The translations under genes and the position numbers were made by a program. A stretch of 64,000 bases of DNA from Prorocentrum cordatum (lineage: Eukaryota), in NCBI GenBank assembly GCA_963575745.1, contig CAUYUJ010000226.1, positions 1-64,000 on the forward strand, read 5' to 3'. This document shows, one piece after another, positions 1 to 64,000 of the stretch. How positions within the stretch are numbered: position 1 is the first letter of the stretch; each line of letters opens with the position of its first letter. A model generated the notes under the pieces. That model saw nothing but the letters and a program-made list of their open reading frames with translations, was not told where the DNA came from and searched no databases.

Positions 1-23
1 GCAGCAGCAGCAGTAGCAGTAGC

Positions 24-63
<40 letters not shown>

Positions 64-96
64 AGTAGTAGTAGTAGTAGTAGTAGTCGTCGTCGC

Positions 97-128
<32 letters not shown>

Positions 129-202
129 GAGTCGTAGCCGTTTTTGTAGTTGTAGTAGCGGTGGTAATCGTAGTCGCAGTAGTAGTAGTAGTAGCCGTAG
201 TC

Positions 203-267
<65 letters not shown>

Positions 268-312
268 CGTAGTCGTAGTAGTAGTAGTAGTAGTCGTAGT
301 CGTAGTTGTAGT
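1..312. repeat. (TAG/GTA)n microsatellite with TCG variants
   Basis: Directly visible trinucleotide run. It is the source of the poly-V ORF 161..919. Confidence 0.97.
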
Positions 313-504
313 TCCCCACAGTCTAGGTGTGTTTCTGATTTTCTCTACAACTGCATCACACCCGCGTTTCTCACCCACCTCCCCTTCTCTACACCCGCGT
401 CACACCCGCGTTCACACCTCCCCCTCTTCCGCATTACATCATCACATCACACCACCCCGCGAGATACCATACCACACCACACCACACCACACCACACCAC
501 ACCA

Positions 505-3475
505 CAACTTTTTCGACACCACAGGGGGTGCGCAGGGAGTGCGGTTTCCATGCGGTGCAGGCTTGCAGGGCACGGCGGGCGTTGCACTTTCTCGTCGCTA
601 CAGGGAGTGCGCAGGGATTGCGGTCTCTATGCGTTGCAGGCTCGCAGGGCGTGGCAGGCGTTGCACTTCCTGGACTCCAGAGGGGGTGCGCAGGGAGTGC
701 GGTCTCCGTGCGTTGCAGGCTCGCAGGGCGCGGCAGGCGTGGCACTTTCTCTGCACCATAAAGGGTGCGCAGGGGTTGGTCTCCCTATCCGCCTTAGTTG
801 TGCAGGGCATAGCAGGCGTGGCACTTCCTCGACACCGTAGGGGGTTAGCAGGGGGTGGTCTCCCTATCCGCCTCAGTTGTGCAGGGCATAGCAGGCGTGG
901 CACTTTCTCTGCACAATAGGGGGTGCGCAGGAGGTGGTCTCCCTATCCGCCTTAGTTGTGCAGGGCATAGCAGGCGTGGCATTTTCTCGACACCGCAGAG
1001 GGGGTAGCAGGGGGTGGTCTCCCTATCCGCCTTAGCTGTGCAGGGCATATCAGGCGTGGCACTGTCTCGACACCGTAGGGGGGTTAGCAGGGGGTGGTCT
1101 CCCTGTCCGCCTTACTTGTGCAGGGCATAGCAGGCGTGGCACTTTCTCTGCACCATGAAGGGTGCGCAGGGGGTGGTCCCCCTATCCGCCTTAGTTGTGC
1201 AGGGCATAGCAGGCGTGGCACGTTTTCGACACCGTAGGGGGTTAGCAGGGTGTGGTCTCCCTATCCGCCTTAGTTGTGCAGGGCATACCAGGCGTGGCAC
1301 TTTCTCGACACCGTAGGGGGGTAGCAGGGGGTGGTCTCCCTAGTGGTCTCCCTATCCGCCTTAGTTGTGCAGGGCATAGCAGGCGTGTCACTTTCTCTGC
1401 ACCAAAAAGGGTGCGCAGGGGGTGGTCCCCCTATCCGCCTTAGTTGTGCAGGGCATAGCAGGCGTGGCACTTTGTCGACACCGTAGGGGGTTAGCAGGGT
1501 GTGGTCTCCGTATCCGCCTCAGTTGTGCAGGGCATAGCAGGCGTGGCATTTTCTCTGCACCATAGGGGGTGCGCAGGGGGGTGGTCTCCCTAGTGGTCTC
1601 CCTATCCGCCTTAGTTGCGCAGGGCATAGCAGGCGTGACACTTTCTCGACACCATTGGGGGTGCGCAGGGGGTGGTCTCCCTATCCGCCTTAGTTGTGCA
1701 GGGCATATCAGGCGTGGCACTGTCTCGACACCCGTAGGGGGTTAGCAGGGGGTGGTCTCCCTATCCGCCTTAGTTGTGCAGGGCATAGCAGGCGTGGCAC
1801 TTTCTCTGCACCTGCGCAGGCCGTGGCAGGCGTGGCACTGTCTCGACACCGTAGGGGGTTAGCAGGGGGTGGTCTCCCTATCCGCCTTAGTTGTGCAGGG
1901 CATAGCAGGCGTGGCACTTTCTCGACACCGTAGGGGGTTAGCAGGGGGTGGTCTCCCTATCCGCCTTAGTTGTGCAGGGCATAGCAGGCGTGGCACTTTC
2001 TCGACACCGCAGGGGGTGGTCGTCCCTATCCAGGGTGTGGCCTTAGTTGTGCAGGGCATAGCAGGCGTGGCACTTTCTCGACACCGTAGGGGGGTAGCAG
2101 GGGGTGGTCTCCCTAGTGGTCTCCCTATCCGCCTTAGTTGTGCAGGGCATAGCAGGCGTGTCACTTTCTCTGCACCAAAAGGGTGCGCAGGGGGTGGTCC
2201 CCCTATCCGCCTTAGTTGTGCAGGGCATAGCAGGCGTGGCACTTTGTCGACACCGTAGGGGGTTAGCAGGGGGTGGTCTCCGTATCCGCCTCAGTTGTGC
2301 AGGGCATAGCAGGCGTGGCATTTTCTCTGCACCATAGGGGGTGCGCAGGGGGGTGGTCTCCCTAGTGGTCTCCCTATCCGCCTTAGTTGCGCAGGGCATA
2401 GCAGGCGTGACACTTTCTCGACACCATTGGGGGTGCGCAGGGGGTGGTCTCCCTATCCGCCTTAGTTGTGCAGGGCATAGCAGGCGTGGCACTTTGTCGA
2501 CACCGTAGGGGGTTAGCAGGGTGTGGTCCCCGTATCCGCCCCAGTTGTGCAGGGCATAGCAGGCGTGGCACTTTCTCTGCGCCATAGGGGGTGCGCAGGG
2601 GGTGGTTCCCCTATCCGCCTTAGTTGTGCAGGGCATAGCAGGTGTGGCACTGTCTCTGCACCATAGGGGGTGCGCAGGGGGTGGTCTCCCTATCCGCCTT
2701 AGTTGTGCAGGGCATAGCAGGCGTGGCACTTTCTCGACACCGCAGGGGGTGCGCAGGGGGGGGTCTCCCTATCCGCCTTTGTTGTGCAGGGCATAGCAGG
2801 CGTGGCACTTTCTCGACACCGTAGGGGGTTAGCACGGGGTGGTCTCCCTATCCGCCTTCGTTGTGCAGGGCAAACCAGGCGTGGCACTGTCTCGACACCG
2901 TAGGGGGTTAGCAGGGTGTGGTCTCCCTATCCGCGTTAGTTGTGCAGGGCATAGCAGGCGTGGCATTTTCTCGTCACCGTAAGGGGTTGGCAGGGTGTGG
3001 TCTCCCTATCCGCCTTAGTTGCGCAGGGTATAGCAGGCGTGGCACGTTCTCTGCACCATAGGGGGTGCGCAGGGGGTGGTCTCCCTATCCGCCTTCGTTG
3101 TGCAGGGCATAGCAGGCGTGGCAAATTGTCGACACCGTAGGGGGTTAGCAGGGGGCGGTCTCCCTATCCGCCTTAGTTGTGCAGAGCATATATATAGCAG
3201 GCGTGGCACATTCTCGACACCGTAGAGGGTTGGCAGGGGGTGGTCTCCCTATCCGCCATAGTCGTGCAAGGCATAGCAGGCGCGGCACTTTCTCGACACC
3301 GTAGGTGGTGCGCAGGTGGTGGCCCCCCTATCCGCCTTAGTTGTGCAGGGCATAGCAGGCGTGACACTTTCTCGACACCATTGGGGGTGCGCAGGGGGTG
3401 GTCGCCCTATCCGCTTTAGTTGTGCAGGGCATAGCAGGCGTGGTACTTTCTCGGCACCGTCGGGGAGTGCGCACG
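505..3475. repeat. 79-bp tandem satellite (about 35 units) with diverged units at its left edge
   Basis: Unit CTCCCTATCCGCCTTAGTTGTGCAGGGCATAGCAGGCGTGGCACTTTCTCGACACCGTAGGGGGTTAGCAGGGGGTGGT recurs with a 79-bp period (781, 860 ...). Two variants alternate (CGACACCGTAGGGGGTTAG vs TGCACCATAGGGGGTGCG). Confidence 0.97.
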
Positions 3476-3534
3476 TGTTTAGTATACAAATACAAGGGGG
3501 ATACAAGAAGTCGGTGGGTTCCTCGGTAGCATAA

Positions 3535-4362
<828 letters not shown>

Positions 4363-4611
4363 TTACATGTTTAAAGTGTGTGGGGGGGGCGAGCGGTTAT
4401 TTACTGTCCCTGGGTCCGTGGTTGAAGTGGGCTTCAGCGGTTCGGATGTGTGTTGTTGTTGTTGCTGTTGGAGTTGTTGGTGATGTATTGTTCGTGAGAT
4501 CATTGGGTGTGTTGGTTGTTGTTGGTGTTGTTGTGTCTTGGTGGTTGTTTGTTGTTTGTTGTTAAGTGTGTGTTGTTCGTTGTCTGTTTTTTGTTGTGTG
4601 TTGTTGTCGTC

Positions 4612-4762
4612 CCGCCAGCGACCCGGCTCGCGACCCACCCGCGACCCAGTTGCGATCCACCTGCGACCCACCCCCGCGACCCACCCGCAACCCACCCGCA
4701 TCCCAGCCCACGACCCGCCCGCGACTCGCCCGCGACCTACCCGCGACCCACCCCGCGCCCGC
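4612..4762. repeat. Degenerate ~11-bp CGACCCACCCG minisatellite
   Basis: Repeated (C)GCGACCC(A/G)CC motif. Confidence 0.75.
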
Positions 4763-6568
4763 CCCTTCGCTCTCCTCCGCATCTGAGGGATGTTGCATGT
4801 GCTTTTGTTTGGTCACTTGGAGCCCAGGCGACGGATCGAGCGAGGGATGCCTTCCCGTGCTTGCCTGCCTTCTTCCCCTCGTCCATCCTGCTCCTGGATA
4901 CCTTTCCCTCCCCCCTGGGTAAGCTCTATCAAGTTGCCCTCCATGTTCGTCGTGCCGCTCGGCGAGCTCAGGGGACGAATGATGTCCCCACCGTGTCGCC
5001 ACGCAAAGTTTTCATATTCTCCCCCCCCTCCTCCCCCTCCTCCTCCTCCTCCTCCTCCTCCTCCTCCAAGTTCTCCTCCTCCTCCTCCTCCCTCCCATCC
5101 TCCTCCTCCTCCCCCTCCTCCTCCTCCCCCTCCTCCTCCTCCGCTCCCTCTTCTCCTCCTCCTGCTCCTCCTCCTCCTCCTCCTCCTCCTCCTCCTCCTC
5201 CTCCTACTCCTCCTCCTTCCCCCAACCGGACTTCCGCCTTGCTCCTTCTCTCCTCCCCCGCCGACCTTCTGTCCTTCTCCTCATGGTCGCGCCCGTAATG
5301 CCTATACGCGCCTTTTGCGTCTGCAGCTGTATCTGCGCGGGACGCCCGTCCTTGCACGCAGCCGGGGACTGTTTGCGGCTGTTGTCTATTGCTTCTCTCG
5401 TCGGACCCAACCTGGCCCCTGATTGTGTTGGCTCTGGCACACAAAACATCGGCCTCGTTGTACCGTTGGCGCCGCCCTGTTTCTTCTCCGCGCCCCCATC
5501 CGCACTCACCGTACTGGTGCGTCGAGTCCTCGGTGGTGGTTCCTGCGGCGCGAGATCCCTCCGCATCCCCCGGAGGCCCTTGTGACTTTGGACCGGTTCC
5601 TATTTCGCTCACCCGTGCACCCCCCGCCGCTATCACTGTCCTCCCGTCTGCGTCCCTCCTAGTCCCATTCCCTCTCCCGGCTCTCCCCTGACATCTCTTT
5701 CCCCCCCTTCCACTCGCTCTCCCCCCGCGATCGTCGTGACGATGGCCAAAACGGACCATGGTCCGTTTGGAAAGGGGGGGCGCCGGGGTGCCATGATATT
5801 CTTTCGCGCGGTGGCTCCGCCGCGAGCGCTCTTTCGGCGCCGTATCTGTCACCCCCGGGCTATGGCTTCGCAGAGAGTTGCCCGATGACGCGTAATATCT
5901 GTATTTCGTATTTTCCGAGTCCGGGCTTGACCCCCCCCCCGCCGAGAATTGCGGCAGGGGGTCCATGATGCCCTGGCGTGTCATTCGACCGACGGTCGAA
6001 TATAATCGGGGGGAGCCCGCGGTGCCAGAGCTCGTCATTCGACCTACGGTCGCATAGAATGCCTCGCCGAGGGCCAGTTACCTTCCCCGAGGTTTGTGGC
6101 AGGGGGTCCACGGGCCAGGGCGTTTCATGTGACCGACGGTCGAATTGAACCGGGGAGGGTCCATGGTGCCAGAGTTTGCCATTCGACCGACGGTCGAATA
6201 AAATAGCTGCTCGATGATACGTAATAATTGTATTTCGGATCTTCGGGGTCCGAGAACGAGGGGTGGAAATTCGAGCAGCTTTTCCTGGCGGATACGCACC
6301 GTATCCCGAGGTACGGCCGAAAGCTAAAAGTGGGGTTTGGCCCCCATTGGTATCAGCAGGTGGCCGATAGTTTTTGGCAGTGCCGCCAACGTTGAGGATG
6401 TGGCCGCCTCATCCTTACGATGGATGTAGGTACCCTTTAGTCCTATAGCGCGCTTGGTACTCCTCCTCCGCGTTCTCCTCCTCCTCCCCCCCCGGCGGCC
6501 GCCCCACGAGCTCCGCGCCCCCACCCACCCTCCCACGCGCGCCGCCGAGCCGCGCCGAGGAGGGCAAA

Positions 6569-6580
6569 ATGGCGGAGAGA
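6569..6580 (+). CDS. Possible first coding exon (MA or MAER) of the EamA-like gene
   Basis: AAAATGGCG start context in a GC-rich island. A phase-0 donor at GA (6575) or GT (6581) would join to exon 9017. There is no homology support. Confidence 0.25.
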
Positions 6581-6744
6581 GTGGGGAGGAGGAGGAGGAG
6601 GAGGAGGAGGAGGAGGAGGAGGAGGAGGACGAGGAGGAGGAAGGGGAGGAGGAGGAGGAGGAGGAGGAGGAGGACGAAGAGGAGGAGGAGGAGGCGGAGT
6701 ACGGGGAGGAGGAGGAGGAGGAGGCGGAGGAGGAGGAGGAGGAG

Positions 6745-7410
6745 GAGGACCAGTGCAAACCCAAGACCCATCAAAGATGTTGGCATATTCACAGGCCCCT
6801 AAAAGGGTTCACTTGCACTCAGGGAAGCGCCCCGTTCGGAGACAACCGTTGGGAAATCCAGAGGCGTGCCGAAACACCACTCTCGGAAGTCCAGCGCCAC
6901 GAATCATGTTGACTGTCGCGCCTCGACGATCCCGAACTGTGCCAGAACACCGCTCTTAGGATTTCAGCGCCGCGAATCACTGTAACTGTTGCGCCCTGAC
7001 AATCCTGAATCGTTCCAACACGTTGTCTCTGGTACGGTAGCCATGTGAGTCCGCGAAAATTTGGCAACGTATTGAGACGAATGCGCGCGGCACTAAGGCG
7101 AGAACCGCGGTCAACCCGTGCAGCCCTTTCGTTTGTTAAGACGAATGCGCGCGGCGCAAAGGCGAACGCCACATTGTGAAAAGGAACCGCCCCCCAGTCC
7201 ATGCAAACCCTTGCAATTGTTTAGGACGAATGCGCGCGGCGCTAAGGCGAGAATCGCAGGTCGAACACCGCAAGCCCTCACTCCGTGAAGGTGTTGACAT
7301 GTTCTGACACGAGTGTGCGCTGCGCTGGGGCAAGAACCGCGTTTCTGAAGTTGCCCGCCCTTCATCTGTGAAACGGTTGTGAACTTTGGAATTTCAGGGT
7401 CATGGGTGAC
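6745..7410 (+). mobile_element. Dispersed repeat family A, copy 1 (starts GAGGACCAGTGCAAACCCAAGA; internal GCGCGGCGCTAAGGCGAGA subrepeats)
   Basis: Homologous to 7605-8215 (+) and to 27165-27720 plus 29420-29535 (-). Confidence 0.7.
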
Positions 7411-7604
7411 AAGTTTTAGGTATAACGCACACCACGCCTTTCCGAGTGTCTCCGGGGCGTGACAGGGAGGAGGTGTTCATAGGAATGACAGACGAGGAGG
7501 AGCAGGAGAAGGAACATTAGGGAATTACGCAAGAGGAGCAAGAGCAGGAGGGATGAGGTCGGAGGAGGGGGGGGAGAGGAGGGTGGAGGAAAGAAGATGG
7601 TGAA

Positions 7605-8215
7605 GAGGACCAGTACAAATTCAAGACTCATCAACGGATTTTGGATACCCTCCCCCCAATATCCCTTTTCACCAGCCCCTACAAGGTTTCATTCCCACTG
7701 AAGGCACTGCTTCCTTGGGTGACAACCGTGTGAGAATCTTGGAGCGGCCGTGAATTCCTTTTTTTGTTCACAGGACATCGTCACCACGTGTTACCTAGAC
7801 TGATGCGGCATGACGGCCCCGAATCGTGTCACAACGCCGTTCTAAGGATTTCAAGTTTGGGAATCACCGTACTTGTTGCGCCCTGACAGCCCTGAATCGT
7901 CCCAAGACGCCACTTCTGGCACTGTAGCCATGGGAAACCATCTGTATGGTTTAACATTTGTTCGCGGCGCTGAGGCGAGAATTGCATTTTGGAAAGGAAC
8001 CGCCCTCAATCCGTGAAAGTATCGCAGTGCTTTAAGGCGAATGTGAGCGGCGCATAGGCGAGAGCCACATGTTGAAAACGACCCTGGCCCTCAATCCGTG
8101 AAGCTCTTTCGTGGCTATGTACGAATGTGCGCAGCGCCCAGACCAGAGCCACATTCTAAAAACCGCCCGCTCTCAATCCGTTAAACTCTGAGGTCTCAGC
8201 GAATATGCGCGGTGT
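7605..8215 (+). mobile_element. Dispersed repeat family A, copy 2
   Basis: Same start motif, same GTTGCGCCCTGACA..CCTGAATCGT core and same subrepeats as copy 1. Confidence 0.7.
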
Positions 8216-9016
8216 GCATGGTTGCCAGTGAAATGGTTGTCAGCGTTTATGCTTCAGGTTCATAAGTGGTGCAGTCGGCCCGGATCAGTAGGTCGACCCT
8301 GCCAGCTCAAGGGTACCCTTGTGTCCTGTGCTTCGCGACGCGTGCCTTCGTACATTCCTGTGGCGATGTGGCCCTCGGAAGGGTTTTGTGTCGGCGTCAC
8401 CCCAACATACTTATACTATATGTGCGTCGCCCCCCGGGGGGCGATGCGCGTACCGAGAAATCTTATAGTATATGCGTCGTGGCGGGCGCTTTCTGGCCAC
8501 GCCGTTCGGGAAACGATATACTACAAGATGGGTGTACTATATGTTTGGGTCGGACGCGCGCCTCCAAGGAATACATATAGTATTAGTATGTCCCTGTGCG
8601 TCCCATTGTGTCCTCTCGCGTGTCCTGTCCAATCGAGTCCGACTTTAAGGATGCCTCAGGCGAAAGGCCCGGCCCGCCCTTCCGGCAGGCCTCGGGGTGC
8701 GCCACGGGGGAGCTGTTCGGAAGGATGAGGAAGGAGACGCGAGCGCACCCAGAAGGAGGAGGAGGAGGGCGAGGAGGAGGAGGACGAGGACGAGGAGGAA
8801 AAGGACGAGGAGGAGGACGAGGAGGAGAAGGACGAGGACGAGGAGGAAAAGGACGAGGAGGAGGAGGAGGAGGAGGAGGAAGAGGAGGAGGAGGAGGAGG
8901 AGGAGGAGGAGGAGGAGGAGGGGGAGGGCGAGGACGAGGAGGACGAGGACGAGGACGAGGAGGAGAAGCAGGTGGAGCCCCCCCCCCCCCCGCGCGCAGC
9001 CGCGCCGCGCCGCGAG

Positions 9017-9136
9017 GACCCCGCCCTCAGCGCCCGCCTCCTGGACGGCCGCAGCACTGGCGGGGCCCTCGGGGCCGCCGCGCCCCCGCCGCGCCGCGTG
9101 GCGTACGTGCCGGGCTCCTCCTCGCGGCTGTACGAG
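9017..9136 (+). CDS. EamA-like transporter, N-terminal tail exon (DPALSARLLDG...SSRLYE)
   Basis: High-GC3 codons, GAG acceptor and GA donor at 9137. Alternative ends are a CAG acceptor giving start 9000 and a GC donor after 9179, which also keeps frame downstream. Confidence 0.55.
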
Positions 9137-11164
9137 GAGCGCCCCGCGGCCGCACCCGAGCGTCCCGGCTCGCCTACAGGCGCACCACAGAATGTTCCAA
9201 GAACCTCTGGTGTGGTCTGCACGGAATGTTCTCAGAACGTGTCGGGCCGAGACTGTCTTGCGTTGACACGTCGGGCTTATGTTCTGAGAACAAGGGTTGT
9301 GGTTATTGAAACGTCCCAGGGGTCTATCAAGATTTCGTGGAAGGCCTCTAGGGATGCCGGGACGGTCGGTCCCTGCTCAACCCACGGCCGCGCCGCCGCG
9401 GCCTGCTTAGGTTCAGATTCGAGGGTCGAGGATCGATGCGAGGGTCGAGGATCGAAGATCGATTCGAGGAAGGGTCTCTCTGGGGTTGGAGCCGTCTTGG
9501 GGCCTGAGGTGTCCCAGCATTGGTCATGGCCAACAGGAAGGGTGGGCAGGTCGAGGATCGGGTCTCAGAGGAGGCAAAGGTACCCAGGCATGATCGCGTC
9601 GTTGGAAACAATTAAATGGGAGGCTTTTGAAATTCTGCCTCTGGGGGCCCTCGCCGGGCCTCGGGACCATCTCACAACGGCTCAGGATGAAAACCCGGTC
9701 CCAGGGAATGGGTCGAGACCTCTGGGCGTCGACGTTATGAACAAAAACCTGACATCGGGGGACCGCTTCCCTTCCCTCCGTTTCCCCGCTTCGGGCCTTC
9801 TGGAAGGCCTCCGTCGCCATTGCTGGATTCGCTTCGAAGCCTTGGTCAGGACGCACCCCGGGAGAGGCCCGGGGGGGTAGCGGTCTCGGTGCCTTTTGGT
9901 CCCCCCCCCACGGCCGGAGCCCAGGACTTGGGGCCCAGTAGGAAGATCAAGGTGCCGCGAAGTCTTTCCCAGACTCCAAGCTTCCCCCTTCTCGTACAGT
10001 CAACGCGCCTAGTAAGGACCCGCGCCTTCGTCTAGGGAGCAGTGGGGGCGCGCGTCAAGAAACCATCTGCTTTTCGTCAGGGTATCCCGGGTTTCTTCGC
10101 TCCGCGCGCTGCGCGGTGACTTCCCGCAGCCGTTGAATAAGTTGATGCGTTCACGGTACTCCAGGCTTCCCCTCGGGTGCGCGCGGGTTTTCAGGGGTGT
10201 GTTTCTTGCGAGGGTTCCTTGCGGCCGCGCCTGGACTGTACTCTTGTGTCCTTGCCTCTGCGGCCCGTCCTTTGCCGTTTTCACTGGTCTCCAGCTGCCC
10301 GAAAGATCCCAACCTCTGGGCTCCAAGGGCCCTGCGTCCCTACCACCCGTCCTCAATACACGTTGCCACTGTATTTCAGCTCGCTCCTCCTCGCGGCTCC
10401 TCCTCGCGGCTGCACGAGAAGCGCCGCACGGCGGCGCCGCCGCGGCCCGGGAGACTCCCCGACCGAGGGCATTCGTTTGGGGGCGGCCAAAATCTAGATC
10501 GCGCCGCGTCGCCGATGCATCGCCGATGCATCGCCGACGCATCTGCGATGCGGCGGCGATGTGGAGCCCGATGTCCTCCACGTCGAAGGCGCCAATGCAT
10601 GGCCGACCTCAGCGATGCGGCGCGGTCCTCCGATCCCTTCCACTCGGACCCCATCTAGGAGGCCTCTGTCCAGCCACGAGGAGGGGAGACTTCACGGCCA
10701 CGTGCCCTGAGGTCCCCAGATGTCGTGGTCCCTCTTCTCACTTGAACTCGCCTCATGGCCCGTCCTGTGGCCGCGCACGTGCCTCGGGGCACGATCTGCT
10801 CCCCCCCTCGTGGACGCTCCCCCTCTTGGGCGCTACCCTTGCGGGGGGCGCTCGTCGGCGCAGAAGGGGGTCCAGGGTCGAGCTGCTCATCATTGAGCCC
10901 CAGAGACGTGCGGGGGTTTTCCCTTGCTCCTGGGCGACTTCTCGCCTCGGGGTGCTTCCCAGCAGCGCTGCGCCTCGCCGCGGGCGGTCCATGGGGCGCC
11001 CGAATCGTCCCGACCGGCCGCCGGGAGGCCCGAGTTCTGGCCCGGAAGCCTCCCGGGGAGTCGAGGGCCGAGGTGGATGAAGGCCACGCCACGCCAGCCC
11101 GCGCGGCCGCGCCAGCACGCGCGCACGCGCGGGGCCTGGAGTGGCACGGAGCGGCCGGAGGGAG

Positions 11165-11187
11165 GGAGGACTGCTTCACGGCTCGAG
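11165..11187 (+). CDS. EamA-like transporter, candidate micro-exon (GGLLHGS-R)
   Basis: GAG acceptor and AG|GC donor. Phase 0 in and phase 2 out match the neighbouring exons. Support is phase and composition only. Confidence 0.4.
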
Positions 11188-11739
11188 GCACGGAGGACGC
11201 AGGGGATCAGCATCCTCGGTCTCGAGCCAATGCTGCCCCGAGGGTGACCTCGAGGGCGCGAAGCTGTTCGCGCCTCGCGCTTCGCGGTTCGGCCCCGATT
11301 CCTCCCCATCCTCCTCTTCTCCCCTGGGGGGGCGGCGCGAGAGCGCGGAGTTGTTCGCGCTGCGCGAAGCGCGAAGTTTGGCGATCTTATTGCCCGCGCC
11401 GCCGCCACCGCCCACTGCCCTCGGGCGCTCCGTGCGTGTTGCCCATCCTCACAAGTGGTCGCCACGGAGCCCTCCTTGCGCCGCCCTGCGCCGCTGTGCG
11501 GCGCTGCCTTCGTAATAATGGAAAGTCATGGTGCAGTGCAGCACAGGGGTTGTCATCTGCATGGCGTCGCTTACGCACATGGTCTCGTGCATGTGGTGCT
11601 TGGTCGTTTCGCATCGTCCTTTGCGCGCCACCCATTGCGTCGAACCAAGCACGATTGTTGATGTATTTATGTATTGATTTATTTATCTTTATTTATTTAG
11701 TAATTATATATATAAATCAAATGGGGATGAGGTTTCGTC

Positions 11740-13900
11740 GTTTCTTTGATTATCGAGGACGCCCACGGCGAATCACCGCCGCGCACTGCCTTTTTGGAAT
11801 CGCCCATGTGGCCGAGCGTTGTGGCAATAGCTCTGCCAAGCTATCGGACCATGTTTTCTTCCAGCCGTTGTGGAAACCCTTCGGGGAACACTTGGGGGAG
11901 GATGGCGGGGAAGATCAGGAGGTGAAGGAGGAGGAGGAGGAGGAGGAGGAGGAGGAGGAGGAGGGGGCATCTTGGGAGCCTCTTGGGGCACTCTTGGGGC
12001 CTCCTGGGAGCTTCCTGGGAGACTCTTGGAGGCATCTTGGGGCCTCCTTGGGCCTCTTGGAGGCCGTTGGGGGCTTCTCGGGAGCCTCTTTGCCCGTCTT
12101 CGGGCGTTCCTGTCCTGTCTGACGCTGTCGGTAACCGTCTTGGGGGCCTCTCTTGGCCGACTCGGGACCCTCTTGGGGTGCTCCAGGGCCGTCTTGGAGG
12201 ACATCTTGGGCGTCTTGAAGGCCTCTTGGGCAGTCTTGGCGCCCTCTTGGGGCCGTCTTGGGGGCCTCTTGGGCCGTTCTGGGGCCATCTTGGAGGCCTC
12301 TTGGGCGATCTTTGGGGGCTCTCGGGCCGTCGAATGGCCGAAAATAATCAAATGCTAAAATCATGCAAAAAGGGAAATCAACGATGTTTGCCTCTCTGGG
12401 CCTTCCTGGAGGCCTTCTGGGGGGGTTCCTGGGCCGTCTTGGAGGCATCTTGGGGGGCCTCTTGCGGACCCTTTGGGCCGTCGTAAGCCATCTTGAGGCC
12501 ACCTTGGGCCGTCTTGGGTGCATCTTGGGGCCATGTTGGAGTCTCTTGGGGCCACTGTGGCCGTCTTGGAGGCATCTCGGAGGCCGCCTGGAGACATCTT
12601 GGGCGTCGGAGAGTCCATCTTCAGCCGCCTTGGGGATTTTTTTTTTCGTGGACGTCGTTGTTTGCGGTCCTCTCGGGTGGCGGGCGCGTTGGGCCGAGTC
12701 AACCGGGGGAGTTCTTTTGGAAACAAGTCAAAAACCCTGGATTGCAAAAAAACCCTTCGAAGGATTGCAAAAAAACCTGGGCGAAGGATTGCAAAAAACC
12801 CTGGTTTTTTTTGCAATCCTGGGTTTTTTTGCAATCCCTGGGTTTTTTTTTGCAATCCTGGGTTTTTTTGCAATCCTTCGCTGTAGGATTCAGCACGCCG
12901 GGCGCTCCTGTGATAAGACCACAGGGGGCGGCGGATCGAGGACGCCTACGGCGAATCACCGCCGCCCCCTGCCTTTGTGGAAGCGCCTATGTGGCCGAGC
13001 GTTGAGGCCAGACCTGCCAAGCTATCGGACCATGTGTTCCCCGAATCGGTTTGGACAGCCTTCGGGGAACACGTGGGTATCTTGAAGGTCATCTTGGCCG
13101 CCTGGAGGCCATTTTGACCATTTCGGGCCTTCTTGGAGGACGTCTTGGAGCCGTCTTGGGCGCTTCGTGGGCCGTTCTGGGGCCATATTGGAGGCCTCTT
13201 GGGCGATCCGTGGGCGATCTTTGAGAGCTCTTGGGCCGTATCGGGCCGTCGGAAGGCCGAAACGAAGCAACTGTCAGAATTCTTCAAAAGCCTACGGGAA
13301 ATTACCATTTTGGGCATTTTCTGGCCTTCCTGGAGGCCCTCTTGGAGGCCTCTTGGGCCGTCTTGGGCCAGCTGCGAGCCACCTTCGGCCATCTTGGTGG
13401 GCTCCTGGCCCGTCTGACGCCGTCGGAAGCCGTTTCGGGTGCCTTTCTGGGCCGACTTGGGGCCCTCTTGGGGTACACCATGGCCGTCTTAGAGGCCATC
13501 TTGGGCGTCTTCGAGGCCTCTTGGGCAGTCTTGGCGCCCTCTTGGGGCCGTGTTGGGGGCCTCTTGGGCCGTTCTGGGGCCATCTTGGAGGCCTCTTGGC
13601 GATCTTGGGGCGACCTTGAGGGCCTCTGGGGAAGTCTTGGGCCGTCGGAAAGCCGAAAAGGCACAAATGCCAAAATCCTTCAAAAACCACTGGAAAATCA
13701 ATGATTTTGGCCTCTGCGGGCCTTCCTCGAGGACCTCTTGGAGCCCTTTTAGGCCGTCTTGCCTCTTGCGGGCCTTTTGGCCCGTCTTAGACCATATTGA
13801 GGCCATCTTGGGCTGTTTTGGATGCATCTTGGGGCCATCTTAGCCGTCTTGGAGGCCATCTTGGCTGTCTTGGAGGCATCTTGCAGGCCATCTTGGGCCA
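11740..13900. repeat. Low-complexity CTCTTGG-rich (GGGCCTCTTGG) dispersed repeat, two related blocks
   Basis: Degenerate 10-11-bp units. The leader GAGGACGCC.ACGGCGAATCACCGCCGC...CTGCCAAGCTATCGGACCATGT is shared at ~11755 and ~12938. Confidence 0.8.
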
Positions 13901-13914
13901 TCTTCGTGATGTTA

Positions 13915-15520
13915 CCTAACAGCGAAGACTGATAGGGTCAAAATAAGCATCATGACTCCCCAGGGGGGTCTTGGCGGCATCCAGACAGGGATCCGCGGAA
14001 ATCGTTTTCAGCAAACAGTTACGCACTTCGTTGTGTTCGAGGTCCCAGAACTCATTCTGAATGCCCAGAGCCAACTGTAGACCATTTCGTGCTCTTCGAG
14101 TTCCCAGAACTCCATTCCCGGGCCACATTTTGAATGCCCGGAGCCAACTGAAGGCCACTTCGTGCTCTTCGAGTTCCCAAAACTCCATTCCCGGGCCACA
14201 TTTTGAATGCCCGGAGCCAACTGTAGGCCACTTCGTGGTTTTCGAGTTCCCAGAACTCCATCCCTGGGCATGATTTTGAATGCCCGGAGCCAACTGTAGG
14301 CCACTTCGTGGTCTTCGAGTTCCCAGAACTCCATTCCTGGGCATGATTTTGAATGCCCGGAGCCAAGTGTAAGCCACTTCGTGGTCTTCGAGTTCCCAGA
14401 ACTCCATTCCTGGGCATGATTTTGAATGCCCGGAGCCAACTGCAGGCCACTTCGTGGTCTTCGAGTTCCCAAAACTCCATTCCTGGGCCACATTTTGAAT
14501 GCTGAGGCAGGCTGAGGCTGAGGCTGAGGCAGGCTGAGGCTGAGGCAGGCTGAGGCTGAGGCCGAGGCTGAAGGCAGACTGAGGCTGAGGCTGAAGCAGG
14601 CTGAGGCTGAGGCTGAGGCAGGCTGAGGCTGAGGCTGGCTGATGCTGAGGCAGGCTGAGGCTGAGGCTGAGGCTGATGCAGGCTGAGGCTGAGGCAGGCT
14701 GAGGCTGAGGCCGAGGCTGAAGGCAGACTGAGGCTGAGGCTGAAGCAGGCTGAGGCTGAGGCTGAGGCAGGCTGAGGCTGAGGCTGAGGCAGGCTGAGGC
14801 AGGCTGAGGCTGAGGCTGAGGGCTGAGGCTGAGGCGAGGCTGGCTGAGGCTGAAGGCTGAGGCTGAGGCTGAGGCAGGCTGAGGCTGGCTGCAGGCTGAG
14901 GCTGAGGCTGAGGCTGAGGCTGATGCAGGCTGAGGCTGAGGCAGGCTGGCTGAGGCCGAGGCTGAAGGCAGACTGAGGCTGAGGCTGAAGCAGGCTGAGG
15001 CTGAGGCTGAGGCAGGCTGAGGCTGAGGCTGAGGCAGGCTGATGCTGAGGAGGCTGAGGCTGAGGCTGAGGCTGAGGCTGATGCAGGCTGAGGCTGAGGC
15101 AGGCTGAGGCTGAGGCCGAGGCTGAAGGCAGACTGAGGCTGAGGCTGAAGCAGGCTGAGGCTGAGGCTGAGGCAGGCTGAGGCTGAGGCAGGCTGAGGCT
15201 GAGGCTGAGGCTGATGCAGGCTGAGGCTGAGGCAGGCTGAGGCTGAGGCCGAGGCTGAAGGCAGACTGGGGCTGAGGCTGAAGCAGGCTGAGGCTGAGGC
15301 TGACGCAGGCTGAGGCTGAGGCTGAGGCAGGCTGAGGCTGAGGCAGGCTGAGGCTGAGGCTGTGACTGCGACAGCCGTTGCCACTGCGACTGTCATCGCG
15401 AATTCGACTGCGACTGCGAGAACAGCATAATTCTACAACTGGATTCTCATCTGAATCTTAAGGGGAATGCTTCCAGATATGCTCCTACACGTCGCTGTTA
15501 GGTTGCTTTGCCGGGATCAT
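13915..15520. repeat. Composite repeat copy 1: 73-bp minisatellite + (GAGGCT)n + shared tail
   Basis: A 73-bp period (TGAATGCCCGGAGCCAACTGTAGGCCACTTCGTG...) occurs at 14131, 14204 and 14277. The hexamer tract is at 14501-15360 and the tail GCCGTTGCCACTGCGACTGTC...GCTTTGCCGGGAT follows. Confidence 0.9.
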
Positions 15521-15996
15521 TTTGAGGGTGTCCCGAGCGAAACTGCCGTTTTTGGGGCTTCGCAGCCACCTCTGGGCAAGCCTCCCGGGACCCCGGCGGG
15601 ACGGGCCAGAGGCCCAGGGGGAGTTCTTTTGGAAAAAGAACTACTAAAACCAAAACCGTAATAGTCCAGCACGCCAGGCACCCCTTTGCTAACGCATAGG
15701 GGGGCGGCGGATCGAATGGTCTTCGACCCATCCCGCTACCGTGCTTGGGGTATGATCGTTGGGATCTCGTGGGCGGCCTCTCGGGGGCCTCCTAGAGGCA
15801 GTCTGGACGCCTCTTGGGGGCTTTGTGGCGTCTCTTTTGGGCCGCTTTAGGGGCCTCTTGGGGCATCTTGGAGGCCTTCTGGGGGCCCCTTGGGGCTTCC
15901 TGAACGCCTCTGGGGGCCGCCTGGGGACTTGCGGCGGAACGCTCGGATTTTCGGATCGTGTTCTCTCTTTGGGGCACCCTTTTAGGGCAGTTTAAA

Positions 15997-17546
15997 CGTA
16001 ACAGCGAACACTGATAGGTCTCTTGTGGGGTCCAAAGAGAGCGTCTTGACTCCCCAGGGGGGTCTGGGCAGGATCCGGAGATGCCGGGGAAAACCGGGGA
16101 CTTTCCATTTTCATTGCCATGAGCCACATTTTGACTGCCCGGAGCCAACAGAACAACATTCCCAGGCCACATTTTGAATGCCCGTAGGCCACTTCGTGTT
16201 CTTCGTGCTCCCAGAACACCATTCCCAGGCCACATTTTGAATGCCCGGAGCCAACTGTAGGCCACTTCGGGTTCTTCGTTTTCCCAAAACACAATTGCCA
16301 GGCCATATTTTGAATGCCCAGAGCCAACTGTAGACCACTTCGTGTTCTTCGTGTTCCCAGGACACCATTCCCGGGCTAATTTTGAATGCCCAGAGCCAAC
16401 TGTAGGCCACTTCGTGTTCTTCGTGTTCCCAGAACACCACTCCTGCACCATATTTTGATTGCCCGGAGCCAACTGCAGGCCACTTCGCAATCTTCGTGTT
16501 CCCAGAACACCAGTCCTGTGCCATAGTTTGAATGCCCGAGCTGAGGCAGGCTGAGGCCGAGGCAGGCTGAGGCCGAGGCAGGCTGAGGCTGAGGCTGAGG
16601 CACGCCGAGGCAGGCTGAGGCTGAGGCTGAGGCAGGCTGAGGCTGAGGCTGACGCAGGCTGAGGCTGAGGCTGAGGCAGGCTGAGGCTGAGACAGGCTGA
16701 GGCTGAGGCTGAGGCAGGCTGAGGCTGAGGCTGAGGCCGAGGCAGGCTGATGCAGGCTGAGGCTGAGGCCGAGGCAGGCTAAGGCTAAGGCTGAGGCTGA
16801 TGCTGTGGCAGGCTGAGGCTGAGACAGGCAGAGGCTGAGGCTGAGGCAGGCTGAGGCTGAGGCAGGCTGAGGCTGAGGCCGAGGCAGGTTCAGGCCGAGA
16901 CAGGCTGAGGCTGAGACTGAGGCTGAGGCTGAGGATGAGACCGAGGCAGGCCGAAGCTGAGACAAGGTCAGGCTGAATGGGGGGGAGGGAAGGGGGGGGG
17001 AGGAGGGGAGGCTGAGGCAGGCTGAGGCCGAGGCAGGCTGAGGCCGAGGCAGGCTGAGGCTGAGGATGAGGCAAGCCGAGGCAGGCTGAGGCTGAGGCTG
17101 AGGCTGAGGCTGAGGCAGGCTGAGGCTGAGGCAGGCTGAGGCTGAGGCTGACGCAGGCTGAGGCCGAGGCAGGCTGAGGCGGAGGCTGAGGCAGGCTGGG
17201 GCTGAGGCCGAGGCAGGCTGAGGCTGAGGCTGAGGCAAGCCGAGGCAGGCTGAGGCTGAGGCTGAAACTGATGCAGGTTGAGGCATCCGTAGGAATCCAT
17301 AGCAAGCCTTAGGAATCCGTAGGCATCCTTAGGAATCCGTAGGCATAGTTAAGCATCCTCAGGGCTCCTTGGGAATCCTTAGGATTCCAATGGATCCTAG
17401 GGCCGTTGCCACTGCGACTGTCATTGCGAATGCGACTGCGACTGCGAGAACAGCAGAATTCTACAACTGGGTTCTCACCTGAATCCTAAGGGGAATGCTT
17501 CCAGATATGCTTATACACATCGCTGTTAGGTTGCTTTGCCGGGATA
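15997..17546. repeat. Composite repeat copy 2 (same three modules)
   Basis: Same TAACAGCGAA.ACTGATAGG start, related minisatellite at 16125-16540, (GAGGCT)n at 16540-17283 and same tail at 17402-17546. Confidence 0.9.
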
Positions 17547-19424
17547 ATGTGGCTCTTGGGCGCCTTTTGGGCTGTCTTGAAGTCCTCTTGGGCCGTTTTG
17601 GGGCCCTCTTGGAGGCCTCTGGTGTGAAGTTTTGGGGCGGTCCTGGGGGCCTCTAGGGCCGCCTGGGAGCGTCGGGAAGCCGAAAAGGCGAGAACGCCAA
17701 CATCCTTCAAACACCGAAGGGAAATCAATGATTCTGGCCCCTTGGGGCCCTCTCGGGGGGCCTCTTGGAGGCATCTTTCGGCGTCTCGGAGGCCTCTTGG
17801 GCCGTCTGGGGGCCATCTTGCGCGTCTTGCAGCGATCGTTCGGTGCCTCGGGCCCCTCTTCGGTCATCTCGGGGGCTTCTTGGGGCCCTCTCGGCCCGTT
17901 TCTTGAGGCCCTCCTGGGCCCGAGAGGTTCTGCGACAGCACCTCCTGGAGCCCAGGGGGGCGCGCGGGCAGCCCCGGGGGGGGGCGCGCCAGGCCCTGGG
18001 AGATCTGAGAGCGCGGGGTCCACGTGCTGTGAAGAACCCTCTTGAGTGAGGAGGAGGAGGAGGAGGAGGAGGAGGAGGAGGAGGAGGAGGAGGAGGAGGA
18101 ATCAGAGAGAGCACCTGAGGACGCGCCCGCTCCGTGCCCAGCGGCACGTTGGCGGATCTGTGTCGGGCGTTGTTGGATCGCCACTGTTTCCTGGTACGCT
18201 TGCACCCGTAGGCGTCCCCGGCCAGTCCCACTGCACTCGCGACCCGAGAAGCCTCGTCCAAGCGTTCTGGCAGGGATATGAACTCCTCGCCCGCTTCGCT
18301 TGCCCTTTCGCCCTCCTCCGATCACCCTTCTGCCCCCTCCATGAATGTTGTTCTTCCCCAGCGCCAGGGCTCGCGGATATTCTGCGCCCTCGCTCCACAT
18401 CTTGGGGCTCTCCCCGCCCATTTGCATCCCCATTCTCCCCCCCCTCTTCGCATCCCCTCCCGTGCGCCACCTCGCCTCCGTTCTCTTTCTTCACCAAGCC
18501 ATCTCATCATCGCCCTCCTGCGCCTCCTGCTCATCCTCCTCCCGTCCTCCTGCCCTCACCCTCTGCAAGCCCTCGTCTACCCCCCATCCCTCTCCAAGCT
18601 CTCCTTTCTCCCCTTGTCCCGCTCTCTGCTCCTCCTTCCCGCCCTCTCCCAGGGGAGGAGGAGGAGGGGAAAGAGGAGGAGGAGGAGGAGGAGGAGAAGG
18701 AGGAGGAGGAGGACAAGGAGGAGGAGGAGGAGGAGGCGGAGGCGGAGGAGGAGGAGGAGGAGGAGAAGGAGGAGGAGGAGGAGGAGAAGGAGGAGGAGGA
18801 GGCGGAGGCGGAGGCGGAGGAGGAGGAGGAGGAGGCGGAGGCGGAGAAGGAGGCGGAGGCGGAGGTGGAGGCGGAGGCGGAGGCGGAGGCGGAGGAGGAG
18901 GAGGAGGAGGAGGAGAGGGAGGGAGGGAGGGAGGGAGGGAGGGAGGGATTTCCAGGATTTCCGCCATCACGTAGTGATATTACACAAGCCGCCCTCTGAG
19001 CTCGAAAGCGAAGACGCCGAACCAGAGGAGGAAGGACAGGTACCAACAGAAACTTATGAATATTGCCCAGAAGCAGAAGCCGACCCATACACGACCTGAT
19101 AACAGCAATACCACGAGAAAACTGCCATGCCGGCCCAAATACAAATAAAACCTGAAGCTGTGCCGCCGAGTTGACACCACATTGACATAACCAGTGGCTA
19201 AGCGGAAGTGAGTTTGACTCTATAAGGCCCTAGCCGTGGATCACTGGGCTAACTCTCGCAATGAAGGAAGGAGCTCGCCTCACCCACAGACCACCTCGCC
19301 CCAGCCGAACAACGGAAGTGCCACTGACAGCAGAAGCCCCAGACTGCAACGCTTGCAAACATCATAACGCTTGCAATACAACCCAGATCAGGATACAGAA
19401 GCATACAAAACTGTCAGAAGAGAT

Positions 19425-19980
19425 GGTACGCCCAGGCCGCGGGGTGAAGGGCTTAAGTGGGCTCGCAGCCCCCGTGCCTCCAACCTAACCCACGGCATGG
19501 GACGGAACTTCGGGAAGATGAGTGGCAGATGTATGCCCAGGCCGAGGGGTGGAGGGCTTAGATGGGCTCGAAGCCCGCGTGCCTCCAACCCAACCCCAGC
19601 CCTGGCTCGGAACTTGCAGAAAACTCCCGTGAACACTGACCATACCCAGAGCAGCCCAAATGGAAGTACCCTCCAGCTCGTTCTGCCTTAACCATGGCCC
19701 TGTAAGGTTCAGTAAGGACAACTGCATATTGCCAACTCGAAGACCTTGCCAAAACCAGCCCTTCTGGAGAAGGCACCACGTCGCGAAACGGCGTCATGAT
19801 ACCCTCCATATTGTTATGCCTTCGCCCAAGGCCCCAATAAAACTGCATGCGTAGCCGATGAACCCACTGCCTGAGACGGGACTTCACGTAGCCGAAGAGG
19901 TACGCCCAGGCCGAGGGGTGAAGGGCTTAGATGGGCGCGAAGCCCGCGTGCCTCCAACCCAACCCTCGGCCTGGGACGGA
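19425..19980. mobile_element. Three copies of a ~75-bp hairpin mini-element
   Basis: Copies at ~19430, ~19535 and 19905-19975. The third has perfect 13-bp IRs CCCAGGCCGAGGG/CCCTCGGCCTGGG. Confidence 0.7.
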
Positions 19981-20536
19981 CGTTGAAATTGATGTTCACG
20001 AGGAACCCAAAACACCAATCTTGCAAAACTCGTCGACCGAAAACTTTGCACTGTACTAGCAAACCGCACGAATGTAACAACTGTTGTGTCGCAGTCAAGC
20101 GGTGCCCCTCAAGCACCACGGGGAGGTTCAGTGCAGGACAGGGAGCATGCCGAGATGAGCCAAACACTGGTTCTACTGCGCTCCGCGCCCCTGAGCTTGA
20201 GGGGAGGGATGGAGGGAGGGAGAGAGGGTGGAGGGAGGAGGGAGGAGGGAGGAGGGACGGGAGGGACGGGAGGGAGAGAGGGAGGGAGGGAGGGAGGGAG
20301 GGAGGGAGGAGAAGGAGGAGGAGGAGAGAGGAGGAGGAGCGGAGGGAGGAGGGAGGAGGAGGAGGGAGGAGGAGGAGCAGGAGGAGGGGAGGAGGAGAGG
20401 AGGAGGAGGAGAGGGAGGAGGGAGGAGGGCAGAGGAGGAGGGAGGAGGAGGAGAGGAGGGAGGAGGGAGGAGGGAGGAGGAGGAGGAGGAGGAGGAGGAG
20501 GAGGAGGAGGAGGAGGAGGAGGAAGAGGCGGAGGAG

Positions 20537-20571
20537 GACCATGTCCATGGCCCGCTCCTCCCTGGCACCCG
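20537..20571 (+). CDS. EamA-like transporter, candidate micro-exon (R-TMSMARSSLAP-G)
   Basis: GAG acceptor and G|GC donor, phase 2 in and phase 1 out, joining in frame to 31615. An alternative frame (DHVHGPLLP-G) also fits. Confidence 0.45.
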
Positions 20572-22301
20572 GCGGTGCGCCACAGTAGGGGGAGGCGGAC
20601 GGTCCTCGGTTCTCGGGCGTTCTCGTCGGCTCTCGGCGGTTTGCCGGCGCAGGGACGCTCTCCCGCAGCTGCCCCTTTCTGGGGCGCTCGGGGGTGCCCG
20701 GGTCGTCCCGACCGTCCGCTGGAGGTCCGAGCTGTGACCCGCAAGACACCAGCAGAGGCCGAGGAGTCTTCGCAGCCTGCTCCGAAGACGGGGTCGGCTT
20801 CTCAGAAGTCCGGAGGGCTCCCGAGAAGCCCCGCCACCGCCTGAGGAATGCCGGGCCCCCCTCACTTCCTTCCCCAGTGCTGGCCGCCAAGGCAAGGCTT
20901 GCGCCGCACGCCTCACGCGGACGCTCTCCGAGCGATCGGGGCCACTTCCGACCCTAGCATGTTGGACGGCAGCGGCTTCAGTGACGAGTCCTCGAATGTG
21001 GGAAGGCAGGGAGGCAAACTGTTGTAAGCGCCGATGCCCGACGTGGAGGAAGCCTGTCATTGTCAGGAGTGGAAACACCACAGACACAACTAATCGCCGA
21101 TTCCAAGGGGAGTATGGGAAAATATGGGAAGTGGGAGGGGAAACGAAATTCCATTACATATGGTGAAATATTGTGAATCCTGGGACTAGTGTGTATTTAT
21201 GTGTGTGTCCCTGGGCCCCTTCATACATTAGCTGCGCATTACGATACCATTGGCCCCTCCCACATGCCCTGTCACCCGGAGTGGCTCCCCGCCTCTTTTC
21301 GAGCCGCAATCCATCGCCTTCGGGAATTTGGGCTCGAGCGCGTTGCGCGCATGTCTTGGCCAAGGGGGTTATCGGATCGACCCTCCGCTTGAACCTATAC
21401 ATACGCAGCCTACTTTACATACGAACAACGTACTGAGCGCAGCAAGCCCGCCATGGTCAGAAAGGCGCTCGACGTGGACCCGGCCGTCCTCTCTGTCGAG
21501 AAAGGCCCGGCCGCAGCAACACAGTGGGCTGCCTGGAGGAGAGACGAAGGGAGGCAAGGTGGAGGGAGGAGCAGGAGGATGCAGGAGGCACGACCGCCTA
21601 CGAGCCGATTCGCTGCGATTTGATGCGCCGATTCGCTGCGACCGCGATCCCGATGCGTTTCGATGCGCTCCGAGTCGCCGGCATCGGCCAGGGCCAGCAG
21701 GAGCCGGGCGCGGCGCTCCCACTTCGAGTCGAGTGGGGGCGATGCGTCGGCGACCCGATCCGCTCCCGACCTGATCGGACTCCGCGGTTCGATCCCGACC
21801 AAGCCCGCGAGAACGGCCGAGAAGCGAGGGGAGGGAGGGAGGACGAGGATCAGAGGAGTGGGGCCTGTGGGCGTGGGCCACCCCCGAGGCTGCCCCCGAG
21901 CCTCCCGCGGGCTGGCCCCGGAACGCGTGGTTGCCACGGTGCCGCCCAAGGGCCGTGCCATCCTCCTCCTCCTCCTCCTTCTCCTCCTTCTCCTCGTCCT
22001 CCTCATCCTCATCCTCGCCCTCCCTCCCCCTCCTCCCTCTTCCTCCTCCTCATCCTCTTCCGCCTCCTCCTCCTCCTCCTCCTCCTCCTCCTCCTCATTC
22101 TGCCACTCCTCCTTCTCCTCCTCGTCCTCCTCCTCCTCTTCCTCCTCCTCATGCTCCTCCTCCACCCCCTTTCTTCTCCCTCTCCTCCTTCTCCTTCTCC
22201 TCCTGCTTCTTCTCCTCCTCCTCCTCCTCTTCCTCCTCCTCCCCATCCTCCCTCCTCTCCTCCTCCTCCTCCTCCTCCACCTCCTCCTCCTCCTCCTCCT
22301 C

Positions 22302-25300
22302 ATCGACCTTGGGGACGTGCTGGGGGACGTGCTTGGCATCGACAATCTCGAGGGAGTGGAGCTCAGCGAATCGGACCGCCTTATCCCAGAAGGCTTTGTC
22401 ACTACGCTCAAGACCAGTATCAAAGAGCAGACAAAGGCCTTGTTGGCTACAGCAATCGAAAAGGCTTCCGCCATCAAGGGTGAACACGCTGAGCTTCTCA
22501 CCATATTGGCAAAGAAGAAACGAAAGACTGAGGGATGACCAACGGCAGGTGGGGGCTCCGAGGGACCTAAGTCTGGGGAGGCGGCGGCTGCGGGGCCACC
22601 CCTTGTCCCTGAAAGTGCCAGTCCCCCCTGCTCCCGAGGCCTCTCCCCCTTCCACTGGATCTGCGGGTGTGGCCCCCGCTCCCAGGGATGCTTCAGCACT
22701 CACGTCCAGGGCCGCAGAGATCGGCAAGTCCTCAAGTGAGGGCGGCGGAGCAAAGTGTTCCTAGTGGGGCTGTAAGCCCAGATGCTTGTCTTGCACCAGT
22801 TGCAGGAAGCAGTCTTTTTGGGGAGCGCTGGCTTCGTTAGTCTTTCGAGCACGCCAAATTTTTACACCCAGCTCCTCGGAGCCCTGCCTGCAAGACAGAG
22901 GTCCAAACAGTTCCCTAGGTGTTGTTGTAGGCCCCACTTGTTCGGCTCCCAGCGGGACCGGTTTTGTTCAGTCCTCGGTGGTTGGAACCCCAGGGTCCGC
23001 GGGGTTTTCTTTAGTTGCCACGGCCGACGTCACTGGCTGGGGCTCGGGCCAGGTGTGGCTCACTCAGACCACCGCCACCGCTGTTCTTCTGCAGGAGCAC
23101 CATCAGAAGTCTCCTGAAAACCTCGCGCAAGCCACGGCCTGGGCCCTCCGACACGGGTGGCGATCTCTTTGGATGGCGGCCCTTCTTGGGGAAAATGGCG
23201 GCTCTCGTGGAGGCACGACGATTCTGGTCTGCTCGTTCTTTGGGCTTCATTCATTGGGAAAGACAGGTCTCCATGAAGGCAGGGCTCGAGGATGAGTAGT
23301 GCAGCTTCCAGGTGGCGCCAGTATCGCGGCATGCAGTATCTATCTGTTGCGCGGAATTGGACTGTCTGGGCCCGACGTATCTGTGCTGCGCAACGCGGGT
23401 GAGTTCGTAACGTCTTCTGGTTTGCCATGGGCCATCGGAGGCGACTTGAATTTCGAACCAACGTCCCTACACGACAGCGGCTTCCTACTGGCCCCACCTG
23501 TTCTGACGTGCTTCACTACGGGAGGCATGCGATTGAATGAATATTTTGTAGCCAGCCGCGGGCTCAGCCAGACGGTGAAATCGATCAACTTGGATGGGGG
23601 GCCGGATCTCACCCCCCACACCCCGCCCCTCCTTACGATGTTCCCTCAGATCGCCCCCCTGGGAGCCATGGCTTTCCAGAGGCCGCCTCGGATTCGCCTC
23701 GATCGTCTACCCGTGCTCGAGCCTCCCAATTATGATCCAGTGAGGGCTGATCATAATGAGGTGTTGGGACAAGGCAGACGGGGAAAGGGCAAGGCTACGC
23801 AGGATGGTCTCAACCACGCTTACAAGGCTTGGGCGGACAAGGCTGACGTTGAGCTTTGTAGAGTTGCCGACGTTGAACTCCCTCGCACGGTCCTCAGGGG
23901 GCTCCAGCCTAAACTCGTTGGGACAAATCTTTTCGAGGCTGACATGAGTGGAGCTCGCCGCCCCGACCTCTACTCCATTCGCTGGCTCCACTCGAAATTC
24001 CATAGCGTTGTTTCGGCTCTCCAGGGGTTGGCGGAGTCGGGTCCCCATGGTGGCGCGGTCGCGCGCAGCGACATCGGTTTCTGTTGTCAGGCGTTTGCCT
24101 CGGGGGGGCCGGAGAGGCCCGCTCGGCGCGCCTCGCAGTCGTCACAATTTGTCGGACATCAGGTCCAGCAGGGGGGGGGGGGGCGGCCACTCCCTGCGCC
24201 CTGCTCGTGTCAGGACGGGCGCTTCTTGCTGCCCCGATGCAGGTGCCGCGAGGGCAAGGCGAGCAACGCGCCCTTTTTGACGAGGCCCTTGCCCTCGCAC
24301 GCGCGCCCCTCGGAGACGACTCCGCTGTGCAAGCTGAGGAGTTGGCCGAGCGTAATTCTGGCAGCGTGGAGTCGGCGACCGCGATTCCCGGGCAGAGAGG
24401 CCGCGAAGCTTGGAGCGAGTGGTTTAAAAAAAAAGGCGATCGAAAAGGGGGCTAAGAGAGTGCACGTGGACACCTCCACTCCTGAGGCCTGGGCGGCCAC
24501 GGCGGTTTTGGCGGACGACCTCGCAGTGGTCTCCGGCCTTATCTCGGTTCTGTCTAGCGAGGCCAGTCGCTTCAAAGCTTTGCGGGGAGCGGGCGCGCAG
24601 CCCCCCCCCCGAGGTTTCCGATTTCATCACCGCTCCTGACATCGATTTCCCCAGGGTTTCGGACGTGAGAGAATTCAGCAAAAGATGCAGAATTGGTTCG
24701 GCGGTCAGCACCGATGTTTTTTTTTTTGGTTTTCACATGCGGCAGTTTAGCTGGCTGTCTGACCAGGCGCTCAAGACCCTCCTGGCAATTTTTAATGCGA
24801 TGGAAGTTTCGAGCCGCATTCCTGCCCAGGTCCACTTGGTCGCGGCCATGCTGCTTCCGAAACCTGTGGGGGGTTTCGCCCCATTGGGGATGATTGTGGC
24901 CCGTTTCGGCTTTGGGGGAGGGCCCGTAGACCGCTGGCGGTCGAGCGGGGGCGGGCCCGCCCTAGGCCCTGGCGCGGCTGGGAGGTGCACGGGCGCGTCT
25001 GACACGGCGTGGCGGCAAACTCGTCTCAGCGAAGCAGGGGCTGCTGCTGGCCAAGTTGCAGCCACGCTGTTGCGGGGTTTCTATAAGTACTACGAGACTC
25101 TGTTTATCGAGCAAGTGCTCGATAGATGCTTCAAGTTAGGGTTTCCAATGTTGGTGGCCAGGTTGGCGTGGTAAGGTTATCGTGGTCCCCGTCATGTCAG
25201 TCTGTAGGGCATTATGCGTGCTCCCGTGTATGCCTTGAGGGGTGTTGTGGCAGGATGCCCTTTCGCCACTACCTTTATCCGTGTCACCTCCCTTGAAGGT

Positions 25301-26947
25301 CTGGGCGCCATCACCTGGCGCCCCTTCGTGCGCTACAGTCTTAATATTGACGACCATGGCATTCATGCGGTTGGCTGCTATCAGGATGTCCTCACTGGGG
25401 CGATCCAAGGATCCCAGCAGCTGGCGCGAGTGATCAGCGGGGATATCGGCGCCTCGTTGTCGGAAGACAACGCGGCCCTTTTGGTTCCCAACAAGGCCCT
25501 GGGAAAGGGCACCCATGATGTTTTGGGCCCTGCTTTGACGGGGCCGATCGTGCAAGCTGCTGTCAACCATGGGGTTGACGATTCGGCTGGGCTTCCTCAA
25601 AGGCACCGTGGAAAGCACAAAAGCCAAGCAGCGTGAGATTTCGTTGGCGGCTAGATCCCGACGATTTGGCAACGTGGTCAGGTTCTGTCGGGGGGGGGGG
25701 CTAGAAACGCGCGGGTGGCTGGCCCCCTTCCTGCGGCCACGCATTGGGCCGATTCTTTTGGAGTTTCTGACGCGGAAGTTTTCTCCTTGAGTCGTTCCTT
25801 CGCGTCTGTTTTACAGCCCTCGGCCGGTGATAGAAGGCTGTCCATCATGCCCCTGCCCGAGCAGGGCCCCGCCTGGATGGCCCAGGCGGCCCCGATCATT
25901 AGATGGCGCAGGGAAGTTTGGAATACCCAGCTCGGGGTTCATCTTTCTACGTTTCCTTTTCAGCTTCGGGACTGCTGGGGGCACATGTCTGGGGAGCGTC
26001 TCCGAACTTGGTGTAGTGTTTCTGGCCCTGGGTCCGCGATGCGAAAATCTATTGAGCACCTGGGATGGCAACTGCCAAATTTCTGCACCTTGATCACGGA
26101 TCGAGGCTATGAAATTTCGATGGTCCTACAGTCTCCAGCGATGCTCTGCTTGCAGTTGCGCGATGCCGTGTTCCGCATGCTTGATTGAGCTCGGCGTCGG
26201 GGTCAAGCATCACTTTCCCTGCAGAGCTTGTTTCGATGTGGTGATGAAGCACCTTGCGTCGAGGCGATTTTCGCCCCTGGAGAGGGAACCCTGAGAGCGG
26301 CGAGCACTGGTGCGATTTGGAGTAGGTTGTACGCCACCAGTCGAGGATGCTAGCATTCGGACCTGTGTCCATTGGGATGTGGGTGTAGATTAACGGAAGT
26401 GTCCGAAACTGGCTGGTCTTCGTTCTGATGTTGTCGATCAGGAAGTGCCGGATGGAATCGATCATTTCGCGACCGACAGATCCTTGCTTTTCGCTGTCAC
26501 TCGGGGAGGCCTGCCACATCCAGGAGATTATTTCCCCGCCCCCCCTGACGGAAGGGCCCCGGACCGTGAAATGGTTTGCCGAGGAGCCCCCCGACCCTTA
26601 TGTTAGCCAGGGCCATTTTCTTATTGACGGGTCCTGCCGTAGGCATACTATAAATGAGCTGAGCAGAGCCGCTCGGGCTTGCGCTTCATTCGAGAATGGA
26701 GTTCCACAGTGTGAAATGCGTTGTCCTGTCCGCGCGCACTTGCCTCAGACCCCGCAGTGTGCCGAGTTGTCGGGGTTCACGGGTGCCGCCAGGCTCCTCG
26801 GGGGCCTCGTCGGACCTTCTTGCGTTGACTGTATGAATGTTCGGCAGCAGTGCATTGTTCCACTAGGTGCCCTGTCGGACTATAGGCGTGTCTACGCGGG
26901 TCACGTGGTCCAAGCCAGGTACGACGATGGTGTTAAGCACATCCAGT
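22302..26947 (+). mobile_element. Degenerate non-LTR retrotransposon (LINE): ORF1-like coiled-coil remnant, APE endonuclease, reverse transcriptase, RNase H
   Basis: APE motifs LLQEHH (~23092), GWRS, SIYL, GGDLN (~23440) and EYFVAS. RT motifs LLPKPVGGF.PLG, FYKYYE, RGVVAGCPFAT and NIDD (25343). RNase H motifs FLIDGS (~26626), PQTPQCAEL and VDC. It carries in-frame stops (23293, 25172) and frameshifts, and is cut by the assembly gap. Confidence 0.9.
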
Positions 26948-27047
26948 NNNNNNNNNNNNNNNNNNNNNNNNNNNNNNNNNNNNNNNNNNNNNNNNNNNNN
27001 NNNNNNNNNNNNNNNNNNNNNNNNNNNNNNNNNNNNNNNNNNNNNNN
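26948..27047. other. Assembly gap (100 N)
   Basis: Run of N. Confidence 1.
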
Positions 27048-27164
27048 TCCTCGCCCTCCTCCTCCATTCTCTTTCCTTCTGATGATTTCTCCCTGTCGCA
27101 CCCCGAGGCCAGTCTTGAGGGCGGGCCGGGCGTTTCGCCCGAGACATCCTCACCGCCTATGGCT

Positions 27165-29535
27165 CTGAAGCTTCAAAGTGGCAACAGTTCACAGATAGAG
27201 GGCGGGCAGTTCTGAAATGTGGCTCTCGCCTTAGCGCGGCGCACGTTCCTTTTCAAACATTTGCAACGGCGTCAAGGATTGAGGGCGGGTGGTGTTCAAA
27301 ATGTGGCTCTCGCTTTAGCGCGGCGCGCATTCGTTTTGGAAATTCGCCAACGATTCAAGAATTGAGGGCGAGTTGTTTTCAGAATGTGGTTCTCGCCTGA
27401 GCGCGGCAAACATTCGTTTTTAACATGTGCAAGAGTTTCACGGATTGAGGGCGGCTTCTTTTCAAAATGTGGTTCTCGCTTCAGCGCCGCGTACATTCGT
27501 TTACAACATGTTCAAGAGTTTCACGGATTCCCATCACCAACGTATCAGAAATTGTGTTTTGGAAGGATTATGGACCTATGCGGGTGCAACGGTCACGTTA
27601 AATCTCTGTGTTGAAGTTCCAGGAATGGCGTTCTGGCACGATTCAGGGTCGTCAAGACGCAACAGTCAGGTTGATCCGTGGCGTTGGAATCCCGAGAACA
27701 ATGCTTTGGCATATTGAATCGCTTCGCTCATTCCGCCGGCCCGTATTGTGCCATCGCGGGGTCTTGGGGGTCTTGGGAACCCTTGGAAGCTTCGTGGGAG
27801 CTTCTTGGGAACTTTGGGAGGCCTCGTGGATGGCTCTGGGTGGGCCCTGTTGGTGGTCTCTTGGGGGGGTCTGCCTGGCCTCTTGGGGGCCTCCTGGGAG
27901 CTTCCTGGGGGTCTCTTGGGGGCCTCTTGGGGCTTTCTTGCGGCCTGTTGGGGGCCTCTTGGGGCTCTCTTGGGGGCTTCGTGGGGCTACTTGGGGGCTT
28001 GTAGGGGCATTTCGGGGGCGTGTTTGCGCGGGAGGTTTCAAAATTTCCGTTCAGGTTGCCCCTGTGGACCTCAATCATGGGGCCATCTTGGGGCCTCTTG
28101 GACCGTCTTGGGGGTTCCTTGGGCCTCCTTGGAGCGCTCTTGGGCCGTCTTTGAGAAGTCTTGAGGGTCTCTCGGGCCGTTTTGGGGTGATCTTGGGGGC
28201 CTCTTGGACCGCCTTGAAAGGTGTGAAAAACGAAGAGGCGGATATGTTAAAAATGCACGTTTTCCTAAGGGAATGGGACGATTTTTGCTTGAGGGAGCCC
28301 TCTTGGGACGCCGCTTAGGGACCTCTTGGGGCGTCTTGAAGGCCTGTTGGGCCGTCTTGAGGCCATCGTAGGCGTTTGGGGTGATATTTCGGCGTCTCCC
28401 GGCTCTCTTGGACCGTCTGGAGGGCTTCTCGGGCCCCTCTTGGACCGATTTGGAGCCCTCCTGGGCTCCGAAAAAGAGTTCTTGAGGGTTTCTTGGGCCT
28501 TCTTGGAGCGCTCTTGGGCCGTCTTTGAGCGGTCTAGAGGGTCTCTCGGGCCGTCTTGGGGTGATCTTGGGGGCCTCTTGGACCGCCTTGAAAGGTGTGA
28601 AAGACGAAGAGGCGGATATGTTAAAAATGCACGTTTTCCTAAGGGAATGGGACGATTTTTGCTAGTGGGAGCCCTCTTGGGACGCCGCTTAGGGACCTCT
28701 TAGGGACCTCTTGGGGCGTCTTGAAGGCCTGTTGGGCCGTCTTGAGGCCATCGTAGGCGCTTGGGGGTGATATTTCGGCGTCTCCCGGCTCTCTTGGACC
28801 GTCTGGAGGGCTTCTCGGGCCCCTCTTGGACCGATTTGGAGCCCTCCTGGGCTCCGAAAAAGAGTTCTTGAGGGTCTTGGGCCTTCTTGGAGCGCTCTTG
28901 GGCCGTCTTTGAGCGGTCTTGAGGGTCTCTCGGGCCGTCTTGGGGTGATCTTGGGGGCCTCTTGGACCGCCTTGAAAGGTGTGAAAGACGAAGAGGCGGA
29001 TATCTTATAAATGCACGTTTTCCTAAGGGAATGGGACGATTTTTGCTTGTGGGAGCCCTCTTGGGGCGTCGCCTAGGGACCTCTTGGGGCGTCTTGAAGG
29101 CCTGTTGGGCCGTCTTGAGGCCATCGCAGGCGTTTTGGAGTGATATTTCGGCGTCTCCCGGCTCTCTTGGACCGTCTGGAGGGCTTCTCGGGCCTCTCTT
29201 GGACCGTTTGGATCCCTCCTGGGCTCCGAAAAGGGACCTTGCCGGGAGTCAGTCTGCCGGGAGTCTTCCGGGAGTCTGCCGGGACCTTGCCGGGACTTTG
29301 CCTGGGTACTTTTCGTCCGGGGACCCCCAGGGCCCGCCCCGCGCGCTCGAACTAGAAATATTGTTGAGCAGTTACCGGAGATCTTAACACGCCTCTGGCC
29401 CGTTGGGCCGGCGAATTTCAACGAGCCAGTTCCCTTACTAGACATGAACCGTTGTAGGGTCCTATGAAGAGGGAGCTCGGAGGGAGGGTTTACTCCAACA
29501 TCGTTGGTGACTCTTGGGTTTACACTGGTCCTCCT
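27165..29535 (-). mobile_element. Dispersed repeat family A, copy 3, interrupted by a CTCTTGG-family insertion
   Basis: The reverse complement of the family start motif lies at 29490-29535 and the body at 27165-27720, with four 83-84-bp subrepeats (27216, 27300, 27383, 27466). Confidence 0.7.
27760..29310. repeat. CTCTTGG-rich repeat with an internal ~375-385-bp triplication
   Basis: CCTTGAAAGGTGTGAAA.ACGAAGAGGCGGATAT...TTTCCTAAGGGAATGGGACGATTTTTGC occurs at ~28212, ~28586 and ~28970. Confidence 0.88.
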
Positions 29536-29850
29536 CCCCCTCTTACGCCTCCTTCTCCTCCTCCTCCTCCTCCTCCTCCTTCTCCTCCTCTCCTCCTCCT
29601 CCTCCTCCTCCTCCTCCTCCTCCCCCTCCTCCTCGTCCTCCTCCTCCTCCTCCTCCTCCTCCTCCTCCCCCTCCTCCCCCCCCCTCCTCTTGCCCCTTGG
29701 ACAAGTTCGGAGGGACACCCTGGACCACGGCCACCGAGAACCCATCGGTGGGCGACGGGTTCCTGCGGTGGCAGACGCCGGAGCGTTGCTGGCGGTACGG
29801 GGCGACGCTCGGCGTGCACCGCCCACGGGTCGGCCCCCCCACCCACGGGC

Positions 29851-30148
29851 TACTGGGATGACCGTGGGGGTTCCTAAGTGGATCGGGGGGGTTACAAGTG
29901 GATGCCAAGGTGGGTTATATCTGGCCCAACCTGGCTTATAAGTGGGTTACAAGTGCCCTAAATAGCTTAGGAGGGGTCGATAACTCGGCTAAGTGGGCGG
30001 AGCCCACCTAGCCCAGATCGTTAAACCCCCTAAGCTACTTAGGGCACTTGTAACCCACTTATAAGCCAGGTTGGGCCAGATATAACCCACCTTGGCATCC
30101 ACTTGAAACCCCCCTATCCACTTAGGAACCCCCACGGCCATCCCAGTA
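29851..30148. mobile_element. ~300-bp foldback (near-perfect palindrome) MITE flanked by TA
   Basis: TA-CTGGGATGACCGTGGGGGTTCCTAAGTGGAT... pairs with ...ATCCACTTAGGAACCCCCACGGCCATCCCAG-TA, and pairing continues to the centre GTGGGC-GGA-GCCCAC. Confidence 0.88.
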
Positions 30149-30529
30149 GGATGCAGCTCCTGGGAGGTGAAGTTCTGCATTGGCGCTGGCTTTTTCCCGC
30201 GGTCGATCGCCGGTGCAATCTGGGCAGGCTCGAGCCCGCTTTCTCCTGCTTGCTCCAGCCTGGCCCCAGGGAGGAGGGAGGAGGGAGGAGGAGGAGGGAG
30301 GGGGGAGGGAGAGGGAGGAGGGAGGAGGCTGGGGGAGGGAGGGGGAAGGGGGGAGGAGGGAGGAGGGAGCCAGGGAGGCCGCTCCTGCAATCCGGCAGGC
30401 TTAATCCCAGGTTTCGTCTGGCCTGATCTCGTGAAGTCGCCCGTCGAATCGGGCCTCCTCGACTCGAGCCAATCGAGCGGAGGCCTCCCAGGAGCTGCCT
30501 CCCGACATGGGTCCTCGGTGGTGGCGGTG

Positions 30530-30715
30530 GTACAGTGGAGGCCCATGCCAAGCGGACACCCTGCTTGCCTCCAGGGTGCCTTGGGCCTCGGTGGTCTTGC
30601 GAAGGAGAGCGTGGCGTTCCCACACCGAACATATCGAGGAACGACCTGTGGCCTCGGGGTTGGGTTTTTTTTTGTGGAAGGTCTCTTGTGGACTGGCCTC
30701 CACTGTATTGGTTTC
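30530..30715 (+). repeat. Dispersed repeat family B copy
   Basis: CAGTGGA..CCCATGCCAAG...CCTGCTTGCCTCCAGGGTGCC...CCCACACC is shared with 32245-32420, 49140-49410 and, more weakly, 9900-10110. Confidence 0.7.
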
Positions 30716-31614
30716 TCGTCTGAGAGGTGGGGAGCATCGCCCCTCTTCGGACGGGGCGAGGACGTGGACAGAGCGTTCTGGAACGCTCGCAGAGCGTCCC
30801 CGAATGCCCCGAGAAGGCCGCGGCGCCCGAGACAGCCTCCAGCGCCGCCAGATCCCAGAGATTCTCGATGTATCCTTCCCAGATGTTATCCTCGTCCTGG
30901 CTTCCTCTTATTCCCGGTGGTGGTGGTGGTGGTGGTGGTGGTGGTGGTGGTGGTGGTGGTGGTGGCCGCGCAAACCCTGGGCCCCTTCCGACCGCGCCGC
31001 CGTCGTGGCCCCAGGCAGGGGAGGATGCGCTTTGAGGGGGGGGCCGAGAAGCTCGGGGAGGGGGGGGGGGCGCCGCTCAGCCCCCCCCCTCCTGTCGCCC
31101 TCTCCTGATGCTGCTCCCTCCTCCCTCCTCGCTACTCCCTCCTCACCTTTTTCCTTCTTTCCTCTTCCTCCTCCTCCTCCCCCTCCCCCTCCCCCTCCTC
31201 CTCCGCCTCCTCCTCCTCCTCCTCCCTCTCCTCCTTCTTTTCCTCCTCCTCCTCCTCCTCCTTCCCTCCTCCTCCTCCTCCTCCTCCTCCCCTTTCTTTT
31301 CTCCTCGTCCTCCATCCTCTTCCTCCTCCCTCCTCCCTCTTCCTCGTTCTCCTCCTTCCTCCTCCTTTCCCTCCTCCTTCCCCCTCCTCCTTTCCGTCAT
31401 CCTCCTGCTGCTCCTCCTCCTCCTCCTCCACCATCCCCCTCCTTTCTGCGAGAACGCTGACATCAGCCGTGCGGCTGTTCGGCGACGACCTCCTTCTCCC
31501 CCCCCCTTCTGCATACCTCCTCTTCCACCCCCTCCTCCTCCTCCTCCTCCTCCTCCTCCTCCTCCTCCTCCTCCTCCTCCTCCTCCTCCCCTCCCGCCGC
31601 GCGCCCCCCTGGAG

Positions 31615-31676
31615 GCACCTACGGCACCCTCGAGGGGCCCCAGGAGGGCGCCGACCTCAAGCCGCCCGTCCTCCTG
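31615..31676 (+). CDS. EamA-like transporter exon (G-TYGTLEGPQEGADLKPPVLL)
   Basis: GAG acceptor, G|GC donor and very high GC3. It joins in phase 0 to VHLAL at 45446 to give the lead-in to TM1. Confidence 0.7.
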
Positions 31677-33204
31677 GCGGGGCGGGGCGCATCGTGGCGC
31701 GGCCGCGCCTGGCCGGCGGAGGGCCCCCAGCGGGTCGTCGTGCGCCGTCGCCGTGCCGCGCCGCCGTCGTCGTCGCAGCCAATAAGGGAGGGAGGAGGGA
31801 GGAGGGAGGAGGGAGGAGGGAGGAGGGAGGAGGGAGGAGAGGAGGAGGAGGGGAGGAGGAGGAGGAGGAGGACGGCAGCAGTAGTTCCAGTAGTAGCAGC
31901 AGTAGTAGCAGTGGATAAGACCGTGCTCGCCGTGGTACGAGCGCAGGAGGAGGAGGAGGAGGAGGAGGAGGAGGAGGAGGAGGAGGAGGAGGAGGCGGGG
32001 AAGCGCGCAGCGGAGGTCCGTGGCAAGAAGCACGCCGCTCTTGTCTCCAGGGCTCTGAACGCTCCACCGGGAGCGACCAGAGGAGTTGGGCCGCACGCAG
32101 GACGGCACAGCGACTTGACGCGGGGGGGGGGAGGAGGGGCGACGGAGACCTGTAGCAGAAGCATGCCTGCGCGATACGATGAACCGAACAGCGCCAACCA
32201 GGGCTTTGGACGCTCCGCCAGAGCGACCAGAAGAGATGGGCATTACAGTGCTGGAACGTGCCAAGAAACACCCTGCTTGCCTCCAAGGTGCCCTGGGTTT
32301 CTTGGGTTCCGATGGTTTTGCCATGGACAGCGTGACGTTCCCACGCCAAAAATGGATGGACGTCCTGGGGCCTCATGGTTGGGTTCTTGTGGGTGGTTTC
32401 TTGTGGACTGTCCTCAACTATAAGACTCGAGTGCGCTGGAACTCGGGTTTGCGGGTTTGCCGAGGCCTTTTGACGAGCGCGTCCTGGTTTTCGGAGGCTC
32501 AGTTTTCTCGTGACATTTGCACCTGGAATTCGCGTCAGATTCTGGACGGTGTCTCGTCACGTCTGTGTCATGACGGCCCCGTCAGGCCAACCCGAGTCCC
32601 CCGAACCCGACTCCGATGTCTCCCCGAAATGAGGGGGGGCGAGGATTGGGGAAGGAGTGGGAGTCATTAGCAAATCATGGAAGCCTCGTGTATCCTCGTA
32701 ATTTTGTCATTCGAGCGCACTGGCGCCGATTAGCGTCTGGTAGTCGAAGAGATAGCGCCGATCTAGCGTCGATTAGGGTCAGCGTCGGTGGGTATCGATT
32801 CGCAAGGGTCAAACATATGGTATGGGAGGCTCCCTTGGGTTTCCACCGAATGGGGGGAGGAGGAAGGGCCAGGAAGGGCAGGGGCAGGATGATAAAGCAT
32901 ATGCGCACATAGGTGTGTATACATATGGGCAACCAGCTGAAATCACGCCATACATATTCAAATCGCTGGATTCGCATGCGTACAACGCGAGAGGGAGACA
33001 GGGCGATACACGCATATCTATATACACACACATGTATAGAAAGCGAACGGAAATATAGAGAAAGTGAGAGAGATAGAGAGAGAGAGAGAGAGACAGGAAC
33101 GAAGATAACGATACCCATATGTGTACTGTAGACAGAGGTACATAGAGAGAGAGAGAGAGACAGAGAGAGAGAGAAAAACAACCAGATTGAGGGAGGAACG
33201 CATA

Positions 33205-33256
<52 letters not shown>

Positions 33257-36200
33257 ATGTATACATGTGTGTATTTGTATATATCGAGAGAGAACAGAGA
33301 CATCGAGAGACAGAGAGACATAAATGATAACTTTTAGAGAGGGGTGTCGCAAGTATTAGTATGTCCAGTGAGGCACCACAGCAGATGGCAACACACTAGA
33401 AGCAAGCGCGCATTTCTATCCCGCTGCCTAGGGCAATGCGGCCACCTTGCAGGCACCGCATTCTGGCTGGCGACCCCTCCAGGGGGGGGCGGGAGGCTGC
33501 ACGCGCGACACCTCGGGCCCCTCGACGGCACTGGGGCCCGTTGGGGTGCTTCGGGGGGGCCTTTGGGGTGGTTTTCTTGTTCGATCCCCTCCTCCTCCTC
33601 TTCCTCCTCCTCCTCCTCCTCCTCCTCCTCCTCCTCTCCTCCTCTCTCCTCCTCCTCCTCCTCCTCTCCTCCTCCTCCGCCTCTCCTCCTCCTCCTCCTC
33701 CTCCTCCTCCTCCTCTCCTCCTCCTCCTGCTCCTCCTCCTCCTCCTCCTCCTTCTCCTCCTCCTCCTCCTCGATGCTCGGTCGATCCCTTCATCCAGGGG
33801 CGGGGGGGCTTCTGGGTGCTTCTCTGGGATCTCTCGCGGGGTGTCTCGGCAGCGTCTCCGGGGCGCCTCGGAGATTTTCGCGGGCTCCCTGGGCTGACCG
33901 GGAACGTTCTTGGACCGACGGGCTGTTTGGCCGTCTTGGAGCATTCGGAAACCGTTCTTGGGGGTCTCGGGGTTGTCTGGGGGGCCCCTGGACACTTTGA
34001 AAGGCCGCCGGAGGGCGCAAGGGCTGCTGTTTGGCCATTCTGGAACCGTCTGGGCCGTTCGGGGCTCTCCGGAGGCCTTGCCATCTCGAGGCCGTCCTGA
34101 AAGCCCCGTGGGCCGTCCTGAGCTCACGGAAACCCGAGAAGGTGAGTAAAGCTATTCCGTTGGCCCTTTCGATCCCTGATGGAGGTTCTCTGTGAGCCCT
34201 GTGGGTCCGCATGGACCGCCTCTTGGGCGCGGTCATCTTGGGCAGTCTTGCGCGCTGCAGGACGGCGCGGCCGCAGCCCGCGCGCAGGCCCAGCGGGCGC
34301 GGGCCCGTGGGCGCCTCCACCTCCGCCATGGAGCTGCAGCTCGCCATGGGCGGCGCCGCGGCCGCCGCCGCCCGCGCCGAGGCAGCCGCGCGGGGCGCGC
34401 GCGCGCTGCCGCGGCAGCGGCGGAGACCGCGCGGGAGGCGCGCGCCGCCGCGGCGGCGGCGGAGGAGTCGGCTTGCGCAGCGGGCGCGGAGCGGCGAGCG
34501 GCTGCTCCGGCTGCAGCGGCGTGCTCGCAGGCCGCGGCCTGGCGTTTGACGCGTCGCCGTCGATTCGCCCGCGTCTGGGCGGGGCGCGCGAGGCCTAAGT
34601 GCGCGGTGCAGAGCGCCAAAGGGGCGGGGCGAGCTCGGGCAGAGGAGCTCGCCAAACGCAGGAGAGAGCTCGGGGAGAAGGACTGGCGGCGCAATGGAGC
34701 TCCGGGGGAGCCGCATCCCACTGCCCCCATTCCCAGTTACGCAATCCTTCCTGAGAGACGCCTTCTCCCCCAATGAGGCGTTCAAGCCTGCCCCTACTCT
34801 CCTCTCCGCGACTAGCCCCTCCGACCCCGGCGTTGCTTCGAGACCATTTGACCCACTTGCGCCCCGCCAGTTGCGCGATCGCGCGGGCGGCCGCCGATGC
34901 CACGGATCGGGGCCATCTTCAACGCTCCCCTGCGGTCGTTGGGCTTCCTGCTCGTGCCCATGCGGAGCATCGCCTTGTCGGTCTGGGCCTCAGGCTTTCA
35001 ATGCGCACCGCCGCCGGGAACACCAGACTTTGTCCCAGCGCCGTGCCTCAGGAGCGAAAGAAGGACGTACATGTACATGAATCCACGCTGGTTTCGAGAG
35101 CACGCATTGCACAAATGTTCGTATAACGCGGCCAGTCTCGCGAATCGAGGGGCCGTGTTCATGTACATAGCTGGGCGCGTACGTCCTTTGTGGGCTCCCT
35201 ACCTGCCCCCCCCTTGCCCCCCCCCCCCCCCCCCCATTGAGTCTCCCCCCCCTCGACGCCGGTATTGCACTGCGCCCCGCCGCGTGGCCGAGGGGCGTGG
35301 CCGCGGCGAGCCTCGGCTGCCACCCGCCCTGCCCGCCCTGCCAGAGCGGCGTGCGGGGCACGCGCTGCCCCGCTCCTCGCGCGCGTCCGGCGGTGCCCAG
35401 CGTCGGCCGTTTTCAGCCGCGTCGGGCATCTCGCCCCTGTCTCCCTGCCTCCTCCTCCTCCTGTGGCTCCTCCTCCTCCTCCTCCTCCTCCTCCTCCTCC
35501 TCCTCCTCCTCCTCCTCCTCTGGCTCCTCCTCCTCCGCCTCCTCCTCCTCCTCCTCCTCCTCCTTCTCCCCTCCTCCTCCTCCTCCTCCTCCTCCTCCTC
35601 CTCCTCATCCTCCTCCTCCTCCTCCCCCTCCGCCTGGCGGCGCGCCTGGACCCCCGGGGGGGGGATCTTTAAACTAGAAGCGCGGGCATTCATGCGTCCT
35701 CCCTGTCATCCTCCATTTCTCCCCCCGCTGGCCTGGCGCAGCGCTGCCGGGCCCCCTTGCCTCCTCTTTGGGGGGGAGGCCGTTCTCGTCGCCGGGCCTC
35801 CTGCTGATGGGGCAAAGTGGTGGCCCCCTGCGGTCGCGTGCGCGCGCCCGCGGTTGCGCGCTCTCCGCCAGGGCCGAGTCGTCGCCGCTTCCCCAGCAGC
35901 AGCGTGGTCTTAGATGTCCGCGGCGGCAGAGGCAGAGGAAGCCGCGCAGCACCGCCACAGCAGTCCAATGGCACGGTCGGCCTCGGAGGTCAGCCGCCGA
36001 CAGGATTGCGCGGTCCATATGCAGCTGGGTATTTTTTCGGTTTTGTCCCTGGCGCGCAGCGCCGGGGTCTGAAGCGCCGCGTCGCCGCCCGCGGCGCTGC
36101 GACGAGGCGCACGGCGACGCCCGTCACGCTGGGCGACGCCGACGCCACCGACGACGCCAACGTCGGAAATTGCGTCCATCCCGTTAACGGGGTAGCGCTA

Positions 36201-37659
36201 TCCACCGGTCCTGGGCGGCAGCACGACGCCCGGTGTGGCTGCGACGACCAAGTTTGGCAAGGGGTGGGGTGGCGCTTTTTGCGCGAGGGGGGCGATGCAT
36301 CAGCACGCGCATGGCGCGCGACCTGGTCGCGGCGCGTGACGTTGTTCTGTCGCGCGCTGTCGATAATTATCCCTGTTGCTTCCTGGAGCGAATGGAGAGA
36401 GATCTGACAGGCAGGTTGTCTTTCGTAAGTATCGCGGGTACGAGGGCCAGCCGAACGGGTCGCAAGGCCTCGCTGACGAAGATTCTCAAGTTGGCGATGG
36501 GGCCAGTTGCAGAGACGCCGCTCGACCGACCGAAGTTACCATTTCACCGCAGCGAAGTGCTGATATCAGTTGATCCCCACTGACCAGGGTGGTTACATCC
36601 AGCGTCGTTTTCAGCGGCATGCTGGCGCGACGAAGTGTAAGAACAGGGGGAGTTCTGGCACGCGTGTTCTCGATCAAGAAGTCTCCTATCCCATCCGTGG
36701 GAGTGACCCGGCGCGCCGCGCGAGGCAGCGAGCGGAGTCCATGGGCCTGGCTCACCCCTCATCCATCATCCTTGTCAGGAGGAAAAGAAACACACAGACA
36801 CAATGAATCCTCGATTCCCTAGAAAATATGGGAAAATATCGGAAGTGGGGGGGAAGACAGAAACCCAGAAAATATGCGAAAATATGGGGAATATTTTATT
36901 TGTGTGTATTTATTTGTGTGTCCTGGGGCCCCTTCAATATCTTGCCGCGGTCGATCCCCTCGGCCGCGCGCGCTCGCCGCCCCGGGCCCGATGCCGCTCG
37001 CCCGCGCTGGCCCCGCGCAGCCGCGGGTCCTGAACCGACGACGTGGCGCGCGATCCCGTGGCTGTCTAGCCTTGTGGAGGACGATCAATTCGGGGGCGGA
37101 AAAGAGGGGGGTGATGACTAGGGGGGGGGTAGATATCATGGCGTCGGCCACGATATTCCCCCAGATTTCATGGCGCCTCTTCTTATTTCATTACGTTCCT
37201 GGCCCCCCCGCTGGGCCGCGCACATGCCGCCGGTCATGATTTGCACCCCCCCCTCTTGGACACCCCCCTCTTGGCCGCTCCCGATCAATGGAGAGCAAGC
37301 GTGTTGACGAATACTTTCCAGATGTCTGAAGCATGTGTCAAACATGTTTCAAACCTGTAAAACCATGTTTAACCCATGTTTAAAACGTGCTTAACACATG
37401 GTTAATTATTCAATGCTAGTGCTGCCAGGGTGTCCAGTGTCGCGGCATGCGCAGGTCTAGCCGTTCTCTCTGCCGCATGGGTCATGGCTGCCAGTGTGAG
37501 TTTTGGGGTCGGCGGGTTGGCTGCTGGGCTCGCCCTTGGCCCCGAGGCTCCGCGCCCGAGCGCGGCGCGCGCCGCCCGCTCTTTGGCGCCTGCTTCGCGG
37601 GCGCCGGCGGACGCCGCAGGCCCGCGCTGCTCTTCGCGGCCTGCGCGAGAGAGCGACGG

Positions 37660-38115
37660 GTCAGAGCCCCGAATCATCAGGGGTAATTCGGGTCAGGGCT
37701 AACTCGGGTTCGCTTTCCGGGAGTCCGAACCCGAGTTACCCCGGACCCGAGTTACCCCTGGATGATTCGGGCGTCCAAGAGCCCCGAATCATCAGGGGTA
37801 ACTCGGGTCAGGGGTAACTCGGGTTCGTTTTCCGGGAGTCCGAACCCGAGTTACCCCGGACCCGAGTTACCCCGGATGACTCGGGCGTCCAGGGCCCCCG
37901 AATCATCAGGGGTAACTCGGGTCAGGGGTAACTCGGGTTCCTTTTTCGGGAATCCGAACCCGAGTTACCCCGGACCCGAGTTACCCCGGATAACTCGGGC
38001 GTCCAGAGCCCCGAATCATCAGGGGTAACTCGGGTCAGGGGTAACTCGGGTTCCTTTTTCGGGAATCCAAACCCGACTTACCCCGGGCCCGAGTTACCCC
38101 GGATAACTCGGGCGC
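37660..38115. repeat. Four tandem ~114-bp units, each itself a palindrome
   Basis: GAATCATCAG at 37671, 37786, 37900 and 38013. Arms are GGGGTAACTCGGGTCAGGGGTAACTCGGGTTC / GAACCCGAGTTACCCCGGACCCGAGTTACCCC. Confidence 0.93.
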
Positions 38116-38899
38116 CCAAGACGGGGGCGGCGGCGACGGCGATGTCGTGGAATGAAGAACCAGCCACTTCTCCCACGACGACGATCACGCAGACGAGAAC
38201 GACGCGGGTGCGCCGTTCGGGTGTGGATGGTTCGAGCCATCCCCGCGCTGGGTCTGCGTCGCTTGGCGTTGCGGTGCGTTGCTTTTGCGCCGCGTTGCGT
38301 TGCACCGCTTTGCGTTGCGTTGAATTACGCGGCGCTGCGCTGTTGTTGCGCCTCTTTGATGTCGCGGCGTCTATTCTGCTTCGCCGCAGAGGAGAACTCA
38401 GCGCACGGTTGCGCGCGCTTTTCCATCGCGGCAACCGTCTGGTTGTGTTGCGCATCCGTTTTGCTTAGGCGTTCCTGGTTCTTGAGCGCTGTTTTTCCTG
38501 ACTGCGTCTGTTCTATCGTCGCCGGTGCCGTGATCGCTGTCGACGTTCAACTCCAGTGCGGCGGCAGAGTAGTGTAGGCGGCCATTCGACCTGGAACGTT
38601 ATGGTTTTCCTCTTCCACCTCAACAATGTAATCCGAAGATGCTGTATTGCATTGTTCCGAATTGGTTTGGATTTTGTACATGTCAGTCCGGCGCATGCCC
38701 CCATGATTTTGTCAGTTGTTGTTCGATGCGGGCGGGCGCTTGTGTATGCGTGTATGCTCATTCGTGCATGTGCCCACGATGTTGCCGCACGGTTCCTGAA
38801 TGCGCATGTGCATGGATTCCCGAGCCAGTGCTCGCACACAAGATTTCCAAATTCTGAGCTAGAGAACTGTGCCTGTGTTTTGTTGTGGCGGTTCTGTGC

Positions 38900-39245
38900 C
38901 AACCGTCGCCGCCTCGTCACCGCCCGTCGCCTGGGGTTGCGTGTCGGTCTGGCGGCTCCGTGCCGGCCATCGCCGCCACGTCGCCGCCCGCCGTCGAGGC
39001 CTCAGGCGTGGTCGTGCGGCTATGTGCCTTCCAACGTCGCCCCGTGCCCGCCTCGTCGCCGCCCATCGTCTGTGCCTGCAGTTTGGTCGGGCCGCTACGT
39101 GCCCGCCGTCCCCACCCCGTCTGTGTGCCCTCCACCTCCATGGTCGCCCCGTGCCCGCCTCGTCGCCGCCCGCCGTCGGCTGTCCGTGCAGCTTGGTCGG
39201 GCCGCTACGTGCCTGCCGTCGCCGCCTCGTCGCCGCCTCGTTTTC
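38900..39245. repeat. Degenerate ~107-bp GC-rich tandem repeat
   Basis: GTGCCCGCCTCGTCGCCGCCC...TTGGTCGGGCCGCTACGTGCC at 39044 and 39151. Confidence 0.75.
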
Positions 39246-40554
39246 GCCAGCCGCTGCGTGGGATTGCATCACGTCGAGAACACGGACACGAGATCGCACC
39301 TGCGGCGTGGGTTATGATCGCCCACCGCATTGTTTGCACGACATAGATTGCACCACGTGGACGTCATAACCACATCCCTTGCACCACACAGATGACACAG
39401 CGTGAGTTGCACGAAGTAGATCGCATAACATACACTGCGCCACGCATATTGCAGCGCGGATAGGTCACGAGTTATAGTTTCGCCCGTGCGGCGCGTGCAG
39501 TGATCGTTCACAATAGTTGCACTACGTAGATTGCATTGCGTACCTACGTTGCTCAGCATCCATGGCGCCACACTATTCGCTCAACCTTGTAGCACAATAG
39601 GTATTGGTTCACAGTGTTTGCAGCTTGTACGTTGCATCACATACACACACACACATATATATATATATACATGTCGATGCAGCACACAACACTTGTTGCA
39701 TCACAGCTTTTTCACACCACCATGATTTCACAGCAAGTGATGCGACATAACTATCGAGGTAAATAAACCGCACCAAGGAGAATCTCACATGGAGTGCGCA
39801 ACATAGATCACACATCATATACACAAATGTGTATGTTTATGTGTGCAGTTATACATTTATACAGATCACAGTAACTATTTGCACCAACTATCTTGCTCTA
39901 TGCATATTCCACAACATGGATTGCTCCCATAGGACGCAATACTATAGTTGCACCACGTCGGATGCACAACATAAATTGCGGAACATGTAATGGTAGAAAC
40001 ATACAGTTCAAGCCTCTCGCTGGCAAGCGTCCGAAGCCCTTACCTCTCACACAAGCCGGCGCCAGCGGTCAGGTGTGCGCCAAGAGCAGGGTGCGGTTCG
40101 GGGTGGAGAGGGAAGGGAGAGGAGGAGGGGGAGGAAGAGGGGGAGGAGGAAGGAGGGAGGAGGAGGAGGAGGAGGAGAAGGAGGAGGAGGAGGAGGAGGA
40201 GCAGGAGAGGAGGAGCAGGAGAGGAGGAAGAGAAGGAGGAGGAGGAGGAGGAGGGAGGAGGAGGGGAGGAGGAGGGGGGCGGGGGGGGAAGGAGGACGAG
40301 GTGGAGGAGGACGAGCAGGAGGAGGAGGACGATGGGGGACGGAATTCTGTGCCTCTGCCCGACGGGGGTTGTTGACCCGCGAGGGTCCCGCTCCCGACTT
40401 GGAGGCAAGAGCGCATGTGCTTTCTTGTATGTTTGTCATGTCCCTCGGATGCCAGGGGAGGATGACCAGGAGGACGATACTGATGAAGAGGAGGACGACG
40501 AGGACATGGGCGACGTGGAGGAGGAACATGGTCATGAGAGGTCAGGGGGGGAAT

Positions 40555-40872
40555 GGCGATGCTGCTGATGCTGCTGCTGTTGATGATGTTGCTGCTGGTG
40601 GTGATGATGATGATGATGATGATGCTGATGACGATGATGATGATTGGGATGGTGGTCATGTTGATGATGAGGTTGTTGATGATGATGAGGATGAGGTTGA
40701 TGGTGATAATGATGTTGATGATTATGATGATGGTGATGATGATGACGATGATCATGATGATGATCATGACGAGGATCATGATGATGCTGATGATGATGTT
40801 GATGCTGATGCTGATGATGATACTGATGCAGGCGATGATGATGATGATGATGAAGATGATGATGATGATAAC

Positions 40873-40956
<84 letters not shown>

Positions 40957-41295
40957 GGTGGTGGTGGTGGTGATGATGATGATGACGATGATGATGATGA
41001 TGCTGATGATGGTGATGATGATGATGGTGATGATGATGATGGTGATGATGATGATGATGATGATGATGGTGATGCTGATGATGGTGATGGTGATGGTGAT
41101 GGTGATGCTGATGGTGATGGTGATGGTGATGGTGTGAGGACGAAAAGGAGGACGATGATGAGGATGAGGGTAACGATGATCATGATGATCATGATAATGA
41201 TAATGATGAAGTTGATGGTGGTGATGGTGATTGTTGGTGATGCTGATGGTGATGGTGATGAGTTTAGAGATGTTGCTGATGATAACGATGGTGAG
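40555..41295. repeat. Degenerate (GAT/GGT)n microsatellite
   Basis: Directly visible. It is the source of the poly-D/M/I ORFs. Confidence 0.96.
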
Positions 41296-42232
41296 GAGAG
41301 GGAGGAGGAGGAGGAGGAGGAGGAGGAGGAGGAGGAGGAAGGGGGGAGAAATGGGGAGAACCAGGAGTAAGAGGAGGATTCTCCCAATCAAGATGTCCAG
41401 CCTGGCAGCTAGGTCGGTTCAGATTCTGCTAGTGCGGGGATAGCCGTCCTCCGAGCTGAGTCGGCGTGGCGTCGGACCCTGATCCGGTCGGCGTCAGGGA
41501 GTCGTGGTCTGTTTGGCCCGTTCTCCCTGTATTGTAATCCGACGTTGCGAAGAAGTGCAACATGGTAGCAAATATTTCGACGGGAGCCTCAGACCGCATC
41601 GTCCTCCTGCGTTCTCCGAGCCGGATCGATCCGTGAGGGCCCCAGGGCCGGGAACAGGGCAGACTCGCGACGCCAGGATCGTAGGGTTGAGGGCGTTGGG
41701 CCCCAGCCGGGTCGGACGAGCAGCCCGGCCCTGCAGGATAAGAGGCGTTGCAGAATGGGAGGGTGATGCAGGGGTGGGGTACAGACAGGTGCACCTTCCA
41801 AGTACCCTCGGGGCCCAAAAGGGCTCCCCTGAGGTCCAGATGCTACACGTTTCTTCGCCCCCCACGTTGCTTCGCCCCCCTGTTTCGTCGCCCCCCTGTT
41901 TACAGCACCCCCCCATGAAGCAGCGCACAAGGTGCCCTTTACCTTTTAGATGGGGTCCGGGCAGATGGGTTCGGAGGATCGCGCCGCTTCGCCGATGCAG
42001 GAGCGATGCGGCCCGATGTGGAGCCCGGTGCGTCGCCGACGTCGCTCGAGGCATCGCCGATGCACCGCCGCTGCATCACGGATGCTTCGACGACGTGGCG
42101 CGATCCTCCGACCCCAGCTGCTCGGAGAGAGTGGGGTGACGCGGGGGCGCGCGCCGACCGCCTGCCGGGGTGCCGCAGGGCCGTGCGCGGCCAATGCGAG
42201 CAGTCAGGGGGAGGGGGCGCAGTCAGCGGCAA

Positions 42233-42304
<72 letters not shown>

Positions 42305-42928
42305 GGGTGGCTCCGAGGGGGCGCTTGCGGTAGCCACGCGCAGGAGGCGGCCTTGCGCGCACGCCGCTCCGCCCCGGTTGGGCCTCCCTCTGTCGGGAGA
42401 GAAGCAGTGCACAGACACGAGCAAGTGTCGAATCCTCGATTCCCAGGAATATATATATATATATATATGCATATATATATATAGTCGGGTCGCTGAAGAA
42501 GGCACCCCTCTCGTTGGGGAGGGGCTCCGTGTTCCTTCATTGATCCACAGCTTGCCTCAGGTTTTCCGGACCTTTTCGACGGGAAGCCGAAGGGTACTTT
42601 ATGCAAAAGAGGGACCTCGCTCCTTTTTCAGGGTTCCTTAGGTCAGCGCCCCGACTGTATGGGAACGCACAGGAACTGGGTGGGAGGACGGCAATCTGAA
42701 AGCAGCTGGAATGAGCCGGGGGGACCCTGGGATCTGCGCGGACTTGTTCGCGTGTGTGTGTGTGTGTGTGTGTGCCCCAGGGGCCTGTTGAGAGCCCGCT
42801 GCGGCCCTCGCGGGCCGAGCGGCCCCTCGCGGGCTCGCGGCCCCCGGGGGCCGCGGCCCCGCGGATGCGTGGCGTTTTTGGTCTCTCCCAGGCGCCCCGC
42901 GCGGAACGCACCCGTGCGGCTTCCTCTG

Positions 42929-43119
42929 GGGTACTCCAGATTTCGTAATGAAGGGAGGGGGGTCTCATTTCGGGGGAGGGTCTCTTCCAGGCTATCTTGG
43001 AGGGCCTGGGGGGTCCGGGGACGATGTTTTTTGGAGGGTTCTCCCACGGGGGAGGTCTGAAATGGCTTGTCTTGGAGGGTCCAGACCCCCTCCCTTTTGT
43101 TACGAAATCTGGAGTACCT
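42929..43119. mobile_element. MITE-like element with ~35-bp terminal inverted repeats
   Basis: GGTACTCCAGATTTCGTAATGAAGGGAGGGGGGTCT pairs with AGACCCCCTCCCTTTTGTTACGAAATCTGGAGTACC. An extra right-arm copy lies at ~43287-43320. Confidence 0.75.
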
Positions 43120-43841
43120 CCACCGTGGCCCCTTCTTCAGTTTCCGCCTTCTCTGGGCCTCCAGGGAGGCCCCCCGTCGCCACCGCTGGCGTCGCTCCGC
43201 AATGCTGCTCGGAGCGCGCCCCGGGAGAGGTCCTCCTCCTCCTCCTCCTCCTCCTCCTCCTCCTCCTCCTCCTCCTGCTCCTCCTGCCCCTCCCTTTTGT
43301 TACGAAGTCTGGAGTGCCCTCGTGGCCTCTGCGGCTCGTCCCCTGCCCTGCTCCACGGGTCGCCCGCCGCCCCACAGGCGTGCCCAGCTTCGGCCTCCGA
43401 GGGTCCCGCGTCCTTGACCAGCTGACTCCTCCTCCTCCTCCTCCTCCTCCTCCTCCTCCTCCTCCTCCCTCCTGCTCCTCCTCCTCCTCCTCCTCCTCCT
43501 CCTCCCTCCTGCTCCTCCCCTCCTCCTCCTCCTCCTCCTCCTCCTCCTCCTCATCCTCCTCCCTCCTCCTCCTCCTCCGCCTCCTCCTCCTCCTCCTCCT
43601 CCTCCTCCTCCTCCTCCTCCTCCTCCTCCTCCTCCTCCTCCTCCTCCTCCTCCTCCTCCTCCTCCTCCTCCTCCTCCTCCTCCTCCTCCTCCTCCTCCTC
43701 CTCCTCCCTCCTGCTCCTCCTGCCTCCAAAGGGTCTCGACTTCGGCCTCCTGGGTCCTGTCCTTCACACGCGTGTTGACTGGAAGCAGTTCCTCAGTTCG
43801 GCGCCTTGACTGTGCCCAGCGGTCGTCGAAAGTAGGTATTA

Positions 43842-44005
43842 CACTGTAGGCGATGCTTAAGAAAACCTAGATTTTCGTCCAGAGTCTCGATTATTCTTAA
43901 TTTTTCAATGTAAATCCCAAGATTTTGATAGAAGTTCTGGGTTTTGTTCAAGTTCTGAGACTATGAATTTCTTAACCCATGATTTCTTAAGCATTTCGCA
44001 GGGTG
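43842..44005. mobile_element. AT-rich ~165-bp MITE, copy 1
   Basis: TIR CAC..TAGGCGATGCTTAAGAAA / TTTCTTAAGCATTTCGCA.GGTG, flanked by the direct repeat TAGGTATTA. A second copy lies at 49528-49692. Confidence 0.85.
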
Positions 44006-45445
44006 TAGGTATTATGGAAGTCCCAGATCCCAAGCTGCCGTAGGCGCCTGCCTGCTTCAATGATCGAGTGGCTTCACCTTTTCCGTCCTCCCTGGGGGGC
44101 GGGCGGACACCCCATTTTCTTTCGACGCCTTCCTGATTCATGTTCCCACCTGCTTCTTCCGACCGATGGGTATTGTGTTGCTGCGTACCTCGAGGAAGGA
44201 CAGGACACATGAACATGAACTTTCGTCGCTCCACGCGGATTTCTTGGATCTGTACTGGGGGCCCCTGGCGGCGCCAGCCCTGGCGCGCTCCGCGCGCCAG
44301 GGAGGGGGCCCAGCGCAAATCCAAGAGATCCGCGCGGTCCGGCGAAAGAACGTTTATGCGTATGTGTGTTTTCTTTTGGTATTCGTTCGGGTATAGCCAG
44401 GACCCCAGGTAAGGGGACCCCGTTAGTAGTAGGGCCCCGGAGCCCCTAAATCGGCCAGAAGCACTCAGCCAGGTCTGCCGTAGTTTTTTTTCGGGTCACG
44501 GCAGTTCCGGTCAGTGGAACGGGGCGGGGGGGGGAGCATCCCCCAGTACATGTCACTAAACCAGGTCCCACTAAATTTGGTCCTGCCAACGCCCGATTCG
44601 TGGGCCCGCGCCCTGGAATCTGGACCGCGGGGGCGCGGATGCAGAGATGCTCTCCGGCCTTGGGCCCACATTCTGGGCAAGCCCTTCGGGGGCGCCCGCG
44701 GCGCTTGGCCGCGTCCTGCCCCTTCCCTCCTCCTTCCCTCCTCCCTCCTCCTTCCCTCCTCTTCCTCCTCCTCTTCCTCCTTCCTCCTCCTCCTCCAACT
44801 CCTCCTCCTCCTCCTCCTCCTCCTCCTCCTCCTCCTCCTCCTCCTCCTCCTCCCTTCTCCTCCTTCCCTCCTCTTCCTCTTCCTCCCTCCTCCTCCTTCC
44901 CTCCTCTTCCTCTCCTCCTCCTCCTCCTCCTTCCTCCTTCCTCTTTCTTCCTCCCTCCCTCCCTCCCTCCTCCTCCCTCCCTCCTCCTCCCTCCCTCCCT
45001 CCCTCCCTCCGCTCCGCCCCTCGGATGGGGGGGGGCCCGCTGCCCCTCGGGGTCCCCTCGGCGCTTGGCCGCGTCCTGCCCCTTCCCTCCTTCCTCCTCC
45101 GCCTTCCCTCCCTCCTCCTCCTCCTCCTCCTCCTCCTCCTCCTCCTCCTCCTCTCCTCCTCCTCCTCCTCCTCCTCTCTCTTTCTCCCTCCTCCTTCCTC
45201 CTCCCTCCTCCCTCCCTCCCTCCCGCCTCCCTCCCTCCCTCCGCCCGCCTCCCTCCCTCCCCCCCCCCCCCCCTCCCTCCTCCCTCCCCCCTCCGTGCCT
45301 CCTCCCGTTTTGTCCTTCCTCTGGCCGAGTCGGAGCCCCCAACCTTGCTTGGTCGTTGTCGTGGCCCTTCCTCCCCCTTTCGGGCCCCGCCCCGCCGCCT
45401 CCCTCCCCGCCCGCGGGCTCGGCCGCCCCCCCCCCCCCGGGGGAG

Positions 45446-45553
45446 GTGCACCTCGCGCTCTGCAGCGGCTACGCGCTCTTCGGCGGCGGCGCCATCGTGG
45501 GCAAGTTCGGGGTGCACGGCTCCAACCCTATCATGTTTGAGCTCGCCAGGGAG
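45446..45553 (+). CDS. EamA-like transporter exon, TM1 to start of TM2 (VHLALCSGYALFGGGAIVGKFGVHGSNPIMFELARE)
   Basis: Matches the EamA/WAT1 N-terminal pattern (hydrophobic helix-GG-IVGK...NP..F...R). GAG acceptor and AG|GC donor. Confidence 0.88.
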
Positions 45554-45593
45554 GCTCTCTCCCCCCCCCTTTCTTCGAAGTTGGAGCAGAACA

Positions 45594-45764
45594 CGGCATG
45601 ACCATAAACGTTTGGCGCTCCGCGCGGATGGATCTCTTGGACACGCGTTTGGGCCCCTCCGGCGGAGCCTCCGGCGCCGCCCGCCCATGGCGCGCTCCGC
45701 GTGGGGGGGCGCAGCGCGGATCCAAGAGATCCGCGCGGGGTGCCAAAAGTTTATGTTCATGCCG
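45594..45764. mobile_element. ~170-bp TIR element; related copy at ~44205-44365
   Basis: Outer IR CGGCATGACCATAAAC / GTTTATGTTCATGCCG and inner IR GGATCTCTTGGA / TCCAAGAGATCC. Confidence 0.8.
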
Positions 45765-46269
45765 TTTGTGCCTTCATCTATCTCTGTAGAACCTGAGATC
45801 TTGGCGTCGCGGTTTTCTCATCGCGGGCGGTGATGCCGTGCTTCGGGCGCCGGGCCTCTCACGCATCGATGTGGCTGAAAAATTGCAGCCGACGGATGGG
45901 CCCCAGGGCCCCGGTCGAGATTTCTCATTATGCATTATGCAGCAATTTCTCGTGACGTCGGATCTCAGGGGAGGGATGCGCAAGAAGACATGGTAATCAA
46001 GCATTTCGCGCGGGCTCTGGGAGCGAGGGCCGCCAGATGTCTCAAGAGTTCCTGAAGCGCACGGGGTCGATCGTTTCCCCTTTCGAGCTTGCCAGGGAGG
46101 CCCCCCCTCTTGCAGGATGTGGATCGGCTGAGAGGGGCCCGAAGTTATGATGACGGTGCTGCTGATAGTGATGATGCTGATGATGACGGCGCTGATTATG
46201 ATGTTGATGATGATGATGACGCTGATGATGATTCGCTGATGATGAGGGTAGGGGTGAGGAAAAGCTACC

Positions 46270-47103
46270 CACCCGCCAGCAAGCCGTCTAGCTCACTCCC
46301 ACCCGCCCACCAAACTCAGAAGAAACACCCTGAGCATGTTCAGCGGTCGTCTTTGGCTGGACAGCTACTGGGAACCAAAGCTGACCCCAGGTGAGCGACG
46401 CTTGGGCGAGGTGCGCCACGTGTGGCAGGGGCGCCTCGCGAGCCAGGCACCCCTGGGCCCGAGCGTGCCAGTCACGCCTGGGGCGCCAGACGCGCCACGT
46501 ACTCCGAGGGCGCCAGGTGTGCCGCACACTCCAGCCGCGCCAGGTGCGCCATGTTCGGGGCACGTGCAGAGTGCGTCAGGTGCGCCTGCGCACGTGACAG
46601 CGCACATCGGGAAACATGTCGGCCCCCGCCATCCTTGTCGAAAACCAATGCCCATCATTGTGTCTGCTGGGCCTGCGCACAGCAGGCCACGCGCCACCAC
46701 CCCGCGGTCCCTGTCAAAAGCCATTTGACAGTGATCGCGGGATGGCCTCGCATGAACCAGATTTAGCCGCGAGGTGCATGTTGTGTTGTTGTTTTGTTAG
46801 GGATGGTAGCCTTGCGCGCGGCAGAGAATATGCTGGCACCCCCGTCGCCCCTGTCAAAAACGATACGAAGCGTTCGCGGGCCTCACGAACATGACCCAAC
46901 ACTCTGCCCCAAAGTGTTTTTGTTGACAGGGATGGTGGGGGGGCCGCATCGGGTGGGCCGCGCGTGCTCCACATGTGGAGGCAGAGAACGGTTGTATGTT
47001 TGTGGAGGGAATGGTGGGGGGCGGGTCGTCATGGTGTCCTCATGGTTTCTGGTTGGACGCCTGTCGCCTGGGGGAGGGGGTGTATATGAATAAGGACCAG
47101 TGA
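46270..47103 (+). mobile_element. Dispersed repeat family C, copy 1
   Basis: Both ends are shared with 58932-59420 (GCAAGCCGTCT.GCTCACTCCCACCCGCCC...GTCGTCTTTGGCTGG and GTCGCCTGGGGGAGGGGG...CAGTGA). Confidence 0.75.
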
Positions 47104-47302
47104 TTGAGGATGACGATGGTGAGGATGATAATGATGACGGTGGTGATGATGATGTTGATGATGGTGGTAGTGACAATGACGACGATACTTGTGGTGTTAG
47201 AGGTGGTGGTCGGGATGGGGATGGGGACGGGGATGTTGATGATGATGATGATGACGATGATGATGCTGATGATGATGGCGATTATGATGCTGATGATGCC
47301 GG

Positions 47303-47350
<48 letters not shown>

Positions 47351-48160
47351 CGATGTTGATTATGATGATGCGGACGATGATGACGATGATGGTGATGCTG
47401 GTGCTGCTGCTGGTGAGGCCGATGACGATGATGGTGATGGTGACGAAGATGATGATGATGCTTATAGTGATCATGATGATGAGGGTAAGAATGCTGACGC
47501 TGCTGTTTTTGATGATGATGATGGTGATGATGATGGTGATGGTGTTGGTGCTGGTCATGATGAACATGACGCTGCTGTTTTTTTGTGAGGATGAGGATGA
47601 GGGTGATGATGAGTATGATGCTGACGATGAGGAGTTATAGTGGGATGAGGATGAGGATGCGGATGGTGATGCTGATGATGATGACGATGATGCCAATAGT
47701 CACGATGATGTTGCTGATGATGATGATGACGATGATACGAATGATCATGATGAGGATGGTGACGATGTTGATGATAATGAGGCTGGTGATGATGATGAAG
47801 ATCATGGTACTGAGAATGCTGTTGATGATGGTCATGATGGTAATGATGGTGATGGTAATGCTGGTCATGATGATGTTAATGAGACTGATGATGCTCATGA
47901 TACTGATGATGACACTGATGCTACTGATGCTGATGATAATCGTGATGATGCTGCTGCTAATGTTGATGATGCTGTGCTTGTTGGTGATAGTGTAACTGTT
48001 GCTGCTGCTGCTGCTGATGATAATGATGAATATGATGCTGTTGTTGATGATGATGGTGGTGGTGGAGATGTGCATATGATGATGTTGAGGTTGATGCTGA
48101 TGTTAATGCTGCTGATGATGACGACGATGCTGCTGCTGATGATGATGATGGTGATGATGA
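47100..48160. repeat. Degenerate (GAT)n microsatellite
   Basis: Directly visible. Confidence 0.96.
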
Positions 48161-49527
48161 AACGGTCCGCGCTGGCTCCAGAAGTCAGAGCCGCTGGATG
48201 CTCTGACATTCCCGGGAAGCCTGCCGAGCCAATCGCATACTTGCATCCATCTCATATTAGAGGGAGGGGAGGAAGGAGGGGGGCTCGGGATGCCATCGGC
48301 CGCGAGGTCAGGGGGCTGGAGAAGAGGGCTTCTCACTCGTCATTTCTCAGCGCACATCACAGGATGGGGCCAGAGTGGGTGTCAGAGTCCCCGAGGACAC
48401 CCCAGTCGGCGGACAGGGGAGGACTCGGCGCGATGGGCGGGGTTGATGTTGGGAGAGGCAGGACGTCAGAGATCTGGCGCGGTTGCGCCCAGCGTTTCCT
48501 CACCCATGTCTCTCTCTCTCTCTCGTGATTTCTATGCCTCTCTCTCTCTCCTTTCCGCTCTCGCTCTCCCACCCCTCTCGCTCTCTCGCCCTCTCCCTCC
48601 CTCTCTCTCTCTCGATATTCATCTGATGCCCCGATCCTTCCCTGCATCGGGGGGGGGCAGGGTCGCGCCCTGCACCCGCGTGGCCCGTGCTCTCCTTCCC
48701 CCTCCCGGGAGGGCACCGACCGTGCCCTCTCTCTCCGCCGGCCTTGGCCTGGCCGAGCTGCGCGTGGATCGGGGATGTCCGGCAGCGGAGCAGCGGCGCC
48801 TCGCGATCCTGCTCAGGGCGCGCTCCCTCTTCCCTCCTTCCTCCTCCTTCCTCCTCCTCCCTCCTCCCTCCTCCTCCTCCTCCTCCTCCTCTCCTTCCTC
48901 CTCCTCCTCCCCTCCTCTGCTCCTTCTCCTCCTCTCCTCCTTCTTTTCCTCTCCTCCTCCTCCTCCTCCTCTCCTCCTCTCCCTCTCCTCCTTCTTTTCC
49001 TCCTCCTCCTCCTCCTCCTCCTCTCTCCTCCTCCCCCTATCCTCCTACCTCCTCCTCCTCCTCCTGCTCCTCCTCCTTCTCCTCCTCCTTCTCCTCCTCC
49101 TCCGCACCCAGGAAGGATGGAGGAGGGCTTCGGTTACCTCCCCCACGGCAGGAGCCCAGGACCTGGAGCCCAGGAGGAAGCGCAAGGTGCCACAAAATCT
49201 CCGACGATGTCAAGCACCCCCCCTGTTACAGTGGAAACCCATGCCAAGGAACAGCCTGCTTGTTTCCAGGGAGCCCTGGGTTTCTTCGGTCTCGATGGAT
49301 TTGCTATGGAACGCGTGACGCTCCCACACCAAAAGTCAGAGGACGTCCTGGGGTCTCAGGGTTTAATTTCTTGTGGAAAGGTTCCTGTGGTCGAGCTCCT
49401 ACTGTGCCCTCTCAATGCTGTCTTTCGCATCGACCAGCGTCGAATAGCGTCTGGGAGTCGAGAAGGTAGCGCCGATGTAACGTAGGTCAGCGTCGATTGA
49501 GCGTCGATGCGAGCCGACTAGCGGCTA

Positions 49528-49692
49528 CACCTTAGGCGATGCTTAAGAAAACCTATTTCTTTGGCCAGAGTCTTGATTATTCTTAATGTTTCAATGTAAA
49601 TCCTAAGATTTGAGTGGAAATTTTGGGTTTTTACTCAAGTTCTGAGACTATGAATTTCTTAACCCATGATTTCTTAAGCATTTCGCATGGTG
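49528..49692. mobile_element. AT-rich ~165-bp MITE, copy 2 (TA flanks)
   Basis: Colinear with 43842-44005, with ends TA|CAC...GTG|TA. Confidence 0.85.
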
Positions 49693-50784
49693 TATGGTAT
49701 GGGAGGCTCCCGTGGGCTGCCACCGAAGGGATGTGGGTGCAGGCGCCTCCCCGCCCAAGCCGGGAGGGCGCACAGCGAAGACGCCCGGGCGGGTGGTAGT
49801 GCAGGGCGGCTTCGTTGGGGAATGAAAGAAAGGGCCCTGCCCTGAGATCCTGGCGACCCTGTTTTAACAGGGGTTATGTCGACCCCTATCCCAGGCTTCG
49901 TGGGGATTCCGAATGGACCAGAAATTTGGGGCCTAACCCTGGGATATACGATGGGGGGGTGTCCATTCTCGATAGGGGTGCGTCCGAATAGCCCCCTTGG
50001 GGTGTATCCCAAGGTTTTCCCATTCTTCTGAGCGGCCAGACTTTTCGGGCGAAACTCGGGGATTGGGGGAGAAACATCGCCCGCGATGTTTGTTTGTTCG
50101 GGCCGGGCGGCTTCGCCCAGTTTCGGGCCCCGAGACCCTCACATATCCATCGGGCTCGGAACATGACGCAGGAAGATGGGGTCTAGGGCTTCCGTCGTGA
50201 TTTCTCAAGCTGGTTCATTGTTTTGCGAGACGTCGGATCTCAGGGTCAAGGGGCCCTCTGGGGCCCCTGTTGGGCCCCTGTTGTCTCCAAATGAGGCCCT
50301 CAGGGGCCCCCTTCGAGGGCTTTTCCCTCTCCCCCCCCCCACGTGTGTCACCCCCTCCCTTCCTCCCTCCTTGTCCTCCTTGTCCTCCTCCTCCTTGTCC
50401 TCCCTCATCCCTCTTCCTCCCCCTCCTTGTCCTCCTCCTCCTTGTCCCTCCCCCCCTCCTTGTCCTCCCTCCTCCCTCTTCCCCTCCTCCTCCTCCTCCT
50501 CCTCCTCCTCCTCCTCCTCCTCCCTCCCTTTCTGTTCCTCCTCGTCCTTGCCTCCCTCTTGACGACCGCCCGCCCGCGACGCCGAAGCCGGGGCCCCTCT
50601 CGGCTCAGGAGGGGCCCGCAGGGCAGCACGCGTGCATGCCCTCTTCCCCGCCCGGCGGGGGCCGGCCCCTCTGCCGGCGGGGCGCGTCGGAGTGCGGGCG
50701 CCTCCCCGCCCGGGCCGGGGGGGCGCGCAGGGAGGGCGCCGAGCTCCTCGGCGCCCAGGGAGGTGCTGCTTTCCAGGGGAAGCA

Positions 50785-50855
50785 GGCGACGACGATGACG
50801 ACGAAGACGACGCCGGCGGCCGCGGCGACGACGGCGACGGCCGCGGCGACAACGG

Positions 50856-50890
<35 letters not shown>

Positions 50891-50907
50891 GCGGCGGCGG
50901 CGATGGC

Positions 50908-50938
<31 letters not shown>

Positions 50939-51015
50939 ACGACGACGGCGGCGACGACGGCGGCGACGACGACGACGACGACAACGACGACGACGGCGTC
51001 GAGGACGACGACGGG
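50785..51015. repeat. (GAC/GGC)n microsatellite
   Basis: Directly visible. Confidence 0.92.
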
Positions 51016-52085
51016 GGAGCCTTGGGCTCGTTGGGGCGCCTTTGGGCTCGGGAGGGGCTCGGGTAGGTCGTTCGGCGCCCTCGGGCTCCGTGTGGGCCCG
51101 CTCGCCGCAGCTCGGCGAGGGGCCCCGCGGGGAGTGCGCGCCGGCGCCCCGGGGCTCGGCAGGGGCCCGGGCGCTCGGGCCGCTCCTCAGCCCCCATGCA
51201 GGTGCGCGGCCCGGGCTCGGCCGGCCGGGGGCCGCCGAGAGCGGCCCCTCCCGCGCGGCTGGGTCGGCCACCCCCCGCCCCGCCCTGGTCGCCGCCGTAG
51301 GGTCCGTGGCCTCGTCACGGGTGGCTCTTCTCGCCCTGCCCCCCGGCCCGGCCTGTCTGTTAGCGGTCGCTTCCCTTCCCCTCCTCCTTGTCCTCCTCCT
51401 CCTCCTCCTCGTCCTTTTTGTCCTCCTCCTCCTCCTCCTCCTCCTCCTCCTCCTCCTCCTCCTCCTCCTCCTCCTCTCTCCTCCTCCTCCTCCTCTCTCC
51501 TCCTCCTCCTCCTCTCTCCCCTTCTGTTCCTCCTCTTCCTTGCTTCCCTCCCTTTCCTTTCCTCCTGCTCCAGGCCTGCTGTCTCCGCCTGGCCCCTCTT
51601 CTGCCTTACCGCCCGCCCCGCTGGCCCTGGCCTCCCGCCTGCGCGTTCGTCGTCGTCCGCTTGCTTCTCCCCTCCTCGTCCCTTTCTCGGCCTCTGGGGG
51701 CCCTGACCGGGCCCTCGGGGCCGCCAAGGAAGGACTCGGGACCCGGGACGAAGCGCTGGTCCCAGGAGCGGGCCCGGACCGCTGGGCATCCACGCCGTGG
51801 AAACATCTTGACGTCGGTGGTCAGAGCACGCAGGTGCTCCAAGTCCCTCCCTCCCCGCCCCCCCGGGCTTCAGGCGGCCATTCGGGACGCTCCTGGTAAG
51901 CCCCGGAGCGCTCTCGGCGAGGCGCAGCCGCCGAAAAAGGACCCCGGGCAAACTTACAAAAATCAGTGAGACCTTCCGAGACGAGGGCTTCCTGGGAGGC
52001 CCAAGCAGGCGAACAGAAGCGTTGGAAGGTCAGCGGCATCGGCACCTTCTCATCGGACCCTCCCCGCCTGGCCAACCGCGGCGAG

Positions 52086-52165
52086 TCCATCAGCGTCTGC
52101 CTCCTGCTCGCGGCCGTGTGCTTCACGGGGCAGGCCCTGCTGCCGGAGCGCGCGGACGCGCCCAG
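52086..52165 (+). CDS. EamA-like transporter exon, TM2 and loop (SISVCLLLAAVCFTGQALLPERADAP-R)
   Basis: GAG acceptor and AG|GA donor. Phase 0 in and phase 2 out match both neighbours, and the exon encodes a hydrophobic helix. Confidence 0.85.
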
Positions 52166-53117
52166 GAGACCGTGCCCTCGCCGCCCCCCCGCGTTCAGGG
52201 GCACCGTGGGGGGGGGATATGGCTCCGGGAGGGACGCCTCGCCCAGTGATCGCCGATGGGAGCCCGATAGCCCACGCCGCCCAGGACCCTGCGGAGTCGC
52301 TGTCCGGGGCCCTAGTGCTTCTCTCTATCGGCGATGTGCCGCCGGTTCCGGGCCGATGTGCCGGGTCCTTCTGAGATTGGCATCGTTTTCTCTCGATGCG
52401 GGCCTCCCGACCTCAAGTACCTCCTAAAATTCTGAGGGCGCATCCCTACTATTGTCATCGCCCTTGAGCTTGTCAACATCCTGGCGACTGAACTTCCTCT
52501 CGCGGGGCGCTGTCGCCCAGTTTCGGGCCGCGGGATCCTCGCAGATCGATCTGGCTCGAAAAATGGCGCAGATGGGGCCCAGGCCTTTGGTGTCGTGCTG
52601 TATGGTGGTGCTTTCTAACTAATCTAGGACAGGGATAGGGATCAAAACATGGACAGGGATAGGGACAGGGACAGGGGCAGACAATGGCACATGGATAGGG
52701 ACAGGAACGGCAGTGAAGGCCAGGGGAGGCAACGGAGCTCAGTGGCACCTCCGTTCGGCCCGATGTCTTTGAGCTTTGGCACCTTCGAATCGCACCTGCG
52801 CGGGAGCGCGCGGGACAGGAGGGGATGGGAAGGACGTCGGGTCAGGTGCCGCGCGGGCCGCCGCCGGCGAGACGACGTCCTGACGTTCTTTCCTTCCGTG
52901 CGCGGCCCCCTCAAGTGCCCCCCCTCCCCTCGAGTGTTGAAGGGTCCCCAGGCCCAGCGAGGGCCCCCGGGAGGCCGACGGACTCCCCCGTCGTTTTCTT
53001 TCCCTGTGCGACGCGATCCTGTCTGTGGAAGCTGTCGGCACCTGGCGTGGCTCGTTCCCTGAGCGCGCCTTGGGGGAACCGCCGCTCTCTGCGAGCCCTC
53101 CGACCCTCGGGCTCCTC

Positions 53118-53284
53118 TAGGGCGACGATATCTATACATATCCACTGCTCCTGGCCAGGCCAATCCTGGGCCCAGGAGCGGTGTATACGCCCTCCTGGCT
53201 TGGCCAGGGAGGCATCTACACCGCTCCTGGGCCCAGGATGGGCCTGGCCAGGAGCAGTGGATATGCATAGATCTCGTCGCCCTA
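53118..53284. mobile_element. 167-bp foldback element with TA ends
   Basis: TAGGGCGACGATATCTATACATATCCACTGCTCCTGGCCAGGCC... pairs with ...GGCCTGGCCAGGAGCAGTGGATATGCATAGATCTCGTCGCCCTA. Confidence 0.88.
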
Positions 53285-54019
53285 TCCTCGGAGTCGATCC
53301 TCGGTCAGCGGCCTGGCTCCTCCAGGAAGCGCCCGCTCACCGCAACGGGCGCGCCGGCGGACGGTCGTGGCGCGGGCCCTTTCGCGGCGCTGCCGCGGCC
53401 CCGCCCTGCTGCTGCAGACTGCAGAGGCAACGCGGCGGCCCTGCAGCGGTGTTCCTGCAGACCCCACCTCTGCCTCCTCCTCCTCGTCTTCTTCCTCCTC
53501 CTCATCTTCTTCCTCCTCCTCCTCATCTTCCTCCTCCTCCTCCTCCTCCTCCTCCTCATATCCTCCTCCTTCGATCCTCCTCCTCCTCCTCCTCCTCCTC
53601 TTTCCCTTACAGGAGGAGGAAGAAGATGGGGGCGACCTCAGGAGAGGGAAGAATAGGAGGAAGAGGAGGAGGAGGAGGAGGAGGAGGAGGAGGAGGAGGA
53701 GGAGGAGGACAGGAGGAGGAGGAGGAGGAGGAGCAGGAGGAGGAGGAGGAGGAGGAGCAGGAGGAGGAACAGGAGGAGGAGGAGGAGGAGGAGGAGGAGG
53801 ACAGGAGGACAGAAGGAGGGGGAAGAGGAGGACGAGGAACACGAGGAGGAGGACGAGGAGGACGAAGGAAGATGGGGACGAGGACGAGGAGGACGAAGGA
53901 AGATGGGGACGAGGACTGGCGACCGCGAGGAGGGAGGGGCATCGAGCCGCCCACTCCCGCGCGCCGCCAGCGTCGGGGGGGGGGGCTGGCAGACCCGCTC
54001 CGTGCGCGCGGGCGGCGAG

Positions 54020-54056
54020 GATACTGCTCGGCGGCCTGTCCTTCTTCACGAACCAG
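54020..54056 (+). CDS. EamA-like transporter exon, TM3 (R-ILLGGLSFFTNQ)
   Basis: GAG acceptor and AG|GC donor. It supplies the NQ preceding the ..F.GLK motif typical of WAT1-like DMTs. Confidence 0.85.
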
Positions 54057-55250
54057 GCCGCCGCAGGGGGGGGCAGGTCGAATCCATGTCGTCGTCGCCG
54101 GCGTCGTCGTCCTCCTCCTCCTCCTCCTTTTTCCTCCTCCTCCTCCTCCTTGCTCTTCGTCGTCTTTTTGCCTCTCCTCTCTTCCTCCCCTTCGCGCCGC
54201 CCCTTGGGTGAGAATCTGAGAACGACACCGTCCAAGCCTTCTGGGAGGGCCTCGATTTCGTGACGGTAGGCATGGGCTGCAGAAGCGAGGGCCGCTAAGA
54301 TACTCTTGGAACATTCTGACGCGCATCCTGAGCCAAGCCTCTCTCGGGGGTGGACAGAACCCCCAACAGTGACACGTCGATTAGTGAATTGTCCGTTTTC
54401 GGTTTTCGAGAGGGCGCGGTGGCCGTTATTTTCCAGGTTTGCGCCCGCCATGTTTGGGCCCGAGGTCGTTTTCTTTAAACCACGTTTTACTAAAGGGAGG
54501 TCTGTCCATCCCCGACTCTCATGACATCGGTCCCGTCGTATCCTCCCTCAGAGAAGGACAAGGGGGCGCTACCTGTCCCTCGTTTTTCGCCTCTTTGGAC
54601 CACCTAGGAGGGCTCGTCGCCACGGCTGGCATCGCATCGAAATCCTGGTCAGAACGTACCTCAGGAGATGTCCTGGGAGTAGCGGTATCGGTACCTTTTC
54701 GGGGTCCCCACTTCCCGCACCACAGTGTTGGACTGGAGTGCTTCCCGCCGAATCCTTCCCAGGAGAGGGGGCGAGAAAAGAGGAAGGCGAGAGGGGAAAG
54801 GGGGAAGAAAGGATGGGAGAGGCGGGGGATGGGGGAGCACGGGGGAGGGAGTGGGGTGGGGATGGGTACGGGAGAGGTGGGAGAATGTGGGAGAGAGAGA
54901 GAGAGAGAGAGAGAAGAGAGAGAGAGTGAGAGAGAGAGAGAGGAGGGTGCGTGGCTAGGAGGGGGGAGAGGGGGGGGGGAGGGAGAGGAGGGGGAGGTGC
55001 AGGTGGGAGGAGGAGGGCTCGAAGAGGCTTCCCCCCGCTTTCGTCGGGGCTCCCGGGGGGCCCGCGCGCCGGTCCACGATGGGGGCGGTCGGACACCGAT
55101 GGGGGATGCAGCCCTGCCGCAATCGAATGCTAGTGGCTGCGCTCCTCTCCCTGTCTGCATGGCGCATACGGTGTTGGCATTGCTATTCCGATTTCCCTGC
55201 ATGTGCGAGCTCGTAGCTACTCCGTGCCCATGCGCCGTCTAGGTGCGGCC

Positions 55251-55284
<34 letters not shown>

Positions 55285-55357
55285 TGCCAGCGCTTCTCGG
55301 GCCCTCTCCCCCCGCTGCTCCCTCGACGGTGCCTGGTGCCCCTCCGCGCGCGCCGAG

Positions 55358-55440
55358 ATCGCCTGGTTCGTCGGCCTGAAGCTGGCCGACCCGGTCGCCG
55401 GCTCGGCCTGGCAGGCCTTCCTGCCCATCATGACCACCGG
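55358..55440 (+). CDS. EamA-like transporter exon, TM3-TM4 (IAWFVGLKLADPVAGSAWQAFLPIMTT-G)
   Basis: EamA core pattern (F.GLK...P...SA.....PI.T). GAG acceptor and G|GC donor. Confidence 0.9.
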
Positions 55441-55479
55441 GCTCCGACCCCCTGCCGCGGCCCCCCTCCCCATGCCCTG

Positions 55480-55684
55480 GACGCCCGAAATGGGTACGGA
55501 AAGAATGGGTACAATGCCCAACAGCAGTTCCTGTTCATTTTGAACAGGACTCGCTGTCCGCGCCGCCGCGGCCTGTGTCCAGTCGAGTCAGAGGGCCCTC
55601 TGCCCAGCAGCGGCCGCTGTTGGTTTGGGACAACATTTGTTGTTGGGCACAGTACCCATTTTTTCCGTGCCCATTTCGGGCGTC
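55480..55684. mobile_element. ~205-bp MITE-like element with ~45-bp TIRs
   Basis: GACGCCCGAAATGGGTACGGAAAGAATGGGTACAATGCCCAACA pairs with TGTTGGGCACAGTACCCATTTTTTCCGTGCCCATTTCGGGCGTC. Confidence 0.85.
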
Positions 55685-58319
55685 GAAACATGCAGAGAGA
55701 AAGAGAGCGAGAGAGAGAGAGGACGCTCCAACAAAAATTGGAGCGGCGGGTGTGGGGCCGCTTCTGTCCCGAGGGGGCCCTCGCCGGGCCTCGGGACGAA
55801 CAACGGGCCCCAGGGAAGTGGTCCAGACCTCAGGGGACCACGCGGCGACGCAATTGGAGCGGCCAGATGTCTGGGTCGGCAGCGATTTGTGGATCGCTCC
55901 CGAGCCGGGTCTCGTTTCGCACTCAAGTTTCCATCGCAGCAGGGTTGTGTTGTCGTCTTTGAGCCGTTCACAGTCGGGCCGGAGAGACGAGGAACGATCA
56001 GTAAGGAGCGACGCCCCTTCCTTGGCCCCCAGAGCGCATGTGTGTACAAGGTTGGCCACTGGAGGAACAGCCATGGAAGGACCGAAGGAACATCGCTCCC
56101 CTGCCGACCCACAGTCAACACGCCAAGCAAGGGGACGCGTCTTCGTCTAGGGTATATATATATATATATAAAAGCTAAAATAGCTGTGCCTGGCGATGAA
56201 AAAAAAACATTTTTTTACATCAAAAATAAGTAAAAAGCTGTGCCAGGCAATTTTCACTGGTCGCCCGCCGCCCAAAACGTCCCCATTTCGGCCTCCAAGG
56301 GTCTTGCGTCCTTACTACTCTTCCTTGACCCACGTTTTGACTGCAATCAATCCCTCATGCCAGCGCCTTGAGTCAAGGCGCTGGCATCGCGGCGCGCCCT
56401 GGCATCGCGTGCCCTCGTCCCACGAGGTGGAGGCACACAGCAGACGATGACCATGGCCAAGCTGTCTCGAGATTTCGTCGATGCCGATCGTGGTCTTGGT
56501 CCATCAGTGAAGGAAAAGCCACCCCGATCGCGATATTTATCACGTGCCAAACGGCCTTGGGCGCTTATTTGACAGCCCAGCCCTGCTCGATTCCTTCTTT
56601 GAATGCGTTTATCAAATTGCTTCGCTTGTCGGGGTACTTATTCTGTGAGTGGATTATCTGCTCTCCAGTCAATGCTTGCCGTCGCCATTCGCGGAGATGA
56701 TCCGGAAGTTGACTGTGAACAAGATGCACGATAACCATGGCCGACACCAGCATTTCCGCCCTCAGTCTTGGTCATGGTCCTCTTTGTATCCCCCTCCAAC
56801 ATTTCCGCCTTCAGTCTTGGCCACGGTCCTCGTTGTATCTCCCTCCATTCGGCGCCGGGATTTCCGCGTTCAGTCCTGGACATGGTCCTCGCTTCGCCCC
56901 CCGCCATTCCCGCTCCCCCGACCACTTGCCCTGTGCGGTCGTCTGTGGAGCGGCGTTTCCTGCCGATGCCCGCCGACTCTGTGTCGCTGCCGACTCTCGG
57001 CCGGTGCCTGCTGGTTCGGTGTCTGGATCGATGTGGCTCGATGTTTAGGTTCTTTGTCAACTCCTTAGTTGGTCCTGAGCAGCGCCTGGGGTGGTTTCTT
57101 TCCGCTTTCCATGTGCTCTTGCCTCGACTCAGAACGGCACCCCAGAAAGTGGTCGTCGGGCAGGCATCATTGTGATGCCGATTTTACCATGTTTGGGGAA
57201 TGTTTTCTAATGCGTGAACGCACTGCGTTGCATTTCTTTACATACTGCTCAGATGAGGAGGAGGAGGAGGAGGAGGAGGAGGAGGAGGAGGAGGAGGAGG
57301 AGGGGGGAGGGAGGGGCGGGAGAGACTAACGCTACGATCACATTCGGTCTAAGTGTGCATGACGTCAACAAAAGCACAAGGAGAGAGATTGAGGAGAGAG
57401 ATGGAGGAGAGAGATGGAGGAGTAGGACGAGGAGGAGGAGGAGGAGGAGGAGCAGGAGGTAGAGGAGGAGGAGGATGAATGACTGGGGCGACCACGAAGG
57501 CGGGGAGCGCGACGGCGAAGACATGGAGGATGAGGAGGAGGAGGAGGAGGAGGAGGAGGAGGAGGAGGAGGAGGAGGAGGAGTTGGAGGAGTTGTAAGAG
57601 GAAGAGGAGGAGCCGCGGCTAAGGCCAGCCATTACGCAAGCGCCAGCTTCTGTACACAGACGGTCGGGCAGCGGGGATGGTGCCGGGGAGGCGGGGGGGA
57701 GCAGGGCAGACGGGCCCGACACAGGCGAGCCCATGATATCCTGGCACGCCTCACAGCGCTCCCCAGCACTTTTGCTGCTTTCAACATACCGCGTGCTCCT
57801 TGATTTTTGAGTAGCATCTGCGGAGGTTGGATGCATATTAGATGGGACAAGGAACACACAACATTATATCGGACCCCGTGAACTACAGGGAGTGGCCCCA
57901 CCGCCTTTCAGCTTCCGCTTTCTGCTTTCCGCTGCCGAGTCGTGGCCCGGCTAAGAGTTTGGACGCTTTTTGACCCGTTTCACGAGGCCGCTGACCCAAA
58001 ACAGTATCCCCACCAGCCCATTAAGAAGCCCTGCCTATGAACGCTGACGGGAAAAAGGGACGAAGAGACACATCTAGGGAAACAAAGCGAGCAACCAGGG
58101 TGAACCGAGAGACCTTTGGGAGCAAGGGGTGGCCTTGGAAGGCCTCTTCGGGCCATCCCTGGGGGCCGCGTGGGTGTGAGGGGGCTGAGGAGGAGTAGCA
58201 GGAGAAGGATGAGGACGATGAGGGATAGGAGGACGAGGGCGCGGATGAGGACGAGGACGAGGAGGACGAGGACGAGGACTAGGATGAGGACGACGCGAGG
58301 ACTCATGGAACCATCTGGA

Positions 58320-58760
58320 GGTATTCTTGCGGCTGCTGCTGCTGCTGGTGCTCTCTGGGAGTTTGGGGTGCCCTCTTGGAACCCGCTTGGTAACTCTGGA
58401 GGGCTTTTTGGGGATCATCTTGGAGGCCATCGATTACAGGACGGGGGGGTCCCCAACTCAGCCCCCCTCTCAGGAGCCTGCAACCCGCTTCTTTGGGCTC
58501 TCTTGGAGCGCTCTTGGGCGCTCTTGGAGCGGTCTTAGGGGCCGTTTGGAGCATCTTGGGAGCCATCTTGAGCCAGCTTGCGCTATGTGAGCCATCTTTT
58601 AGATCATCTTCGGATCTCTGAGGCCGCTCGAGGGCCTTTGGGGGGCCTCTCGGGTGCCTCTTGGGGCTCACTTGGGACCCTCATGGAGGCCTCTTGGGGC
58701 TCTCTTGAGGCTCTCTTGGGAGCCCTGAAGCGCCTCTTGGGGCCATCTTCGAGGCTATCG
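58320..58760. repeat. CTCTTGG-rich low-complexity repeat
   Basis: Same motif family as 11740-13900 and 27760-29310. Confidence 0.75.
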
Positions 58761-58931
58761 CTCAAAGGAGGGAAGCTCCCGATCGAGGTCCCCGCCTCGG
58801 GGGCCACGATCCTCGTGAGGGGTGTCAAAGATTGGCCCTCCCAGGGGCTGATGAAGGGCCCTCCAACCATCCGCGACCCCCCCCAAAAAAAGTCCAGGGA
58901 AGGAGGTAGGGAGAGGGGTCAAGACCCCCTC

Positions 58932-59420
58932 CCCGCCCGCAAGCCGTCTCGCTCACTCCCACCCGCCCTCCCAACACATACGTAGCACCCGAGTCTGGCC
59001 CGAGCCTCAGCATATTCAGCAGTCGTCTTTGGCTGGCAGCTACTGGGGGCCAATCCGCCGCCGCCGCCGCCTCCGCCGCTGCCGCCTCCGCCGCTGCCGC
59101 CGCCGCCGCCCGCCGCTGCCCGCCGCGCCGCCGCAGCCGCAGCCGCCGCCGCCGCAGCCGCAGCAGCCGCAGCCGCAGCAGCCGCCGCCGCCGCAGCCGC
59201 CGCAACCGCCGCCACCGCCGCGTGTACTTTGTATTGATTTTTGATGGGGATGGTGGGGGGAGGCCGCATCGGGTTGGCTGCGCATGCTCAGAATTTGGAG
59301 GCCGAATGTGTTTTGTTTGGTTTTTTCACGTGGTGGTGGTTGGGGGGACCCTCATGGTTCCTGGTTGGCTACCAGTCAGTCGCCTGGGGGAGGGGGGTGC
59401 TTATTGATAGGGAACAGTGA
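58932..59420 (+). mobile_element. Dispersed repeat family C, copy 2, with a (GCC/GCA)n interior
   Basis: Ends are homologous to 46270-47103. Confidence 0.75.
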
Positions 59421-60839
59421 TACACCCTTCGCCGAAAAGGGGAATGGGGTTTTTGGATGATGAAAACAAGCAATCCCGTTAGAACACCTACGCCCAGAAG
59501 GCTGGTGGGATTCTAGGCCGGACCTCGCGTATACCAGCCTCTCAACAAGAGTTTACCTTGCAGCCTTAATTCGAGCGCCAGCGCTTTCCAAACACAACCA
59601 CAGCCTACCATCGTCCAGCCAGTACCGATCTGGCTAGTTGATCCGCAAATTTAAGCCAGCCGCTCTGCCATTACGCTCGGGTGGTGCATCTTGCAAATCA
59701 GGATCTTGTCCGCGAGCAGCACTTCTACTAATATTTGCAGGCAGCGGCCATTTTGGCATGTACGCCGGGGGTGAGCTTTGGGGCATACACAGCTGTACAC
59801 CACTTACCACAGTACCTTCTAGTTGCGTTTTCTCATGCGGCTTCACTGTGTTGACCTGTTATTATAATTGCGCCCGGTAGCGCGTTTGTAATGTTCTGCT
59901 GCGTCCCTTGACCAGCTATGGTGGTACTGCACTGTGGGCGAATACATTTAAATGTTTTTTTTTTTTTTCTTCTGGGGGGATCGGGGGAACGGACATTCAG
60001 CCATGTTGGCCTTCGGCGGGAAGGGCATCTGCCATATTGTGGGCCGCCGTCCTCTGCCACCTCCCACCACGCATCCACGCAACGCCATCGTTCAAGCCTG
60101 CTTTCAGCCAGAAGGCCAGCCGATATGTTTGCGCCAGCAGGGCAGCAGGAACTGCCACCATTTTTAGCACGACGCTCAGCGCTGCCGTTTTGGTGGCCAT
60201 CTTTGCATGGAAGGCGAAGGTGGGAGGTTTGGTTCGTTGGGGGTGAGAGTGAGATGGGAGTGCCCTACAGCGTGCCAGCCCAGTCACCTGGAATTGCCGC
60301 TTCGCCGAAGCCTTAGAGGACGATGCAACCCAACATTTGCACGTGCATGCCAACCTCTCCCTCGTTCGGCATCCTTCTTCGTATGTTGTCCAGGTGCGCG
60401 ATGTCGAGCTCATCCCCCCTCCATATCGGCGACGTGCGCCGTCATTGTGCGCTCGTGTGGGCCGCAGCTCTTTACACTTACTCGTTGTATCTCCTGTGCC
60501 GCACGGGTCTGCCGCCTAATTCGACGTACTCCGTCCAGCGGTGCGTTAAGTCGGTACATGTTGTTTGCACCATGTGCCGCGCGAATGGTGCGATCATCAA
60601 GCTTAGATTCTGGCCAACGCCAAGAAGAAGGAGGGGGACGAGGAGGAGGAGGAGGTAAAAGGTAAGGAGCTCTCGTGCTTGAAACCTGATCGGCGCCGAC
60701 ACGCGGGAAACAAAGAGGAGGTGGCGGAGGAAGAGACGGAGGAGGAGGCGAGGGAGGATAACGCGGAGGAGGAGGAGGAGGAAGAAGAGGAGGATGAGGA
60801 GGACAACGGGCAGGAAGTGGCGGATGTGGGAGGTGGAGG

Positions 60840-61420
60840 AGGAGCAGCACCAGCATCCAGCAGCAAAGGTGGTGGTAGCTGGCGACGAGCACGACAACGC
60901 GCGGCCCCCCCGCAGGATCTCCGTCTTCATGGACCAGGTCAAGATCGACGCTACGATCCCAGCCGATCTAAGTTTGCCTAACGCCAACATCAGGAAAAAG
61001 GGGGAGGATCAGAAAGAGGAGAAGGATGAAAAGGTGGAGGAGGTGGAGGAGGAAGAAGAGGAGGAGGAGGAGGAGGAGGAGGAGGAAGAGGAGGAGGGAG
61101 GTGGAGGAGGAGGAGAAGGAGAAGGATGAAAAGGTGGAGGGGGAAGGTGGAGGAGGAAGAAGAGGACAGGGAGGAGGAAGAGGAGGAGGAGGAAAAGGAG
61201 GAGGAGGAGAAAGGGGAGGAACGCGCGGAGAGAGAGGAGGACGGACGTGGAGGAGGGCCAGCAGCAACATCCAGCAACAACGGTCTCGGCGGCTGGCGGC
61301 GCGCACGACGACGGGGGGCGGCCCCCGCAGGCACCCCTTCGCCATGGGCCAGGCCAAGTCTGACGCTACAATCCCAGTCGATCTAAATTTGCCGAGCGTC
61401 AGAATTAGGAACGGGGTGGA
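60840..61420 (+). pseudogene. Two degenerate tandem copies of the acceptor and 5' half of exon 61575
   Basis: GGCCCCC(C)GCAG|G followed by ATCTCCGTCTTCATGGACCAGGTCAAGATCGACGC (60916) and CACCCCTTCGCCATGGGCCAGGCCAAGTCTGACGC (61331), versus the real CTCTCCATCGCCATGGGCCAGGCCAAGATCGATGC. Confidence 0.8.
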
Positions 61421-61574
61421 GGAGCAGGAGGAGGAGGAGCAGGAGGAGGAGGGAGAAGAAGAAGAAAACGAAGAAGGAGAAGAAGAATAAGAAGAAGAAG
61501 AAGAAGAGGAGGAGGAGGAGGAGGAACGGGAGGAAGAAGGACAGGGGTGCGACAACGGAGGCGGCCCCCCGCAG

Positions 61575-61642
61575 GCTCTCCATCGCCATGGGCCAGGCCA
61601 AGATCGATGCGCAGCAGGCGCTGGGCATCATGGTCGCTGCAG
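61575..61642 (+). CDS. EamA-like transporter exon, end of TM4 to TM5 (G-LSIAMGQAKIDAQQALGIMVAA-G)
   Basis: CAG acceptor and AG|GC donor. Phase 2 in and phase 1 out match both neighbours. Confidence 0.85.
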
Positions 61643-62845
61643 GCCCCTCGCGCTGCACCCCGGGTGGCGAACGGATGGGCGCGAGGCGAAACCGACGGCG
61701 GGCCTCAGTATTCGACCTTCGAGTTGTTTTTGCCGTTTTCGGGCAATCTCTGCGGTTTTCCGGCTTCGGGGCGCGCTGCGCAGCTTTTTGACGATGCCCA
61801 GATCATCATGGACGGCCGCAGGAGGACCGAATTCTGACCCGGAGCCTGACGACGAGGATCGTGGAGGAGCGGGCGGGGCTAGGACGAGGATGCATCCGTT
61901 CCAGAACATGCCAAAACGTTTTCGGAGCGTTCCGGATCGCTATGAGAAAGCCTTTGCGCCCGAGACATCCTGCAGAGCCGCCGGATGTCAGAGGCTCTCG
62001 ATTGTGAAAACCGTGCGGCCAGTGCCGCCCACCCACAACGACGATGACCACAATGATCATTACCACGACCGCGGCGACAACGACAATGATGACCACGACG
62101 AGACGACAAACATTTGATGTACAGTTATCTTCGCCCGTGCTTCGGGTTGGGTGGGCGTCGCAGCCCTCTCCACCCCCTTTCGTGGCAGCCTCGACAAGCG
62201 AGGTGGCTAAGAAGGCATGCCCCCCCCCGGGAAGTAGGAGGAAAAGGAGGAAACCGGACGAGGAGGAGGAATATGATGGTGATGGTGATGGCATGCTCAT
62301 CGAAGCGGTGACTGAAGGAAGCAGAAGCCAGAGACAACAAATGAACAAGAAAACCCAACATGTGAATTCAAGTGGCCCGAGCTCGGTCCCGGCCGCCCAG
62401 CGCGAGGAGCAGCTGATGAGGAGGAGGAGGAATACGAGGGGGAGGAGAGGGAGGAGGAGGAGGAGGAGGGGAATAAGGAGGAGGAGGATGAAGATGAGCA
62501 GGAGGGAAAGGAGGAGGAAGAGGAGGAGGAAAAGGAGGATGAGGACGATGATGAGGGGGAGGAAGAGGAAGAGGAAAAGGAGGCGGAGGAGAAGGAGGAG
62601 GAAGAGAGGAGAGGAGGAGGAGGAGGAGGAAGGGAGGGAGGGGGGGAGGAGGAGGAGGAGGTGGAGGTGGAGGTGGAGGAGGTGGTGGAGGAGAAGGAGG
62701 AGGAAGAGGGGAATGAGGAGGAGGAGGAGGGGGAGGAGAGAGGAGGAGGACGAGGAAGAAAACGACGAGGATGACGAGGACGAGGAGGGGGGCGAGGACG
62801 AGGAAGAGGTGGAGGACGAGGGAGAGGAGGAGGAGGCTCTCAGAG

Positions 62846-62919
62846 GCGGCGCGATCCTGATGGTGGTCCTGGACAGCACGGTGTCGCAGGCCTTCGACGC
62901 GGAGACCGACAGCAACTGG
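62846..62919 (+). CDS. EamA-like transporter exon, end of TM5 and central loop (G-GAILMVVLDSTVSQAFDAETDSNW)
   Basis: Completes the EamA TM5 motif GI.VA.GGA.LMV. GAG acceptor. The 3' end is uncertain (GT at 62920 or GC at 62922). Confidence 0.82.
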
Positions 62920-64000
62920 GTGCCGCCGCCGCCGCCGCCGCCTTGCAAGCCGCCGCCAGTCTCTGCCACCCGCCCCCCACTGCCCACCTCCCTCCTCGCT
63001 CCGTTCCTCCTTTTGGCAGGCCCAGGGCCGAGATACGCAGGAGTCTTGGGGCCCTTCCTCCGGCCCCCAGGGGAAGGACAGAGCCCAAGAGTGAGGCCCT
63101 CGGGGGCCTCTTGGGGGACCCTCTGGGGGCCTCCTTGAGGGCCTTTTAGGAGTCGTCGGGCCTCCCGGGGGGGGTTCTTGGGCGCCCGCTGGCGGTCTAG
63201 GGGGTCCCCTCGGGGCGGAGGGCTTGCCGACCTCCCTCTTCGCCCCGTCCCCCCTTCGGGCAAGCCCACGGCCGAGATGTGACACCAACCTGCATCTTGA
63301 GGATACGCGACTTCCCAAGGCTGCCCCTGCATCCTTCACCTTCGGCCCGTCCTTGGCCTCTTTCGCTGGCCGCGCCCCGCACGCCAAGTGCCGGCATGGC
63401 CTTCCGAGGCACTTGCGTGCTTATCGTGCGTCCTTATTCGACGGGTTGACTGTAGGGGAGGGCCAGTTGAGGCAGCGGTAGCTTGCTTTTGGGGGGAGCC
63501 CTCGTCGTCCCGGCTGGACGCAGCTCGGACACACGGCACGGTCGGACCGAGGGAAAAAGATCGAGGGGTACCCTGACGCTCTTCGTACTTGTTGGGTTCT
63601 TTTGTGCATCCTGGGGGAGGGTACCGTCCCTCGAATGCTCGTCAGGTTGGCCGCTGGAGGCCCTCGTGCTCTTGAAGGCTGTCCTTCTGCCCTAGATCCG
63701 GCCGTGCAGCGGGACCCCGAAGGGGGTCCGAGGATCGATTCTTGTTGACCTCCGCCGAGGGAGGAAGCCCAGGCCCCGTCGCGCCGCCGCGGCGAACATC
63801 GTGGTGCTCTTGCTTGTGTAGATCCTGCCCTCGGCCTCCCAGGGGGGGGGCCCTGCGTGGGCGCCGGGGCCGTTCAACATCATCATCCTCCTCCTACTCC
63901 TCCTCCTCCTCCTCCTCCTCCTCCTCCTCCTCCTCCTCCTCCGCCCTCCTCCTCCCTCCTCCTCCTCCTCCTCTTCCTCCTCCTCCTCCTCCTCCTCCTC

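What the first reader, a model, noticed from the sequence alone, without database searches (positions are those of the whole stretch)
9017..62919. Cryptic 54-kb gene: ten micro-exons splice into an EamA/DMT transporter
Seen in sequence: ten exons of 23-120 nt (690 nt, 230 codons) join with matching intron phases and no stop, across introns of 1.2-13.8 kb. Established knowledge: the six exons from 45446 onward give five hydrophobic helices with the motif order of the first EamA repeat of WAT1/UMAMIT-like drug/metabolite transporters. Inference: this is one expressed gene of about 1% coding density, and the second EamA repeat lies to the right of the window. The three N-terminal tail exons are less certain and the substrate is unknown.
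Basis: partly seen in the sequence, partly recalled or inferred. Interest (0 to 1): 0.7.

Follow-up and report, generated by a model that had tools for sequence, protein, structure and literature searches.

The report
Annotated dinoflagellate EamA transporter gene
The tiny exons are real and encode the first half of an EamA-type membrane transporter of the dinoflagellate Prorocentrum cordatum, but the gene is already in the public annotation, starts at 21453 rather than 9017, and its long introns are normal for this genome.

Summary
The core of the finding holds. Eight plus-strand exons encode residues 1-188 of a 375-aa protein without a single mismatch: 21453-21504, 31615-31676, 45446-45553, 52086-52165, 54020-54056, 55358-55440, 61575-61642 and 62846-62919. 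That protein is a Prorocentrum cordatum product, CAK0789378.1, listed in UniRef as "EamA domain-containing". An MMETSP transcript encodes the identical sequence. Pfam EamA matches residues 41-170 at 45.9 bits against a cut-off of 28.2. The structure model has ten long helices and matches only DMT transporters in the PDB.

The N-terminal tail is wrong. The exon at 9017 belongs to a different protein, a CH-domain protein (P0020 residues 607-647). The transporter's start codon is at 21453. Upstream of it, the window is colinear with the 5'UTRs of related transcripts and carries an in-frame stop.

All seven introns (1.2-13.8 kb) have GC or GA donors and AG acceptors, as published for this genome (PMC10666404). 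This is an ordinary, already annotated gene of unknown substrate.

The parts
21338..21452 (+). 5' untranslated part of exon 1 (minimum extent), with an in-frame TGA at 21390-21392
   Evidence: The 5'UTRs of three related transcript contigs (L001-L003) align colinearly with the window up to the ATG; L001 reaches back to about 21338. Translation shows a stop 21 codons upstream of the ATG. The true 5' end and any spliced-leader acceptor were not determined.
21453..21504 (+). Coding exon 1 (52 nt coding, residues 1-17 plus the first base of codon 18); GC donor
   Evidence: Exact match to P0001 residues 1-18. The only junction with a G-C/A/T donor and an AG acceptor is 21504|31615. M1 is invariant in 9 of 9 aligned homologs.
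31615..31676 (+). Coding exon 2 (62 nt, residues 18-38); AG acceptor, GC donor
Evidence: Exact match; junctions.
45446..45553 (+). Coding exon 3 (108 nt, residues 39-74; helix 1 and the start of helix 2); GC donor
   Evidence: Exact match. The translated frame over this exon (window 45425-45562) retrieved the protein family at 80-89% identity. The end at 45553 is fixed by isoform P0010, which joins 52086 in phase 0.
50636..50785 (+). Alternative first coding exon of annotated isoform P0010 (CAK0789379.1), inside intron 3; joins 52086; GC donor
   Evidence: Exact match to P0010 residues 1-50, and residues 51-60 start at 52086; donor read. This isoform would lack helix 1 and part of helix 2. It is known here only as an annotation model.
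52086..52165 (+). Coding exon 4 (80 nt, residues 75-101); GA donor
54020..54056 (+). Coding exon 5 (37 nt, residues 101-113); GC donor
55358..55440 (+). Coding exon 6 (83 nt, residues 114-141); GC donor
61575..61642 (+). Coding exon 7 (68 nt, residues 141-164); GC donor
62846..62919 (+). Coding exon 8 (74 nt, or 76 nt if it ends at 62921; residues 164-188; helix 5 and the loop after it). The rest of the gene lies beyond the window.
   Evidence: The donor is GT if the exon ends at 62919 and GC if it ends at 62921; this cannot be decided inside the window.
9017..9138 (+). NOT part of the transporter gene: a lone exon-like piece identical to residues 607-647 of a CH-domain protein (P0020). AG acceptor; probable GC donor at 9139.
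   Evidence: 41 of 41 residues identical. Identity stops at 9017 on the 5' side. P0020 carries Pfam CH_2 and CAMSAP_CH at its N-terminus. No other part of P0020 is in the window.

Best explanation
The window holds the 5' two-fifths of an ordinary nuclear gene of Prorocentrum cordatum, or a near-identical strain. The gene encodes a 375-residue, ten-helix membrane transporter of the EamA/DMT kind.

Shown:
- Eight small coding exons between 21453 and 62919 are separated by seven introns of 1.2-13.8 kb.
- Six introns have GC donors and one has a GA donor; all seven have AG acceptors.
- The spliced product equals residues 1-188 of the annotated protein, which also occurs in a transcriptome.
- This half is the N-terminal tail plus the first five-helix EamA repeat.

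Inferred:
- The second repeat lies to the right of the window.
- The protein sits in a membrane and moves a small metabolite by the alternating-access mechanism of DMT transporters.
- The substrate is unknown. The faint resemblance to bacterial amino-acid and carboxylate exporters is only a hint.
- The mRNA starts at least 115 nt upstream of the ATG and is not joined to the exon at 9017.
For: Identity with the annotated protein: P0001 residues 1-188 are encoded letter for letter. The same 375-aa sequence is on record from NCBI (CAK0789378.1, P. cordatum), UniRef and an MMETSP transcript.

Coding signal: third-position G+C of the eight exons is 95.2%, against 59-66% G+C in the introns.

Selection: dN/dS is 0.30-0.36 against three related transcript contigs over 182-186 codons.

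Splicing in relatives: in three of the four related metagenome contigs (1.4-1.7 kb) the match runs unbroken over residues 1-373/375, and in the fourth over residues 17-375. All are therefore spliced transcripts.

Family:
- Pfam EamA scores 45.9 bits against a cut-off of 28.2.
- 57 of 57 aligned relatives match EamA.
- 538 cluster representatives match at E<=1e-3.
- The AlphaFold model has pLDDT 88.7 and pTM 0.86, with ten long helices.
- The listed Foldseek PDB hits at E<=1e-3 are all DMT transporters: CMP-sialic acid transporter, triose-phosphate translocator, Vrg4, 5i20, LicB, SLC35B1 and PfCRT.
- A profile of the family hits 5i20_A at E 3e-4.

Gene start: M1 is invariant in 9 of 9 homologs. 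The UTRs are colinear and there is an upstream in-frame TGA.

Genome context: published values for P. cordatum are 59.7% G+C, mean intron 4,709 bp, mean gene 24,462 bp, donors GC 51.4% / GA 23.8% / GT 24.7%, and AGG acceptors 79.7% (PMC10666404, Table 2 and passages read). Here the donors are 6 GC and 1 GA of 7, and 5 of 7 acceptors are AGG.
Against: - No RNA reads were laid on this window. No sequencing run could be listed, so splicing of this very copy is inferred from protein identity with a transcript.
- The genome is rich in duplicated genes, and an identical paralog elsewhere could be the source of that transcript.
- Pfam finds only one EamA stretch in P0001. The second repeat is seen in the fold and in paralog P0007 (2 stretches), not by sequence in P0001.
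- P0001 and its closest homologs have A at position 149, where 90% or more of 57 relatives have E. I do not know what this means.
- The substrate and the membrane are not addressed by any result.
- The UTR argument rests on transcripts of relatives (82-84% protein identity), not of this organism.
Confidence: 0.93

Rival explanations
1. One reading: a 54-kb gene that begins with the exon at 9017 and adds about 41 extra N-terminal codons through three tail exons before 31615.
For: The piece at 9017-9138 has an AG acceptor, an open frame and a usable GC or GA donor, and lies on the same strand upstream. In G+C-rich DNA a phase-compatible path can always be drawn.
Against: - That piece is residues 607-647 of an unrelated 816-aa CH-domain protein. 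In that protein's transcript-length contig it is flanked by other sequence.
- All 9 aligned homologs start with M at the position of 21453.
- The window is colinear with homologous 5'UTRs for at least 115 nt upstream of the ATG, and has an in-frame TGA at 21390-21392.
- None of the three annotated isoforms has an N-terminal extension from upstream of 21453: two start at 21453, and P0010 starts at an alternative exon inside intron 3 (50636).
Confidence: 0.02
2. This copy is a silent duplicate. The transcripts come from an identical or near-identical paralog elsewhere in the 4-Gb genome, and this locus is not itself expressed.
For: - The genome is reported to hold many duplicated genes (PMC10666404, passages).
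- Paralogs exist: P0007 at 76% identity and P0021 at 47%.
- Several MMETSP variants differ only in the C-terminal half.
- No reads could be laid on the window.
Against: - 188 of 188 codons are intact, and all seven splice-site pairs are intact.
- The annotated models CAK0789377-79 sit on one 663,601-nt contig, and P0010 uses an intron-3 exon that is present here.
- 84.8% of the annotation's genes have transcript support (PMC10666404, Table 2).
Confidence: 0.05
3. The transporter gene is nested, on the same strand, inside an intron of more than 55 kb of the CH-domain protein gene whose exon lies at 9017.
For: One exact exon of P0020 with good splice sites lies 12 kb upstream. The 169 residues that follow it in P0020 are nowhere in the 55 kb to the right.
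Against: - No P0020 exon lies in the 9 kb to the left either.
- An intron of that size would be more than ten times the published mean.
- The exon's 3' end is itself duplicated 1.3 kb downstream, which fits a region of stray duplicated fragments.
- No P. cordatum annotated protein of 127-2000 aa containing this exon was returned.
Confidence: 0.08

Closest known systems
Prorocentrum cordatum protein CAK0789378.1 (UniRef100_A0ABN9PGR6, 'EamA domain-containing protein'), with isoform models CAK0789377.1 and CAK0789379.1
   Same: Residues 1-188 are identical to the window's spliced product. The alternative first exon of CAK0789379.1 is also in the window.
   Different: Nothing differs in the part that can be compared. 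The window lacks residues 189-375.
Pfam PF00892 EamA / drug-metabolite transporter (DMT) superfamily; solved examples 5i20 (which I recall is bacterial YddG), LicB 7paf/7b0k, and the SLC35 nucleotide-sugar transporters
   Same: The domain score is above Pfam's cut-off. The model has ten helices in two sets of five. The fold matches with target-normalised TM-scores of 0.53-0.79.
   Different: Sequence identity to every solved DMT is only 9-15%. NCBIfam equivalogs for YddG and family 2A78 score 22-25 bits against cut-offs of 300 and 230, so it is a member of neither. The nearest relatives are unnamed dinoflagellate and other protist transcripts.
Plant WAT1/UMAMIT transporters
   Same: Both carry EamA repeats (from my own knowledge for the plant proteins).
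   Different: A specific relationship was not tested. No source name for any relative that I looked up is WAT1 or UMAMIT. The language-model neighbours are algal and diatom EamA clusters.
Typical P. cordatum gene structure (Dougan et al. 2023, PMC10666404)
   Same: GC and GA donors, AG(G) acceptors, kilobase-scale introns and high coding G+C.
   Different: The exons are shorter than the published mean (37-108 nt against 240 nt). The introns are slightly longer on average (mean 5.8 kb against 4.7 kb). Only 1 of 7 introns shows the terminal inverted repeat of an introner element.

Membership tests
EamA (Pfam PF00892) | Match to the family profile above the curated gathering score | tested here: met
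   P0001 scores 45.9 bits against 28.2, E 8.7e-12, residues 41-170 on profile positions 5-134 of 135. These residues are all encoded in the window.
EamA (Pfam PF00892) | Two tandem EamA repeats in one chain | tested here: inconclusive
   Pfam reports one stretch in P0001 and two in paralog P0007. The model shows a second set of five helices at residues 186-374. The second half lies outside the window.
DMT superfamily fold | Ten transmembrane helices as two five-helix halves, superposable on solved DMT transporters | tested here: met
   The AlphaFold model has pLDDT 88.7 and ten long helices. The listed Foldseek PDB matches at E<=1e-3 are all DMT transporters, and the next unrelated folds have TM-scores of 0.2 or less.
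YddG / TIGR00950 (2A78) amino-acid and carboxylate exporters | Score above the NCBIfam equivalog cut-off | tested here: not met
   22.1 bits against 300, and 24.9 bits against 230.2.
Plant WAT1/UMAMIT (nodulin MtN21-like) clade | Closer to plant WAT1/UMAMIT than to other EamA clades in a tree or a reciprocal search | not tested
   No plant reference sequence was fetched. The names of the nearest relatives give no support.
Dinoflagellate spliceosomal introns | Donor G followed by C, A or T; acceptor AG, usually followed by G | tested here: met
   7 of 7 introns: 6 GC and 1 GA donors, all AG acceptors, 5 of 7 AGG. Published frequencies are in PMC10666404, Table 2.
Introner elements | Inverted repeat of 8-20 nt within about 30 nt of both intron ends (criterion quoted in PMC10666404 methods) | tested here: inconclusive
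   1 of 7 introns (intron 4, 52166-54019) has a 10-nt exact terminal inverted repeat; 0 of 300 random 40-mer pairs reached 10 nt. The other six have 5-7 nt, as in random pairs. I used 40-nt ends and exact matches only, and did not score direct repeats.

The most novel reading that the evidence does not exclude
Partial copies of exon-intron junctions sit inside the adjoining introns at three places:
- the 3' end of exon 3 plus its donor, copied 546 nt downstream;
- the acceptor plus the 5' part of exon 7, copied twice, 244 and 659 nt upstream;
- the 3' end of the 9017 exon plus its donor, copied 1.3 kb downstream.

The reading is that introns in this genome lengthen by local tandem duplications that copy splice junctions and leave decoy sites. 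These could feed the many slightly different isoforms reported for this species.
Probability: 0.1. Interest if true: 0.35.

Novelty: already known. Interest (0 to 1): 0.1.

Why it matters
It matters little for biology. The gene is in the public annotation of P. cordatum, has transcript support, and has a structure typical of that genome. The protein belongs to a large transporter family and its substrate is unknown.

The value is methodological. A reader without tools recovered seven micro-exons with non-GT donors correctly from raw sequence. It then over-extended the model by attaching a real exon of an unrelated gene. This shows that phase compatibility and open frames cannot decide exon membership in G+C-rich DNA.

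Tried and rejected
- Whole-genome search for EamA in the window's own assembly: no genome is held.
- Sequencing runs: no RNA holder was listed for window 53000-62950, so read laying was never called. This is no evidence either way.
- Earlier findings of this scan: nothing by place or by sequence.
- Spliced leader: a recalled 21-nt dinoflagellate spliced-leader consensus was sought with up to 4 mismatches, and its last 12 nt with up to 1 mismatch, in the window and in L001-L004. There were no matches, so the mRNA's 5' end is undetermined.
- Rfam at gathering thresholds and ARAGORN: 0 matches each in the window.
- Pfam survey of other coding content: of 381 stop-free frames of at least 100 aa, 217 had residue entropy of at least 3.6 bits, and I scanned the 150 longest of these. 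None reached a gathering score. Three had sub-threshold matches of the low-complexity kind (Mucin, Collagen, BSP_II/HemY_N/FAM176). Short exons of other genes would be missed by this.
- A G+C-periodicity scan for further exons recovered 7 of the 8 known exons (not exon 2) but also gave many mirror-strand and repeat-derived calls. I did not use it.
- Enrichment of exon-edge duplicates: 2 of 9 exons (3 if the weaker exon-3 copy is counted) have a same-strand copy within 2 kb, against 86 of 450 (19%) random segments taken from 9.2-62.8 kb. This is not clearly more than background. The first version with 40-nt flanks was swamped by microsatellites: 135 of 200 controls hit.
- PDB by sequence with the 9-sequence profile: no hit at E<=1. 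The 57-sequence profile found 5i20_A.
- Literature: a search for 'EamA' plus 'dinoflagellate' gave 10 papers. The one I opened (PMC9836089, one passage) only lists an EamA transcript 4.8 cM from a toxin-linked marker in Alexandrium, which is not relevant here. I found no paper on this particular protein in that one search.
Full report
**What the window is.** The 64 kb are 57-65% G+C and full of tri- and hexanucleotide microsatellites and short satellites (116 Tandem Repeats Finder rows). There are stop-free frames in all six frames: 306 of at least 120 aa. No whole genome is held for it.

**Checking the observation.** The frame over 45446 reads like the start of an EamA repeat.
- A search with the translated stretch 45425-45562 returned eight proteins of 371-383 aa at 80-89% identity. 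All carry Pfam EamA, and two are named as Prorocentrum cordatum products.
- Exact-word mapping of the best one, P0001 (375 aa), onto the six frames of the window gave eight collinear plus-strand blocks covering residues 1-189 without a mismatch.
- I enumerated every junction that reproduces the protein. For each of the seven introns exactly one option has a G-C/A/T donor and an AG acceptor.
- The exons are 21453-21504, 31615-31676, 45446-45553, 52086-52165, 54020-54056, 55358-55440, 61575-61642 and 62846-62919. The last could instead end at 62921.
- Joined in code, they give 564 nt and 188 codons identical to P0001.
- The introns are 10,110, 13,769, 6,532, 1,854, 1,301, 6,134 and 1,203 nt. Six donors are GC and one is GA (intron 4). 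Five of the seven acceptors are AGG.
- Exon third-position G+C is 95.2%, against 59-66% G+C in the introns. The coding fraction from the ATG to 62919 is 1.36%.

**Expression and annotation.**
- The exact 375-aa sequence is on record from NCBI (CAK0789378.1, P. cordatum), from UniRef ('EamA domain-containing protein') and from an MMETSP transcript.
- Its 90% cluster holds two further models from the same 663,601-nt contig. P0010 has another first exon, and P0011 has another C-terminus.
- P0010's first 50 residues map exactly to 50636-50785 inside intron 3, and its next residues begin at 52086. This fixes that acceptor. Its donor is again GC.
- Four metagenome contigs of 1.4-1.7 kb encode relatives at 66-84% identity. 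In three the match runs unbroken over residues 1-373/375, and in the fourth over residues 17-375, so all four are spliced transcripts.
- Against three of them, the window's coding sequence shows dN/dS of 0.30-0.36 over 182-186 codons.
- No sequencing run could be listed, so I laid no reads on the window itself.

**The N-terminal tail.**
- The nine aligned homologs all start with M at the position of 21453.
- The 5'UTRs of L001-L003 align colinearly with the window right up to that ATG. L001 reaches back about 115 nt. The transcripts and the genome part company exactly at 21504, where the transcripts continue with exon 2.
- In the ATG's frame there is a TGA 21 codons upstream, at 21390-21392. 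The protein therefore starts at 21453.
- The stretch at 9017 was tested separately. The translated 8981-9196 found one protein, P0020 (816 aa, on a transcript-length contig of 2,562 nt).
- Residues 607-647 of P0020 equal 9017-9139 exactly, and identity breaks at 9017 on the 5' side.
- P0020 has an N-terminal CH_2 / CAMSAP_CH domain at 4.4e-29 and is unrelated to the transporter.
- No other part of P0020 is in the window, by exact words of 7 aa or more and by tblastn at E<=50.

**What the protein is.**
- Pfam EamA matches residues 41-170 at 45.9 bits against a cut-off of 28.2.
- A full HMMER pass over 1.84 billion cluster representatives found 538 relatives at E<=1e-3, 208 at 1e-10 and 36 at 1e-30.
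- The ten clusters I looked up are dinoflagellate or other protist transcripts. Their only names are 'EamA domain-containing' and 'DMT-like permease'.
- 57 of 57 aligned relatives match EamA.
- The AlphaFold model built on that alignment has pLDDT 88.7 and pTM 0.86. It has helices at 36-61, 66-87, 96-122, 125-145 and 153-180, all but the first three residues encoded from 45446 on, and five more long helices after residue 186.
- The listed Foldseek hits in the PDB at E<=1e-3 are all DMT transporters. The family profile finds 5i20_A at 3e-4.
- NCBIfam equivalogs for YddG and family 2A78 are far below their cut-offs. Language-model neighbours are algal and diatom EamA clusters.
- The protein is therefore a DMT/EamA transporter of unresolved subfamily and unknown substrate.

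**Is the gene structure unusual?** It is not unusual for this organism.
- The genome paper reports 59.7% G+C, a mean gene length of 24,462 bp, a mean intron of 4,709 bp, donors GC 51.4% / GA 23.8% / GT 24.7%, AGG acceptors 79.7%, and gene prediction with tools modified for GC and GA donors (PMC10666404; passages and Table 2 read, supplements not read).
- This gene has somewhat shorter exons and slightly longer introns than those means.
- One of the seven introns (intron 4) has a 10-nt exact inverted repeat at its two ends, the introner-element signature. None of 300 random 40-mer pairs reached that length.

**Surroundings.**
- There are no Rfam families or tRNAs.
- I scanned the 150 longest non-repetitive stop-free frames, out of 381 of at least 100 aa. 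None reaches a Pfam gathering score. The introns therefore hold no recognisable transposon genes or long exons.
- Partial copies of exon-intron junctions lie in the adjoining introns at three places. Random intronic segments have nearby same-strand copies in 19% of trials (86 of 450), so this may only reflect the general abundance of local duplications.

**Verdict.** The 5' third of the model is wrong, and the gene is already annotated and ordinary for its genome.

Noticed in passing
window 45536-45555 and 46082-46101: The last 18 nt of exon 3 plus its GC donor are repeated 546 nt into intron 3 (18 of 20 identical). Between the two copies lies a 39-nt imperfect hairpin (45630-45668 / 45694-45732). 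This could be an insertion flanked by a duplication, or a decoy donor.
   Followed up: partly
window 60906-60951, 61321-61366 and 61565-61610: The acceptor region and the first ~36 nt of exon 7 occur three times; the last copy is the exon that is used. The two upstream copies are 74-85% identical to it and share a different continuation with each other, each followed by GAG/GAA microsatellite.
   Followed up: partly
window 9113-9143 and 10395-10425: The 3' end of the stray CH-domain exon, with the first bases of its intron, is copied 1,282 nt downstream (29 of 31 identical).
   Followed up: partly
window 9017-9138: A single exon of an 816-aa CH-domain protein (P0020) stands alone: none of that protein's other 775 residues is encoded anywhere in the 64 kb. 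It is either a stray exon copy or part of a gene with introns above 55 kb that would enclose the transporter gene.
   Followed up: partly
window 507-3473 and 3556-4362: About 3 kb of a 79-nt satellite (roughly 37 units in several sub-arrays) is followed by about 800 nt of (TAGTAG)n.
   Followed up: no
window 14053-15362 and 16184-17265: A composite repeat occurs twice: 5-6 units of a 73-nt repeat run straight into 0.7-0.9 kb of (GCTGAG)n-like hexamers.
   Followed up: no
window 11964-12603, 13481-13904, 27814-29232 and 58642-58756: A recurring family of 11-, 21- and 32-nt repeats of the type TCTTGGGGCC/TCTTGGAGGC occurs here, including a 374-nt unit repeated three times at 28106-29232 (93% matches).
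   Followed up: no
window 37662-38118: Four copies of a 114-nt unit (94% matches) are built from short palindromic GGGGTAACTCGGGT-type motifs.
   Followed up: no
P0001 residue 149 (window exon 7): P0001 and its closest Prorocentrum homologs have A where 90% or more of 57 family members have E. R73 is the only invariant residue of the family alignment.
   Followed up: no
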